64,000 nt of DNA, taken from Moniliella sp. 'wahieum' (taxonomy: Eukaryota). The notes below the pieces were generated by a model. That model did not search any database and was not told where the DNA came from. It worked only from the letters and a program-made list of their open reading frames with translations. Made by a program: the position numbers and the translations under genes. The stretch spans positions 62,001 to 126,000 of the forward strand of contig RSEE01000095.1 in the NCBI GenBank assembly GCA_003971905.1, read 5' to 3'. Positions 1 to 64,000 of this stretch are shown here, piece after piece; position 1 is the stretch's first letter; every line of letters starts with the position of its first letter.

Positions 1-887
1 TGTACCTCGGGAACGAGAATCATGCCCGGAACGCGGGTCTGTTGCAAGAGCTGGGGGTTACCTACATCCTTTCCGTGGGCGAGTCGCCGTTGTTGGCGAG
101 CGTACAAGAAGAAGGATTAGACGAGCGCTGTCTCAATCCGCACACCTTGGCTGGCGCATGGAGCTTAGGTCGTCTGACCGTGCGTGAAATCCAAGGTGTG
201 CCTGACGATGGGGTGGGGGAATTGCGATCGGTGTTAGCGCCAGCAGTGGAGTTTCTGACGGAAGCGCAACGGGCTGGCGGGTGCGTTCTGGTCCACTGTC
301 GAGCGGGTGTCAGCCGAAGCGCGACGATCGTGATGGCCTACCTGATGGCCCAGAATGGTTGGTCCCTCGAGCATGCCTATAGCCACACGCGACCCGGCGC
401 CTTGCCGTGCTCATCCAGCCCCCTTGCTGTTCTTTTGGGAACTGCAGAACTGGGAGGCCCATCTGGCCCAGACAAACCAACCCAGCAAGACCACCTGGCA
501 TAGCTTGGCAGCCAACATTGCCAAGGCAAAGTACGTTTGCATCCGATCTGAGGTTGTGGCATGGGTTAGGTTTGGATCACTAGTACTGACCCGACCGAAT
601 TGTGGCCATGGCAAATTGAATCCCAAAGCGCTCGGTACGATAATAACTCACGTCTGCCTCCCCCTCTTCCCCCTCCTCCCCCTCTTCCCCCTCCTCCCCC
701 TCCCCCCCTCCTCCCTCCTCCCTCTCCTCCCTCTCCTCTCTCCTCCCTCTCCTCTCTCCTCCCTCTCCTCCCTCTCCTCCCTCTCCTCCCTCTCCCCTCT
801 CCTCCCTCTCCCTCTCCACCCAACCGCTCCCCGTGCACTTCTGAAAACCTCGCCGCCGCTGGCGGAGGCCCATATGTATGGGCTTGA
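1..887 (+). CDS. Pps1-like dual-specificity protein phosphatase, 3' part (gene starts before the window)
   Basis: YLGNENHARNAGLLQELGVTYILSVGES, VPDDGV general-acid loop and intact VHCRAGVSRSAT (HCX5R). After a frameshift near 390 it continues LIQPPLLFFWELQNWE...TWHSLAANIAKA. Intron 531-628 (gtacgt..tactgac..aag), then NARYDNN plus a Pro-rich tail to the stop at 887. Confidence 0.85.
655..818. repeat. C/T-only low-complexity tract built from ~9-bp CTCCTCCCT-like units
   Basis: About 160 nt of almost pure pyrimidine on the + strand. Confidence 0.9.
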
Positions 888-1237
888 GGCGCGAAAACCG
901 AGTTGCCAATCAACTCACTCTGCTCGTCTTCCTGTCCCGCCGCTTGCCTGTTGAACGTCATCGTATGCCATATATATAGATCTCCTGCGCTAAACCCTCC
1001 CCCCTGCTTTACTCGCTTGTTCATCGATCCTTCTCCAACCGGACCGCATGCATGTGCTCATGATTCCATCCCCCCCCCTGCCCCATTCACTGGTAGTACC
1101 CGTTGCCTTTGGAGGCTAGACCAAGGCGAGGCTCAGCAATCCCGACCGAGTAGGTACCGAGCTTGTCCTTGACTCCCGCTGCGACCGAGGAAGAAGGATG
1201 GGAATGATAATGAGAATGAAAGGCTGTACTCGTCTTG

Positions 1238-2600
1238 TCACATGTCATCAGAGAGGGTCTTGAGTTGGTGGGAGAACTGTGCCGCCTGTCCTTCCAAGCT
1301 GGTCAAGCGTACCTCTAGAGAATCTAGGAAACTCCCGCGTTCCCGCACGTCATCGAGGTTGGACGCGATACGAGCCTTCGTTGTGGCCGTATCGTCGGCG
1401 GCAAGAGAAACGGACTCGTCTCAGCGGTCAAAGCGGCGGCGGTTAGACCTTAGGTGGGAGAAGCGCGTACCCACGACCCAACCTCGTGCATTGTGTAGGC
1501 CCAAGGGGACGTAGGGTGCAGACGAATTGGCTTGGTGATACGCTTGAGCGTGCGCTACCAGTACCCCCCGGTAGCATGGGGGCTCGCTGTGGCACGCAAC
1601 GTGCCGCTCCTGCTCCACTTGGGAGGAAGGGAGCGATTGGAACCGGCTAGGACGTTAGCCAGTTCAGCGTCTGGGGAGAGCAACGCAGGTGGCGTGGCCT
1701 TCCCCCCAACTTGTCAAAACCTGAGCTGCTTTGGTCGCCATGGCGCTCGAGTAGGCCGTCAGCCCGCTCCATGTCGGGGAAGATGTAAGTGGACTCTGGG
1801 CCGGCGGGCCGCAGTTCGTGCGCCACCACAGTCCAGAGGTGCACGTGGAGCGGACATAGTGTATCGATAGCATCCCCCCGCACATCGAAGGTGGTTGTCG
1901 CGACCAATGCGCTGGGGGCCATGCTGCCGTACGGGGCGACGCAACATGGGCCGTGCAAGGCGCTTACCACCAGCAATTTTGTCACCCTGGAGATGCGCTC
2001 AGCCCAGATAACTTGAGGGTGCTAGCTCCTCTGCCCATTCCGCCGGAAGAATGTGCATCGGGTAACGTCTTGAGTACAGTCTGTGGCTTCACATCACGCA
2101 AGACATCTCTGCTATCGTAGGCAATGAGGAGATGGTGAAGGTTTGTGGGTGTGGTCTTCATTTGCACCATGACGGGGATGTGTTGAGAAGGGGGGAATAC
2201 GGTACACCCCATCGACGGAGACGTCTCTTCTTCTATCAGAAATTGAGAATCGGGACGGGCTGACGCATAGCCGACTCTGATCATATGCATCGATCGTCCC
2301 GTCGCGTAGGCCCGGAAAGGTGGTCGTGCCTCGGGCTCAGTTCATGACGAGGACTTGGTTCCGGGCGGGATAGGCGCCGATGCGCTGAGGTTCTCGCAGC
2401 ACGAGGCGGGGGTCACGTGTCGGGTTCGAGAAGGCAATAGGGTGGGAAGCATCGCGCAGTCCGTCTGCCGCCATAGGGTCCGATTGGCTAGGTCAAGCAC
2501 ACTAAGATGTCCTTCTCGTCCAGCACGACCAACGAGGACGAGGCCGGCTTGAAAGCCAGGGGCTGCACCTTGAACGACGGATGAAGGGCAGCGAGGACAT
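1238..2600 (-). CDS. Truncated Sro7/Lgl/tomosyn-like protein: Lgl C-terminal-like region plus R-SNARE-like tail, frameshifted
   Basis: The C-terminus reads TKARIASNLDDVRERGSFLDSLEVRLTSLEGQAAQFSHQLK (R-SNARE-type ERGxxL heptads). Upstream pieces GHLSVLDLANRTLW and STYIFPDMER resemble Lgl_C segments. Start and end are uncertain. Confidence 0.55.
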
Positions 2601-3813
2601 GGACGGCGGCGGGGCGGGCTATGGTGGGGGAAGGCTGCTGGGGCCAATGTCTGGTCCCGAGGGCCCGCTTGGCTGGCCTCGGCCGCATGCGAGCAACAAT
2701 GAATCATGGATGTGGTGGTGGTGGTGGTGGCTCAGCAGCAGCGACCCATGGCTTGATGTGGAGGGCTGACGTCATGGTGGGATGCACGCGCACTGGGCGT
2801 GACGCGTCACGCGTCACACGTCAGGAGAGCTACGCTCGATGACGTAACCGGAATGGCCACATTCAATATTCAATCCACTCGACAACCTCGTCTCAGCGAG
2901 GACTCGGTCGGCCTCTCGGCAGTCTCCAGCTGCCCCAACCCAACGCAAGTCCAGGCTGTGAGGAATATGGTGTCGCCCAGCCGCCCCTCCTCGTTCCTTC
3001 CCAGGCCTCCACTCTACCACAACGGGCAGAAAGGGGGAGGTTGCGGGACTGTATGGGCCAGCCATGGAGTATTCGTGTCGAATCAGTCGATTCAAATGCC
3101 GCTCGCGACATGGTGATCCTCCAGACCTTTCGCCTTTCCACGCTCCACGCTCTGCCCGCCCCACACACAGTGTCTGTGCATAGCATCACAGGGATTGGGG
3201 ATTGGCGATTGGCTCAGCAGCAGGGGCAGTGAGGCCAGTGAGGCCGAGGCGTGTGGCCCTGACCGAGTCCTGAGTCGGAGCTTAGAAGCTTGAGACGCCC
3301 CCCCACGCGGTCGCTTGGGTACCTCAGACGCCCCGCAGACGCCCCCTGGAAGTCTCGCCTGGTAAGATCCCAGCAGACTCGGATGCTCATCTGTGTTGGG
3401 CGCTGGGCCCAGCAAGTCACGTGGCCCGACCCACCGCCACCTGCCGCCGGTTGCCGTCTCCCCTGGCAGCTGGGCGGTGCCAGCACCAGACGCTGTCTCA
3501 GTGCTCTGCCCCGCGCCAGGCAGGGGGGCAGTCTCTGGCCTCGCCCCATCTGGGCTGCAGTAATTCTCGTAATTCTCGTAATTACCCAGGAACCGCTGAT
3601 GTGCTTCGGCCAGGGGGCGCACAAGGGCACACAGCGGCGTTAACCCCGCTCTTCCACTGCCTCTTCGGCCAGCGTCAACCTTCAAAACGCCCACCGCAGC
3701 CATCTCCTTGCCATCGCTCCTGCACCCGCTGCCACCACCAATCATCACCCCCATCGCCATCCCGATCCCTTCCTCCTCTCGTCTCATTCCGTATTACCCT
3801 GCCCCCACCCTCC

Positions 3814-6625
3814 ATGCCAGACCAATCCCTGTCGCTTGGCTTGCTCCCCCACGAACTCAAAGTGCATGTGGCCCGGATGGTGTACCTGTTGGGGCAGCCG
3901 GCATCCGTGGCCGACACATTGCACCAGTTCCCCTATCCCCAGTCCTCGGCCGGAGCGACGTGGGCAGAGACCCAGCCCATGAAGAGCAAAGTGGCCCGGC
4001 ACACACTCTGGACCTTAGGCCTGGTGAGCAAGGCATGGAACGCTGCTTCCCGCCCCTTCCTCTTTCGCGAGGTACACATCGGGTGGCCGTTCAGCTTCAT
4101 CCTTCTGCTCCGCACTCTGGGCGCGAGTCATCTCCTGGTAGCTGCCTATGATACCCTGGGAGAAGCCAAGACGGTCAATATGGACCCCACCGATCCTGCC
4201 TCCTTCCCACGCATGGTCGCTGCTGCCGGTTTTGCCCAGGCCACGGGGCACCGCATGGTGGTTGCTCTCCCGGATAAAGGCAAGGCCCCAACGACCACCC
4301 ACCCTCACGGCTTGCCTGTCCCATTTGATGACACAGCCGCCTCCTCACCTGCGCCATTCCCTGTTCGGGGCCGCTTGCTTCCGGACGATGAGGCGAGCTA
4401 GAACTCATTTGGGACGAACTATTGTCCTCCGAGGTGACTGAGACCGAGACGGACTTGACAGACGAGTCGGACAACACGCTGCGCCACGAACCAAGCCGAA
4501 ACGTTATGTGGTTGCGCTCAAGCAAGATGGATCGTTGCGGCAATGTACGCCATTCTTTCTATTCTGGGTGTTGAGTTTTCGCATATGCTAACCTGCCAAA
4601 ACAAAAGTGCATCGCTATGTACGCCTCTTGGACTTCTCCACCTTCCATACTCAAGGTCTCAAACGGACTGTGGGACAAGGTGTGGTCGCGCGCTTCGTGA
4701 CCCCTTCACGTCTTCTGGCCTTGATCACCGCGGTGCGAGAGAACCTTACCTCTTTTGCGGCGTGTGAGACGATGGACTCGGCATTGACGTTGCCCGTGTT
4801 GGAAGCACTCTTGCTCCGACCCGATGACAAAGAGGCTTCTTGGCCGTCGGAGTTGTCCCCTCCCCGCACCAGTCTGTCTCCGACGGGCCAAGAACTGAGC
4901 CGGAGTCGAAGTCGAGGGCGCACGTTTCAGCGTCGGCCAGCATCGTTGCGAGGCGTCTCGCTCGAGTCGGTCCAACGGAGACGGAGTACCTCCCTCTCGA
5001 TCCGGGCCAACCTACAAGATCCCGACGCGCCACTAGGAAAGAAGCAGCTCGAAGCACTTGACTTGTGCGGGTGTGTGAGCAGCGTGTTCCAAGCTGCCCT
5101 GATGGAATTTGTTGAGCGACACCTCACTCGCCGGACTGAGGAGCCGTTTCCTCCCCCTCTGCTCGAACGTCGTGGACGCACGCTCACGCGCACGCACCTT
5201 GTTCCGCTCCCCGATGCCGTCACGGAGGAGTCAGGGGAAGAGTCGGAAGTGTGGACGTATGGTCCAAGGCCACTGACTCGCAGCTCCACCTACACGCCCC
5301 CCCAACCTCTCGACGTCCAGGCCATGCTGCAAGGTCCTCGTGCAGCATCGATGACGGACCAGTGGCGGTCCCGCTCCATGTCCACCTCCCGTCCTCGGCC
5401 ACGGCGAAGAGCTCGTTCACACTCTTCCAGTCAGGCACGGGAAGATACTACCGTGCAGATTCCCAGTGTGCAACGACTTGGGCTTAGCGGTGTTCGTGCG
5501 CCGACCGAGTGCCTGCACACATTTATCCTTGCCTTCCCCCGACTTACCCACTTGGACTTAAGTGGGACCCTGGTAACCGACAATCTGCTGGCGTCCCTTG
5601 CGGTGGGACCGTTGGTTCTTACCGCTCTCAGTTTGGCCGAGTGCAAACTGCTCTCCTCACGGGCCATCACCGACCTTGTCCTCTCGCCCGTGTGTGCTTC
5701 ACTTACCCAACTCAGTCTCCGACGTACCACCGACGGCCCGGCCTTGACCCGAGACGATGCGCAGCAACTCTTCTCAGCCCCCTTTCTTCGGGCGCTGTGG
5801 AATATTTGGACCTAGGTGGGTGCGGGCTGGACGATGACCTGCTGGAGCTGTTACCGGCCCAAGCGCACTTACTTGACCTTGGTCTGAGCTACAACCCGCA
5901 CCTGTCTCTCACCTCGATTGCCAATTGGGTCCTGAGCCGAGCGAGGGGGGTGGAAGTTCTAGATTTGGCCTACTCGTGTGACCAGGCGGCGCAGGGGCTG
6001 GTGACTGCGAACAAACTGTACACCATGCTCCTCGGTCCGCTCGGGGAGGCCAAGCCGCTCAGTTTGGCAGACCAACTAGCCTACCTAGACCGTCCGGACC
6101 TAGTGCCCCCGCAAGAAGCAGCAAGTAACCTCCTCGCCGTGGAACTTTCGCCTGCTGTGCTCCACACGGTAGGTGCGGGCATCAGTTCTTGGCGTGCGGT
6201 CCGTGGGGCCGGCCGACGCGGATGGGTGGTGGACACACGGGCGAAACGGGTGGAACAAACTAGGAAGAACGGCGAGACGGACGAGACGGACGCATCCATG
6301 AGGGCTCGAGCTATTCCTGAGTCCAACTCACCGTGTGCAACGACGATGCCTTCCCAGGACGAATGGGACTTGGTTCTCACCCGTCCTCCCTCACCTATCC
6401 CTTCCGCTGTACCCGTTTCATCTGTGGCCCCGGAGCAGGAACCGGGGGTGCGTGTACTTCGTTCGGAACCTAGTGCTCACACCACACCTTCAAGCGCTGG
6501 CGGACAATGACTTTAACCCTGCCTCGGTCGGATGGCACTCTCATAAGATGGCCATCGTTCAGCCGGGCGCCTTTCTTGGGAGAGAAGAGGGCGCGTATGC
6601 CCATGTTGCCTTTGCCCGTTCCTAA
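3814..6625 (+). CDS. Fungal F-box / RNI-like leucine-rich-repeat protein
   Basis: N-terminal LLPHELKVHVARMV (F-box-like); HRYVRLLDFSTF...ETMDSALTLPVLEALL; LRR units LEALDLCGC, LTHLDLSGT, LTALSLAEC, VEYLDLGGC, LLDLGLSYN. Intron ~4545-4607; several 1-nt frameshifts. Confidence 0.8.
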
Positions 6626-7160
6626 CCGCCCTGGCTTCGTCCAACAAAAGGCGGTTGCAAAGTGCTTAAAGATATTATATTTGAGTGGGTGTGGCAGGCA
6701 GTGTTGTGTACCACACATGTATTTACGTGGTGGCTCCCAAATCCCTGTATTCATTTTCTCTCGTGAACGCGTAAGCCGACATCAGTTCCATTCAAAGGGG
6801 AAACGCTAGACTGCTTGATGGTCTCCCATGCATGTCGATTTGTCCGGCGTTGCTTCTGTTGCTTCGCTCGGGCAGGAAGAACTAAGAAGGAATCAGGGCA
6901 AAATGGGTCTGGCTGCGGATAGCGGTGGCACCCCACATCTTTACACCTCGCTCAAACGACCAAACACTGCAGGTTAGCGATCCTTGCCAGATAAAATGGC
7001 TATTCAGTCCTTCGTGTCATCGTCATCCACTGAGGAATGAATGGATGAAGAGTTACTTTTTGGCGTTTAGTGTACAAGTCCTTTTCGCCTCTGGCTCTCA
7101 GGCCGCGGCTGAGGTGACTTGTACCGCGGTCAGTACGCAGTATATACGCAGTACGCAGTA

Positions 7161-8024
7161 TGTCACGGGCTGCGGCGGACACGAGATGGTCCGACCGAAG
7201 CTGAGGCCCGTCTGCTCCGCACAGGCCCAGTAGAGCGTGCTCCGCAGGCCAACCGATTGTGATGGTTGGCTAAATTAAGTATCGTGGCCGAAGGGCCATG
7301 CTCAGCGCGACAACAGTCGCCTCCCGCCCAAGTCCACGTCAGCCGGCCTAAATAAGGCCACCGAGCTTCCAATGCCGTGGCGGCGTCTGCCGCCTCGTTC
7401 CCGTTTCCTTTTCCTTTCTCGGTCGCGCCTGCGGCGACCAACCCGCTTTTGACATGTCTTCCTTTCTACACCCCCTCTTGTATCCGTTTCCCTTTTGATC
7501 CTGCCTGTACCCCTGGTTGATGGGGATCTTTTCCCCCCCTTCCATTCTCGTCCTTCTCGTCCTTCTCGTCCTTCTCGTCCTTTCTCGTCATCCTCTCGCC
7601 TTCCCGTCTATCCTGTCCGGCTCCTGCCCGTTTCCAGCCAATTTATCCAGTACAGGCAGCTTCTCTTGTTAGCGTCCGACTTCTCCTCCGACCTCGTCCT
7701 CCAGCCCTTCGTCAGTCCAATCGCGCGAGCCCTCCTCTGGTCGCGGCGATTCCCAGTCTCTGTTGAGGCAGTGTTTGTCCGCCTCTGCCTCCTCCCGTCC
7801 CTAAGTCCCGGAGGCTTCAGACACGTTACTACGGCCCAAGCCGGTGCAGACGCAGCCTTGCCACACGTGCAGCCCCCCACCAAAGGCCTCTCCTCGTCCC
7901 TAGCTCCGCTCGGACGCACCAACCAGCCTAAGCCCGAAACTACCGTGAGTCGACCTACCGTCGCCTAAGAGATTGTACCCCAAAACCCCCAGGGCGGGCC
8001 CCCTGGCGGCGCCCGCCCGTGACA
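7161..8024 (+). mobile_element. Solo LTR, copy 1 (864 bp)
   Basis: Starts TGTCACGGGC and ends GCCCGTGACA (10-bp perfect terminal inverted repeat, TG..CA). 5-bp TSD CAGTA at 7156-7160 and 8025-8029. Homologous along its length to the reverse complement of 48683-49510. Strand is assigned only relative to copy 2. Confidence 0.9.
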
Positions 8025-11000
8025 CAGTACTCGGTTATAGTATGTGTGGCGAACGAAGACGCGACGGGGCGGTACGCCTGGTTCCGGCGCAGCAAATAGT
8101 AGGGACCCAGAAACGAAAACCGAATACACCCTCAGTACTCAGTAGGATTGATGCAATGGATGGCATAACTAATGCCCGCGACAGTAATCAGTAACTAGTA
8201 CTGTTGTGACCCGTGAAACCCGCGCTAACCTGCTAACCGGTTAGAACCCGACCCAGCTCGGAACCAGTATCCACCAATGTGATTCCTGTGATTGATGCGG
8301 ACGGTGGGCATGCAGAACTTTCAGAACCGCGAGCGACCCCTGAAAATCCAGAACAGAAGACGGGGTGCGCCAAAAATGGAGTGGCAAGCTGCTTCAGCCT
8401 TCAGCTTCAAGCTTCAAGCTTCAAGCTTCAAAAGCTTCTTGTAGCTTCCACTTGACGCTGACGATGACGACGGTGACTGATGTGACGGAAAGTGACATTG
8501 ACAGGTGACAAAGAGGCAGGTGACCCGGTGACAAGTTTCAATGTGACCGAGACCAGTGACCGGTGACACTTGACGCGCTCGACGCGTGACGGTCGAACCA
8601 TTTCAGGTGCGCGCATTTGTACACGATGATCGATGAACTGCGCTACGGAAGAAGGCTGTGGATATGCGCCCTGTCCCCCCGTCTTCCTTCCCTTGGTCAT
8701 ATACACTTCGTGTATACGTTCACAATCGATCAACGTTCACGATCACGTACATTCAACACGTTCAACGGTCAACGTGGTCAAGGTCAACGTGGTCAGCCAT
8801 CTCCACCGACCACCATCGACACATCAATTGCTGCTGACCCCTGACGGAGGTATCGATATACTCTTAGATCTTAACCTCTGTTGTGACGCATATGTGTGTA
8901 CTGATCGACTCTCTATCTCAAAATGCGTCGTGTAGTTTCCCATCGGTCACTAAGATCTTCAACGTTCACTCTGGCGAGATGATAGCAAAAAAAATCACGG
9001 TGGTGAAGAGGTTGCGGTATGTCTTCTCTATAGCTCAGTAAAGAGAAGAAGGGACAAGTGCGTTGCATACGAGGAGAGACGCTGTGAAGACGGGTACCAA
9101 AAAGACAATAAGGACCCCAAAAGAAAAACGACCGAACGAGAGAGAGAATGACGGACACAAGTGTGATGGACACAAAAAAAAACAGAGCAGAAGACCAAAC
9201 CAAGCTGGATACGCTTCGACACTGCGAGAGAGTGCGGAGGACCGAATCCTGAGCTACCGTGATGAAAGCTGAGACCTGAGAGATATTATGACGATGATGT
9301 GAGAGGGAAAGACGGTTTTTTGGAGGATGAGAGGATATATCGTTTTTGATAGTCCCTTCCATGGCTATCGACGCTCAACTCTTGAAGAATAACGCGTAAC
9401 GGGAGAGGTACAGCGCGTCTACCCACCTTAACGCTTAAAACGGTCTTATGCCTTACGCGTTTTACTCTTTAAACCTTACCTTATACCGTGATGGTACAGA
9501 CTGGCATGCAAGATCCAAAACATGCTACCGGAGGGATGTACCGCGCGCATTACCCTTCAACATATATCCATGGATATACGGACGCGCGGACGAATCTGTG
9601 TCCAATGCGAGCCATTGGGGCAACTAGTTTTACTTCAGGTACTGATGCGCGCATGGAGGGTACCCGGGTAAAAAGGTTTTGATCGTCGACTCGATCGGCG
9701 CTAGGTCTTAGATCCCTTAGGAGACTTATACGCACCCCGACAGACTCCGGTGTTTTCTTCGGGGCCTACCCTGTCGTTGGGGTTTGTTTGCCTTGCAGCT
9801 AGGCGATGGTGACAGTAGGTGACCAACACAGGAGAGCAAGTGACTGAAAGGTAGTGCTTGTGAGGCCTGAGGCCAATGATTGAGACCTGTGAGGTGTGTG
9901 AGGAGGCCTGTGGCCTGTAGCCTGAGGGGCCTGAAGCCCTGAGGCCTGACACGCTGAGTCGACGGGCACACAAAACAAATGGAGGGATAGGATAGTTTGT
10001 TTGTTTGTTAAAAGGTGCCAGCGCCATCGTCTTCATGCTTGTGTGGTGTGCATTTTATGCCAGCGATGATGTCAGCAATGTGAGCGTCGTGAGCGAGGAT
10101 GAGGGTGCGCCCCTGACGCGCGTGACGGAGATGTGCCAGCCCTGTGAGTACTCAACTGAGTACAGTACTGAGTGCCTCGGGCTGAGTAGGGGGGGAGGGC
10201 GAGGGCTATTCAAGCGCAACGTCCAAGTCCGACATATTAAGGGATACAAACACTGCTTTGAACTGACCCTCTGATGAGTCTCTTCCGCGCCGAGCGCTCA
10301 GCATGTGAGCTGTGAGCTGTGAGCTGTGAGCGCTGAGCCCGTGAAGGGGGAGAGTATATCTTTGAGTACCAAGTACAGAGAGGACCGAGTGTATACCGAA
10401 GAGTCTCCTGGAATAGAGGGAGTTCATAGTTGTTTGTGCGTTTGTTGAAGATGGCACACATACAGTGTTTTTGCCATGAGAATATATAATGCCTAACAGT
10501 GATATGCTGACAGAGCGCTGAGCCATCCAGTGGCGAAGAAGTGTTTCGGGGTTTCTGGTTGAGGCCTGAGGGTGTTGCGGGGAGGTTATTATGTGGAGAG
10601 TGCAAATAAGCGCTAGTAGTCGCTCGGGTCCATATATAGTACTGACCTGCGCGTTTTGGGGCTTTATAGTTGGGAGCCCGAACCCTGTTGCTGTGCTGCA
10701 TCCTGCCCGCAGGTCACGCGCGTCACGGTGAAGCACCAGTCAGCCGTCGGTGACGCGTGACGCGTGACGGCCGCGTGTGACGGACGTGACGCTGGTCCGT
10801 GGCCTACAACAGCACAAAAGAAACCCTGCTCTTTATTGTTTTTCTTTTGTGTTTTTCTTTGGACAAAAAACACACACAAAAAGATCTTCACCCACTTTGT
10901 CCTGTAGCTCCAGCTCGTGGCGTGTGAAATCATACTCATTCCTTGAAGCTTGAAGCTTGACGACGTAACGACTCACAACAAAGCCTAAGGCCTGAGGCTC

Positions 11001-11953
11001 TAAGGATGCTTTGTAGATGGGCGGCGTACCATCCGTGGACGCGAAACCACAAGACAGAGCAGTAGTACTATATAGGGCAGAGGAAGCGGGAGGGGAGCAC
11101 GGTTTCAATGAGAAGCCCGTCGCGGCTGTCTGTCGTCCGTGCTTAGCGTTTACTATTAACAGAGCCATGATGCATGGTGCGTCCAATTGCACGTATACCT
11201 CGGTACAAGGATCTTGTCGACAGGTGTGTGGGCAACACATAACGCACAGCCGACGGTTGGGATGACTTGTAAGATGTGCTAGGCTTGCCCGGGGGCGCTG
11301 CATTCTATGCGCGCGACGTTCTTTTGCGATTGGCCGCCACCCAACGTCCCACCAGGTTCTTCTACTCTGTCTACCGGTCACTTTTTCACATCCTGGGTTG
11401 CTGTTGTATAGTCCTGTGCCTGCCGATGGGTGGAACAGCGGTGGCCAATCATAATCACCAGAAGCATTCGTCCGAGCAGCAGTAATCAGGACCTCCAATA
11501 CACAGTAATCATCAGGCACCGGTCGGCGGCGCACGCGTGAGAGCACTTTGAACATTGCATGGGGAAGGCAGACAGCAGAGAGAATGGGCGGCAGATACGC
11601 ATGGAATGCGGCCGGCTCGCGTCGCACCCGGCGCTGTTGTGCTGCGCTGAAGCGCTGACGCTTCTTCTAGTCACTAGTCGTCTATATCCGGACTCAGAAG
11701 CTCTGGCCGAAGAGTGCGGCCGGCCGGGGCAGGCTGCTCCGTCTGTTCCAGTGCTGTTCCAGCGCTGCGCCAAGGCTGCTCCAGTGCTGCCCCCCCGTCT
11801 CCCATCTCAGATCTTGCTCAGACTGCTCGTCCCAGATCTCAGAGGCTCCCGATCACATGTGTCACAGCAGACTCGCCCCCCCTCCCACATTCCAATCCTC
11901 CGTCGCCTGCCTGCCACGCCCTGCCCCCACCCCCGCTACCCCACCCCACCACC

Positions 11954-14900
11954 ATGTCCACCCCCCCTCCCCTGGCCCTCTCCTGGCCCCGGGGACGGCA
12001 TGCCCGACCTGGTCTATGCCCTGTACGACTACCACTACCACCCCCCGCCCCCGGCCAGACCAACTGCCTGCCCCTCGTCGCCGGCGCCCAGATACTCGTG
12101 TACAACCGCCACCCAGCGGCTGGTGGGACGGCGACATGGACGGGCTCCGCGGCTGGTTCCCTAGCAACCATGTAGCCTCCTTTGACCAGATGCTGCCCCG
12201 TCTCCCGCTCCCATCATCCGTGCCGGATCCCGACCCGCCCCAGCCCACCACCGTCGCGTCCCGAGCCATTACCACTGCTGCATGCGCCTCACCGCCCACG
12301 TCGGGCACACAGGCGGTCTCTCTACCTTGCCGATGCTCGTGTGTTGCGTGTGAGCGTGCGTTCTGCTCTGGCCAGCATCCACTGTTGCATAGCGACAATG
12401 TCGACCTACTCACTCCTACCGTGGTTAGCCGGCGTAAAACCCTGTTAGCTAGCGTACATCGCCTGCTCGATCTCGTAACCAACTCGCGACACCCCCGATC
12501 CATTATTCCAGTCGCCCAATTTGGAGACTGAGTTGATCAACTGTGCCCATCGCATCATCTCGGCCATGGGAGACGTGCTGGACGCAATGCCGACCAGGCA
12601 GATCAGGAGGTGCAGACTACCGCTGCCGCCATCGCTTCCAACATCGATCTGCGAACTCAGATCCGGACCCAAACTCAGAATCAACCCCAAACGCTCACGT
12701 CCCTTCCGACCAAATGGTCCACACTGTCCTTGAGATCGCCCGAATGCGTTTCAAGCGAAGAAAAAGGATCGATAGACGTGCACGTACAAAGGATCAAGGA
12801 GGCAACTGAGCTTGGCGGTTGCCTGTCCTCTCTTCCACTGCTGTCCTATCTCACGTACGCGCCAGCGCACTCGCCCGCTCCCAACCTGCCTTGGACGTGT
12901 CGTATCGGAACCGCAGGGAGCATCGTCCTCGTCGGAACAGCTGGTGGATGCGACGACTGGTCGTGTACGATGGGATCCACCTACTTATCTATGGTTTGGG
13001 ACCGACTTGTTGGGACCAGCAAAGCAGTCGGGGCCACGGAAGCGCCCATGGACGCGCCCTCGCGTCCCTCCGTCTGTCTCGGTCCGAGTTTGTCCAGGCA
13101 TCGTCCAAGTTGTTGGTGCGGTGCGCCAAATGACGGTGATGGATGCCGGAGGCGAGGCCGAGGACTCTAGCCAAAGTATCGCCTTTGGCTGCGCGCAATT
13201 TCGGCCGCTTCGGAACTTGGGCGGGTCGGGGAGGAAGTGGTGACCCAAGTGACGGATTTGATGGAGCTAATCCAAGAAGACAAGCCAAGCTTGTCTTGCT
13301 CTCCTCCTCGCCGATAGACCATCTGCACGAACCACTCCGCCCCGACCTCGACCCAGGATCGCTCTCGGACGACGGGGGGCTTCACCGGCGCAAACGAGAC
13401 CGTGGCCAGGCACGTTTCGCTCGTGTCGACGACCCGGACGAAAAGTTATAACCTTACACCCTTGCATCAACAGCTTTCTCCACGAGCAATCGAGACCCAC
13501 CTCCACACGCCCACGCCTCACCACGTTCAACCTGCAGCACCCCCGGCAGTACAAGTGGCACCACCACCACTACCCACTACCGCCACTACCGCCGCCACGT
13601 CTTCTTCTTCATCCCTCGAACCCATGACGTTGCTCCGCAACAAACTCGCCCTCCGTCCGGCCCGGTCGAGCTCAACGTCTTCGACGGTCCCCCGCGGGCC
13701 GGCGTGGAGAGTCTCACACGTGTGCGACGACGATCAGGGTTCCCACCGGAAATGCCCAAGTCGCTCGCACGTGACCGCGCCGCGTCAATGAACTCGACCG
13801 TCCCTCCCCGAGCGCGCCCGAGCCGCATCAAGGGAACTCGGCCGCCACTACCACGATCGTCCCCGGGCCGCGTCAAGGGAACTCGCCCGCCCCTCCTACG
13901 AGTGCCCCCTTCAGCACCTGTCGATAGGGGGGTACTGTATAATCCGGAAGGTTCCTTCTTGGAGGTACCTTGGACGGCTTGTTGGATGCCTAGTGCTCCC
14001 CATCGCCCTATGGACACTCAGTTGGCCCAACGATTTGTTTGACCCTGCCATCTTTTGTCATGCGACTGAGGTGGCGCAACGTCTTTTGGTACGTGGACCC
14101 ACGAGCGCCAAGAGCTACCCGGACCAATATCCTCTCGTTTGTCCGGCTCTAGATGTCAGATGCGTTCTGGCGGCCGGACCTGGACGAACCAAAGTTGTTG
14201 CCCACCCTAACTCAGCTTGCTACGTTGGCGGGCGCGGCGGATTTGTTGGCGCTCATCACGCGTAGGGCAACGGGCAGCAAACGAGCTCAGATGCGGATCG
14301 TGCTAGGGACTGACGCCCCGCGCCCCGAGTTGGTCCGGTGCATTGACCCGCCGCCCTCGATCAGTCGACTGAGGCACTCTATACGTCCGGCTGGTCGACC
14401 TCGGGAGCGCCCAATACCAATGTCAGTCGTTCGCTCTTAGCTCGGTTGGCGAAGGGACAGCGAATGTGATGGATGTGGTACGGGCGAGCTGGCACGGCAG
14501 TTGAACTCGTGTAAGCCGTTGTATGCGTCAATCACGCCCGAGCAGTTTGGGCCAAGTAGCGCCGCTTAAGACCTCGATTTCGCGCTTCGACCATGTGGGG
14601 GCGAGGATGAACTGGCCCATCAACACCTCTCGGACCTGAGCAACCAGATTGCCCAGTGGGTCCAAACCACCATCTTGGCTACGACACGGCCAAGGAACGA
14701 CAAAGACGCCCTGCTGTACTTTCTCAAACTTTCCGCGTACGTCTCTTTCCCCTCCTCTCCCCTTTGCCATTGTCTTCACTGTGTGTCTCAAACACAAGAC
14801 AGATCACCAACGAGACCCAAGACAAAACGTACTAACCTCGAATCTGATACAGAAATGCCTGCTGCTACAAAACCTGCACGTCTTCTTTTCCCTCCAAAGC

Positions 14901-15640
14901 GGTCTGGGCGCGGTGGCGGTACGTCGTCTGCACAAGACATGGAAATTGTTGCCGGTCAAGTACAAGGAGCGGGCCAGGTGTACGAGGCAATGACTCTGCC
15001 GGGCCGCAACTTTACCGAGTACCGAAACCTCTTCCAAGATGCGCTCCGAACCCGGACGCCCTTTTTGCCCTTTGTCGCCATTGCAGCAGGAGACATTGTA
15101 TTTACCTGCCAAGGCAACGGGCCTACGCGGCGCGTGTCTGGATCGTCCGTGGGGTCGGGCGAGATGATCAATTGGGTCCGGTACGATCGTCTGGCACGAG
15201 TGGTGGAGGATTTGGTACGGGTGCAAAGGCAGTTGTATGCGTTGCAAGCTGTGCCAGATGTGCAAAGTTGGCTTACCACGTGCCTGGAGGCGAGCTCAGA
15301 AGGGATTGAAGACCTGTACCAACGTTCGGTCTTGTTGGAACCTCGGGGGACCCCACCACCGCTCATCATGGCCCCTCCGACACCCTGTCGCCTACTTCGA
15401 CGCTACCGAGTACTCCGGGTGTGCCCACCCCGCGCACCTTCGACTCGACCACCTCCGCATTCACTTACACTTCCACCTCCACAGAGGCCTCGACCCCGAC
15501 CTCAATCCCCTTATCCCCCCCTGGTGCGGACCCACATGCCTTCTTCCCCGCCCCAGCATTTCCGCCTCGGTCGCATCTCGCTGAACCCCATTCAGCGCTG
15601 TCCTTATCATCTCCTCCAACTCTCTCATCTGCGCCTATAA
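11954..15640 (+). CDS. SH3-REM-RasGEF (Cdc25/Ste6-type Ras guanine nucleotide exchange factor); heavily frameshifted, possibly pseudogenising
   Basis: SH3: VYALYDY..ILVYNRHPSGWWDGDMDGLRGWFPSNHV. RasGEF motifs: ELARQL, LSNQIAQWVQTTIL, AVRRLHKTWKLL, RNFTEYR, PFLPFV, MINWVRYDRL, LYQRSVLLEPR. Intron ~14736-14852. 3' end uncertain. Confidence 0.8.
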
Positions 15641-16200
15641 TCCCCGTACCCCCCACCCTTCTGTCGCTCTCTTATCTCTTACACCGCAGATCAACCTCAT
15701 CTGCTTCGCTCACACCTGTGTCTGTTGCGCGCGTGCGCTGTGCGCTTACGACCTGTTTATACACTGTTCCTTGCTACCACGGATTCACGATCTCTACTCT
15801 CGCGTCATCTAGTTCCCCTAATTTCACCCTCTTTGCTGCGCCTTCCGCGTCCCACGTTCTCCGTTCTGTTTTACGTTCTACGGTCTACGGTTCACGTGTC
15901 ACGCTCTCCGACTCTCCCGTGCTAGTACGTTTTACGTGTTTTACGTGATGTTTTACGTGTTTACGTGTTTTACGTCCATGACGCCCCCATTGAGCTTCCT
16001 TCCCCCCCGCGAGGCTCCTATCCTATACAAGATGTATCAACCTCCCCTCCTTTCCCCGCCTGAGTCTGGCACTTGTGTGCACATCCCTGCCCTTCAACGT
16101 CCCTACGAACCCCATTCCATGTGCTCTCCCTCGTTTTCATTCGTCCGCTATTGGAAGGTAGTAGTTAGATATGTGCCGCAGCTGTTGAATAATCGCATGA

Positions 16201-16445
16201 ACGCATCTCACCAGTCTTGGCACGCACCCCCAAACGAACGCTTGCAGCGCACCAGCATGCCTCCCCTCGCATTCCTGCCCTCCACTCTACCTTCCACCGC
16301 ACTTCCAGCGCCCTCTCGACGCGCATTCGTCCATCTCCACGTTGTCTCTCTTCCCTCCCCCCTCCCCCCCCCCCCCTCCCCTCCCCTCCATCCATCCATC
16401 ACCCATCCATCCATCCCGCTCGCCAGATACGTCATAGTCCCGTCA
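16201..16445 (+). repeat. Dispersed non-coding element, copy A (with CCAT microsatellite)
   Basis: Two blocks match the reverse complement of 33298-33463; the 35-nt core is 33/35 identical. Confidence 0.8.
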
Positions 16446-16617
16446 TCTCGCACATCTCTCCTCCTCCTGTCTGGCGTAGATCCATGATCCGTCATCGGTT
16501 ACGCGGTACCCCCCAGCCACAAACATTGACACCAGTGCATTGCAGCCCCCAACACACGCACACATCGAGTTCCCATATCTGCTTGATGCATGTTTCTTCC
16601 GCTGGGGCGCGGCGAGC

Positions 16618-18393
16618 TCATTCCATCGGACGCGCAAGCTCCAGGCGGAGAGAAAGGGCCAAGGCACAGGCGGCATCCCAAGTCTCCTGCCACGTTGTAA
16701 ACTGCGCCAGCGGCGCAATGCGAATAATGTCAGGCGCGCGCGTATCCCCAACCAGGCCAAACGTATGTTCCGCAGTGTGCAGCGTGCGAGCTGCCAAGCT
16801 ACGTGGGTCGATAGGCGGCGGGGGCGGAGCGTCAATGGCAGTGTGCGAGGGCGCACGTTGGGCTTGCGCCGCAACAGTTGACGAGGACGGCTCGGGGATC
16901 CGGATGCACAGTTGCGATCCACGCTCTTGGGGGTTGCTCGGCGTCACAAGGTGAGCCCCCGCTCCGGCGGGCAAGACGGCAGGCGAGGCAGGGTCGCTCA
17001 GCAACCATTCCAAGTACGCCGTCAGACGTAAACTACGAGCTCGCAGCACGGGCATGATCTTCCCCGCCCCAGGAGAGGGAGAGACCGAACCCGAACCCGA
17101 ACCCGAACCCGGAACGTCCTCCGCCTCGGCCTTGATGAGCGCGGGGGCGGTAGCAACCGCCTCCAGTGCGCCCTCGAGCGCAGCACAGTCAATCACCGAC
17201 GGGTTGGATACCACCCACCCGGCTGCCCCTACCTCGGGCACATACCCATCCGGCATGGCAAAGCGGGAAGAGAGGTTATGACCAAACCAGCCAGCAGGGC
17301 GGGGTAGCTGGGTTGGGTCAGCGGCCAAGGCATGCCACCGTTGGTGCACAAACAGACCTGCGATCGCACCCGGCCCAGCTGAGCCGTACTTGTAGGTGCA
17401 CCAGCAGGCAAAGTCCACCCCCCACTCGTGCAAGCGCATCGGCACATTTAGGAACCATGCGCACAGTCCCACCCGACAACCATGCCGTGCTGTTTGGCGC
17501 GCTGGGTAATCGCGCCCATATCGAAAAATTGCCCGCTGTACTGCACCGCGGGCAGGACAACCAGTGCCGTCTCGCCCTCGGCGCCAAGCTGGTCCAGGCG
17601 GGCCAACACGTCGTCCGTGCGCAGCGTGGCCTCGCCCTCGCGGGGATGCAGAGCCACCAACGACGTTTCGGGTCGCAAACCCGCAAGCAGCACAACACTT
17701 TGCAGCGCATACTGGTCTGACGGGAACGCTCGTGCCTCGTACACGATCTTGTGCCGCCGCTTGCCCGCAGGCACTTGCTTGGCCACCGCGGGCGTGAGCA
17801 ACGCCTCGACGCCGTGCGGGTGGGTGAGCGGACGGTAAAACGTGATGAGCAGGTTGAGCAGGTTCTGGGTCAAGCTGCCCATCACAGTCACCTCGTCCCG
17901 CTTGGCACCCACCAAGTCAGCCACCACAGTGCGCGGCGGATCGAACATGGTAGCCCAAGGCGCCTTGTCAGGGTGGTCAAAGTGACCATTCACCCCACGC
18001 TCCGCCCACACGTCCAACTCGCGATCCACACGTCGCTTGACCGCGAGCGGGAGTGGACCCAAACTGTTCCCGCACAGGTACCGTGCCGTCTGGCTGGCCG
18101 AGGCGGGCAGCAGAGTTTTGGGCGCGCGTGCTGCTCGGTGGACCAGGCTTGGGCCACCCACGGCTCAGCGCGGTCGGGCAGTTGGGCCGGGTACGCGCCA
18201 ATGGGGCCCATCTGCGGAAGCGCATACGCCTTGCGCAACTGGACCAGCGGGTCGGCCTGGTCCAGCTGCTCAGCAAAGTCACGCGAGGCCGGATGGGCGC
18301 TGGCGGCGGCGAGGGACTGGATGAAGGCGGCAGGGTCGAACTGGTCGTTGGCGTGGACAGAGCGATCCAGGAGGCAACCAGCGCGTCGGTCAT
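16618..18393 (-). CDS. BNA5: Kynureninase (PLP-dependent, de novo NAD biosynthesis)
   Basis: YLCGNSLG, EARAFPSDQYA, VQYSGQFFDM, VGWDCAH, LHEWGVDFACWCTYKY..GPGAIAGLFVH, ERGSQL, DIIRIAP. Split by frameshifts. Confidence 0.93.
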
Positions 18394-19559
18394 CGTGCCA
18401 ATGGACAGTGGGGTGGGCAACGCAAGGGACGATGGAATCGGCGAGGGACGGGGGTGGGGGTGGGGGTGGTCCTACACGGCTCAAATCAGCAGAGGCCAAA
18501 CCTCCCGTCAGATGTCTGATGTCAAATCCGTCCTCCGTCAGCCGATTCGCTGCGAAGGAACCCCGACGCAGCTTTCTTTCTCGTGCCGCATTCCGGCCGA
18601 CTTGGGAGCGGCGCCAGTACGCGCCCGTGCCCCGTCTGCCCCGCCATTGTTCACCAACTATTCCCACGTCCCCCCAGTTGCAATTGCAGATCCGCAGCAC
18701 ATAGCGCACCAGTGGAAATTTCACTGTTCAAACGGGGGTTGCTTTCGCACCGATCTTTATCCGCACTCTTCTACTCTGCCGCTAAGCCCCGGTCATGGTG
18801 CGAACAGGGGCAGACAAGCGGGAGATTGTGGGGACGATGACGGAAACACCATCGTGAAGCGTAGAACGAACAAGTGTAGCCATCATACTCATGCCGGTAG
18901 GTGGTATCGAGGCGTGTATAGGTGAAGGGAGAAAAAATAATGGTGATACAGGTTTGTAGGACCGTGAGGATTGGGTTGTAGTAGCTTCTCCCCGATGTAA
19001 ACGATGCTAGGCATACTATGCTTCAAAGAACTTCTAATTTGATGGATCGTCACCTGGATGACCACAAATTGCTTCCAGCCTTCCCGCCCCCCAACGAGGC
19101 CCAGCCACCGCCCCCTCTTGTCCCAGCGCGTTCGGGATCATGTTGAATTGCTCTTCGTTCCCTATAGAGTATGTGGAACTTACCAACCCTTCCACCCCTT
19201 CACCCGGGCTGCATGTGAATCCGCGATGGGAAATGTGGGAGTCCCAAAGGATCTCCGTCGTGGGCACTCGTTGGTGTTTCAGCAGATGCCCTCTTCTTTC
19301 TTTCTACCATTGCATCTTTCTCTCCATGCACGGTCCGTCGGTGTTGACTGGACAAACTCCACAGGTGGACACGGTCATGGTTTATGTACCGGAACGGTAC
19401 TATTACTATATCTGCATACTCTCCTCGAAAACAATACCATGGGATCCAATCTCCCCTTTTGGTCTCTGTTTCTCCGTGCTCGATCACGGGAAATGAGGTG
19501 CTATACCGGAATCATCCTTCTGCGCCTAATATTCCCAGCAGAACGATAACGGTTAGCAG

Positions 19560-19960
19560 TACCATGAAGTGTATAGTACGTAGGGGCAGACAACGTATCT
19601 GGATCATAGTCAAGGCCGGGCGTTGAAAGAAAGCCCTGGCCCACCCGTCGGGCGCGTCGTCGAACTAGCCGATCGGCCTCGGTCTTTTGTAATGGCAGAC
19701 AAGCGACCCTCAAACCACAGCATTACTCCCTTTTTCCGGCCGCGGCGATCCTCAAGGATGTGTACGTGTACTTGCATTCGTCTGTGTCGTTTCGTCAAGG
19801 GGGGGGGAAACGCATCTACGGTCACATGTCACAGCCGCTAGCGCAGTAGAGCGTAACGCAGCAAGAATGTCTGTCCATCGAATCGGTCGCACACTTCGAA
19901 TCTCCCTCCTGCATAAGAACCTGGGGCTATGCTTGCTCCATGTTTTACGTGGTGAAGATT
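19560..19960 (-). mobile_element. Degenerate Ty1/copia reverse-transcriptase relic
   Basis: RARRVGQGFLSTPGLDYDPDTLSAP resembles the copia RT motif KARLVAQGFxQxPGxDYxxTFAP. A broken RPEKGSNAVV*GSLVCHYK segment precedes it, with stops and frameshifts. Confidence 0.5.
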
Positions 19961-20544
19961 CGGCGCGGACGTAGGGATGGGCCGCGGCCCAAAGTTGAGC
20001 AACAGCTAGGTTCCCGAGTTCCCGCCCCGTTTGGGCCATCTGCCTGGGTCCCCCAACCGCGTCGTCCGTCTGCAAGCATATACGGCACATGCAGATCAGA
20101 GCAAAGGGTATCTCGACGTGCGGGTGGTCGGGCACCAAAAGGAGGGGTAGATGACACGTGGGCTTGGCGGCCAAAGAAACAAGCCGATAAAGCAGGTATG
20201 AGAGCGGCATCTTTCATCGCGAACCAGGCGAATGACGAATTGGATGGGGAGCGTGGATGGGGGGGCTGGAAGGGAGAGGGGGAGGGGCGCGATGGGTGCC
20301 ATGAGGTGCTGGGCCTGACTGGCAGAAAAGAAAAAAAGAGTCTCGTCTTGAAGATTGGAGGTAGACTTGGTCGTGCAGTTCCTCCAACAAGACAAGAGGG
20401 TAGTCGTACGGTTCTCCCTTGTGTCCGCTGCACTCGTACCGAGCCCACGACTGGGACTGATTTTCTTCAAATCCAAGGTAGGCATCCGACTCCCACTGGA
20501 CCTTTTCCACGGCTTTCTTCTACCCTTTGAACCTTCCCATTGGA

Positions 20545-20905
20545 TCACTGGCCATACGCTGATGACAACCCAGTCCCTTGGCCCGCACCTCGACGAGGCC
20601 GGCAAGACCGTTGCTGCTGCATGCTGGCCGCCCGTTCCTGTGCGGTCAACTGGTCCAGGGGCATAGGTCGTACCCAAGACCATGATCTTTTGGCCATCGA
20701 CCAAGCCTAGCGAGGCCAGAGTAGATTCCGGATCGGCCAGCGGGAGAGCGCGCCCGCTGTCGTGGTGCCGCGGCCAGGCAAGAGCTTTTGCAGGCTCGGG
20801 GGATGCCGGTCGCAGTATGAATGGCCGCTTTGAGCTGGCCCAAGGTACAGTCGCCCCCCAGTTCAACGGGGTGGGCCTACCTTGGAACGTGAGGTTGAGC
20901 AGCAT
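20545..20905 (-). CDS. Small ubiquitin-like-domain protein (or remnant)
   Basis: MLLNLTFQG...GQLKAAIHTATGIP...DPESTLASLGLVDGQKIMVLGT is a UBL pattern. Frameshifted; it appears to stop shortly after the domain. Confidence 0.55.
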
Positions 20906-21584
20906 CGCAGTACTGTGGGGCTTAATAGTAGGCGAGGCGCTCGGGTAGGTCTGATGCTTGAAGAGTGGCGGTGGTGGTTGGGAGAGAAGAAGAGTCCAAC
21001 CTGTGCTCACACGAGCTGCCCAATTGAGTCGCTGGCGTGGCGGCTGCGGACGGCGTGACCAACGGGGGTTACGGGGTACGGGGGATGGATGGGACGGGCA
21101 GGTCCTATAGCTGTACTAGTACGGCCAGGGGTACTGGGTGGCACTTGCGGCAGCCCGGACGTAAGCGCACAAGCACCGCCTGCGCCGGGTGTAGCAGGTG
21201 CAAAACCTAAGGCCTAACCTCAGCTCCGCCACTCCGCCTGCCAGACCGTCCAACAACACACAGTGGCGCTGTGCCCGCAGCTGGGGCGCTCGGCTGAGCC
21301 TCAGCGAGGTGCTGAGCTGCTGAGCTCAGGCTTGCTCCTGAGGCGCTGAGATCCTGTCGGGCAGCGTGCTGCTTAATTTGTTGGTCTGAGGGTTACTCCA
21401 TTTTGAAAGTTGCTGATTCATCTTCCATCTTCCGATCCAACACGCAATACAGCTTGCGGTCAGAGTGGCGTGACGTCATCGCTGCTGCGTGATGCACGAT
21501 GCCTGCTTTCTTCTGCCCGGTGTTGGTCCCATATGGCCTCGGTCCACCGCCTCTTTCAGCACGCCCTCCCCCATTGTCCGCGCC

Positions 21585-22713
21585 ATGACTGCGACACCCG
21601 TCCAGCTTCTTTCGCTCGGCTGTGGATGGACAGGCAGTTTTCTTCTGCCGCTGCTCGACCGGCAGAAGACCACGTATGCCTTCACCACCACAGCCCCTGC
21701 TCCCGCCCCTTCAGCCGTTCCGCCCCTCCCACCGCGCAGACTCGGTTGTTCGACCGCCTCCGTCCTTGGCCGGCCCTCCGCCCAAATTCAATCCCTGGCC
21801 CTACTTGCCCCCCTCGGCCCGGTCTCATCACTTGACGTTCCGTCTCCCCAGTGATCCGGAGGATGCAGCGTGGGAAGAACTTGTCCGCACCTTGCCCGCC
21901 GCCCAGGTCGTGCTCCTCGTCTTCCCCATCACTAGTAAAGAAGTGCTCCACAAGCTCATCCACACTTATGAGCAACAGCACCCTCATCTGCACTCCTCGT
22001 GGATTCAACTGGGCAGCACAGGGCTCTGGAAAGGTACGTGGTTGGTCCCGATGCTCTCTAGGCTAATCGGATCACCGACTCGGACCCAAGTATAGCCAGC
22101 TCCAACTGACATGTGTTCCTTTTCTTTGCCCAGACGGCTACCACACCCATACTTCTCCCATCGACCCAACCAACGTCCGTGGTCAAGTAGAAGAGGCGTT
22201 GCTTGATCTCCACACGGCAGAGCGACCCTGTACGGTACTCAACTTGGCGGGGTTGTATGGTCATACCCGTCAGCCACTCAACTTTTTCCGTCGAGCCGTT
22301 CGGAGCGCCGAAGCACTCGAGACCAAATCAAGTCTGCACCTCATCCATGGCCAAGACCTAGCCCGTGCCATCGCCGTCGCCATCACAGCTGTCGCGGGCA
22401 ACGTGTCCTCCCCTGGCCTAGGGGGAAAACGGTGGATCGTGACGGATACCAAGTCGTACGATTGGTGGTACTTGGCCCGCACGTTGCCGCACCAAGCAAG
22501 CCGAGAAGAACAAGAGCGCTATGCAACTTGGTTGCAGGATGCACTTGATAAGCATCGGGTCACTTCTTTGCCCCGACCCCCTATTGCTCCAGACCCGCCC
22601 TCCGCCAGTGGGGGTCCCCAGACCGATTCCACATCCTTCTCCGCGTGTTGGATAGCTCAGCGTTTTGGTCCACCTTAGGTATCGAGCCACTGGCTCCCCC
22701 TGTGGACGCATAA
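21585..22713 (+). CDS. Atypical SDR / NAD(P)-binding Rossmann-fold protein (YeeZ-like fungal family)
   Basis: LLSLGCGWTGSFL, WIQLGSTG, VLNLAGLYG, SLHLIHGQDLARAI, RWIVTD..YDWW, LDSSAFW. Intron 22034-22133. Confidence 0.75.
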
Positions 22714-25700
22714 GTCCTACCCGCTGCATTTCCCCCCATTTTCTCACCCCAGTCCCTGTATAACGTTCAAGCCTGCTTCAACGTTCACGTACGTTGACGG
22801 TTCAAGCTCCAAGCTCCAGCTTCCAGCGTACTTGGCAGGTTTCCAGGGGATATGGCAGGGATAGCTTTTTGGCCCAGCAAGAACCGCTATATACTAGCTA
22901 TGCGGAAATCACACTCGCACAGCATCACAAATATCATCGAATCATCCACAGACATCTCATCTCTTCCTTATAATGTGAGTGGGTCCGTTTCTCTCGCGAA
23001 CGTTATCAATCACCGACACGATAGACCAGCCGTTTCGGTCATTAATTTCCCTGGGGTCTTGGTAGTAGGCTTTTCGATAGTGATGAACAAACTTCTGCAC
23101 GTTGGGCCGCTTGGGACGGGGGCGCCCGAATGGTCGTGGTAGTGCATATACATGTACAGTTGTTGCGTACGTTGCGATGATCGAAGAGAGGTGGCCGGTT
23201 ACTGGTTACCGGTTACCGGTTGTGCGTCTTCCTGGGCGTCTTCTCTCAGCACGTCAAAAATACGAGTCATGTTCAACGTTACCGGCGTTACGCGTTACGC
23301 GTTACGAGGCAACCCAGTAATCATGTATCAGTGCAATATCAGCATCAACACCACGCATCGCGCATCACGCATCGCCTCAAGCTACTTCGCCTTACTGTTG
23401 TGGTACAGAAGGGTACAAAAGGTACAGATCTCAGAGCGTTCAAACTGAATACTCAGACTGAGTAATTGAGTTCAGTACTCAACAACACTCAACGTTCAAC
23501 GTTGAATTGCTGGCAAAAAAAGCCACGTCGGAAATTTTGTCCTTCTCGGTCGGACTCGCACAGATAGTGGGTTGTGTTTGCACGCGTTGATGAGCGTTGT
23601 TCGTTAGCGGCCGGGCAGTGGGGGAAGGTCTGGAGAGAGAGGTTTGGTTGCCACAACACGAATAAGTCAAAGGTGAGGTCACCCGTGAGAGACCGAGGGA
23701 CGAGAGAGCCAAAAAGAATGCTTCGTCCGTCTTTGCAAACTATTACTACTGGTAGTAAAATTGCTTGCGTTTTTCTCTTTATAGTTTCTTAGTTTCGAGA
23801 TTTGAGATCTGAGATACGCCGCTGCCGTAGTCCTACGTACTCAGGCTGAGTTCATCGCTTCGACCGACACCTACGTACCTACTCCACACCCTTTCCAAAA
23901 GTCCACAACCAAGCTCCGATTGGTCCACGCTGTCCTGTTCCTACGTACACGTGCGCCTCGGTGTCTCAGACAAGCGTAATATAGCCCAACACGCTACACC
24001 ACGTTATACCACGCTACACCTGCTACACCATCCGGCCCCCAAGTTCTCTAATTATACTACCACCATCATCGTCATCCATCACATCCTACTTCGTTTCCCG
24101 TCTCTCGGGGGTGTTCGTGCATGCAGCAAAAGTAGGCCACAACAGGTCACAGCATTGGCGGTGGTGCCTGGTGGAGCATCTATCCGATTTCTTGCCTTGT
24201 CTTTTTATCGATTATCTCGCCCTTATCGATTACCTACCAGAATCCTGCTTTGGTCTTCAAGTTCAACATAGACGACATAACAAGGCCGTATAGTTCCCTC
24301 AGGGCCTCAGACCAGACCTGTGGCATGTGTGGCATGAGATGCATGAGAGGCCTATAAGCGCGGCCGGAGTGCGGCCTGAGCGCGGCCTGAACATCAGAAC
24401 GCGGCCTAGGTGTGGCTTGAGCGCATGAACCCGAGGCCCAACAGAAGCCAGCGGCTCCATCTTGAAGATCAAAGCTTATTGGCATCTGAGAGTAAGAATA
24501 GAGATACACCTATTTACCTATGTTGTTGATGAATGAGTTTGTGGCGTGCGTGTTGCATACAGGATTAATCATCGATTGAGTATGGATATTGGATGGTTCT
24601 CGGCCTTCGGGCTTTAATGGGCGGCTAGGCGCTAGGGGCTGTGGAAGTTGGGTGGCAGAAAGGGCAGCAGATCTACATAACTTATAGTTGCGCGTGCGCC
24701 CCGGTTCCGAAGTACGAGAGTGAGATGCATGGGACTGTGTAACACTGAGTACTGCGTACTGGTACTGTGACTGTACTCAAGGCTGGCTTAGCACTTAGCA
24801 GGGCATTTGGAAGATGGAGTTTCGATGCTTTCTTCGGCGCCGCCAGCCGTTTGCACTCGGGGCCGCACTTGGCCGCACATTGCTCCCTTTGAAACCGCGC
24901 ACGCAGGCGATCAATGATCGGTGCTTGACAAACTGCGTGACGCATGATGCATGACGCGTGACGAACAACCCAATTGGTGACTGGTGATTGATTAATGATT
25001 CACCGATGATTAATGATTAATGATTGCAGCTAGACCTACATAGCATCCGCTTTAGCCACACTTGATAGAGTGGGCCGCGCTGTATATGCGCTTTTACCTG
25101 TTTTTACACGTTGCTAGGCACTATAGTTACCAACTGTTAGGCCCTGGTAGTATAGGCTCAAAACTGGAAGATGTGCCGCTACGTAGGAACTGGACAGAGG
25201 GTCGAGGGTTGTAGATGAAGCATTCTTGGCATATGGCAGCAGGTTCCTCCGCTACCGGCTACCGGCTACCGTTGCTCGTGTGGGCCGCCATATATGCAAC
25301 GGTTTGCGCAGTTCCCGCTTTAGCTGCTTGGCAGTGTCTCTGAAATTGCCACTCGTCACGCGTCAGGCCCCTTCGGCCTGAGCCTCAATTCTGAGCCTCA
25401 GGGGCCTGTCCTCTACTTCAAGCTTCAAGCTTCAAGCTTCAAGCTTGATGAGCGCATTGAACTTCTTTTTGCCGTCCTTTTCGACCCGCGCTGGAATGTC
25501 TGTGCTGCGTTTGGTTGCTACTGTGGACAGCTTAGAAGGACTGCGCAGAGATAGAGGATCTTTCCACAAAATGCGGGAGGACGTGTGGCGCGTGACGTGT
25601 GAGATCTGAGATACGGCATTGCGCGCGATGGTTTGGAAGGAGTATGGATTAAAGATGTTTGCTGATGCATGATGTGGAGAGACGCCCAGAGGAGCTGTGT

Positions 25701-27264
25701 GGTGCCACCCGACACGGCACGGAACTGATGTACTGATGTACTGATAGAAGAAGTGGATTTTGTTGGATTGATTTTGTGGGTGCATATATCGATCGTGTGG
25801 ACCTCGGAGAGAAAGGCGGAGACGGTGGGGGAAAGTGTGGAATCCGCATGTGTACCCTGTACGCCTCCTCCGTATGTCACATGGCGCAGTGCCTTTGAAA
25901 GCGCATGAGCGTGCAAAAGGACATATGACAGGACTATCCCGACGCATTGCTTGACACATGACACATTGTGGCACTAAAATGACATGGACATGTGACATGA
26001 TGACACGTGGTGCGGAGGCAGTTATCACATGTCAATCTTAGGCGGCGCTCGTGGGGACGTGTGGACATGAGGCATGAGGTGCATGAGGCCGAGGCATAAT
26101 GCATGAAGCTTCAAGGTGAAAAGCAGATGGGGTTAAAGTGGGTCTGGATGTGTTGTATGTTCGCTGAACGCGTTGAACGTTGAACATGGAAAACTGTAGC
26201 GACGTCCTGGTCCACCTGGCTATGATAGAGACCGCAACAGCTGCTGAAGCTGGAGCGTTTAGGCCTTAGGACAGTAGCGTAGGCGATCGATTGCGGGCGA
26301 GAGATAGGCGTTGGTGGGAGCAAGACGAAGGCTACAGGAGAAGGCTATACATTGGTGGCTTACGCGGGTACGTGCGCAGCAGTCTTTGGAGCCCGCGGAG
26401 CCTCGGAAACAGTGAGGCCGGAAGTGCCCAGTGCCCGCGATGGGTGAAGCCAGTCACCAGCACCGTCGCAACAGAACACGGAGCACGTACTGTAACAAAA
26501 CGTGGGCCGGTGGGAGCTGGCTCAGCCTGAGCGCTGAGGCTGAGCAGCGTAAGAGTGACTAGTGAGCCCGTGGCGGCATCGGAAGGTCGTCGATGATCTT
26601 GATGATCGGTATCGATGCTGGTGTGGTTAGAATGGCAGGCGATAGGGGGAGGCGAGCGTGTGATTGAAGAACATGGTGTCCAGTATGTTCCGTACGCAGT
26701 CTCAGTACTCAGTGCCCTGTGCCCTGTGACCTTGAAGCTTGATGGTCGATGGTTGATGGTCGCTGATATGATGCATGGCATGCATGATGCGCCAAGGGCG
26801 GCAGCACATCCAGTGCGGGGGAAGTGCGCGCTGGTGCTGGCGGGGGCAAGGGGGCGGTGTGCGCGCTGGGTGGCGCCCAAATCTGTGATCGGAGGCGCAG
26901 GACCCTGGAGGCTTGACACGCGCGCCGTGCTGGGCCGAGCGGAGGATCCATGGTCGATGATCGATGAGGGTGAGCGCTGAGCAGGGCGTGGGTCGCCTGA
27001 GGCGTTGGAGGCGGAGCGGCGCAACCGTATCAGACCGTATCGACTATCCGAGACAGACGGGGGCAATGGGTCTTTTCATACTCTCCACGCGATGCCATCT
27101 ACGCCATGGGCGGCGCCGCTCTTGGGGGGGCCAGTCCGTCACCATTAATCCACGGCCCACAGCCCGCGCTTCTGCCCTTCTCCCCCTCCTCTTCTTCCCC
27201 CCGCCACCACCACCACTACCACGTCGCCCCCCCGCTTCTCCAATAGCTGCTGCTCTCCACGACG

Positions 27265-30200
27265 ATGCGCGTGCGTCGCACATCCAACAAGCCCGCCTCC
27301 GTCCCAGCACACAGCGTGTTTAGTCCCGCATTCATCCCCACCACTGCCGGCGCCCCGCCCGCCCCGTCCCCTGCCCTTGCCGCTCTTGAATCAGCCCGAG
27401 CCTATGCTGCAGAAGTGACTCCGTGGGAATTGGAACAGGGTGGTGCGTACAGTCTTCTCCCTCCCCCCTCCCGGAATGGCCCTAAGCTGACGACATAATC
27501 ACGGTTCCCCTAGGCATCTACCATCCATCCTCTTCGCCCTCTGGTATGCTCTCCTCTAGCACGCCTGCATCTGCACCCGCATCTGTACCCTCATCTGCCC
27601 CTGCGCACGCCTCACCCTTGAAGCGCCTTGACCAGCGCCGCTCTGACCGCCAAGGGTCTGCTCAGCTCTCCCCTGCAGGCTCTGCCCCGCCTGGCAAACG
27701 TTCCAGCCGCTTCGCTAGTCTACTCGGGCGGAGAGAGCGGATCAACTCGGCTACTAGCCTCACTACCCCAACTCCCCTCCAGCAGCCCATCTCCCCTTGC
27801 CTTACGCCCTCCCCAGCGCCCTCGACGTACCAATCGGGAAACTCTAATACCAGCTTCGACCTTGTCCCCAACCTCTCCACAGGCCGCCTGACACTTTCTC
27901 ACAGCGTGGACAACTCAACACTTGCGTCCTCCTCCGAGTGTGCGTCACTTAACAGCCATTCCCGCAGCCAAACCCATCTGGCCACATCTACATCCGAGCG
28001 TCAGCCCAGCAAGGTACTTGGTGGGGTACCCATCCAGTCTGTGCTGGATGTGCATGATGAGCCCGAGTGCCCCATTTGTCTCGAGGCTCTGTCACTTCGG
28101 CTCAAGGAGAGAGGCAACATGTCGTGCCCAACTGCGGTCATGCCGTGCACCACGACTGTTTTACCGCTGTCTATGGGGATCCCAAAACAGTGCTGGGCCG
28201 CACAAGAGCGAAGAGAGCGGGTTAGGTTGTTGCGCAAGCAATCCACTGGCCCTATGGCCGGTGATGACGAACTGCTGTGCCACGTGTGTCGCAAACAAAT
28301 TGTCCTCGGTGGAGAACGAACAACGATCTCCAAATCGGCTGCGCTAATGGGGTCGGTTCTTCCTTCTTCCCGCACATCTCTCTCCTCTGAAGCATCCTCC
28401 AGTCGCGCCCCCACCTCCGACCTCAATGGAGACGACAAGGTCGAGCCGGTGCGGATGGGGAAAACCATTATTCAACCTGAGCTGAGCGTGACAAGCGATT
28501 TCGCACCCATCTGTCGACGTGAACCTGGACCGGATGGACTGCAACGGCTCAACCTCCTCTTGACCGTATCTGTACCGGGAAGGAGGTCTGCGCACGAGTA
28601 TGGTCCGGGACCTGGCCGCACCCTCCAACGTCACGGGAGCAATGGACTCTCCAGCCGCCCGCTTAGCATTGCCTCCACCACCACCATTGCCGCATTGACC
28701 CACCGTGCCCCCCGTACCCCTCCACTACCAGCTGCGTCTCCCCTGACTCCAAGTCCAGAATGGACGAGTGTGTCGGAAGAGCACACCAAAAAGCTTTACG
28801 CGCTCCTTGAAGAGGGCAGTGATTCTCCGTTGCCGAGCCCTGCTGGACCGTCGCTAACGGGTGAAGCATTGCGCGACCAAGTCAAACTGGACATTAACGA
28901 GCGTATCGTTGATTGGAAAGGTCACCATCTTGAGCACTTTGGCGAACTGCACTACTTTGACACGCTGGACGTGTTCCAAGATACAACCGTGCGGCAATTG
29001 GGGTCTATTTGTTGAAGAAGCACTTTTGTGTACGCTCGAGGACAGGAGGAAGCGAGTGAGCAGATACTTGAGCGTTCCCCACTCACTCATGGACGATGCG
29101 CCACCTACTACCCCACCTTCGGTCCGCGCTCCCTCTGCACTTAAGCTCAAGGACGGATTTACCTCCGCCACATCCGCTCCGTCGTCAATACTTCTTCCCC
29201 TACCCAGCCCGCTCTGAGCATCAAAATGATTGACGATACTCTGTCTGACTTTGTGATGGTTTTCCATTCGGACCAGCAAGCTTACCTGTGGAAAAAACGT
29301 TTGGAGGCGTTGATTTATCACCTGCAAAACCCTGGTGAAAAAGTACCCCTTCGTGGACACGACCTTACGGGCGCACAGAGGAGATGATCTCTACCCCGGG
29401 TCATCATCCCCCTTGCTTCACCCCCACGGAATCGAGGACGATATCATGTCTCCTTCCCCTGACTCGCCAGGCAAAAACAGTATCGCTTATCTCGTGCCTC
29501 GTCGGGGGGGAAATCGGCAGCACTTTCCACCTCACGTTCCTTACCGCCTCCATCGCCTCAAACTGCTCTGCCACCCATCCCGCGCCCGACGGATCCATGG
29601 ACCGTTACGCCTTTGCTCCTGAAGTCCCACACGAGGCACCGAGTCTCTACCCCCACGCACCCATTGACTTGGTCTTTGTAATGGCCATCCCCTCTGCACA
29701 AGGAGGCTGGATCCCCAAGACGCACTCCAGCTCGGCATGCTCCGGTCTACGTTGCTCTTCCTTTTGGATACAGTAGGAGATAAGAGTAGGGTGAGCCTGG
29801 TTGTCTACCATCCCGCACTCTGCTCCGACGGTGGATTCATCGCCAAGACGCATCTGCTGCGCCCTGGCTTGCCCTCTAGTCGCGAGACGCTGATGGCCTT
29901 TTTGGACTTGCTGACCACAGCAACGGCTGACACGATGGGTGCGTATGCAGAGGACCTGACCCAGCTGGGGGGAACCTGCGATCGGATCGATACAGCTGCG
30001 GCGCTGAATGTGGGTCTGGACGTGATGCTACAGCGGACGAGCCGGAACCCCGTGTCGGCGATTTGATGGTGACGATTGTCCTACGGGACCGCGCCGTACG
30101 GCCATGGACCTCGTCTTGTCCCGTGCCGAGATGGCCAGCTGTCCTGTCCACTGTTTCGGCCTGGGCGCCGCGCACGATCCTAGCTCCCTCTGGCTGATTG

Positions 30201-31288
30201 CGTCCCACACCAAGGGCTCGTACACGTTTCTTCGACAGAGCTCGGAACTACGTGTCTGCCTCGCGGGGTGTGTAGGCTCGCTCCTTTCGACTGCCATGAC
30301 AGATGTGGTGCTGCGAATCCAATTGGCCTCCACGCCTATTTTTGCGCGCAAGCCCAAGCACAGTTCTTCCCACCTCGTCGACGAAGCAGGCAAGGTGATC
30401 GAGGTACCCTCGGGTTGATTGCCTATGGCCAAAAACGTGATGTCCTACTAGAACTCGTGTTTGACTTGATGAGGTGTACCAAAGTGTCCATACCAACTTG
30501 CCCTTGCACTTGCCCGACGTGGAGCTTAACGCGGCCGATGACTACCTCACCCAATTCGGCTTTGACCACAGCATTGCTCACCACGCCACAAGGCGGTGTG
30601 GACGTGGTGGAAGAAGTGGCAATCTTGACAGCCGATGTGGCCTACCGAGATCCGCAAACCCACCTCTCCGTCCCACATAGTCCCCCCGTACACTTCCACA
30701 CTGAAATGGACGCTGCGCGGCGCGATCCTACGCTGGGCTTGTCAGCCGCTCAAACTGCCGCGCTCGCCCATCCTGCCATTACGCGACGAACGATGGAAAC
30801 GCTCACTTCGGCTTAGTTACCAACTGCCTCCTGGTCGCCCAGCGCGACTTAAACCAAGCGTTTACCTTGTTGCAGAGCAACCGGCGTATGCTCGAGTCGG
30901 TCCTACATGCTCTCCCTGGCCATCGTACCTCTCCTTCACTTTGCACTGCGTCTGCGTTCTCCGCGGCTGAGTCCGACGGTGCGCGTCGCGCCTCCCCTCC
31001 CTCTACGAGGACGATGGCGAGGACGACCTCCTTGGCCCCTGGGACAAACGAGGGGCAGACGCTTTGGTAGCCATGTTGGAAACGTTGGACACGCTCTTGG
31101 CTGTTCTCGGGGCCGAAACTAAACGCCCCACAGGACGGTTCGAACGCGAAGGCCGTAAGTTGGCCGCTCAACAGGCCATGGTCTTGCGTTCGCAATGCGC
31201 TTGGTCCAGTCGCTCTAATCTCGAACATCTCTTGTTTGGCAACGACAATGGACCTGCCTTGGCGGCGCTGGCGTTGCTCCAACGCTAA
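27265..31288 (+). CDS. RING-H2 / PH / vWA protein (Far1/Ste5-type architecture), copy 1
   Basis: RING-H2 PECPICLE..(frameshift)..CGHAVHHDCF..CHVCRK. PH: DWKGHHLEHFGEL...LKLK(G)RIYLRHI. vWA: PIDLVFV, RVSLVVY, ALNVGLDV, VHCFGLGAAHDPSSLWLIASHTKGSYTF. Intron 27443-27513. Confidence 0.85.
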
Positions 31289-31846
31289 GGCATACGGTCA
31301 TCCGTCAATATCCACCGATATTCAATGCGCTCCATCACCCTCTTCATCGTGTCTTTTCGCACTGCATGAAGCTTGGAGATTGAAGCTTGAAACACTTGAA
31401 CAAGCTGGAACCCATACTTTAGATCGAACATACCGAATACCACTGACTTGGAAGACTCCTGTTATCGATGCCCTAACATCCCTTAGGCCTTCCCCGGTAG
31501 CGAGTACTACCCGGCCCTTAGATACTCCTAGATGAGACCGAAGGTAATGATAGTACCGCCCTATTAATTGGACCAGCGAGGGCCCTAGCACGCTGCTTCT
31601 TCTTCTCTATTGTGATGGAGTACGGTTTGCGAGCCGAAGACGCTAATGGCTGATTACTGATGGTCTGCAATGAAGCTTGAAGCTTGAAGGGCCCAGCGCT
31701 CCTAAGACGTCTGGCATTAGTTGTTGCACGCCGGACTCAGGCCGAGTTCTCAGACCTGGAGGTGGCGTCCTGCGTGGCCTCCTTTGCTCCGGTAGCAAGG
31801 AGGGCAGTTGAAGTAGGCCGGGCCAGCCCATGCCTTTCAGGACGCG

Positions 31847-31886
31847 AGTGTTCAGCCGCCGACATCAGTGTTCAGCCGCCGACATC
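31847..31886. repeat. Perfect 20-bp tandem duplication AGTGTTCAGCCGCCGACATC x2
   Basis: Read directly from the sequence. Confidence 0.9.
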
Positions 31887-32194
31887 GCCTGTGTCGACGA
31901 TAAATTGGATGTAAGTCCGACGGTGGTAAGGCTGGACTCGCAGCCCTTTTTGCCCCGTCCAACAGCGCTGGAGGTTTGCCACAATCTTTAATCCACGCCA
32001 ACCACTACAAATCACCCATCACGCGTCACGCACGGCGCATCACCCACCTCACATCACGCATCCGTCAAGCCGCCATCAATTGCACCAATATTCCACTCAA
32101 CGCTGGCAAGACTGCCGCTGTCAGTCAGGCAGAGGGGGGCCCATGCATCGATTTGATCACCCGCTGCCACCACCTATTTGGGCGTAACTTTGCC

Positions 32195-32579
32195 ATGCGT
32201 CCCACGCCCGCCGTCGCCGTTGTGCGCGACCTGCAGCCCATCAAGAACTCGGCACCGCCGCTGCTCTTGCGGGGTACAGGTACGTCCCCTACCTCTTCTT
32301 CCTTTTCTCTGTCCCATGTCCCGTGTCCCATGTCCCATGTCACCCCCCCCCCCCAACTGCCAGTTGGGGGCCCCGAAGGCCCATCTGACCGTATGGCAAT
32401 GGCGTGTGCGTGCCTGCCTGTGCATGTGCATGTATCTGGTCTTTGCTTCTCTCCTCTCAGGCCCAAGCGTATGGCAACTGCATTCTGCGCTCGTACCAAA
32501 ATGTCGAGCAGGGCATGTGCGCGCGCGAGTTTGCTGCGTTCAAGCAATGTGTTCAGCAGGCCATGGGACGCGCGTGTAG
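32195..32579 (+). CDS. NDUFAF8: Twin CX9C small mitochondrial protein, NDUFAF8-like complex I assembly factor
   Basis: Exon 1 MRPTPAVAVVRDLQPIK..; intron 32280-32460; exon 2 AQAYGNCILRSYQNVEQGMCAREFAAFKQCVQQAMGR. Confidence 0.75.
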
Positions 32580-33117
32580 AGAACCAAGATTGGTACTTGC
32601 TACCCCGAGGAACATACCCTCTCTTGGTACCTATTGCCATGTGGCTTCCCCCCAACCTACCCAACCTACCCAATCTACCCCACCCCACGCAGGCCACGCA
32701 GCTCAACCTCACCCGACTGAGTCCCTTGGTTCGCTTCCGTTTGCCCTAGCTCGGTGCGCGGAGCACGTCCAACGCGATGGGACTGCCAGTGCGGCCTGTG
32801 GGCAGATGTGGGATCTCTCCGGGACCTTAGCATCATTGTACGGGTTAGTCCAGTTGCGTTTGCGTTCTGCCCCCTTGCCCACTCTACTCCAAGCTCCCAC
32901 GATTGTACTTTGTATGGCCGCTTCGTATGTATGGCTTGCACCTCCATCGTTCGCTGGCCTGCTGGAACGTGCAGTCTCACCCCCCCCCTAAGCCTCTGCG
33001 GCCACGAGGAGCTCAGTCAGCTACGAGGACGAGAGGGAGGAGAGGACGAGGCGTTTCGCGGCTCGCAAGTAGACTACATTTGAGGCAGTGCACTTTCCCT
33101 TGTCGATTGTGGCTGGG

Positions 33118-33178
33118 GGCTAGTGGCTATTGGCTAGTGGCTAGTGGCTAGTGGCGAGTGGCTAGTGGCTAGTGGCTG
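33118..33178. repeat. (TGGCTAG)n heptamer tandem repeat
   Basis: About 8 imperfect units with a CTAG palindromic core. Confidence 0.85.
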
Positions 33179-33297
33179 GAACTGGTGCTAAGTTGCGGGT
33201 GGCAAGGGCGCAACAACTGGGGATGGGCGAGCGCGAGCGGAAGGCGTGCAGAGAAAAGTGCCCGTTTCAATTTCCATCTTTCGCTTGAAGCTTCAGG

Positions 33298-33463
33298 TGA
33301 CGGGGCTATGACGCATCTGGCGAGCGGGATGGATGGATGGATGGATGGATGGATGGATGGATGGATGGATGGATGGATGGATGGATGGATGGATGGGAAC
33401 AGAGAGGAGAGGCATGCTGGTGGCATGCGTTCGTTTGGGGGGGGCAAGGCTGGTGGGATGCGT
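33298..33463 (-). repeat. Dispersed non-coding element, copy B, containing (GGAT)17
   Basis: Inverted homolog of 16201-16445; microsatellite at 33327-33394. Confidence 0.8.
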
Positions 33464-34361
33464 GCAGCGGAGGGACGGGCGAGTGCTGTGGCGGAGCACC
33501 AAGTGGCGGGTCGATTGGGGGGTTGCAATGTTCAAGCTTGCTGTGCACTGTGCGTTGTGTAGTGTGCGCTGGGGGGGCTTGCAATTTCAATTTGGGTGTG
33601 TCGATCTGGCGGGATGCGTGACGGGTGATGCCCCGCATTTGGGCTGGGGTTGAGCTGACTGTGGGGGTGCGCACTGCTCCGCATCCTCAGCACCGCAGCA
33701 CTCGCCCGCCCTTTGTTCGGTTGTGGGCGCCCCCAAACGACCGCCACGAGCACTGACGTATGTCTGCATCCGAAACGCGTACCTATGCTGCCACACTGCT
33801 CGGGTGCGCCTCTGGTGTCTGTCTTGAGGCTGCCCCCCGCAGCTGTGCGGGGTGCTGCTGTTCAGTAGTACTACCTAGTACGCGGCCATTATACACAGGC
33901 ACTCATCACACTCAGTCTGTCAACACAGGTGGGACCACAGCGGCATGCAGCCCCAGATCGCATGCCATGCTATAAAGACCATCCCCATCCCAACAATGAT
34001 CAGCACCAGCATCCCTCTTCCCTCGCGTTGATACACTGCACGCGCCTCCTCCTCTTCGCTTCGCCTTCGCTTCCTCTTCGCTTCCCCAGCACTTCCTCAG
34101 CTCTCCGTGCCCTTGTGGCCTCAACCCCACTGCCTCTCCGCCTAGGCACCCCACTGCGCGCCTCGGCCCTCAGCACGCCGCCGCCCCTCTCGATCGTTAT
34201 TATTGGCGCAGCACCTCTGTTTTCTTCATCATCTGCATCCACTCAGCATCCATATCCGCATCGCTACTCTCATCTCTCCTGCGCCATCCTCAGTACCATC
34301 ATCCCTGTACTCTTCACACTCAACCACCCCCTCCTCCCATATCATCATCCGGTCCCGCGCC

Positions 34362-37300
34362 ATGTCACCAATCGACCCCAACCACCATGCACCACGACCC
34401 AGCCCCCACCCAGACGGCACCTGGGGCCTCTACCACCCCGACCTGACCTTGTACCCCGTCCTCCCCATCCCGCCCATCCCTCCCGCCCACTACACACCGT
34501 CGGTCGTTGTGCGGCGCATCACTGCCGCCCAGTACGCGTCGCTTCAGCGGCAATTTGACCAAGCCGAGGTGCCTGGCCCCATTGTCTTCCCCTGGCTCTA
34601 TGGCGCCAACCAGCACCAGCACCAGCATGCATGCACGCCCGACCTTACGGATCTGTTGCATACGCGTCCGCGGGGCGTAGAGCCGCCGAAGTTCCGGGGA
34701 ATGGTCACCCTTCGTGCTGACATGCCCGCACCTCACGACATGTTCCTCGGTACCGCCCCGGCCGTCCACCTGTCTGTGCCTACCTCTTCCACTCCGCACG
34801 GTACCTGCTCAGAAGGGGAGGAGGAGGAGGAGGAGGAGGAAGAGGAGGATGGATGTCTCCTTGCTATTCCCACCCAGTGGGAAGGCCCAGGATCCATCAG
34901 TACACTTACCTCGTCCATTGACAGTCTCAGTCGGTGTTCGGGCCGGTTGTCGTTCGGTGAGCGCGTCAGTGTGGGGTCGACGACCAGTATGGACACTGAT
35001 AGCGAATGGTGTTCGCCCTTGTGCAAGACAACCGAGCTGGATGAAAGTAAAGAACACGACGATGGGTGGTTGTGCCAGATGGCCTCATCGGGCACGACAC
35101 CAAGTATCTCACCCTACCCCCCCTCGCTCTCCCATGCCCTTGCACACTCAAAGTTTGTGTGCCATTCGCGCGGCTTGGCCGGGGGAGAGCAGGATACATA
35201 TATCCCCCAACCCAGTCATTCCCTGTTGGTGGATACCTCCGATGCGCGAATGATTCTTATGCACCGACGGCCGACACTGGCAAACCAACGGGGAAGACCG
35301 GTTCCAATGTTTCCAATGCTTCCAATGCTGGCTTTCAGACCGTCGGCTCTCCCCTGGTCAATGGGGTGACGTGCCCACGGACACACTGGGCATATCCGCC
35401 CGTTTCCTCCCCATGGCTAATAAACCGCTGACGCCAGATGCTTTGTACGACCTGCACAACTTTGCAGGACAGCCTACTCTCTTTTCGCGCATTTCTGATC
35501 TCTTCATCTACTGTCCCGCGGGTCTTCACAGCGGTATGCTTCAACTTGCGCAATGGGTTGCGCAGGCGCAGCAGGCCCAGCGGCACGAAGTAGCTTCAGT
35601 GTGGGGCGAAGCGGCTGCGTCGATGGAGTACAATGTGTTTGTCATTGAAGATGCATTTGATGCGTTCGAGCGCCATTTCCCTTCGCTCGTCGAGGTCGGT
35701 GCCAATGGGCAAGTACATCGTTCTCTTGATTTTACCGAGGACGAACGGGAACTGTTGTGCTTGCTCTCTCAAGCTACGGCAGTGTCTCCTAACGTATTCG
35801 TACGTCTTCTCCGTGACCATAAGGTAAACCCAATGAGGGTTGTGAGGCTAACCTTCTTGGCTTGCGGTAGATTGGCGGCCCTGGCGACGTACCACAAGGG
35901 TACTACGAAGATGGGCAGGCTCAGGTGGACAACCCAGCTGGGTATGCGATTATCATCCATGCGGAGTATGGTGCGTGTACGGCGGACCAGAAGGAGCTAT
36001 ACCATTCGACTCGATACTTGGAAGAAACAGAGGCACATGTGACCCAAGCGCTCCTGGAAGACCATTTGGAGATGAGCAAGGCAAATGCAAATGCAAATGC
36101 AAATGCAGCTACAGATGCAGATGCAAATGGCGACACTGTTTTGGTCCCAGCGGAAGAAGTGACAGCATCCTGTCAACGCTACTGCCAAGGGGCCGGTGCT
36201 CTGAGTGAGCTATATTGTACCGCTTGTGCACCTACCGACTCGGTATTGGAGGTGGACAAGGTGATCGATATGGTCTTGTGGCTACACCATATGGCCGAGC
36301 AGATTTCTTTGCCAGCGAGCAAGGTGCCAATCTATGTGGGTCCACCTCCGCTTCCATTTCGCCTGCTCCGCTGCCCAGTCAATGGAGCAAAAAGATTCTA
36401 ATTTACTCGGAGGATGGGTACACGGGCACATCTATATTGATGCTTACCTGGCTCATGTACCGCTACTCTTTCAACCTACCTCCTCGCGCCATTATCTTTG
36501 CCCACACCGAAGCACTTCGCGAATTTCACCTGCAGCCGAGTCAGGTCCTATTTCTGCGCACCATCGAAGCAAGGCTGCATGAACGACTGTGTCTCGGCCT
36601 GACACCTACCCAGCAGACACCGTCAACCAGCCACGGCACCAGTTCCCTTTCCCATCGCCGCGCTCGGGCGTGTTGACCGACAGTCAAATCGCCGAAGAGT
36701 GTGTGCACCTTTGCAGTGCATCGTTCTTGGGTCCTACTGTGGAGGAAGATATGGTCATTGAAGGGGAGTGGATCAACCACCCTCAATTTACCGGCTCGCT
36801 TGCCTCTCGTATCCTGCCCAACCTTTACCTGGGAGGGACGGAGCACGCGTGCAATGCTGCTCTGCTCTGTGCGCAGGGTATAACTCATGTTCTCTCCGTG
36901 GGCGAGTCGGCACTGGTGCAATCCAAGCCGCACGATACCACGCCCGACGGTCGACCTGATCAAACCACGCTCTGGGGTGCCCATGCACTAGGACTGGTAA
37001 ACGTGTACGAACTGCCCAACCTACCCATCCTGCCCAGTCTGGCTGAGGACGAAGTCCACCCTCTGGCGACCACGTTGGCCCCAGCGGTAACTTACATCCA
37101 CAACTGCATACAGCAAGGGGGTAAGGTCCTTGTGCACAGCCGTTCAGGCACCAATCGCAGCGTGACCATCCTCTTGGCTTACCTCATGGCCTATCGCGGT
37201 GTATCACTAGAAGATGCGTACTCGTACGTGCGCTCCCGTCGGGTCGGCAGGCAGATTGAGCCCAGCTTACTCGGCTTGTGGGAACTGCGTACCTGGCATA

Positions 37301-37566
37301 TGCACATGCACAGGTACGCGCACATGCTGTTGACTCGTCCCCACGTCCTCAGGACCGACTCGGGCGGGATGACGGAAGACCCGGTTCAAGCCCAGGCTCA
37401 ATCCGTCGACCCGGACGCGGACGACGCGGAGACCGAATTTGGACTGGGACTCGGACCTTACGACGCAGACGACGCGCACACGCCTGTGCGCCCTTCTTGG
37501 TTGTCCCTCGTGTGCTGTTGGCTCGAGCCAGTAGGGTCCGGTACGGTGTTGAAGCTTGAAGGTTGA
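34362..37566 (+). CDS. Full-length Pps1-like dual-specificity phosphatase paralog with catalytic Cys replaced by Ser (predicted pseudophosphatase)
   Basis: IVFPWLYG, GISARF..LHNFAGQ..SDLFIYCP, degenerate first domain KILIYSEDGYTGTS, then FTGSLASRILPNLYLG..ITHVLSVGES..VLVHSRSGTNRSVT..YVRSRR..IEPSLLGLWEL. Intron 35800-35870. Confidence 0.85.
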
Positions 37567-37843
37567 ACGTTGAAGGTTGAAGTACGGCGACCGTAACCGT
37601 AACCGTAACCATGCGTAACATGTACCAACAGCTGTTCTACTAAAAATAAAAAGGGTTCTGCTGGCAGAAACCCTTCACCTTCTTGTCTCCGAGAGATCAG
37701 AGTGGGGTTTGTTTGTTTTTGTTTGTTGTTGTTGTTTGGTCTTGTGTGCCGTTTGTGGTTTCGTTTGATTCCAATCCACATATACCCCGCTCTCTCTTTT
37801 TCGTTTTGCTTGATCGCCACACATCTCCGTCGCGTACACCACA

Positions 37844-37892
37844 TCCGTCGTATGCGTCGTATCCGTCGTATCCGTCGTATCCGTCGCATCCG
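37844..37892. repeat. (ATCCGTCGT)~5 tandem repeat in a T-rich 3' region
   Basis: Read directly from the sequence. Confidence 0.85.
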
Positions 37893-39077
37893 TCTTGGTC
37901 TTGGTTTCATGGCCCGATCTCCTTCCCCCTCTCACCTCGTGGTACCTACTGCCCCACTGTATACTTTTTTTCATATCTTGTTGTACCGTTCCAGTTTCGT
38001 CTTCCGTCATATTCATACACCAACAGTGGTATTCAGCTGGTACCTTCTTGTACCTTTTTTTGCATCTCTCTCCTCTTAGGCCTTACTCAATATGGTTGTT
38101 TTTTTGTTCACTCTTTCCCCTCTTTCTCTTTTTATCTTGTTGTCTTTTATCTTTTATCTTTTTCTCTTTGCTCGCCCCTCCATTCCACTGGATCCGTGGC
38201 CGTTGATCGTTGATCGCTTATCTCGTTTGTCGCGTACGTTTATCCTCGAAGGAAGACGTGCCGCGCAGCCACGCAGCCACGCATCCAGGTCCAGAGTGCG
38301 ATCCGGTACTCTACTGTGTCCACTGGTGAGTGTATCCATCCGCGTAGGGCAGCAAAACAACGGTTATAGGAGTATGGCTGGGAGGCGAGAGCGATGGGCT
38401 GCAGTGGGCTCCCTGTAGTGCTTTTTCCTCGCAGGTCTCAACCCAAAGTTTTCTATAACGTCTCTTCTCTTAACTAGCTTAACTTTCCTACTAGTAGTGT
38501 AGCGCCAATATTCAATTCGCCCCACGCCGGTATGACCTGCGCCACCCATGGTCGTATTTGGTAGATGGCCTTGCTGGTTCGGATCAACAGTCGAGTATAA
38601 TACGAAGACAAATCGTCGACGCGACCTAAATGACATCGCATGTTCGGTCCGACTGACCACTGCCCAACCGAGCGGGCCATGATGCACCGAGACATTCTAC
38701 CTGGGGCGGCGGCAAACGCTATAGCAACACATGGGAGAGGGCAAGCGGCATAGAGCGTTGAATTGTACAAGCTATGCTGAAACGCATCAGCTGGTAGCGG
38801 CATACGGGTCCTAAGGGGATGAGCTACCAGCAATCCACGCACGTGCTCCGTCCGTGGGGGCAGGCAGCACAACACATCACCACCGAGCGCGGCAAGGTGT
38901 CCAGCAAGGGACGTGGGGCAGCGTCGATGGCCGCGTATTTTGGGGAGGGAGGGCGGTATGATGGAAAATGGATGAACGAGAGGGGGGGTAGGGGGACGAT
39001 GGCAGCAAGGGCTACCAAGACGGAGAGTAGAACAAGGAGGAAAATAAGGTGCCTGTCTACCGAGTAGGGCTTCCTAG

Positions 39078-39555
39078 TTACTCGTCGTCCTCCTCCTCCT
39101 CTTCCTCCTCGGACTCCTCCTCAGACTCCTCCTCGGCCTGCTTCTCGAGGCAAGCGACCGCAATACGGTCCAGGTCACGCATGCCGTCCTGCGAGATCCG
39201 ACGACCACCTTAGGGTCCTTCTCGAGCACGCCAATGCTCTCCAGGGCCTGGACGACCTTACGCTGGACCGAGCCCGAGGCGTCAGCGTGCTTCGAGGGAC
39301 GGTACCCACGGTTCTGCGCACCACCCTGGTACTTCTGCAGCGCACCAATACCAACGCTCTTGCGCAGGTAAATGTGCCGGGCAACAGCGGCGGCACGAAC
39401 GTAGAACCACGTCTCGTCGTACGGAGCAAGCTCCTTGTACGCACCCGTCTTGACAATGTCAACCCACGTCGGCAACTCATCTTGCCCGAGCGACGGAGGT
39501 GCTCAGCGTACTCCTGGATGAACAGGTCGGCAGCAACGTCACGAACGTTAGGCAT
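39078..39555 (-). CDS. RPS19: 40S ribosomal protein S19 (eS19)
   Basis: MPNVRDVAADLFIQEYAEHLRRSGK..PTWVDIVKTGAYKELAPYDETWFYVRAAAVARHIYLRK..GRRISQDGMRDLDRIA plus an acidic tail. Two 1-nt frameshifts; probable 5'-UTR intron 39561-39724. Confidence 0.97.
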
Positions 39556-40811
39556 GGTGGCTGCACAGCGGACCAAGAGGTAACAGGGAAACAGGTAACA
39601 GGTCAGTCTGACGAGGTCCGGGCAGGGCACTGGCGCGCTACACAGGCAGCGCATGCGCACAGCGGAGGACATAGCATGGCCCGGCACGGGCGCGCCGAGG
39701 GCCAGGAAAGGGTAGGAGACGCACTGGATACTGAGGTAGCTTGGCGGCAACGGGTAACGGGTAACCTCTTGTCGGCAGCGGCAAAGCAAGTGGAGCGGCC
39801 AAGGGACCCAGGCGGCGGTGGACGGGTCGGGTTGCGGGTGTTGAGCTTGCGCCGTGTGCCGCAGCATTTAGTAGGGTTGGGTCCTTTTGTTTTCTTCTTG
39901 TCCGATGATTGATGTTCGATGTTCGATGATCGTCATTCAGCGTAACTTGCAGTATGCACGTTGCACCGAGCGCCTTTCCGCCCACAACAGCGGAAGGAGG
40001 GGTGGGATTGTGTGGGGTATACAGCCAGGGTTGCTAGTGCATGATGCATGATGCATGAGCATGAGGATCTGAGATCTGGATCTGATGATCGATGATCGAT
40101 GATCAACGAGATTGGAGGGGCCTCAGATCTCAGATCCACCAACCCCCTCCCTACTAGATTACCATGCCCCCTGCTCACTTTGGGCTTCAAAGCTTCCTTG
40201 CAGCCCACTGAGGATGGCCGCCTGCCTTGAAGCTTGACCACCGACCCGGATCCGTGTCGTCCGCAAAATCGGTGTCCGATCCTATGTCCAACTGGATATG
40301 GGCAATGGAGTTTCTCTCACTGTGTGGGCACAGGCACAGGCACAGACACAGACACACCAAACCCCTCTGTTGATTCGCCCAATGAAGATTTGACATTTGC
40401 CTCTATACAACAGGAGCAGTCGACGCTTTGTGCTTGTTGGCCACAGGCGCACAAAGGTGCTATACCACAAAGCAACAGGAGAGCTTGCAACTAACAGACA
40501 GATTATCGGGAGCGATTCCAAGGCAAGCAGGGGGGATAGAGTAGGAAATCAGGGTATATAGAGGGAGAAGAAACGAGGGTGGTAACTAGTAGTAGGAGTA
40601 GGTAATAGGGAGGAGGATAGGCAGTTGAGATGGAAATGCGGTAGTGGAGGGGAGTGGGTAATGCCGGGGGGCAAAAAACGTCACCCGATCGTCAGAATAC
40701 GACTCACGTTGGCAATTTTGGCAAGGGACTGAGGCGTGACAAAAACGTTTTTGGTACTGTAGCAAAGGCAAAAGAAAGAGAGAGAGAGAAGGGGACGTTC
40801 TTCAAGTTGGT

Positions 40812-43800
40812 TCAAGCAGGGATAGAGCTAGCCCATGCCAGAGCCGCTAGAGCAGGTCCATTATCATCACGGAAACGGAGATGTTCCGTCGCTGTCCGTC
40901 TCGTCCAAGCCTTTTGCCCACGGAGAACCATAGACTGTTGCACCGCGAACGCCCGTCCTTCCCGATCGAAGCGCATGCCCGGAGGAAAAGCCGTGCCCAA
41001 AGATAACGTCGAGAGCCGCGCTGTGGCTCGCGACATGGAGCTGGCGTTCCGTTTGCCGCAGCGGCAGCTGGAACGCTAGCCAAGTCTTGGGTCAACAAAC
41101 CAATCAGCACATCAGGTCCTCTACGATGGCCGAGAGCGAGTCGATGGTGGCTTTGTGGCCGGTTTGGGTCGTAGGAGCAGGAACAAGTGGCAAGCCAGCT
41201 TGGCTTGACGTACTTGAACTCGAGGGGGGAGGGCAGTAACGTGGACAAAGTTGGAGTTCCAGACCCCAAGCTCGGGGGTTGATTTGCGAAGGTTCGGTGG
41301 GCTGAATGCCTGTCCCTGTCCCGTTCCCCGGTCGAACGTGCCCCCACTGACCCTGAGCTGCTGCGAGAGTCCGACTCGGGCGCGGTTGTCGATGCCGACG
41401 GAATGGGCGGTAAGGGACTGTTGGTCAGTGTGTTGGTCCCGGCCGAGTATCCCGGGGTAGCCAACAGGATGGACTCGATCATTCGTTTAGTTTTTTGGAG
41501 CAAAAGGCAGGCCTGGTCGAGGCTTTGACGGGACGCCAAGAGAAGACTGCGAGTGATCATTTCGTTGGCTAGGATTTCAAACCGGCGACGGGTCACTTGG
41601 GCATTGGCCAGAGCGGCTACCGTGGCAGGAGGTAAGGAGGAAATGGTATCAGGTTTGGAACCATCGATCTCTACTGCGAGTTTGACCGGTCCATCAGGGT
41701 GGAGACGGGTGGAAGCTTGGAGCGTCGAGGGGTCCCGGAACGTCAAATCCGCGTCCAGAACCATCACCTCTTCCAAAAAGTCCATCCCAAACGCAATGTT
41801 GGCCGCGGCCAACATGGGAGACACAGGGCCCGGACTGAGCATAGCCGGGTCAAACCCAAATTGGACCAGGTAGTCATCCGACGCGTCAAGGGCCGTATGA
41901 GCACGCTCTCTTCCCTTGACCTACGGGGACCGATCCATCCGTCGAGGCTCGCGAGCCCTCCAACGGCGGTGCCAACGAGGAATAAAGCTGACCAAAGTTG
42001 TACTCCAACTCTAGGAGGATCTCTCTGGTATCACCAAAATGAACCATGCCCAGGTCCACGTCCACTTTCTTTCCGTCGGCTGAGACGACGATCGCAGTAG
42101 CACCCACTGCACGACGGACGCGCATCTCGTTGTTCTCCGGTAGACTGATTCGAATCACCACATCCGTCAAGGCGACCGACAACACGATCCCACGCACCCG
42201 GCTGCCGCTTCGCGTAGGTCTGCAAAGCGGTGAACGAAAGTGTAAGTACCACCAGTGTGGTTGGAGATGAGCCACATGGACGAAGGGTCGTGCTTAGAGC
42301 CCAAACCAAAACAGTGGATTGGCACGCCTGCCAATTCGGATCGGCTCAATACGAGGTCCATCGAAGCTCTCCTGGGCGCCGAAGCCGAATCATCAATCAA
42401 CATCATGCCCGCCACGGGGTTCTTGGAAACACGTTGCAACATCACATCCAAACCCACGTTCAATGCACTGGTGGAATCGATCCGGTCTGGGTTGGCCCCG
42501 GCACCAGCATACTGCGACAGGTCCTCAACGTACGGTTCGGACGACTCGAGTACCCTTGCCGCCAAGAGATCTAGAAACTCGACCAACGTCGCTCGGCTGC
42601 TCTCCACCCCCACACGTAGCGTCTCGTCTTGGCCACGAATCCGCCGTGTGAGCGCAAGCCCGGACGAAAGGCGACCAAACTGATCCGATCCCGTTCTCCC
42701 AGCGAGTCAACCAAAAACTGAAGCGTCGACCGTACCAGGCCCAGCTTGAGCGAATCCGATGCGCCACCAACAGGATCCGGCAGCGGCGGAACGGCAACCA
42801 TGATGATCAAGTCAACCGCCGTGTGGGGGTACAGGCGTGGTGGGTCGACGCTAGGGTCGTATCCCAATACGGAGCGCCAATCAGGCACATCGGATCGGAG
42901 AGGCAACCCTGGCAAAGGTAAGTTGGCCAACGAAAGGGGCTTGGCCGACGAAGAGCCCGGCGACCAAGGCGCAGCAGAGGAGAGGACGGTGCTGGCTGCT
43001 GACCGATGCGACGACTGGCGCGAAAGGGGAGGGGCGGTAGGACGAGGTGCTTGAGCGAGAAGGATTGTCATCATCAAGTGCTGGGTCAACATGGGGACCA
43101 TCAAAGCCAGGTGGCATAGGAAACGATTCTGTTGCATCCGATTTGCCAGCCAAATCGTGCGGAAGGACAAGACGCGACTTGTGGCTAGGATGGTGGATTG
43201 CATCCATCAAGGCAGAAATTTGTTCCTTCCAGACGGTTGCTTGGCGCTCGCTGTCAAAGACAATGACAAACTCATCCATGTTCGGATCAATCATGCGGAT
43301 GCTCACAGATGGTTGCTCCGCGGACGACGTATTGGCCACAGAACGGATATGGCGCAGATAGATTCGACCCTTGAGTCGGAGGCACGATTTGGAGGACGAA
43401 GTAATGGACGCTGGATCGTTCGGAGGCCCTTCTAGCGCACACAGAATGGCCTGTTCAAATAGATAAACCCAAAACTTGCGCACCACCTGATCTTGGAAGA
43501 TGCTCAACGAATCCATCAAGTACAGTTCGCCGAAATGAGTCAAGTTGTGACCTTTCCAATCAAGCATGCGCGTCTTCAGATCCTCCTTGACTTGCTTGCG
43601 AAGCCCGTCTTCGGAAGCGGGCAACATTCCCAGCCCGGCGGCAGGCGGCAACAGCCTCCCATGATGTCGAAGCGACTTGGGCCCTACCAAGTTAACGAGG
43701 TGGTCACGCTGCACAGAGAAGAGAGGAAGAAGCAGCAGCAACGTCCTCTTCAGGGAGGTCATAGAGCGTCTTGGTGATCCGAGGGTATTCCCTACCCTCG

Positions 43801-45272
43801 CCCTCTGCACTTGGAAGGCTAAAACCCAGGCCGTCCGGAACAGGGGAAAGTGCTTGGTGCAGCCCTTTCCTCGCCGCGGGGATGCCCCGAGCGGAGGGGA
43901 TGTGACGAGCGAATGGACACTCATTGGGTGGAGACTGCTTACCCCACTGCTAATGCTAGGTCTCCGATGCGGATCGCTCATCTTGGATGCGGGGCGACGC
44001 CCTGGGACAGCCACAACGACAACAGTTGTCAGTGTTTGTTTTCCATCCGCCGTGGGTGGGTCACGGCGAGTAAGTGTACCAAATTCAGGCTCGATGGTCA
44101 ATGTGGCTTGAGGATGGGTCCGCTGGACCGGATCGGCAGCCCTGTCGTCCCCATTACTGTCCAGCAAATGCGTATGGGTAATGGACGAAGCAGAGACGAT
44201 AACGATTCCTCACGACGCCAGACATTCCATCATGCCAGTCAAGCGCCCCGACTGGTCCCGCTGAGGTGATCAGCGTTCAGCTCGACACGTCGGCGACATA
44301 CGTGGCACACCAGTGTTCATTTTCCTGGCCCGGAGCAAGACTACTGGGATCTTTTTGGCTCTTGAGTAGATTTCCAAATCTCTCTTGATGCCGCTGATGG
44401 GCGAGGATGGTCTTGGGATCGCCATACGTGATGGTAAAGCACTCGTAGTGAACAGTGTGGCCACAGACGGGTTGGACATGCGGCCGCTCACCTTGCAGCC
44501 GCAACGACAAGGGCTCCAGACAGAGGGGACATTCGGGCTCGTTGGTGATATCAAGGACCGACTGGCTGCGGCTCAACGTGTCGTGGGAGACAGCTCCACT
44601 AGGCGAGAAAGGGAACGGGCTGGTGGATCACCCCCGCTGCCAGGCGAACCATTGGCGGGCGGGGTGATTGCTGTGCCCCGATTGAGCCTGTTAGCAACAT
44701 CGGATTCAGGGGTGGGTGCAAGGACAGGCGTGGCAGCAGGAGCGGGATGCCTGTGATCCCTGCGATTGAACACAGAAGGGAAACCAAATAGACTGGTCCG
44801 TTTGGTCTTGGATTTGGCTTTGGGGGCAAGTTTGGAATCGAATGTCTTTGGGGCGGGGGGGGGGGTGCCATTGTCGGGACAGACTCTCCGATGAGGCGCT
44901 CGAGTTTGGAGCGGGACGGGAAGGACCTGCTGGGCTCGGTGGAGCTGGCGGACTGGTCAAGGATGGGCTGTGTGGCTGATGCCGGCTACTCGCGGCGGGG
45001 TAGAGACCAGATGTGGTGGTTCGGGGGTGGCTGTGGGGAAGGAAGGATGATCACAAACATGGTCAGCAATAGCGCCCCTACCCCCATTACGCATGATCAG
45101 TGCACGATGGCCAACACTGCGCGCCGTGTTGGGAGAAGAGAACGCACCAGTGAGGGTTTGCTGTTCCATGGGAGGGGCCGTGAGGGATCGGGGGGAGGGA
45201 GGGCGAGGCGGGGCGAGGTGGAGCAGGGGCTTGGAGGGCCAGGCGACGAGGGGGCTTCTGGTGGCGGAACAT
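40812..45272 (-). CDS. RING-H2 / PH / vWA protein (Far1/Ste5-type architecture), copy 2
   Basis: PECPLCLEPLSLRLQGERPHVQPVCGHTVHYECF..CHVCRR; DWKGHNLTHFGEL..LRLKGRIYLRHIRSV; AVDLIIMV, ALNVGLDV, IHCFGLGSKHDPSSMWLISNHTGGTYTF; C-terminal FDREGRAFAVQQSMVLRGQKAW. Probable intron ~45031-45089; start uncertain. Confidence 0.87.
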
Positions 45273-48171
45273 GCGAGCGGGAGGTGGGGGAGCAGGTGGT
45301 GGGGTGGTGTGGGGGGGGGGTGGGGGTGGTGTGGTTGGCTGGGTTGGTGGCTGTGGGTGGTACGTACACCAGACGGTGTTAGTATTCCCTGCTAGCCGAC
45401 ACAGCTCCTGCTTGCAGACAATCGAAGGCGCATGAGACACGAGCCACAGTGCTGCGGTGCCATCTGCGGCCAGTGCATCTGCACATGCTGCGCGCTTGGT
45501 GCGCTGGCGCCCCAAGCGCTAATGCTAAACGACCAGACGCACTCCCGCCAGCCGAGCAGAACGACACGCTAAACGTTAATTCTATAATCGCCGTCCCCCC
45601 TGGGCCTGGCTCTAGGCCACACTGGCCCCCCTGCACCCTGGTGCGCAGGAGAGCAGTGGGGATGCAAGGTGTGGGCAGCAGCGCATGCGGCAAGTGTATC
45701 TGCTGTCGTGTGCAGAAGAAGCGCCGTGGCTGCTGTGGCGCACCGCCCCTACCAGCCTACCCCCTACCAGCCCTACCAGCCCTACCAGCCCTACCACGCC
45801 CTACCCTGCCCTCCCCAGCCGCCTGATGCTGATAGCAGAATGAAATGTTTGTCTCCCTGCAACTACCAACTACCGACTCTTCCCCTTCCACGCGCCTCCA
45901 CCCCCTGCAACCCTAAGAAAAACAGATGATCAATCATCGATCATCGCTGAAAGAACACAACCCACCAGCCGATATTGACAAAAGCATCCACCACCCACTG
46001 CGTGTGGCCCACCCGCACTCTGTCTGCCGCACACGTCCACCCCATCCATCATGGATGCGCCCCTTATAGCTTCCCAAGCGACCAGGTGGCTCCCTGTGGC
46101 TCCCCATCGCCTGTGCTCTGCGTCCATCTACTGTGAAAAAGTGTGTGCGCCCAGAACCTTCCCCATGACCACACGTACTATAGTCGGGAAAGATGAGTTT
46201 CGATCAGAGATTGGTTTCTCCTTCAATATCTATCGGGAGGCTTCCAGCTTCAATGTTCAAGCTCAAGATTCAATATTCACCCTTCCATCCACCACACAGA
46301 ATATATGTATGCGGACCAAGTGCGGAAACCACATGCGGCGCCAAAAGGGGTCTTGCGGCCCAAACAGCGTCTGACGATCGGGCCAAGCCAAGCCAAGCCA
46401 AGCACATACTGATATGCAGTCAAGCCAATCGAGAAGTGGCCGTGGAAGCACCTTGCAGCACCTCGTAGCTTACTAGCTCTTACTGTGCGTGGTGAGACCG
46501 GTGACTACGGTTACATATCAGATGCGGCTCATCCTTTTCCAACAACTCCGCAGACATCAGTGCATCATCACACCCTTGTTGGCTGATACACTGATGCGCC
46601 GATGGGCCCTGCACCTCCGCGGGTGTGTCAAGCAGTTGTCAAGCAGTTGTCAAGCTTCAAGCTTCGATCTCCACCTCATATACGTAGTCATCCACAGCCA
46701 TATAGCGTAGTAGGAACTCTGGGGGACTGGTAATTACCGGTTACCGGTTACTGAAAAGGCCCTATCATTCTCACAATAGAGCCTCTCCAGAGTAGACCTC
46801 CTCTCCGATTGCGAAACCGTACCCTGCATTCCCTTCCCGTCGGTGCGTCAAGCCTATTTTAGCATCAGCCCTTAGGCCTTAGGCCTTACCGGCCATCACT
46901 AGCACTTTCCAATAGAGTGCTGCTGCACCCATCACACTGCTCAGTAAGATCGTGCAAGCGGCATGATTATGATTGCAACCCAAAAGCTCAAAACACAGGT
47001 TGGTGCCTTTCGCCTTTTTCATGTTTTGCATTGCCCCCCCTGAAGATGAGGTCGATGATCGATGAGGCCGATGAGGCCTGAGGCCCTGAGGCCTGAGGTA
47101 CCATCTGTGCATCATGCATCATGTGCATCATGTTCCTTCCCAGAGGGAAAAAAGAACATTCTCCAGGCATCCTCCGTCGGTTAATATTTAATCGTAATCT
47201 GGACACCAATTCAATGCACTATTACCAACAGCTTCTGTAGCGCTCATATTGCTCTCTCCATAAGCGTCTCGCAAACGGTGCTTTTCCAAATTCCATCTTG
47301 CATTATATCACACACGCAATGACGTTCCATGGAAGGAGGGATAGTCGATAGAGGGCGCATGCACGCATGGGCTGTTAAAAAGCCGAAGGGCAATGGGACA
47401 AGCCATTGCAGGACAACGCCACAGATGGCACGGCTGCTCGCGCTCGCGGCTTCCACAAAACGCACATCAGGTGTTGGACGTTGATGGTACGTTGATGGTG
47501 TGGCAGGGAGGGCTTGTGCTGCCGACGCAGGCCTATGCGCCTATGCCTATAGGCCTACCTACTAAGCGCCTAGGATGACATGCTGTTAATGACGCGTTGC
47601 GTAACCTGCACGTAACCGGTAACCACACCAGCCACAAGCCACACCTGTTCGATCTGCGCATCAATCATCGATCATCACACTCGCATGTCACTGTGATATG
47701 TGACGTGTGTGACACACCACTGTGGCGTACCCAAGCTCCAAGTGTCATGCATGTCACACGTGTGGCGGACGTGTGCCAGGCCCGTTCAACGTTCAACTTG
47801 AACGTCCATCGACCATCTTACCTGCGATAAAATTTAAAATGCTGCTGTCGAAATGTGCAACTTGTGTTGGCGACAGACGCAAGGCCGATATAGATACGGT
47901 GTGGTAACCTATAGGGTATTCTCCCGCGCGGGAGCAGCAAGCAATATGCAGGCGCCTTTGTCGACGGTTTGCGGATCGTTTTTCTCCTCAGAGGGTCAGC
48001 ATACGACATCTTCAATCATTCACGTTTCTACCAGTAATCTAGTCCCAAAATGTCATACGCAAAATTGATCCGCCGTGCATCTTTTACGTCATAGACACGT
48101 GCCGACCGGTGCCACGTTCCCAGCCACCGGAGCCAGCAAGCATCGGTGATATTATTTCGACTTTCCGGCGT

Positions 48172-48262
48172 GGAACGGTGGCTACGGTGGCGATGGTGGG
48201 CCGGGGGAACGGTGGCTAAGGTGGCGATGGTGGATCGGGGGAACGGTGGCTAAGGTGGCGAT
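48172..48262. repeat. 34-bp minisatellite, ~2.7 copies
   Basis: GGAACGGTGGCTA(A/C)GGTGGCGAT.. starts at 48172, 48206 and 48240. Confidence 0.9.
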
Positions 48263-48682
48263 CAAGTACCAAGGCTGACCGGGCCGTGGGCCCGGTGGTC
48301 TCCTCGTAATCATTGCAAGCAATTTGATCAAGGGATCCTTCTCGCACAAGAGACATACCACGGAAGTTCTCCCTGATACGTTGCATCTCGGGCCCCAAGT
48401 CTGGGAGGGGCAGGCGTTCTGAGCTGCCTCAGTCATATATTCATACAGCGTATATGAACACATCCGAGTCGAGCACGGAGGGATTCCATCCAGAGGTGGG
48501 AAAAGGACGAGCATTATGACTTCCGTCTACTGATGCTTGAAAAAGCTTGACGGTTGTGTCTTCGGCGCTGTCACTGCCCCACTCAGAAGCCGACTCTGTG
48601 CCCCGTCCAGGGCTCCGGCTTCGGCTTCATCCAGCTCTCTTTCATGAAGCTCTACGAAACGCGGAAGGGGTTCATCCCACTT

Positions 48683-49510
48683 TGTCACGGGCGGGCCCCG
48701 CCAGGGGGCTCACCCAGGTTCTTGGGGTACAATCCCTTAGGAGACGGAAGGTCGACTCACGGTAGTTTCGGGCTTGGGCTGGTTGGTGTGTCCGAGCGGA
48801 GCTAGGGACAAGGAGAGGCCTTTGGTGGGGCGGCTGCAGGTGTGGCAAGGCTGCGTCTACACCGGCTTGGGCCGTAGTAACGTGTCTGAAGCCTCCGGGA
48901 CTTAGGGACGGGAGGAGGCAGAGGCGGACAAACACTGCCTTAACTGAGACGGGGAAAATCGCCGCGACCAAAGGAGGGCTCGCGCGATTGGACTGACGAA
49001 GGGCTGGAGGACGAGATCGGAGGAGAAGTCGGACGCTAACAAGAGAAGCTGCCTGTACTGGATGAATTGGCTGGAAACGGGCAGGGGTCGGACAGGATAG
49101 GCGGGAAAGGGACGAAATGGAGGGTGGAGGAAAAGATCCCCCACCAACCGGGGTACAGGCTTAATCGAAAAAAGGGAAACAGACACAAAAGGGGGTGTAG
49201 AAAGAAAGGCACGTCAAAAGAGGGGTTGACCGCCGCAGGCGCGATCGAGAAAGGAAAATAAGTGGTGACGGGGCGACTGACGTCGCAAAGATACTGAATA
49301 CTTGGTGGTCTCGTTTCGACCACCGACTTGGACTTGGGCGGGAGGCGACTACCGTCGCGCGCGCGCATGGCAACTTGTGCCACCGCACAGGGTACAACCA
49401 ACCATCGACAGACTTGGTTGGGCTTGGGGGCGCGCTCCACTGGGCTGGTGCAGAGCAGGCGGGCCTTAGCTTGGATCAGACCATCTTGGATCCGACGCGG
49501 CCCGTACACA
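48683..49510 (-). mobile_element. Solo LTR, copy 2 (828 bp), inverted relative to copy 1
   Basis: TGTCACGGGC at 48683 and GCCCGTACACA ending at 49510; 5-bp TSD CACTT at 48678-48682 and 49511-49515; homologous to 7161-8024. Confidence 0.9.
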
Positions 49511-51207
49511 CACTTGTGGGTTGTCCGCAAATGTGAAGTGGGCGAATATGACTTCTGAGTCTGTAGCGGGCACAAACGTCGCGCCAATGTCGCGAGCTAC
49601 GAGCAAGGCAGCGCTTGGCATGTAAGTAGATTGTTGTGCATGATGGAGGAGAGAAGAGCTACGTATACTCATCAGCTTGGGTGTGCTTCTTGGCAGCGCC
49701 CACGGTTGATATGGGCTGAACGGATTCGTCTCCATTTGCCGCCATCTCGCCAGGATGCGTTTCGCGCCCCAGTGCCACGCGTTCACTCTATACCCCTTTT
49801 GTATCAAAGCACGTTCAGCGTCGTTCGCCTGACAGCCACTTCCACTCTCCTTACCGCCATCCTCATCTTTCTCCTCTATTGCTCTCTTTCTGGCATGATC
49901 ATCATGCCGCGCAATTCAAACCGGAACATACTTATAACCCATTTTTTCCCCGCCCATAACCCTCTCACCCCTCACCATCTACCACACCACACCTATACCG
50001 TTTGTCAACCTTCCATCATGACGCCCCAGTCCAGCCTTCGACCGTCGCGGCGCATTCGCCCGCAAAGCTCAGCTTTTCCCAAGAAGCGCAAGGTTCCTCC
50101 TTCCGTCAAGAGAACTGTCATGTGTGACATGAGTTCTCTTCCCATCGTCCGACCGCTTCGGTACGTTACCGCGCGCCGCGTCTCCCCTCAACCTTATGTA
50201 TGACGCAGAAATGAGTTGTGACGCGTGTGACGGCGCTGTTGATGCTGATGTTGATGCGATGGATCAAGCGAAATAAGAAACTGGACAATACCAAAATGCG
50301 CCCTTTGGTGATCTGGATAGCGCCAGGCTGGACGCCTAACCGCGCACCGAATAAAGCGGAGAGCTGTGCGACCACCGGGCAATAAGGATGTCTCGGCACT
50401 GAATACTATGGCAACCATCCTGACAGTGACATTAATCCCCACAGTGATGGCGACCCCATCCCAGAGTGTAGCAATAGTCCCATCACCACAGTGGCCACAA
50501 TGCCCGGTGCCTCTCCCATGCCGTCTTGACGGCAACATGAAAACGAAACCAACCCGTCGGAGACAAAAACGCTTAAGCATCACGCGGATGTTGCGGGACC
50601 GGAGTTGCCAAAATGTTGTTATGCTTCCAGCGCCGGAGAAAAGCGACTTCCAGTGCTGGAACAAGCGCAAAGCGACAACAATCTCAAATACTCCAGGGTC
50701 GCACTCAAGAACCTTTCTTCTCGTTGATCATGACGGGCAACGCGTGTTTACATGCCACCACTGCAAGACGGCAATCACAATAATGTTCAGTTTGAGTACT
50801 TGGAAAGAATTAACTACCGAAGAGTGTTATTGCTCAGATGGGTCAACACGTTTTCCGCTCACATGTCTATACCCTTGTACGCTCCTTGAAGTCCACGCGC
50901 GCTTCAAACGGGTTGGAAGCGAATGGCAGGCACCGGACGGTGCTAACCGGCAGTGTTGGCGACTGTTGTGCATTGGTTTCCTAATTGGGTTTGGCGCCAA
51001 CCAACAGTCCAGCAGCTCACGCCGTATGAGCACAGCCACTCCCCCCAATCATTAATCTCAGTAGATGGGAGGACCACCCCTCTCGATATTGAACGGATCC
51101 GGAGAAGGCAGATATATCTCCCTTCGCTGATTCCATGTCATTGGCAGAGCTTAAGGCTGGGACAGGGGGAACGCTACGTCTAATCCTAACCGTTCATCTT
51201 GCGGGGG

Positions 51208-51760
51208 TTACTTGGGGGCACCACCGGGGTCAAGGAACCAGGGGATCGCCAGGATATCAGGACCCTCCGGCTCGCGCCATCCGGTCCCGTACCCTAGGTA
51301 GCGCGTGTGAACACGGATGAACGTGGTTGACATCCGAGCGAGGAACCATGTCCACTGAGACTTAGTAGCCAACTCCTTCCAATGCGCAAACAACTTGCCC
51401 GCCGTCTTGGTGCCGTAGTATCCTCGCGTCGTCAAAACCAGGGGGAAAAACGTCTCTTGAGTGCGTCCCTGGTACTTGGCGTTCTTGTCGCATTCTGCTT
51501 GTTCAAGCATCCGAAGCAGCTCCTTCTCCCGGCGTTCCAAGGGGGTTGCGGTGCTCGCGTGCACCACCCTCCGGAACGCGCTCTGCGCCTCCAGCGATCC
51601 CGTGTCGCGCAGCGTGTGGTCGACTTCCATTCCTGATCCTCCCAGTGCTCCGGGCCCCATCACGCGGTAGTCGGTGCGCTGTCTCCTCTGTCTCCCGCCA
51701 TCCTCGTCCTCCACCATGGGTTCGTTGTGGACGTGGGTGTCGGGGATGGAGCGTAGGACT
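51208..51760 (-). mobile_element. 5'-truncated CRE/Cnl1-like non-LTR retrotransposon fragment (restriction-like endonuclease C-terminus)
   Basis: LRSIPDTHVHNEP..RTDYRV.G..EVDHT..AECDKNAKY..FFPLVLTTRG matches the EP..RxD..D..E..K..KY..FxPxV..G layout of RLE-type element C-termini. No RT is visible upstream. Confidence 0.6.
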
Positions 51761-53053
51761 GGAGAATGGGCTCTATTCGTGAGAGAGAGCAGGATGACTT
51801 TGATGACTGCGAAGCCTAGTATGTATGTCGGAGAAATATAGGGAACCATATAGCTTTGTCACACACAGGGATCATTAACATTGCCGAGACTGTGCCGTGG
51901 TCTGCGTCTCTGGGTGTGCCGAAGAGAGTGGATAAGAACGATAAACTCACAGTCAATCGACAATGGCAGCTCGGCTCCACATCTTTTTCGTTGTCTGCCG
52001 TGCTCTATCATCGTCGGTAACCGGTAACGCATCCAAACCCAACAAGTATACTGAAGAGACAAGTGGTTTAGCGCTTACGCGGCCCCTCATGTATCCGTAT
52101 CGAGTATGTTCGCACAGCTTATACCAACCCATCGGAGCAATAGCGCGTAAAGGGGCCAGCCCAGGCCGGTGGTGGGTGGCGGTCTGTGTGTGTGATTGTG
52201 GGAGCGCACATACGTATTGCTGCTCTTCTCTGGCGACAAGGGGAGGGATGTGCATGTGATGCACCGGTGCATGCGGCAGCCCTTCGGTGGCGGCTGCTTG
52301 ATCGGGCTCGGAGCCCGGAGTTCCAAGGGGGGCGGTGGGGGAAGGGTCAGTTGAAGCTGGAAGCTTGCCGTTTGACGAGGTAAGTTTGACGCTTACACAC
52401 GGATCAGGGAGGAGGCCGGGGAGGCGAGCGGCTGAGGCGTCTTTTGCTTTGCACGTGACTGTGTGATCAGCCCTGCATGCGGCTGCTGAGTTCGGCCTGG
52501 CTGGCTGGGGCCGGAAGTCCGACGGCTGAGCTGAGAGTGCTGAGGCGCTGAGGCGCTGAGGCAGCTGAGTGGCTAGGCGCAACGCAGTGCTGACGTGTGG
52601 GTTATGACGATGTGCATGTGACGTGTGACTGCGACCGGTGATCGATGAGCGGTGCCTGGGACATGTGACATGTGACAACGTACGCGCGGCGGGGCACACA
52701 CTGCTGGGGTGCAGGGGTGGTTTAAGACGCGATCTGCGCAGCCAGCTGGGCCAGCTAGACTCTCTTGCCGAGTGCAGCACGGCGCCAGTGTGGGCGGCGG
52801 GCCTCCGTGCCATTTGCCTGCGCCTGCTCCCGTCTGCCGTGCCCGGTGGCGCATCGCTGGTCCCCGCCCGCCCACCCGGGCACTCGAGCATTCTACCCAG
52901 CATATTCAGCACTCAGCAGCGCAGCTCAGCACCCCGCCCGCGCTTCTCTCTTCTTGGTCCGCCCCTCTTTCTCTTTCTCCTTATTCCCTCCCCCTTCCCC
53001 TTCTCCTCCCCACCACCTGCACGCCCACACGTCCCGTTGTTGCCTCCCCCATC

Positions 53054-54470
53054 ATGCACCTCACCGGAACCTCATTGGTCGCTGCCTTGGCCGCCGCCAG
53101 CAGCGTCTCTGCCCGCGCCATCCTGTACCGCCCCGAGGTCCGCGCCGCCCCCACCCCTGCGCTCGACAAGCGGGCCGCTGCCGTGACGGCGTCGGCGTCG
53201 CCGGTCACCACCGTGCCATTCACCCCGCCCGTGTCGACCAAGCCTGCTGGCGTCTGGTCCGTCGCGGACCCGACCCCGTTCTCGTACGGCACGCCCAGCA
53301 GCACCTATTTCGGCGTCAAGGCCCGTGGCAAGAACGGGCCCACCAACCCGGACCAACCGGCGCTCAACACCCCGGTCAACCAGACCTCCGACTCGCGCCT
53401 GGCCAGCATCAACTCCATTGACGACTGGTGCACCTTCGGTCCGTCCCCGCTCAACAACACACGACACCCTCGGCGACCTGGAGCAGACTACCGTGGCCTA
53501 CTGCACCAAGCCTCGTAACAATGCCCGTGTGATTGTATGTTGATCCCTCCCTTTGCCCCCCCTGTCGTCTGTAATGTTTCCCAAACACTGACTCTCTGTT
53601 TTTGTTTTCGTTTCGTTGTGTTTCTAGCCCGATGGCACGGTGACGGCAGTCCAGTTTATCAAGACGCCGCTGTACGTGCAGCTGTACGCCACCGGCAACT
53701 TTGCCAACATCAATGTCGCTCCCGGCGACTCGGGCGGAGAACTGGACCCCCACGGAGCCACCAACATGGGCAACCCCGTCGGTGGCAACGTCACCTCCAA
53801 CGTGAACGACGGCAAGACGGATGTGTTTTACGAAGAGTGGATGAACTACATTTCCTCCTCTGAGATCTGCTTCCGCGTGTGCATTGCCGGTGCGGACGAG
53901 GCCACGCCATCGACCGAGTGCCAGCACACGCTGGACGAGATGGGCTGTGCGTTTGTTATGGCTCAGATGCCGCCGGCGAACGGGACGTTCGAGTCGTGCG
54001 AGGCCGAGGCGGCGTACCCTCCGGGCCTGTACCCCCAGCCCGACGGATCCACCTCCACGTTCCAACAGTTCTACGCGGGTGTCTACACTCACGATGGTAC
54101 CGTTTACTCGTACCAGAACGCTCAGTCGGACCAGGTCACTCCTTCTGCCGCATACTCCTACCCTACCCCTAGTTCTTGCGCTGCCGTTACCACCATCAGC
54201 AATGGCTTGGTTGGCATGGACTACGTTTGCCCCCCCCGCCTCCACTACTTCCACCACCTCTTCCGTCGCTCCTACTGCCCCCGCGCCAGCCTCTGCCTCG
54301 GCCTCTGCCTCTCCCGCTGCCAGCGGCGGTAGCACCCTGATCCCCGCGTCAGGCTCTACCGCCGACTCGGAGAGCTCGCCCAAAAGTCGTCCGCTGCACG
54401 CACCAATGTCCTGGGCGGCACGGTGGCTGTGCTGGCTGCTTTGGCGGCCGGTGGGATGGCGCTGCTCTAA
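53054..54470 (+). CDS. Secreted, probably GPI-anchored mannoprotein (Cryptococcus MP88 / macrophage-activating glycoprotein-like)
   Basis: Signal peptide MHLTGTSLVAALAAASSVSA; SRLASINSIDDWCTFGP, VAYCTKPRNNARVIPDGT, GGELDPHGA..GNPVGG, EWMNYI, CQHTLDEMGC; Ser/Ala-rich linker and hydrophobic tail VAVLAALAAGGMALL*. Intron 53535-53627. Confidence 0.85.
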
Positions 54471-55074
54471 AGCCAAACCCATCTAGTTTACAGCAACATG
54501 CAACTGTTCCGCTGTTTTATCCCAACCGTTGCGTGCGCTCATCGGCACACCATGCAAATCTAAAGTCTACCTTTGCTGTTCCCTCTTCATACACCACCCT
54601 CCTTGCTCTCTCCTTGTTCTCTCCTTGTTCTCTCCTTGCCCTCCTCTTTCAGTCCCCTTCCGGGCCACATTTTTCTCCCCCCCCTCCCCATAGAGTCCTG
54701 ATCCTGCCTTGTTACCGGTTACCCTGCCCCCCCTAGGGCTTATCTTGTTCTCAAATCAGGTGTCTCTCTGTATGGCGGCATTTGCCCTCTTTTCATCAGC
54801 TTTTCGTTCTCTGTCTACTGGAAGTCGCACGCCCTCCCACTTGTGGTGTACACTGTAGTTTTTGATGTCGATACCCATCTCTGCTTCGATTGTGGATCTT
54901 ACCGTCGGATTCCTCTTGTTTTCTTTGTCGAGGTCAGCGCTCAGCCTGGTTGGTTTGGATGGCATGTGCCCAAACGACTTAATTGTCCTTCTTGGTTTGC
55001 ACACGGACTGATTTGTATCCTTCACTTCGAGGAAGAGAAACTCCAGCTTCCGACTTTGTTATACCTTTTACCCC

Positions 55075-55118
55075 TTCGCTGAATCTGTCTTCGCTGAATC
55101 TGTCTTCGCTGAATCTGT
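55075..55118. repeat. 15-bp tandem repeat TTCGCTGAATCTGTC x3
   Basis: Read directly from the sequence. Confidence 0.9.
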
Positions 55119-55481
55119 GCCGTGCTCTTCATTATAATGCGTCCTCAGTCCCTATACCTGCCCCGTAGTGTCCCACAGACGGGACAATCCCCAGGGCATA
55201 GTGACTAGAGTGACTTGTGACTAGTACTAGTGACTGTTTTTGTAACGCTGCTGACTCAGCCTCAGCCGGCGGATCTTTTGCTGCATGAAATTTGCAACCT
55301 CCCACGGCGGTTGCAACATTTCAGCTGGCTGGCAATTCTTGGTCCGAGGCGAATTGAACATTACAATTTGAAACTTGAAGCTTTGAAGGAAGCAATTGGC
55401 ATCCGATCCGCCGGATTGGCTCCTGCCGTCGTCTGCGTCTGCGTCTGCGTCTGCCTCGCCGCCTCCGCCAGTCAGCTCAGC

Positions 55482-56191
55482 ATGTCGCAGGCCCAGAAGA
55501 CCACGCTCAGCCTCTACCGCGGCTTCATCCAGGCCTCGCGTCAGTGGCCCATTGACAAGATCCGCAAGGACCTGCAGTTTGGCGATGCGCTGCGTGCCGC
55601 TACCCACCGAGCCTTTCTCCGTTCCCCGCCGCCCGAGTCGCGCCTCATGGACCGTACCGACGAGGCCGAGAAGGCGGCGGGTAAGATCCACATTGTTGGT
55701 GTCTACACTCCTCGTACCGAGTCTCAAAATTCAGGCAAGCATCGTTGGACTTCGCTCAAGCTCATTGACGATGAAAAGATCCTCGAGGGCGGCAAGAACT
55801 TGCGCACAATGAGTGAGGAAGAAATCAAGTACGCCAAGCGCTCTCTCCATAGCCTCCAACTCATCCTCAACAACAGGCCCTCCCAAAAAGTACGTTTTGT
55901 TCGTTTTGTTCTACCCATGTCTATTTCCTTTTTTTGGCTCTGTTCGATTTGGTTTGTTTGGCGTTGGTTTGGGTTTCCTTCCCTCGCCTCCCTTGTTCTT
56001 CTTGCACTCACACCACGTACCCTACCCAGTTCCCTACGCCGGAAGAAGTGCTGGAACCACCGAGCATGCCAACCTACTACGCCAGATTGCGTACCCAGGT
56101 GGGCTACGCCGAGCAGGGCAAGGCGCCACCTGCTTTGACCTTCGCCCAACGAGTCAAGATCTTCATGGGTTACCGGCCTCACCAGGTCTAG
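55482..56191 (+). CDS. CBP6: Cbp6/UQCC2-like cytochrome b assembly factor
   Basis: LYRGFIQASRQWPIDKIR..FGDAL..SLHSLQLILNN..(intron 55890-56029)..FPTPEEVLEPPSMPTYYARL. Confidence 0.7.
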
Positions 56192-57063
56192 ATTTGTCCT
56201 GTGCCCCCCTCGAATGGGACATGTGAGTCGGGTCTCCCATCCAGTCCCGTCTCCTATCCAGTCGTCGCCTGAAAGATAGCTATTCCGGTCGAAATGCTCA
56301 TGTTGACGATGCCAGGTGTGTGCCATCGCCGCGCGTAACGCTCTCGATGCGCATAAGGACTCAGTGCGGAGCCGGAGCCAGAGGCTGCAAGGATCGGACC
56401 GGAGGTAGTGGACAGTAGTGGGGCTTCTACTCCTGAGCGAGGTAGCTTTCAGCAACGAGGAGTACAGCCATCAGTGTGCTGCTCTGCTTCCCGGGCAAGT
56501 AGTTTGGGGGGCGGGGGTAAAAGCCCATCTGAGCGCGAAGGTAGGGTGCCCCCCTCGCGCGGATGCTAAGTTAGGCAAGTGGTGGACGCATTAAGCTGCC
56601 CAAATTGCCTCTGATCCCTCCCAGCCCGCTGGTAGCCGCCTATATTCTTTGCGACAGTCGCGTTCGGTTGGAAGAGGGACTGTGGTAGCACTGTGGGATC
56701 TGTACTGCGTCGGTGAACTTGGGTGCGTAGGCGAGGGCGCCTACATGTGAAAACTTTTCGCTCCCGTTTTTCTTCTCTTTTCCTTGTTCCTTCCCTGCCC
56801 CCATCCACTTTGCCCCTGATATCAACAACTACGCGTGTTGTGTGCCAATGGATGCAGGGAAGGCAATGGAGCGCCCCAGGCCCGCCCCTAACATCCACTT
56901 GCACCTTCCCAATCCAATACCTCGACAGAAGCCTTAGCCTGAGGTCGGTCAATTCATGAAAAAGGTGAAGCGAAAGTGAAGGTCATGCATCATGCATCAT
57001 GCATCATGCATCATGAACGTTCATCAACTTGAACGTTCAACGTTCATGGAATGAACAGTTGAA

Positions 57064-59345
57064 ATGATGGCGGTTCTGTCCGTGCGCGTTCTTACCAGCC
57101 AAGCAGCTGTTTGGCCAAGACGACTCTGACTCGGCGGCATGCGACCACCAGGGGCACTCACTTCGATTCCATTTCGCCACTACTCTTCCCGTTCGTCTTG
57201 CCTGTCCTCCACTCTGCCCGCGCCTCCGCTGCCGCCTTGCTTCCATCTCCACCTCCGCCTCCGCTCTGTGCGCACCCCACCCGCACCCCTGATTCTCACG
57301 TCGAGGACCCGGCCACTCCCGTTTCTTTCTCGGTCCCCACTCGCCTCTGCCTTCGCCTCGACATCGACTTTGACCTCGGCTTCTGCGCCTCGAGCCCCTC
57401 TTTCCCCTTCGTCTACCCCCGCTACACCTCGTCACATGATACCGAAAACGCCTACCGACATCGATCTCGGCCTCGAACCCATTGAGGCGCAGATCTGCCA
57501 GCTGCTCGACGACACGTGCCAATGGATCCAAGCTACTCACCCGATCCTCTCCCCGGACCTGGAGCCAGAGCCCGACGCGGATGGCAACCGTCCTCCCACT
57601 GCGGAAACGCGCTGCAAGCGAACGAGTGGAAGTGCGAGGCGCGCATTGCTGGTGGATGGGTGCGCGACAAACTGGCCGGGTTTGCTTCGGACGATATGGA
57701 TGTATCGCTTTCGAGTTTGACGGGTTTCATTTTGCCCACTATCTCAGGCTCTACCTTGAATCGGACGCGTTTCATCAGTCTCCGCTCTGTGCCCAGATTG
57801 CCGCTCTTCCCAACAACACAGCAAGGGCGCTATGGGTACCATTAGCAAGATCGAAGCCAACCCGGAGCAGAGCAAAAACCTTGAGACTGCCACTGTAACC
57901 GTGCTGGGCCGGTCGCTCGATTTTGTCAATCTGCGCAAGGAGACGTACCTCAAGAACAGTCGGATCCCAATTCAAGAATTTGGCACGCCCGTCCAGGACG
58001 CTGAACGGCGGGATTGCACCATCAATGCGCTCTTCTACAATGTGCACACACCGTGTGGAGGACATGACGGGCAAAGGGTTATCCGACCTGGCGCACGGCT
58101 GTATCCGTACCCCTCTCGAACCTTTCCAAACCTTTGAAGATGACCCGCTGCGCATCCTGCGCTGTGTCCGCTTTGCTAGCCGGTTCGCATTCACCTTCCA
58201 CCAGGACATTACCGCCGTCCTGCTCGGCCCGCGCGGTAAGGTCTTGCGACAAGAGTTGGCCTCCAAGATCAGTCGCGAGCGGATCGGGATTGAGACAGAT
58301 AAGATGCTACGTGGGCCGCACCCTGCTCTTGCGTTGGATCGGTTGCATGCACTTCAGCTCTTCCCCATCGTCTTTCGTCCTCCTCCAGAGCATGATGGCT
58401 CGTCTTCCCCTCTGTATGTGGCTAACTCTACCGCCACCGCCACCGCCACCACCGAACCCGTTGTGCCGTTGCGCTCGGACGAAGAGGCTGTGGCGTTGGC
58501 AGCCCGATTGGACCAGATTTGGCGGGATGCAGAGAAAGCCCATGAGGCGGGGACCCCGCCTTCGGCTCGGAGCGCACCTCTGTTTGATCCCGAGCAACGG
58601 CGTCGGTTGTTTTATGCCGCGCATTGTGGCCACTGGCGGGACTAGTGACGTGGACCCATGCTGCGGAGACCAAGGGGAAAGCGGGCTCAAAGGCTCCGAA
58701 CGCAGTTTGGTTTCGGCGACCGAGGTGGTGTTGTGGAAGGGCTTAAGCTTGGTGCGAAATCGAGCAAGGAACCGGTCGAGGCGCTGTTGAAGGCGTTGCT
58801 GCGCTCGCTGAGTTCAAGACGTGGGAAACGGATGCGAGGCAACGGGGCGACAAGTTGGAAACGATTCAGACGCAGCTGTACTTTGTACTGCGCAAACCCT
58901 GCTTTGTCAACGAGGCCTACCACCTCTCCCCCGCCTCAGCCTTCATCTTTGCTGCGCTGGCGCATACTCATTCGGGTTCGGGGGGGTTGGACGCCCACCT
59001 CGCCTCCCCCACCGACTTGGACCGCTGGTGGAGCTGGATCGAGGAGCTGGAGATGGTACGGCGTGCGACGGACCGTCCACTATTGAATGGACTACAGATC
59101 CAAGACCTGGTCGGCTTCGCACCGGGCCCGCTATTCCCGCCATCCAACACCACGTCCTGGAATGGCAACTGTGGAACGTCGCGCCCGACGCTACGGCCGG
59201 TCCTGCTGCCTCGGCAGTCGCAGCGGCCCAAGCGTGGTTCCGCCCGGCCTGGGACGCAGGCGCCATCTTGCCCCCCGACGAGGTGGCACGGGCCCAGGCG
59301 GCGGCAGCGGCCAAGGGCGCCAAGAAGGCCAAGAAGAACGCTTGA
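57064..59345 (+). CDS. CCA1: CCA tRNA nucleotidyltransferase
   Basis: ARIAGGWVRDKL..DDMDV, IEANPEQSKNLETAT, DFVNLRKETY, FGTPVQDAERRDCTINALFYN, TFEDDPLRILRCVRFASRF, KISRERIG. Frameshifted; start codon uncertain. Confidence 0.93.
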
Positions 59346-60798
59346 AGCTTGGAGCTTACTGCTGTTCGGAGGTAGGAGCGTAGTGGCGCAGGATGCGCAT
59401 GTCTATTCGCTTGTACATATCGAACTTCAATATTCAATGCTGGATGATTGACGTTAGTGACGGGGGTAGGACAGGTCAGGCCTGCGCACAACGGGTGCAG
59501 CACCCAGCTGGACAGCGCGAGAAGCGGAGCGGAGCCACCAAGTCTGCTGTTGCGACTACGTTGCTACGAATTAGCGCCACATCCAAGTGGGTGGCGCGGG
59601 CGGGTGGCGTAGATGATGTGTGATTGATGATTGATGATCGATGATGCGTGATGGAGAATGTGTGATGGCCACGTGATACACGTGATGCCCAGTCTGAGTA
59701 CTGAGATATACTGAGACTCAGTTACCAGTACCCACAGCACTCGGTGTACTCGCTGCTTTAATGCAACTCACTCTTCCATATGGCCGCCATGCACTGCCCA
59801 GGCGACGATATCCAAGATCCAAGAAGCAACGTGCGCATGTAATACCAGGACGAAGCCGCCCGCAGGGGTGGCAGCGTGGCGCGTCAGGCACGTTGGAGAT
59901 GTGAGGAATGTCGGGAACGCAGGCGAGGAAAGGCAGGACGCGCCGAACAAGGCGATGATCGATGATCGACAACATGACCCTCGTCCAGTTTCCAAGGATC
60001 AAGTCGATTAAGGCCTAAGGCCCTAAGACCTAAGGCCTAAGGACGCCCCGAATGTGGCGTCGCGGGCACTGGCACTACGAGAGGCAGTTGGTGGCGCTTG
60101 TTCGGCTCGGTTCGGCTCGTCCGGCTGGCACCGTGCATGGCGGCCGAGGCAGTGGCGGAGCAGCACATGGGCGGGGCTTGCTAAGATCTGAGATCTGAGA
60201 TCCGAGAGCGCCACACAGGGCCCCAGAGGACAGCAGCGCAGCGCAGTGCAGGTGGGGGCAGCGGCAACTGGTAACCGGCAACATGTGCCACATGCATGGA
60301 CAACAAGGTGGGGTCTCCTCCTGCGCCTGTTACTGCGACAGCTGGGCGGTGAACTTCACCAGCACCCGTATTGGATACATCGCCATGGGCCGGAGAACAG
60401 TCGCCGAGGTGGCCCCTGGTGGCCCAGGGTGGCTCCGGTCTTGGTTCGGCCTATCTGTAAACACATCTGTCCTGTCTCGTCATCGCGTCATCGATCGCCA
60501 CCGCGTCCTCAGCAGAATCATCGATCATCCATCCCCCTTGGCGCCAGACCGTCTCCAGCACGTAGCATGTCCCTCTCGCGCGTTACCGCCACCACCGTCA
60601 TCCCCAATTGCAACTTCCCCTCTCTTGCGGAACCCGTCCCGCCGCTATCGCAGCCCCATCCTGGTCCAGTGCGCGCCCCGCTTCGCTCTTGCTTCTGCTG
60701 CCGCACCCCCCGTCGTTCGCTCCTCTTCCCGCCCCTGTTCCGTCCACCTCCAGTGACTCCTCCATCAGCAGCAGCTGCTGCCCCTCCCATTCTGCGCC

Positions 60799-61155
60799 AT
60801 GTCGATGCCCCGCAAGCCCAATGTGAATGAGATGAAGCTCCGCCGCCTGACAGAGAACAATGCGCGGCTACAAGAAGACCTGGGTCGGCCGCGCATTCCG
60901 GTCTCGGAAGCTAGCCAATCGTACGTGGATCTGCTGCTCTGGATGTTCTCTTCGAGTTCTCATCGATCTTCGATCTCCGATCTAACCCCCTTTGGCTTCT
61001 TCCTCTGCACCCATGAACGTTGAACGCAGCTTAGTGGCCTATTGCCAAGCCACGCGTGACCCCCTCGTCCCTTCGGTTTGGGGCGTAGTGGACAAGAAGG
61101 ACGATCCTATGCCCCGAAACAAGTTGCTACCGGATGCGAGTGCACCATCATGTGA
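60799..61155 (+). CDS. Heterotrimeric G-protein gamma subunit (Gpg1/Ste18-type)
   Basis: [51 protein letters not shown](Y)[14 protein letters not shown] with a CAAX box after one frameshift. Intron 60921-61029. Confidence 0.92.
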
Positions 61156-61872
61156 GGTATACGGCGGATCTACCTTGGTTTTGGCTGCCAGGCGCCTAGT
61201 TCGTGGGCAGGGTGGCGTTTGGCATGCGGTACCTCTCCTGCCCAATTTGCCCAATTTGCCCACCTGCTGCCTATCGCCTAAGGTCTACCGGAGGATCAGT
61301 CAAGCTTGCCTGCCGTTGGGCTCTGTCGGTGGCCTGGCATGCGTCACCTACCCCACTACCTACCTTTCCATGCTCGGAAGTTATCTGTTGTCGGCATCTT
61401 CCGTCACTAGTCACTGGTTACCAAGGCTCAACTTCCAGTTCGGGAACCCCTTTTACCTCTCGCATTTCCCTTTTGATACCATCATCTCTTCTCGCTACAT
61501 CAGCCCTGATCCTCTCTCAGGACCATCTGTCTTCAAAATCGGTTGGCCGCGTTCCACTATCTTCTTTCAACGTCAGACCTCACGTTCACTTACCACTTAC
61601 CCACTCCTTCCAGAGGATCGACCTCCTCCACTTCATTGTCTGACCATGGTTGTCATTCCAAGCAATGGGCAAAGAAACTGTTTCTCTTCATCCCATTGTT
61701 TTGTCCTACGGCAGCAGGTAATTGTGGCAACAGCAAGCCGTCATCCAACTCCAAGAAGGCAATTTATAGACATGGGATTCAACTTGATTTGTGTGCGTCA
61801 GAGGGAAAGGAGATACCAAGCCTACGCAAAGGCACCGGTCCTGCTTCACCCCCCCCCCACTTTCAGCTAACT

Positions 61873-62903
61873 CTACTCCCAGTAGGGCTTCATGTAGACC
61901 TTGAGGACCCCGGTTTCGATGCCAGCGGCATCGATCTGGTGGATTTCCGCCTCGGACAGTTGATCACCCGACTGGAACAGCGTCAAGATTTCCGGCAAGC
62001 GTTTTTGCGGCTGGGTCGAGGTGGTAACAATGATCCCGTTGGTCTTTTGACGAGCCCAGAGGTGCAGGACGCCAGCCTCGGTGCCCCGGCTTGGCCTGGG
62101 CAATGGCCGTGACCGCCTTGCGGATCGGACTGTCAGCCGACACGCTCTTGTGCGTCAACGGTGCCAGCGAGGCGTACACGGCAATTGTGATTCCGTGCGC
62201 GCGCGCATAGTCCAACGTTGCACGCGTCTTGTCGTCGCCCCACAACAGGGGGTGGAACTCAATCTCGTTGAGCTCGATCGGGTACTTGGGGTGCGCGTCA
62301 ACCACTTGTTGCAAATCAGGTGCAAGCCAGTTGCTGACCCCAATGGTTCTAGCACAGCACAAAAGTCAAATCGTTAGTCAATCGTTCGCCAATCGTTAGC
62401 CAATCGTCCCCATCCGCTCCGCATCCCAGCGGGCGAAACGAATCCAGCACATTCTCCCCACATTCGCCCAACACTCACTTGGTCACTCCTTCATCGCGCA
62501 GCGCCTCCAGCGCGTTCCAAGCCGCGAGGTTGGTGGGTTCGCCTCCCTTACCGCGCGGCGGGTGGTGGAGGAGGAAGGCATCGAGAGCCGAGACTTGGAG
62601 GTCAGTGCGCTCCTTGCGGCCCGAGGCGAGGATGGCGTCGTGGCCGTCCTTGATGGGGTTGTTGACCTTGGACAAGACATAAATGTCGCTGGGCGGGATG
62701 CCGCTGTTGCGGATCCCTTCGCCGTTGGAAGCCGAGTTGCCATAGACCTCGGCGGCGTCGACACTGCGGAAACCGAGCTGGAGCGCTTCGGCCACAATGG
62801 CGCTCGAGGGCTTGTTGTAGAGCGCGGTGCCGCTGCCAAACGATAGCACCGGGGCGGGCTTGGTAGGGTTGGAGGCGAACGTGATGGACGGGATGGAAGG
62901 CAT
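61873..62903 (-). CDS. Aldo-keto reductase
   Basis: FGSGTAL, GFRSVDAAEVYGN, YVLSKV, LDAFLLHHP, WNALEALRDEG..TIGVSNW, NEIEFHP, YASLAPL. Intron 62349-62478. Confidence 0.92.
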
Positions 62904-63434
62904 GGTCAGTGCGATGGGAGCAAGGGGTGGTGGAGGGGAGACACGAAGGAGGTTGCGGCGTATGGACGGAAACCACCCAGCCGAGCACATGACGCCATGG
63001 CCACCAACCAATCGCACACGCCCAATTGGATCTAACCCTGCCAGCATGATCAGGGCTGCCGCTACTGCGCCAATAAGTCCGAGTTGCTGACTAGCCCACT
63101 AGTCAGGCGAAAGACGCTGGCGCTGACGCGCTGACGAGCGTCTGTAACGTGCTGCAACCTGCGGCAACACCCGAGCTCTCAATCTGATCAATTGGACTGA
63201 ACGTATTTCAAAGTGAAAGAGCTTGGGCCGGTTAAACGTTAACAAGTCTGTTAATGTTGTAACCCCGGTAACCCGGCAACCCCGTGCCCTCGTCTCGTTC
63301 GCTCTCGCACCTCTCGTTGCCGGCCCCCGACTCCTACCAACAGGCTCCTCTCAAGCAATCCTAAACTTCGGGGAGGGGGGGAGGTAACCTAGCGCCTCTG
63401 GGTGCAGCACACCTTACAGACACCAGTCATGTTA

Positions 63435-64000
63435 CTAGTTACTGGGGATGATTGATGATCGATGAGGCTGGATGCAGTGAGACATCCTATGAATTGCTCT
63501 TCTGTGTCGACTAGAAGGCCGATTATGCATCTGGATCGCTCTGGCCAGGAGAGGAGGCGAATTGGACCGCGCCCGAATCGCCGGTCCCCACTTGTAAAAC
63601 ACAAACGGAATGGGCACAATGAGGGTGGTAAGTGCCGCAACAAAGCAACCAGCGCCCACTGTGCCCATCCGCTCGTACATTTGTCGTCCAAACGTGCCAA
63701 TCCCGCCCGCTGCCACACAGCGGACAAACGCATTGGCAGCCATGCCCGACGCGGCCATGCTGCGGTACGCATCGGCGGTATAGGCAAAGTTGCTAATGTA
63801 GCTCAAGCTAAACCCGGCGCCAAACAGCACACAGGCCAAAAGTGGCACGATCCAGTGCACCCCTTTGAAGCAGACCAGAGCAAACCACCAAAGACCTACA
63901 CAGGTGAACGCCGTTCCCCACATGGACGGGACCAGTCGGACTTCAGGGGGTGGAGGCGCATTGTACTTGGAACTGCTTCATATACTGCGGCTCAAAAAAG
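63435..64000 (-). CDS. MFS multidrug transporter (DHA1 family), 3' part
   Basis: PPEVRL, VHWIVPLL, YTADAYRSMAASGMAANAFVR, QMYERMG, PIPFVFYKWGPAIRARS. The gene starts beyond the window end. Confidence 0.92.

Follow-up and report, generated by a model that had tools for sequence, protein, structure and literature searches.

The closest known systems to the pattern described here are the footprints of hAT (Ac/Ds), MULE and Transib transposons and the P nucleotides of V(D)J coding joints. For hAT, Transib, MULE and RAG, hairpins are described as forming on the flanking DNA; host enzymes, Artemis among them, then open these, and joining leaves footprints (PMC5499845). In Candida albicans, Ac/Ds footprints show both P insertions and deletions; 128 events yielded 28 joint types, two of them predominant (35 and 18 of the 128) (PMC5873905). 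Transposons of Basidiomycota that duplicate 7 bp have already been published, namely the hAT7 families of the rust fungi Puccinia and Melampsora, which cluster with Ac and Tam3 in a superfamily using flank hairpins, and Kyakuja in Laccaria (PMC12730594). Galileo, a member of the P superfamily, is also described with a 7-bp duplication, whose palindromic consensus GTANTAC surrounds a free centre base (PMC4168063).

In the window, that is, the whole 64-kb stretch of DNA analysed, the original prediction had described intergenic arrays of T-N-A followed by a 4-bp palindrome and repeated every 7 bp. We indeed found all 16 of its pairs of coordinates and sequence exactly as given, and the heptamer observation is real. 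Perfect tandem runs of period 7 (at least two copies) number 79 against 3.0 in third-order Markov simulations; with the same kind of background, the corresponding figures are 10 and 0.8 for period 8, and 98 and 49.8 for period 5. The predicted excess of palindromic cores was also borne out, in that 35 of the 79 period-7 runs bear a 6-bp palindrome, all 35 of the form A-N4-T, where by our own arithmetic roughly 2 would be expected from random units. At lag 7, bases are identical with a frequency of 0.2843 versus 0.2561 (z = 17), and T.A sites are spaced exactly 7 apart in 245 cases against 94 in simulations. By the same count, 931 kb of unrelated metagenome DNA yielded 8 word loci, versus 98 in the window. 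The statement that nearly every intergenic stretch holds such arrays was too strong, as at least one locus occurs in 21 of 32 two-kb bins, and the heptamer family suggested for Ustilago maydis found no support in the literature searched.

The basic unit is a 12-base word and not the array. It reads T-N-A-c-d, d'c', T-N-A-c-d, or the mirror image, and forms 73 merged loci, 49 of which are single words of exactly 12 bp and 14 of which reach at least 19 bp. The 4-bp core is not free but copied from the local flank: it consists of the two bases adjoining T-N-A followed by the reverse complement of these. Fourteen of the 16 palindromic cores had been claimed; the wide repertoire stands, the count being 15 in the canonical words, with TATA alone absent. 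Words of the general form XYZcd-d'c'-XYZcd total 109 against 4.2 simulated, and XYZ is TGA in 27, TCA in 25, TTA in 10 and TAA in 5 of them, each expected at most 0.05 times. At 44 isolated events, no flank preference was seen beyond the T and A (maximum 0.32 bit), and the centre base tracks availability, being C or G at 55 of the 73 loci, when 74% of all T.A sites have one of these two bases. Perfect events number at least 91 in the 64 kb, against 2456 T.A sites in the window. Decayed copies occur about as often as intact ones (66 loci with one mismatch where 9.3 were expected, i.e., about 57 above background), and the words are of mixed age; 13 of the 15 point substitutions tallied in words are transitions, and about 7 lie at CpG. 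The densest stretch, from 23204 to 26982, holds 23 of the 73 loci. The principal features, which carry no strand assignment, are as follows.

2790..63280: scatter of the 73 canonical word loci, with a few outside at 1236, 63432 and 63454
3228..3243: net +9 joint, AGTGAGG + P bases CC + AGTGAGG
8392-8405: non-palindromic duplication, CTTCAGC x2 with central TCA, directly before the array at 8403..8431
8403..8431: array with the AAGCTT + C unit, x4.1
9861..9872: isolated canonical word TGAGG CC TGAGG, read as a single event at a site
10304..10331: non-palindromic TGTGAGC x4, perfect, central TGA, read as duplication without P bases
23204..23306: two arrays, ACCGGT + T and ACGCGT + T, opening the densest stretch
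24333..24348: net +9 joint, CATGAGA + TG + CATGAGA, with P bases readable from either flank
25416..25446: array with unit CTTCAAG x4.4 (AAGCTT + C), terminating in a 10-bp perfect palindrome
26066..26088: CATGAGG x2 (exactly 14 bp, central TGA), then a joint of copy + TG + copy
37548..37582: canonical AAGCTT word, AACGTT word and GTTGAAG x2 over the stop codon of the phosphatase ORF
38469..38484: net +9 joint, CTTAACT + AG + CTTAACT
40038..40136: adjacent arrays with cores ATGCAT, AGATCT, ATCGAT and AGATCT, plus a net +6 variant
47052..47132: cluster of ATCGAT, AGGCCT (x2) and ATGCAT words
47061-47076 and 47117-47132: two joints of 7-bp copy + 2 P bases + 7-bp copy, within the preceding cluster
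50217..50232: net +9 joint, TGTGACG + CG + TGTGACG
56983..57015: longest array, unit TCATGCA x4.7 (ATGCAT + C)
59953..60202: cluster of ATCGAT, AGGCCT (two words) and AGATCT words

What happens first is the direct duplication of a 7-bp stretch with T-N-A at its centre. In TNAcd-d'c'-TN2A, the second centre base N2 equals N in 106 cases (2.2 expected) and its complement in 9 (2.0 expected); the centre base is copied directly, not inverted. Plain tandem copies centred on TNA with a length of 7 number 80 against 0.4, arrays included, with no excess at the other lengths (92 against 85 for length 3, and 4 against 4.1 for length 5). TNA-centred 7-bp repeats with 1 or 2 P bases between them occur 10 and 9 times (0.1 and 0.05 expected), and this arrangement of copy, P bases and copy was seen for length 7 only, with none at lengths 9 and 11. 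Between full 7-bp copies, two-base fillers are inverted flank bases in 8 of 14 cases (chance about 0.06-0.19); one-base fillers are so in 6 of 8, which is weak support because the chance share is 0.25-0.5. The joint spectrum, counted on both strands at sites where ab is not equal to d'c', comprises the canonical joint with its 2-base inverted filler (64 versus 0.35 expected), the perfect 7-bp duplication joint (24 versus 0.2), net +6 joints (14 versus 1.0 and 11 versus 1.5), net +8 joints (10 versus 0.0) and net +9 joints (7 versus 0.0). Taken together, these tests suggest that 7 bp around a central T-N-A were duplicated directly and that the joint received between 0 and 2 inverted (P) bases.

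Coding DNA is largely free of the words, in agreement with what had been noticed at first. Pfam-supported ORFs (8.4 kb) are touched by 1 of the 73 loci against 9.6 expected, the sole such locus sitting at the stop codon of a phosphatase ORF, and ORFs of at least 300 aa contain 2 of the 73 against 18.5 expected. Since inserting 7 bp shifts the reading frame, the words would be expected to be missing from coding DNA in any case. The LTR-like copies at 7442-8028 and 48679-49224 are likewise free of canonical words, as had been observed, and comparison of the two revealed no 7-bp indel difference; no before/after pair was found here.

We propose that the words are, on balance, excision footprints of a cut-and-paste transposon that forms flank hairpins and has a 7-bp nnTNAnn target. 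Such a DNA transposon, or a transposon-derived enzyme, would insert at nnTNAnn and duplicate 7 bases; when the element departs, both flanks would be sealed as hairpins, each of which the cell would open about 2 bases from the tip, adding two inverted P bases, before joining the opened ends. In the commonest joint, one flank would be kept together with its 2 P bases and 2 bases would be trimmed from the other, a net gain of 7 bp that would turn a presumed single abTNAcd site into abTNAcd-d'c'-TNAcd, a product that has two T-N-A sites as well as the palindrome A-cdd'c'-T. A renewed hit on the new site, or ordinary slippage, would add an identical 7-bp unit, so that arrays would grow. The hairpin-related writing process raised by the original prediction survives in part: the inverted bases at the joints are as expected from hairpin-capped ends, but the dyad every 3.5 bp is a by-product.

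Fixed-length direct duplication, flank-templated P bases and heterogeneous joints, as in footprints, are all found in the window. No transposase was detected among the 288 ORFs of at least 100 aa at E <= 1e-5, and no credible element with a 7-bp duplication and inverted ends was found in the 64-kb window. The agent is possibly a single wandering copy leaving one scar per jump, which would explain many scars without a visible element; its superfamily cannot be read from the footprint. The lack of an element and of a before/after pair in the window counts against the transposon reading, as does the scar density, with at least 91 perfect events and about 57 one-mismatch loci above background to 2456 T.A sites.

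Several properties are shared with Ac/Ds-type footprints, namely that both target copies are kept, that P bases are templated by the flank and that a few main joints are accompanied by small-trim variants (PMC5873905, PMC5499845), whereas one joint type dominates here more than in the Ac/Ds yeast data (PMC5873905), which also weighs against the transposon reading. Unlike the footprints of hAT, MULE and Transib elements and V(D)J joints, those in the window are 7 bp centred on T-N-A, dense and stacked into tandem arrays, with no element seen. The hAT target pattern has a T and an A near the ends of an 8-bp duplication, while here they lie at +/-1 from the centre, and this difference counts against the transposon reading. 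hAT7 and Kyakuja are DNA transposons of Basidiomycota with a 7-bp duplication, and the length deduced from the scars is compatible with both (PMC12730594); the passages of PMC12730594 on these elements state no target consensus for either. Neither a hAT or KDZ transposase nor CA..TG termini were found in the 64-kb window with its 288 ORFs. Galileo resembles the present case in its odd-length 7-bp duplication, a palindrome around a free centre base, but differs in its consensus and in its hosts, which are animals. Excision of P elements is not known to involve flank hairpins. Micro- and minisatellites made by slippage also form short tandem arrays of variable copy number, and slippage may extend arrays here; however, the founding event here is a rule-bound 7-bp insertion, which slippage cannot make. 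We found no description of genome-wide stacking of footprints like that seen here in the limited collection of literature searched.

The same word, centre-base, joint and filler evidence would also fit a process independent of transposons, in which nnTNAnn undergoes either a break with a 7-base stagger or a template switch in two steps and is then repaired with a short inverted copy, whether by a host nuclease, a domesticated transposase or an error of a replication or repair polymerase. No element is seen in the window, and the high density and single predominant joint would suit a constitutive cellular process. To our knowledge, however, no cellular nuclease cuts with a 7-base stagger. A template switch passing through the centre would invert the centre base, which is rare (9 versus 106), and one base of return homology fails to explain the strict T and A. 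Moreover, a fixed direct 7-bp duplication with a free symmetric centre is what a dimeric transposase or integrase characteristically produces on target DNA (PMC4168063). We regard a transposon-independent process as possible but rather doubtful, and consider it improbable that no mobile element is involved and that nnTNAnn sites are instead cut again and again by a host-encoded enzyme, such as a domesticated transposase, with a 7-base stagger and hairpin sealing. Ordinary replication slippage of hairpin-prone heptamer microsatellites, whose palindromic units would expand more easily, is in keeping with the arrays of up to 4.7 units, and slipped strands could be more stable where the units are quasi-palindromic; the growth of arrays is probably due in part to slippage. 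It cannot make the isolated 12-base word that constitutes 49 of the 73 loci, because a 5-base repeat plus 2 inverted bases amounts to under two units, and it leaves the T-N-A rule and the joints of copy, P bases and copy unexplained, making it a highly improbable source of the pattern.

The original prediction had considered a factor or DNA shape that reads TNA-N4-TNA, and a selected regulatory or structural grammar of this kind might also take the form of stops placed in three frames through TGA/TAA every 7 bases. The words are restricted to non-coding DNA, and every T-N-A is either a stop codon (TGA, TAA) or the reverse complement of one, so that a period of 7 would cycle through the three frames. 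However, the frame shift accounts for the coding absence in any case, the two neighbouring bases dictate the core and 15 of 16 cores occur, loci are mostly single words (49 of 73), decayed copies are plentiful (66 one-mismatch loci against 9.3 expected) and roughly match the perfect ones in number, and the period is broken by the net +6, +8 and +9 variants. The factor or shape reading was not upheld, and we hold a selected grammar to be very unlikely, although some arrays may have been co-opted later. An array of transcription-factor sites was also considered and rejected: the core mirrors the adjacent bases and 15 of 16 cores are used, in place of a conserved core independent of the flank. 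The chance that the words are an assembly or sequencing artefact is close to negligible, as they avoid coding DNA and their point substitutions resemble those of real aged DNA (13 of 15 transitions, about 7 at CpG).

The best explanation, in which we place modest confidence, is that the heptamer grammar is a mutational scar and not a code, and annotators should bear in mind that a striking intergenic grammar can be a scar pattern. If a host enzyme were responsible, the cell would continually write 7-bp palindromic insertions into its own non-coding DNA, an endogenous, sequence-ruled insertion that would create tandem repeats and palindromic sites de novo. If excision footprints are the true reading, the window would document transposon excision and hairpin repair at a density unusual for a natural record, with at least 91 perfect events in 64 kb and a similar number decayed, and fungal preference in hairpin opening and end joining would be readable straight from the DNA. 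A rule-bound 7-bp insertion would then be one of the main classes of indel shaping the promoters and UTRs of this organism, and it would show in concrete terms how non-repetitive sequence can give rise to heptamer tandem repeats and 6-bp palindromes.

The original prediction held that intergenic DNA carries arrays of T-N-A plus a 4-bp palindrome repeated at a 7-bp period. We indeed found 16 of its 16 examples in place in the window, together with 79 perfect period-7 tandem runs against 3.0 in third-order Markov simulations; a 6-bp palindrome was present in 35 of these 79 runs, and all 35 were of the form A-N4-T. The distance from one T.A triplet to another was exactly 7 in 245 cases versus 94 simulated, and base identity at lag 7 reached 0.2843 versus 0.2561 (z = 17). 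Taken together, this large excess of period-7 runs, A-N4-T palindromes and 7-spaced T.A triplets, with every example in place, confirms the heptamer observation. The claim that they occupy nearly every intergenic stretch was too strong, as a locus fell in 21 of the 32 two-kb bins. Perfect tandem runs in the window also numbered 10 at period 8 (0.8 simulated) and 98 at period 5 (49.8 simulated). At 33109-33177, the window's longest array of period 7 (GTGGCTA x9.9, 88% matches) contains neither T-N-A nor a 6-bp palindrome, and therefore not every heptamer array obeys the rule.

Underlying the pattern is a 12-base word, T-N-A-c-d followed by the reverse complement of c-d and by T-N-A-c-d again, or its mirror form abTNA-b'a'-abTNA. 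When any trinucleotide XYZ was allowed, XYZcd-d'c'-XYZcd words occurred 109 times in the window versus 4.2 in simulations; TGA (27), TCA (25), TTA (10) and TAA (5) were dominant, and the trinucleotides ranked after them were other phases of the same arrays. The canonical words merge into 73 loci in the window, 49 of which are single 12-base words and 14 of which span at least 19 bp. They use 15 of the 16 palindromic cores, and the 4-bp core is set by the two bases adjoining T-N-A. From this word follow both the palindrome A-N4-T and the "3.5-bp dyad" of the earlier description. Beyond the T and the A, the 44 isolated events displayed no sequence preference, and the centre base tracks availability, being C or G at 55 of the 73 loci versus 74% of all 2456 T.A sites.

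In words of the form TNAcd-d'c'-TN2A, the second centre base equalled the first in 106 (2.2 expected) and its complement in 9 (2.0 expected); the centre is therefore copied directly, and inverted copying through it was rejected. TNA-centred 7-bp direct repeats split by one or two inverted bases numbered 10 and 9 (0.1 and 0.05 expected), and the same search of the window returned zero for 9 bp and 11 bp. Plain TNA-centred tandem copies were not in excess at either 3 bp (92 versus 85) or 5 bp (4 versus 4.1). A Transib-like 5-bp duplication was rejected on the latter count and because the P bases (inverted bases templated by the flank, as left by hairpin-capped DNA ends) are flanked by full 7-bp copies. 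The TNATNA count likewise led us to reject a 3-bp T-N-A duplication of the PIF/Harbinger or CACTA kind, which, by reasoning, would not put the template bases of the inverted filler on that flank. Between full 7-bp TNA-centred copies, exact inverted flank bases made up six of eight one-base fillers and eight of 14 two-base fillers, and none of the two three-base or four four-base fillers.

Joint types were counted outside arrays. The canonical joint, in which one flank with two inverted bases meets the other flank minus two (net +7), occurred 64 times versus 0.35 expected, and perfect 7-bp duplication joints 24 times versus 0.2. Joints of net +6 (14 versus 1.0 and 11 versus 1.5 expected), net +8 (10 versus 0.0) and net +9 (full copy, two inverted bases, full copy; 7 versus 0.0) were also observed. 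Perfect period-9 runs were in excess as well (20 versus 0.6 expected; for example 37843-37894, 45747-45805 and 7545-7589); two 9-bp tandems are joints of a 7-bp copy, two P bases and a copy, and most period-9 units are unrelated.

The structure of these scars and their statistics are plain in the window, and from them we infer a hairpin intermediate, a pre-event state and the transposon itself. Most likely, the scars are excision joints of a cut-and-paste element with a 7-bp nnTNAnn target and flank hairpins. Such an element would enter nnTNAnn and duplicate 7 bp; on excision the flanks would be hairpinned, the hairpins would be opened about two bases from the tip, and end joining would mostly keep one 4-base palindromic overhang and remove the other, so that the site grows by 7 bp overall. 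The resulting joint would offer a new T-N-A site whose flanks are palindromic, and further hits, or slippage, may lengthen it by identical units.

The genes recognised in the window encode two dual-specificity phosphatases, a RasGEF, a kynureninase, ribosomal protein S19e, a PH-domain protein, UQCC2, an aldo-keto reductase and a poly(A) polymerase-family nucleotidyltransferase, perhaps the tRNA CCA-adding enzyme. Overlap with the Pfam-supported ORFs (8.4 kb) was seen for one locus of 73 versus 9.6 expected, and two loci fell within ORFs 300 aa or longer versus 18.5 expected. Counted by mismatches to the canonical word, there were 72 loci with none, 66 with one and 153 with two, versus 0.4, 9.3 and 108 simulated; decayed words are thus about as common as perfect ones, implying events of many ages. 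Among filler substitutions, 13 of the 15 tallied are transitions, and changes concentrate on the middle of the 4-bp palindrome (16 versus 5), about 7 of these 16 being at CpG (CpG to TpG or CpA). The CpG-type changes hint at raised CpG mutability in non-coding DNA, possibly from cytosine methylation. A one-base-P joint was not accepted as a type of its own, since CpG transitions largely account for that asymmetry. Peeling perfect canonical insertions one by one removed 91 events and 637 bp. By one counting method, the window holds 98 word loci versus 8 in 931 kb of unrelated metagenome DNA, a control made up of loci found with the kynureninase ORF and only 26-37% identical; the Protein Atlas matches of this ORF are mostly bacterial kynureninase clusters.

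Features of the window outside the word loci
3-500 and 36583-37563, same strand, 36 kb apart: dual-specificity phosphatase-domain ORFs
7442-8028 and 48679-49224, inverted orientation, 41 kb apart: LTR-like copies, best segments 93-95% alike
33327-33396: perfect (GGAT)17.5 microsatellite, with a short inverted counterpart at 16387-16416, 17 kb away
31847-31886: a 20-bp unit in perfect tandem (2.0 copies), not related to the heptamer rule

No ORF among the 288 of at least 100 aa in the window matched a transposase family at E <= 1e-5, and two search methods returned no credible insertion in the window that combines a 7-bp duplication with inverted ends. The first gave seven candidates, the best of which was one array matching another. 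The TNA-centred pair search examined 2068 pairs and left a single non-array candidate, 5229-5435, where the 7-bp direct repeat AGTCAGG (central TCA) brackets 193 bp whose ends are perfect 8-bp inverted repeats. We rejected it as probably due to chance, because it sits within an uninterrupted 407-aa ORF and folds no better than shuffles (z = -0.31). As a before/after test, the two LTR-like copies displayed no 7-bp indel between them; their main difference is a 45-bp expansion of the 9-bp unit TTCTCGTCC in 7442-8028, and no retroelement coding part was recognised adjoining them. A homologue search with the phosphatase ORF at 36583-37563 returned only one weak match in a large protein collection. 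The unique flanks of the GGAT arrays are similar (16400-16448 versus 33295-33343, 92%), and the two loci may belong to a small family of dispersed repeats that carry a tetranucleotide array.

A process of the cell's own, either break-and-repair or copying, acting with no mobile element, would account for the same scars and suits the missing element; we nevertheless consider it rather unlikely, and no enzyme is known that would carry it out. It is improbable that the words form a selected grammar, given that their cores are templated by the flank, that most are not arrayed but single words, and that decayed words and off-period variants accompany them. Slippage alone is very improbable, the 12-base word being out of its reach, and an assembly or sequencing artefact is very unlikely.

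In the literature searched, we found no account of such footprints stacked genome-wide or of this T-N-A heptamer rule. The Agaricus element Abr1 reportedly makes a 7-bp duplication. Elsewhere, hAT, Transib, MULE and RAG form hairpins in flanking DNA, which are opened by host enzymes such as Artemis and joined into footprints (PMC5499845), and Ac/Ds in Candida albicans leaves P insertions and short deletions that have the element-adjoining bases at their centre, with 28 footprint types among 128 events and two predominant ones of 35 and 18 (PMC5873905). Duplications of 7 bp are described for hAT7 in Puccinia and Melampsora, which clusters with Ac and Tam3, and for Kyakuja in Laccaria, with a hAT7 supplement that gives consensus sequences without target sequences (PMC12730594). 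Also described are Repbase hAT families annotated "7-bp TSD" (PMC4455052), Galileo with a 7-bp duplication of palindromic consensus GTANTAC (PMC4168063), and Cryptococcus KDZ elements with an 8-bp duplication (PMC11588098). hAT7 and Kyakuja, as published 7-bp-duplication transposons of Basidiomycota, are candidate agents. The proposed local re-insertion would explain the clustering of scars, as in the densest stretch, with 23 loci within 23204-26982. A conservative element would leave one scar per jump, and therefore many scars could stem from a single wandering copy, or from a few, that need not accumulate.

Follow-up and report, generated by a model that had tools for sequence, protein, structure and literature searches.

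The Pps1-like gene F and its surroundings

The window analysed here is a stretch of 64,000 nucleotides from Moniliella sp. 'wahieum', located on a contig designated C95. It contains a gene, which we call F, that is related to the fungal phosphatase Pps1 and carries serine in place of the catalytic cysteine of its C-terminal DUSP domain. A second copy of F lies on contig C97. The following parts of F can be distinguished:

34362..35799, plus strand: exon 1, with ATG at 34362; N-terminal region, a possible rhodanese/CH2-like fold interrupted by a disordered insert, placed by alignment to the full-length relatives P0003 and P0009
35800..35870, plus strand: predicted intron of 71 nt (GTACGT...GCTAAC...TAG)
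35871..37559, plus strand: exon 2, with the internal pseudo-DUSP domain, the dead C-terminal DUSP domain, a C-terminal helix and the stop codon TGA at 37557-37559
36401..36433, plus strand: internal DUSP-like domain, degenerate loop IYSEDGYTGTS; the versions of this loop that are most frequent in the family have no catalytic Arg
36766..37320, plus strand: C-terminal DUSP domain (Pfam DSPc), fold predicted to be intact
37015..37059, plus strand: D-loop, ...SLAEDEVH in place of PDDGLQ; six residues are inserted (three in C97), and the probable general acid Asp is replaced by Glu
37132..37161, plus strand: P-loop VHSRSGTNRS, with Cys changed to Ser, Ala to Ser, Val to Thr and Ser to Asn; His, Gly, Arg and Ser retained
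37237..37278, plus strand: N-loop region, RRLAVLIQPTLLFF changed to RRVGRQIEPSLLGL, and to RRLGRQIKPSLLGL in C97

The P-loop is encoded by GTG CAC AGC CGT TCA GGC ACC AAT CGC AGC, where the serine is AGC 37138-37140; the C97 allele reads GTG CAC AGC CAT TCA GGC ACC AAT CGC AGC and has the same AGC. Residues LAEDEVH (37039-37059) constitute the acid loop. These readings agree with an initial annotation of this DNA, which had listed VHSRSGTNRS, the AGC codon and the acid loop AEDEV. An active DUSP has HCX5R as its nucleophile motif and a DDG general-acid loop; F has HSX5R, and EDE replaces DDG, in both haplotypes. The general-acid Asp of the D-loop was picked by spacing, which we presume to be the same as in other DUSPs. 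The His, Gly, Arg and Ser of the P-loop plus the two following Arg are retained in both copies, and the Pfam DSPc scores are 72.4 bits for the F domain and 74.8 bits for the copy at the start of the window (cut-off 33.5). The context of ATG 34362 is common to F and its C97 copy. The 3' end had been placed at 37566; homology of the C-terminal motif locates the stop at TGA 37557-37559. Short tandem expansions occur at 34810-34850, 36081-36122, 37015-37041 and 37296-37330 (poly-Glu, Ala-Asn, a 9-nt D-loop unit and His-Met), and the haplotypes differ there mostly by whole codons.

A Pfam scan covered 103 of the 111 long ORFs of the window. The features annotated besides F are:

1..887, plus strand: 3' end of a further Pps1-like gene (paralog C), with Cys and DDG intact and a probable intron at 531-628; the bulk of the gene lies upstream of the window
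14570..15640, plus strand: RasGEF (Pfam)
16614..18101, minus strand: kynureninase-like gene (Pfam KYNU_C)
39078..39560, minus strand: RPS19, convergent with F, in three frames here and in a single frame in C97
42881..44209, minus strand: PH_10, Cdc24-like (Pfam)
55221..56138, plus strand: UQCC2/CBP6 (Pfam)
57899..58645, plus strand: poly(A) polymerase RNA-binding domain (Pfam)
60986..61870, plus strand: G-gamma, below the cut-off (Pfam)
62475..63098, minus strand: aldo-keto reductase (Pfam)

At 6562-7425 lies a repeat of about 865 bp, of which 38 scored copies with 87-98% identity are spread across the assembly (677 candidates), some of them about 2.36 kb apart on one contig. The repeat may be an LTR or a mobile element of small size; terminal repeats were not found in it.

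Six Pps1-like genes and a block duplication

Searching the organism's own genome, an assembly of 223 contigs and 69.5 Mb, yielded 22 matches, which resolve into six gene pairs with a DNA identity of 91-97% inside each pair:

Paralog A, contigs C74/C78: P-loop VHCRVGVSRSST
Paralog B, contigs C70/C11: P-loop VHCRVGVSRSST
Paralog C, start of the window (C95) and C97: Cys-bearing, P-loop VHCRAGVSRS
Paralog D, contigs C52/C84: P-loop VHCRAGVSRS
Paralog E, contigs C6/C83 (loci L053/L054): P-loop VHCHAGVSRS
Paralog F, this window (C95) and C97: P-loop VHS(R/H)SGTNRS

The family is thus not limited to an active and a dead gene forming a pair, as had been proposed; each haplotype has six Pps1-like genes, five with Cys and F with Ser. 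Judged by their motifs, we infer that the Cys paralogs are catalytically active. The copy at 1-887 has DDG and VHCRAGVSRSAT, as described in the initial annotation, and two frameshifts near 390-425 which are absent from C97. C95 and C97 are treated as haplotypes, since the distance between C and F is similar on both contigs and the surroundings of F can be aligned for 9 kb. If they were instead the homeologs of a hybrid, the argument would not change.

A FastTree phylogeny was computed from 51 Pps1-like sequences and 595 columns, the organism's own copies being entered with X at breaks. In this tree, the branches of A and B are short, and both fall with two proteins inside the Ustilaginomycotina, separate from Tilletia and Thecaphora. 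The other four paralogs share a single clade with long branches and the topology (C,(D+P0003,(E,F))), supported at 1.00; its basal placement may be due to long-branch attraction. This clade is fast-evolving, comprises four paralogs and was found only in this genome and one relative. DNA comparison gave 73-74% identity over 2.9 kb between F and E and a short match only between F and C; the synonymous distance of E and F is about 0.55-0.83.

The flanks were compared by blastn, since tblastx of the flanks gave mostly noise. RPS19 faces each of D, E and F, and a homolog of the kynureninase-like gene was found upstream of paralog E (matches to L053 and L054), which makes it a second marker of the duplicated block. 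As E is the sister of F and shares these neighbours, F arose from the duplication of a block with RPS19 and not by tandem copying. Tandem duplication of F from the copy at 1-887 is ruled out by the tree, the DNA identity and the flanking genes. Nor is there support for the special tie to this neighbour that had been suggested, as no gene of the derived clade is more distant than C and the sister E is found on C6/C83. RPS19 matches occur at 9 places in the assembly, a hint at repeated duplication of blocks or of the whole genome. E has His for Arg after the catalytic Cys (HCHAG), a state common to the C97 copy of F, and otherwise keeps the three loops; the first change in the pocket therefore predates the split of E and F.

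Domain architecture and predicted fold

The AlphaFold2 model of the C-terminal DUSP domain of F reached a pLDDT of 87 and a pTM of 0.86, values that lean on an alignment of active relatives. In Foldseek, this model matched DUSP1, DUSP7, MKP-2 and DUSP22 at E about 1e-10, and the DUSP fold is predicted to be retained. For the model of the relative P0003, the comparison with STYX (2r0b) gave Z 17.1, rmsd 2.3 and 146 aligned residues.

In this family, the middle region forms a further DUSP-like domain, as indicated by an hhalign comparison with the C-terminal profile (probability 97%, E 5.4e-11). In a motif census, its loop has Ser for Cys in C to F, and the commonest versions in the family lack the Arg. 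Since there is no Cys in either DUSP domain, F has no catalytic Cys at all. In 1997, Ernsting and Dixon reportedly described an inactive phosphatase-like domain that precedes the active domain in Pps1, which the internal domain of F fits. The N-terminal region, which may resemble the CH2 domains of MKPs, folds with good confidence in the model of P0003; fold searches with the whole model were filled by the C-terminal DUSP domain, so that the N-terminal fold was barely sampled. A rhodanese identity of this region is suggested by weak Atlas leads (scores 0.81 and 0.79) with no Pfam match, and an hhalign comparison of its profile with both DUSP profiles gave no match.

Changes are concentrated in the pocket loops

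Polarised with D and P0003, F-specific changes affect 15 of the 33 sites in the D-, P- and N-loop and 13 of 144 other DUSP sites (Fisher p 4e-6, with loop limits that were drawn after the alignment had been seen); in the aligned N-terminal part the count is 23 of 384. The corresponding numbers for E in the same three site sets are 1, 5 and 15, i.e. only 1/33 in the loops. A partly independent check on this enrichment is provided by 21 columns that are invariant in 81 relatives. Five of them are altered in F (P0003 numbering: D908, G910, C939, V943 and Q979); every one belongs to a loop, and the ten columns outside the loops are unaltered. Several loop changes required two bases in a codon (GTC to ACC, GTG to AGG, TTC to GGC). 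Between the haplotypes, the DUSP domain of F differs by 14 synonymous and 4 non-synonymous codons and by a 9-nt indel in the D-loop; the four lie in or beside the loops, and the scaffold counts are 12 synonymous and 1 non-synonymous. Several loop states are unfixed (R/H, V/L, E/K and the length of the insertion).

In DUSP22, D57, S93 and N128 tie the three loops together, and the mutant S93N has a KM of 8.8 versus 0.64 mM, a substrate binding weakened about 14-fold (sections of PMC7589817). The P-loop Asn of F aligns with the Asn of this mutant loop, HSLAGVNRS. By analogy, the Ser-to-Asn exchange in F probably weakens binding in its pocket.

Frame breaks

The initial annotation described the domain as one long open frame. 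This holds for the C-terminal domain (36583-37566) only; the gene as a whole is spread over several frames and contains a predicted intron. At five positions (35256, 35366, 36299, 36672 and 37515) this contig alone lacks a single base; neither C97 nor either E copy has these deletions. Relative to intact relatives, each of the 12 Pps1-like copies has 4-24 frame breaks, some of them at introns; F has 5 in this copy and about 7 in C97. Frame-breaking haplotype indels amount to 6.2 per kb in F and to 5.1-14.9 in the five Cys pairs. RPS19 of the window, spread over three frames while the RPS19 motifs of C97 lie in one, serves as a gauge of assembly indel errors. Mostly private indels in all 12 copies and in this RPS19 are typical of assembly error, which site by site would look the same as real decay.

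Two breaks occur at the same position in both F copies. One is upstream of the ATG, the other is the intron 35800-35870, whose splice signals are whole in both haplotypes; a frame break is also found nearby in D and E. In addition, a 1-nt gap at 35151 relative to E is common to both F haplotypes and is offset here, though not in C97, by a 2-nt difference at 35121. A real shared break at 35151 would not be compatible with constraint downstream. In the C97 copy, a codon is missing from the helix that follows the P-loop (37168-71). Neither F copy contains a stop codon. Among the haplotype indels of at least 3 nt in the coding span of F, 9 of 11 are multiples of 3, and F has the most in-frame indels of the six pairs (9 versus 2-3).

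In an error-prone assembly, the serine codon itself could be an artefact, with TGC as the true codon. AGC is found, however, in both contigs, whose F copies have diverged to dS 0.065; T was called in both E copies in the same context GTGCAC_GCC, 14 more loop changes are shared and the errors seen are indels. An artefact is extremely improbable, and the earlier rejection of a single base-call error holds.

Selection after loss of the cysteine

As both haplotypes have Ser, all divergence between the two F copies postdates the loss of Cys. The comparison used 736 codons whose frame is supported in both copies; codons near breaks, indels and the intron were masked. The two copies differ by 35 synonymous and 29 non-synonymous changes, corresponding to dS 0.065, dN 0.018 and dN/dS 0.28 (bootstrap CI 0.17-0.47). 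This ratio is conservative, since substitution errors raise it. For the five Cys pairs, dN/dS ranges from 0.07 to 0.32, so that F lies within their range; its dN of 0.018 is the highest of the six pairs. In a neutral simulation with 64 changes and the observed transition bias, the median ratio was 0.82, none of 400 runs was as low as the observed value and stops arose in 367 of 400. At kappa 8, the result was again 0/400.

A maximum-likelihood codon model (571 columns) assigned omega 0.18 to the F tips (p 6e-7 versus 1) and 0.31 to the F stem, where it does not differ significantly from 1 (p 0.09, no clock constraint). Earlier partition tests had fixed branch lengths, thereby overstating significance, and are superseded by a joint model that assumes equal E and F stems. 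In the joint model, the loops have omega 1.45 on the stem (p 0.2) and 0.86 on the tips (p 0.79; 27 codons with 3 non-synonymous and 1 synonymous change) versus 0.03 on other branches. The values for the scaffold are 0.52 on the stem and 0.06 on the tips (p 3e-5), those for the N-terminus 0.21 and 0.18 (p 9e-6); for both partitions, stem and tips are below 1 at p 0.003 or less. These results, obtained from two haplotypes of one genome, indicate that F has been maintained by selection after the loss of catalysis. The proposal of a natural, catalytically dead DUSP of the Pps1 type is thus supported: Cys is gone in both haplotypes, and purifying selection followed.

Relatives and known pseudophosphatases

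F aligns to P0003 over residues 7-1046 at 48% identity and groups among basidiomycete Pps1 on a long branch. Ser at the nucleophile position was found in 3 of 184 aligned proteins (186 examined), namely F and two crustacean DUSPs. A second census counted Cys in 154 of 155 outside proteins; it dropped 23 of 179 fetched proteins (domain uncuttable or no RR motif) and counted P0003 apart. The crustacean proteins (P0141, P0175) contain several tandem DUSP domains with HS for HC, are of unrelated origin and are possibly multi-domain pseudophosphatases. An ortholog of F was detected neither among 33 longer and 7 near-length matches nor among the best 150 of 4861 representatives (proteins of at least 179 residues); it could sit in the 50% cluster of P0003. 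In metagenome scans with the F domain and P0003, 0 of 73 and 0 of 44 pattern matches were confirmed.

F is homologous over its whole length to fungal Pps1 (S. cerevisiae Pps1, N. crassa DSP-1 and relatives in Thecaphora frezii, Tilletia and Tilletiaria), sharing the internal Arg-less DUSP-like domain, the C-terminal DUSP and the motifs SRILP-LYLG and RSRR. Unlike these, F has no catalytic Cys, and its acid loop and N-loop are rebuilt. MK-STYX (STYXL1, DUSP24; FSX5R) is likewise a Cys-to-Ser DUSP that keeps the Arg, and is described as acting by protein binding (sections of PMC8622459); a rhodanese/CH2-like region ahead of the DUSP domain may be a further point in common. In contrast to MK-STYX, F originated independently from Pps1, is young and confined to one lineage, retains the His and has an additional pseudo-DUSP domain; it is known from sequence alone. 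STYX (Cys to Gly), a structural neighbour of the F family, is a catalytically dead DUSP and competes for a kinase with an active phosphatase (PMC8622459, in part) and keeps the three-loop residues (PMC7589817, in part), which F lost. That F is an ortholog of STYX or STYXL1 is rejected by its position as sister of the Cys-bearing E (support 1.00), in a tree that contained Pps1-like sequences and not STYX.

Fungal CC1/DUSP pseudophosphatases were catalogued in 2026, comprising Styx1, Oca1/2/4/6 and lineage-restricted Yvh1 variants; lineage- and even strain-specific loss of catalytic residues was described there (main text of PMC13216928). They share the fold class with F and differ in subfamily, and 'pps1' has 0 occurrences in the main text of that paper, supplements excluded. 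PMC6479966 and PMC3931568 mention Pps1 briefly in the sections consulted; the latter, citing Ernsting and Dixon 1997, states that deletion of Pps1 in yeast has no effect on growth. A literature search by title and start of the abstract, with subscription papers and supplements outside its scope, returned no Pps1 pseudophosphatase.

Interpretation of F

The best explanation, to which we assign a probability of about 0.55, is that F is a lineage-specific Pps1 pseudophosphatase which is kept for surfaces outside the pocket and binds partners of the five Cys paralogs. The sequence shows that its history began with the duplication of a block containing a Pps1-like gene and RPS19, from which the sisters E and F descend. 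Along its own branch, F exchanged its nucleophile, the probable general acid and a large number of further residues in the three loops; afterwards, purifying selection acted on the DUSP scaffold and the N-terminal domains, with none detectable in the loops. The protein would fold, would be unable to hydrolyse phosphate, as there is no Cys in either DUSP domain, and would bind phospho-residues poorly. The surfaces for which it may be retained are those of the rhodanese-like N-terminus, of the internal pseudo-DUSP domain and of the rear of the DUSP fold. F most likely would bind partners or substrates of the five Cys-bearing paralogs, damping or localising their action as a docking competitor or anchor, like STYX for ERK. 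A role as competitor had also been suggested initially and is possible through docking surfaces outside the pocket. A point against this reading is that the phosphate-cradle residues His, Gly, Arg and Ser are kept, as a trap requires.

F might instead be a dying duplicate that persisted for some time after its activity was lost; at least one haplotype would by now hold only a pseudogene, and the low dN/dS would reflect past constraint. The 5 and about 7 frame breaks of the two copies, the shared gap at 35151 and the codon lost in C97 fit such a fate, as do the dN and in-frame indel count that top the six pairs, the redundancy created by five Cys paralogs and the lack of an ortholog among the proteins searched. 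We nevertheless consider it unlikely, because its rate of frame-breaking indels is within the span of the Cys pairs, because RPS19 is broken here and whole in C97, and because an omega of 0.28 with no stops is seen in divergence that lies wholly after the Ser. Moreover, decay would not spare the scaffold while striking the loops.

Cys-to-Ser mutants of phosphatases are used to hold substrates. PDB entry 4woh is an example, and F had accordingly been proposed to be a natural phospho-substrate trap, whose pocket would go on binding phosphorylated targets of the active paralogs and so protect these. The retained P-loop residues with the two next Arg in both haplotypes and the fold predicted to be intact are in line with this. 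A trap, however, needs a preserved pocket; in F, 15/33 loop sites are changed, the D-loop insertion differs between haplotypes and loop omega is about 1. The equivalent of S93N weakens binding in DUSP22, and conserved pseudophosphatases such as STYX retain the three-loop residues (sections of PMC7589817), which makes a trap improbable. It is similarly doubtful that positive selection remodelled the three loops into a new non-catalytic binding site for another ligand or partner, through which F, with its two dead domains, would regulate the five active paralogs. The stem omega of 1.45 in the loops, the two-base codon changes and the fall of scaffold omega from stem to tips, as after a shift of role, point in this direction; but 1.45 is indistinguishable from 1, and the new loop states are unfixed between haplotypes. 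Were the loops rebuilt in this way, F would represent a pseudoenzyme shortly after its birth and the first pseudophosphatase derived from Pps1, and with the active sister E as control it would allow a direct test of the change from phosphatase to binder.

Returning to F as a pseudophosphatase kept for surfaces outside its pocket, what appears to be new is its origin from Pps1, as DUSP pseudophosphatases are well known and lineage-specific fungal ones have been catalogued (main text of PMC13216928). The example indicates that a natural Cys-to-Ser change alone does not make a substrate trap. Within one genome and an error-prone assembly, F looks like a recently born non-enzymatic regulator. With the sister E, the outgroup D and two haplotypes, it offers an evolutionary snapshot in which selection leaves the pocket and stays on the fold and the N-terminal domains. 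The constraint that is retained argues that Pps1, a poorly understood phosphatase, may have a non-catalytic function worth keeping.
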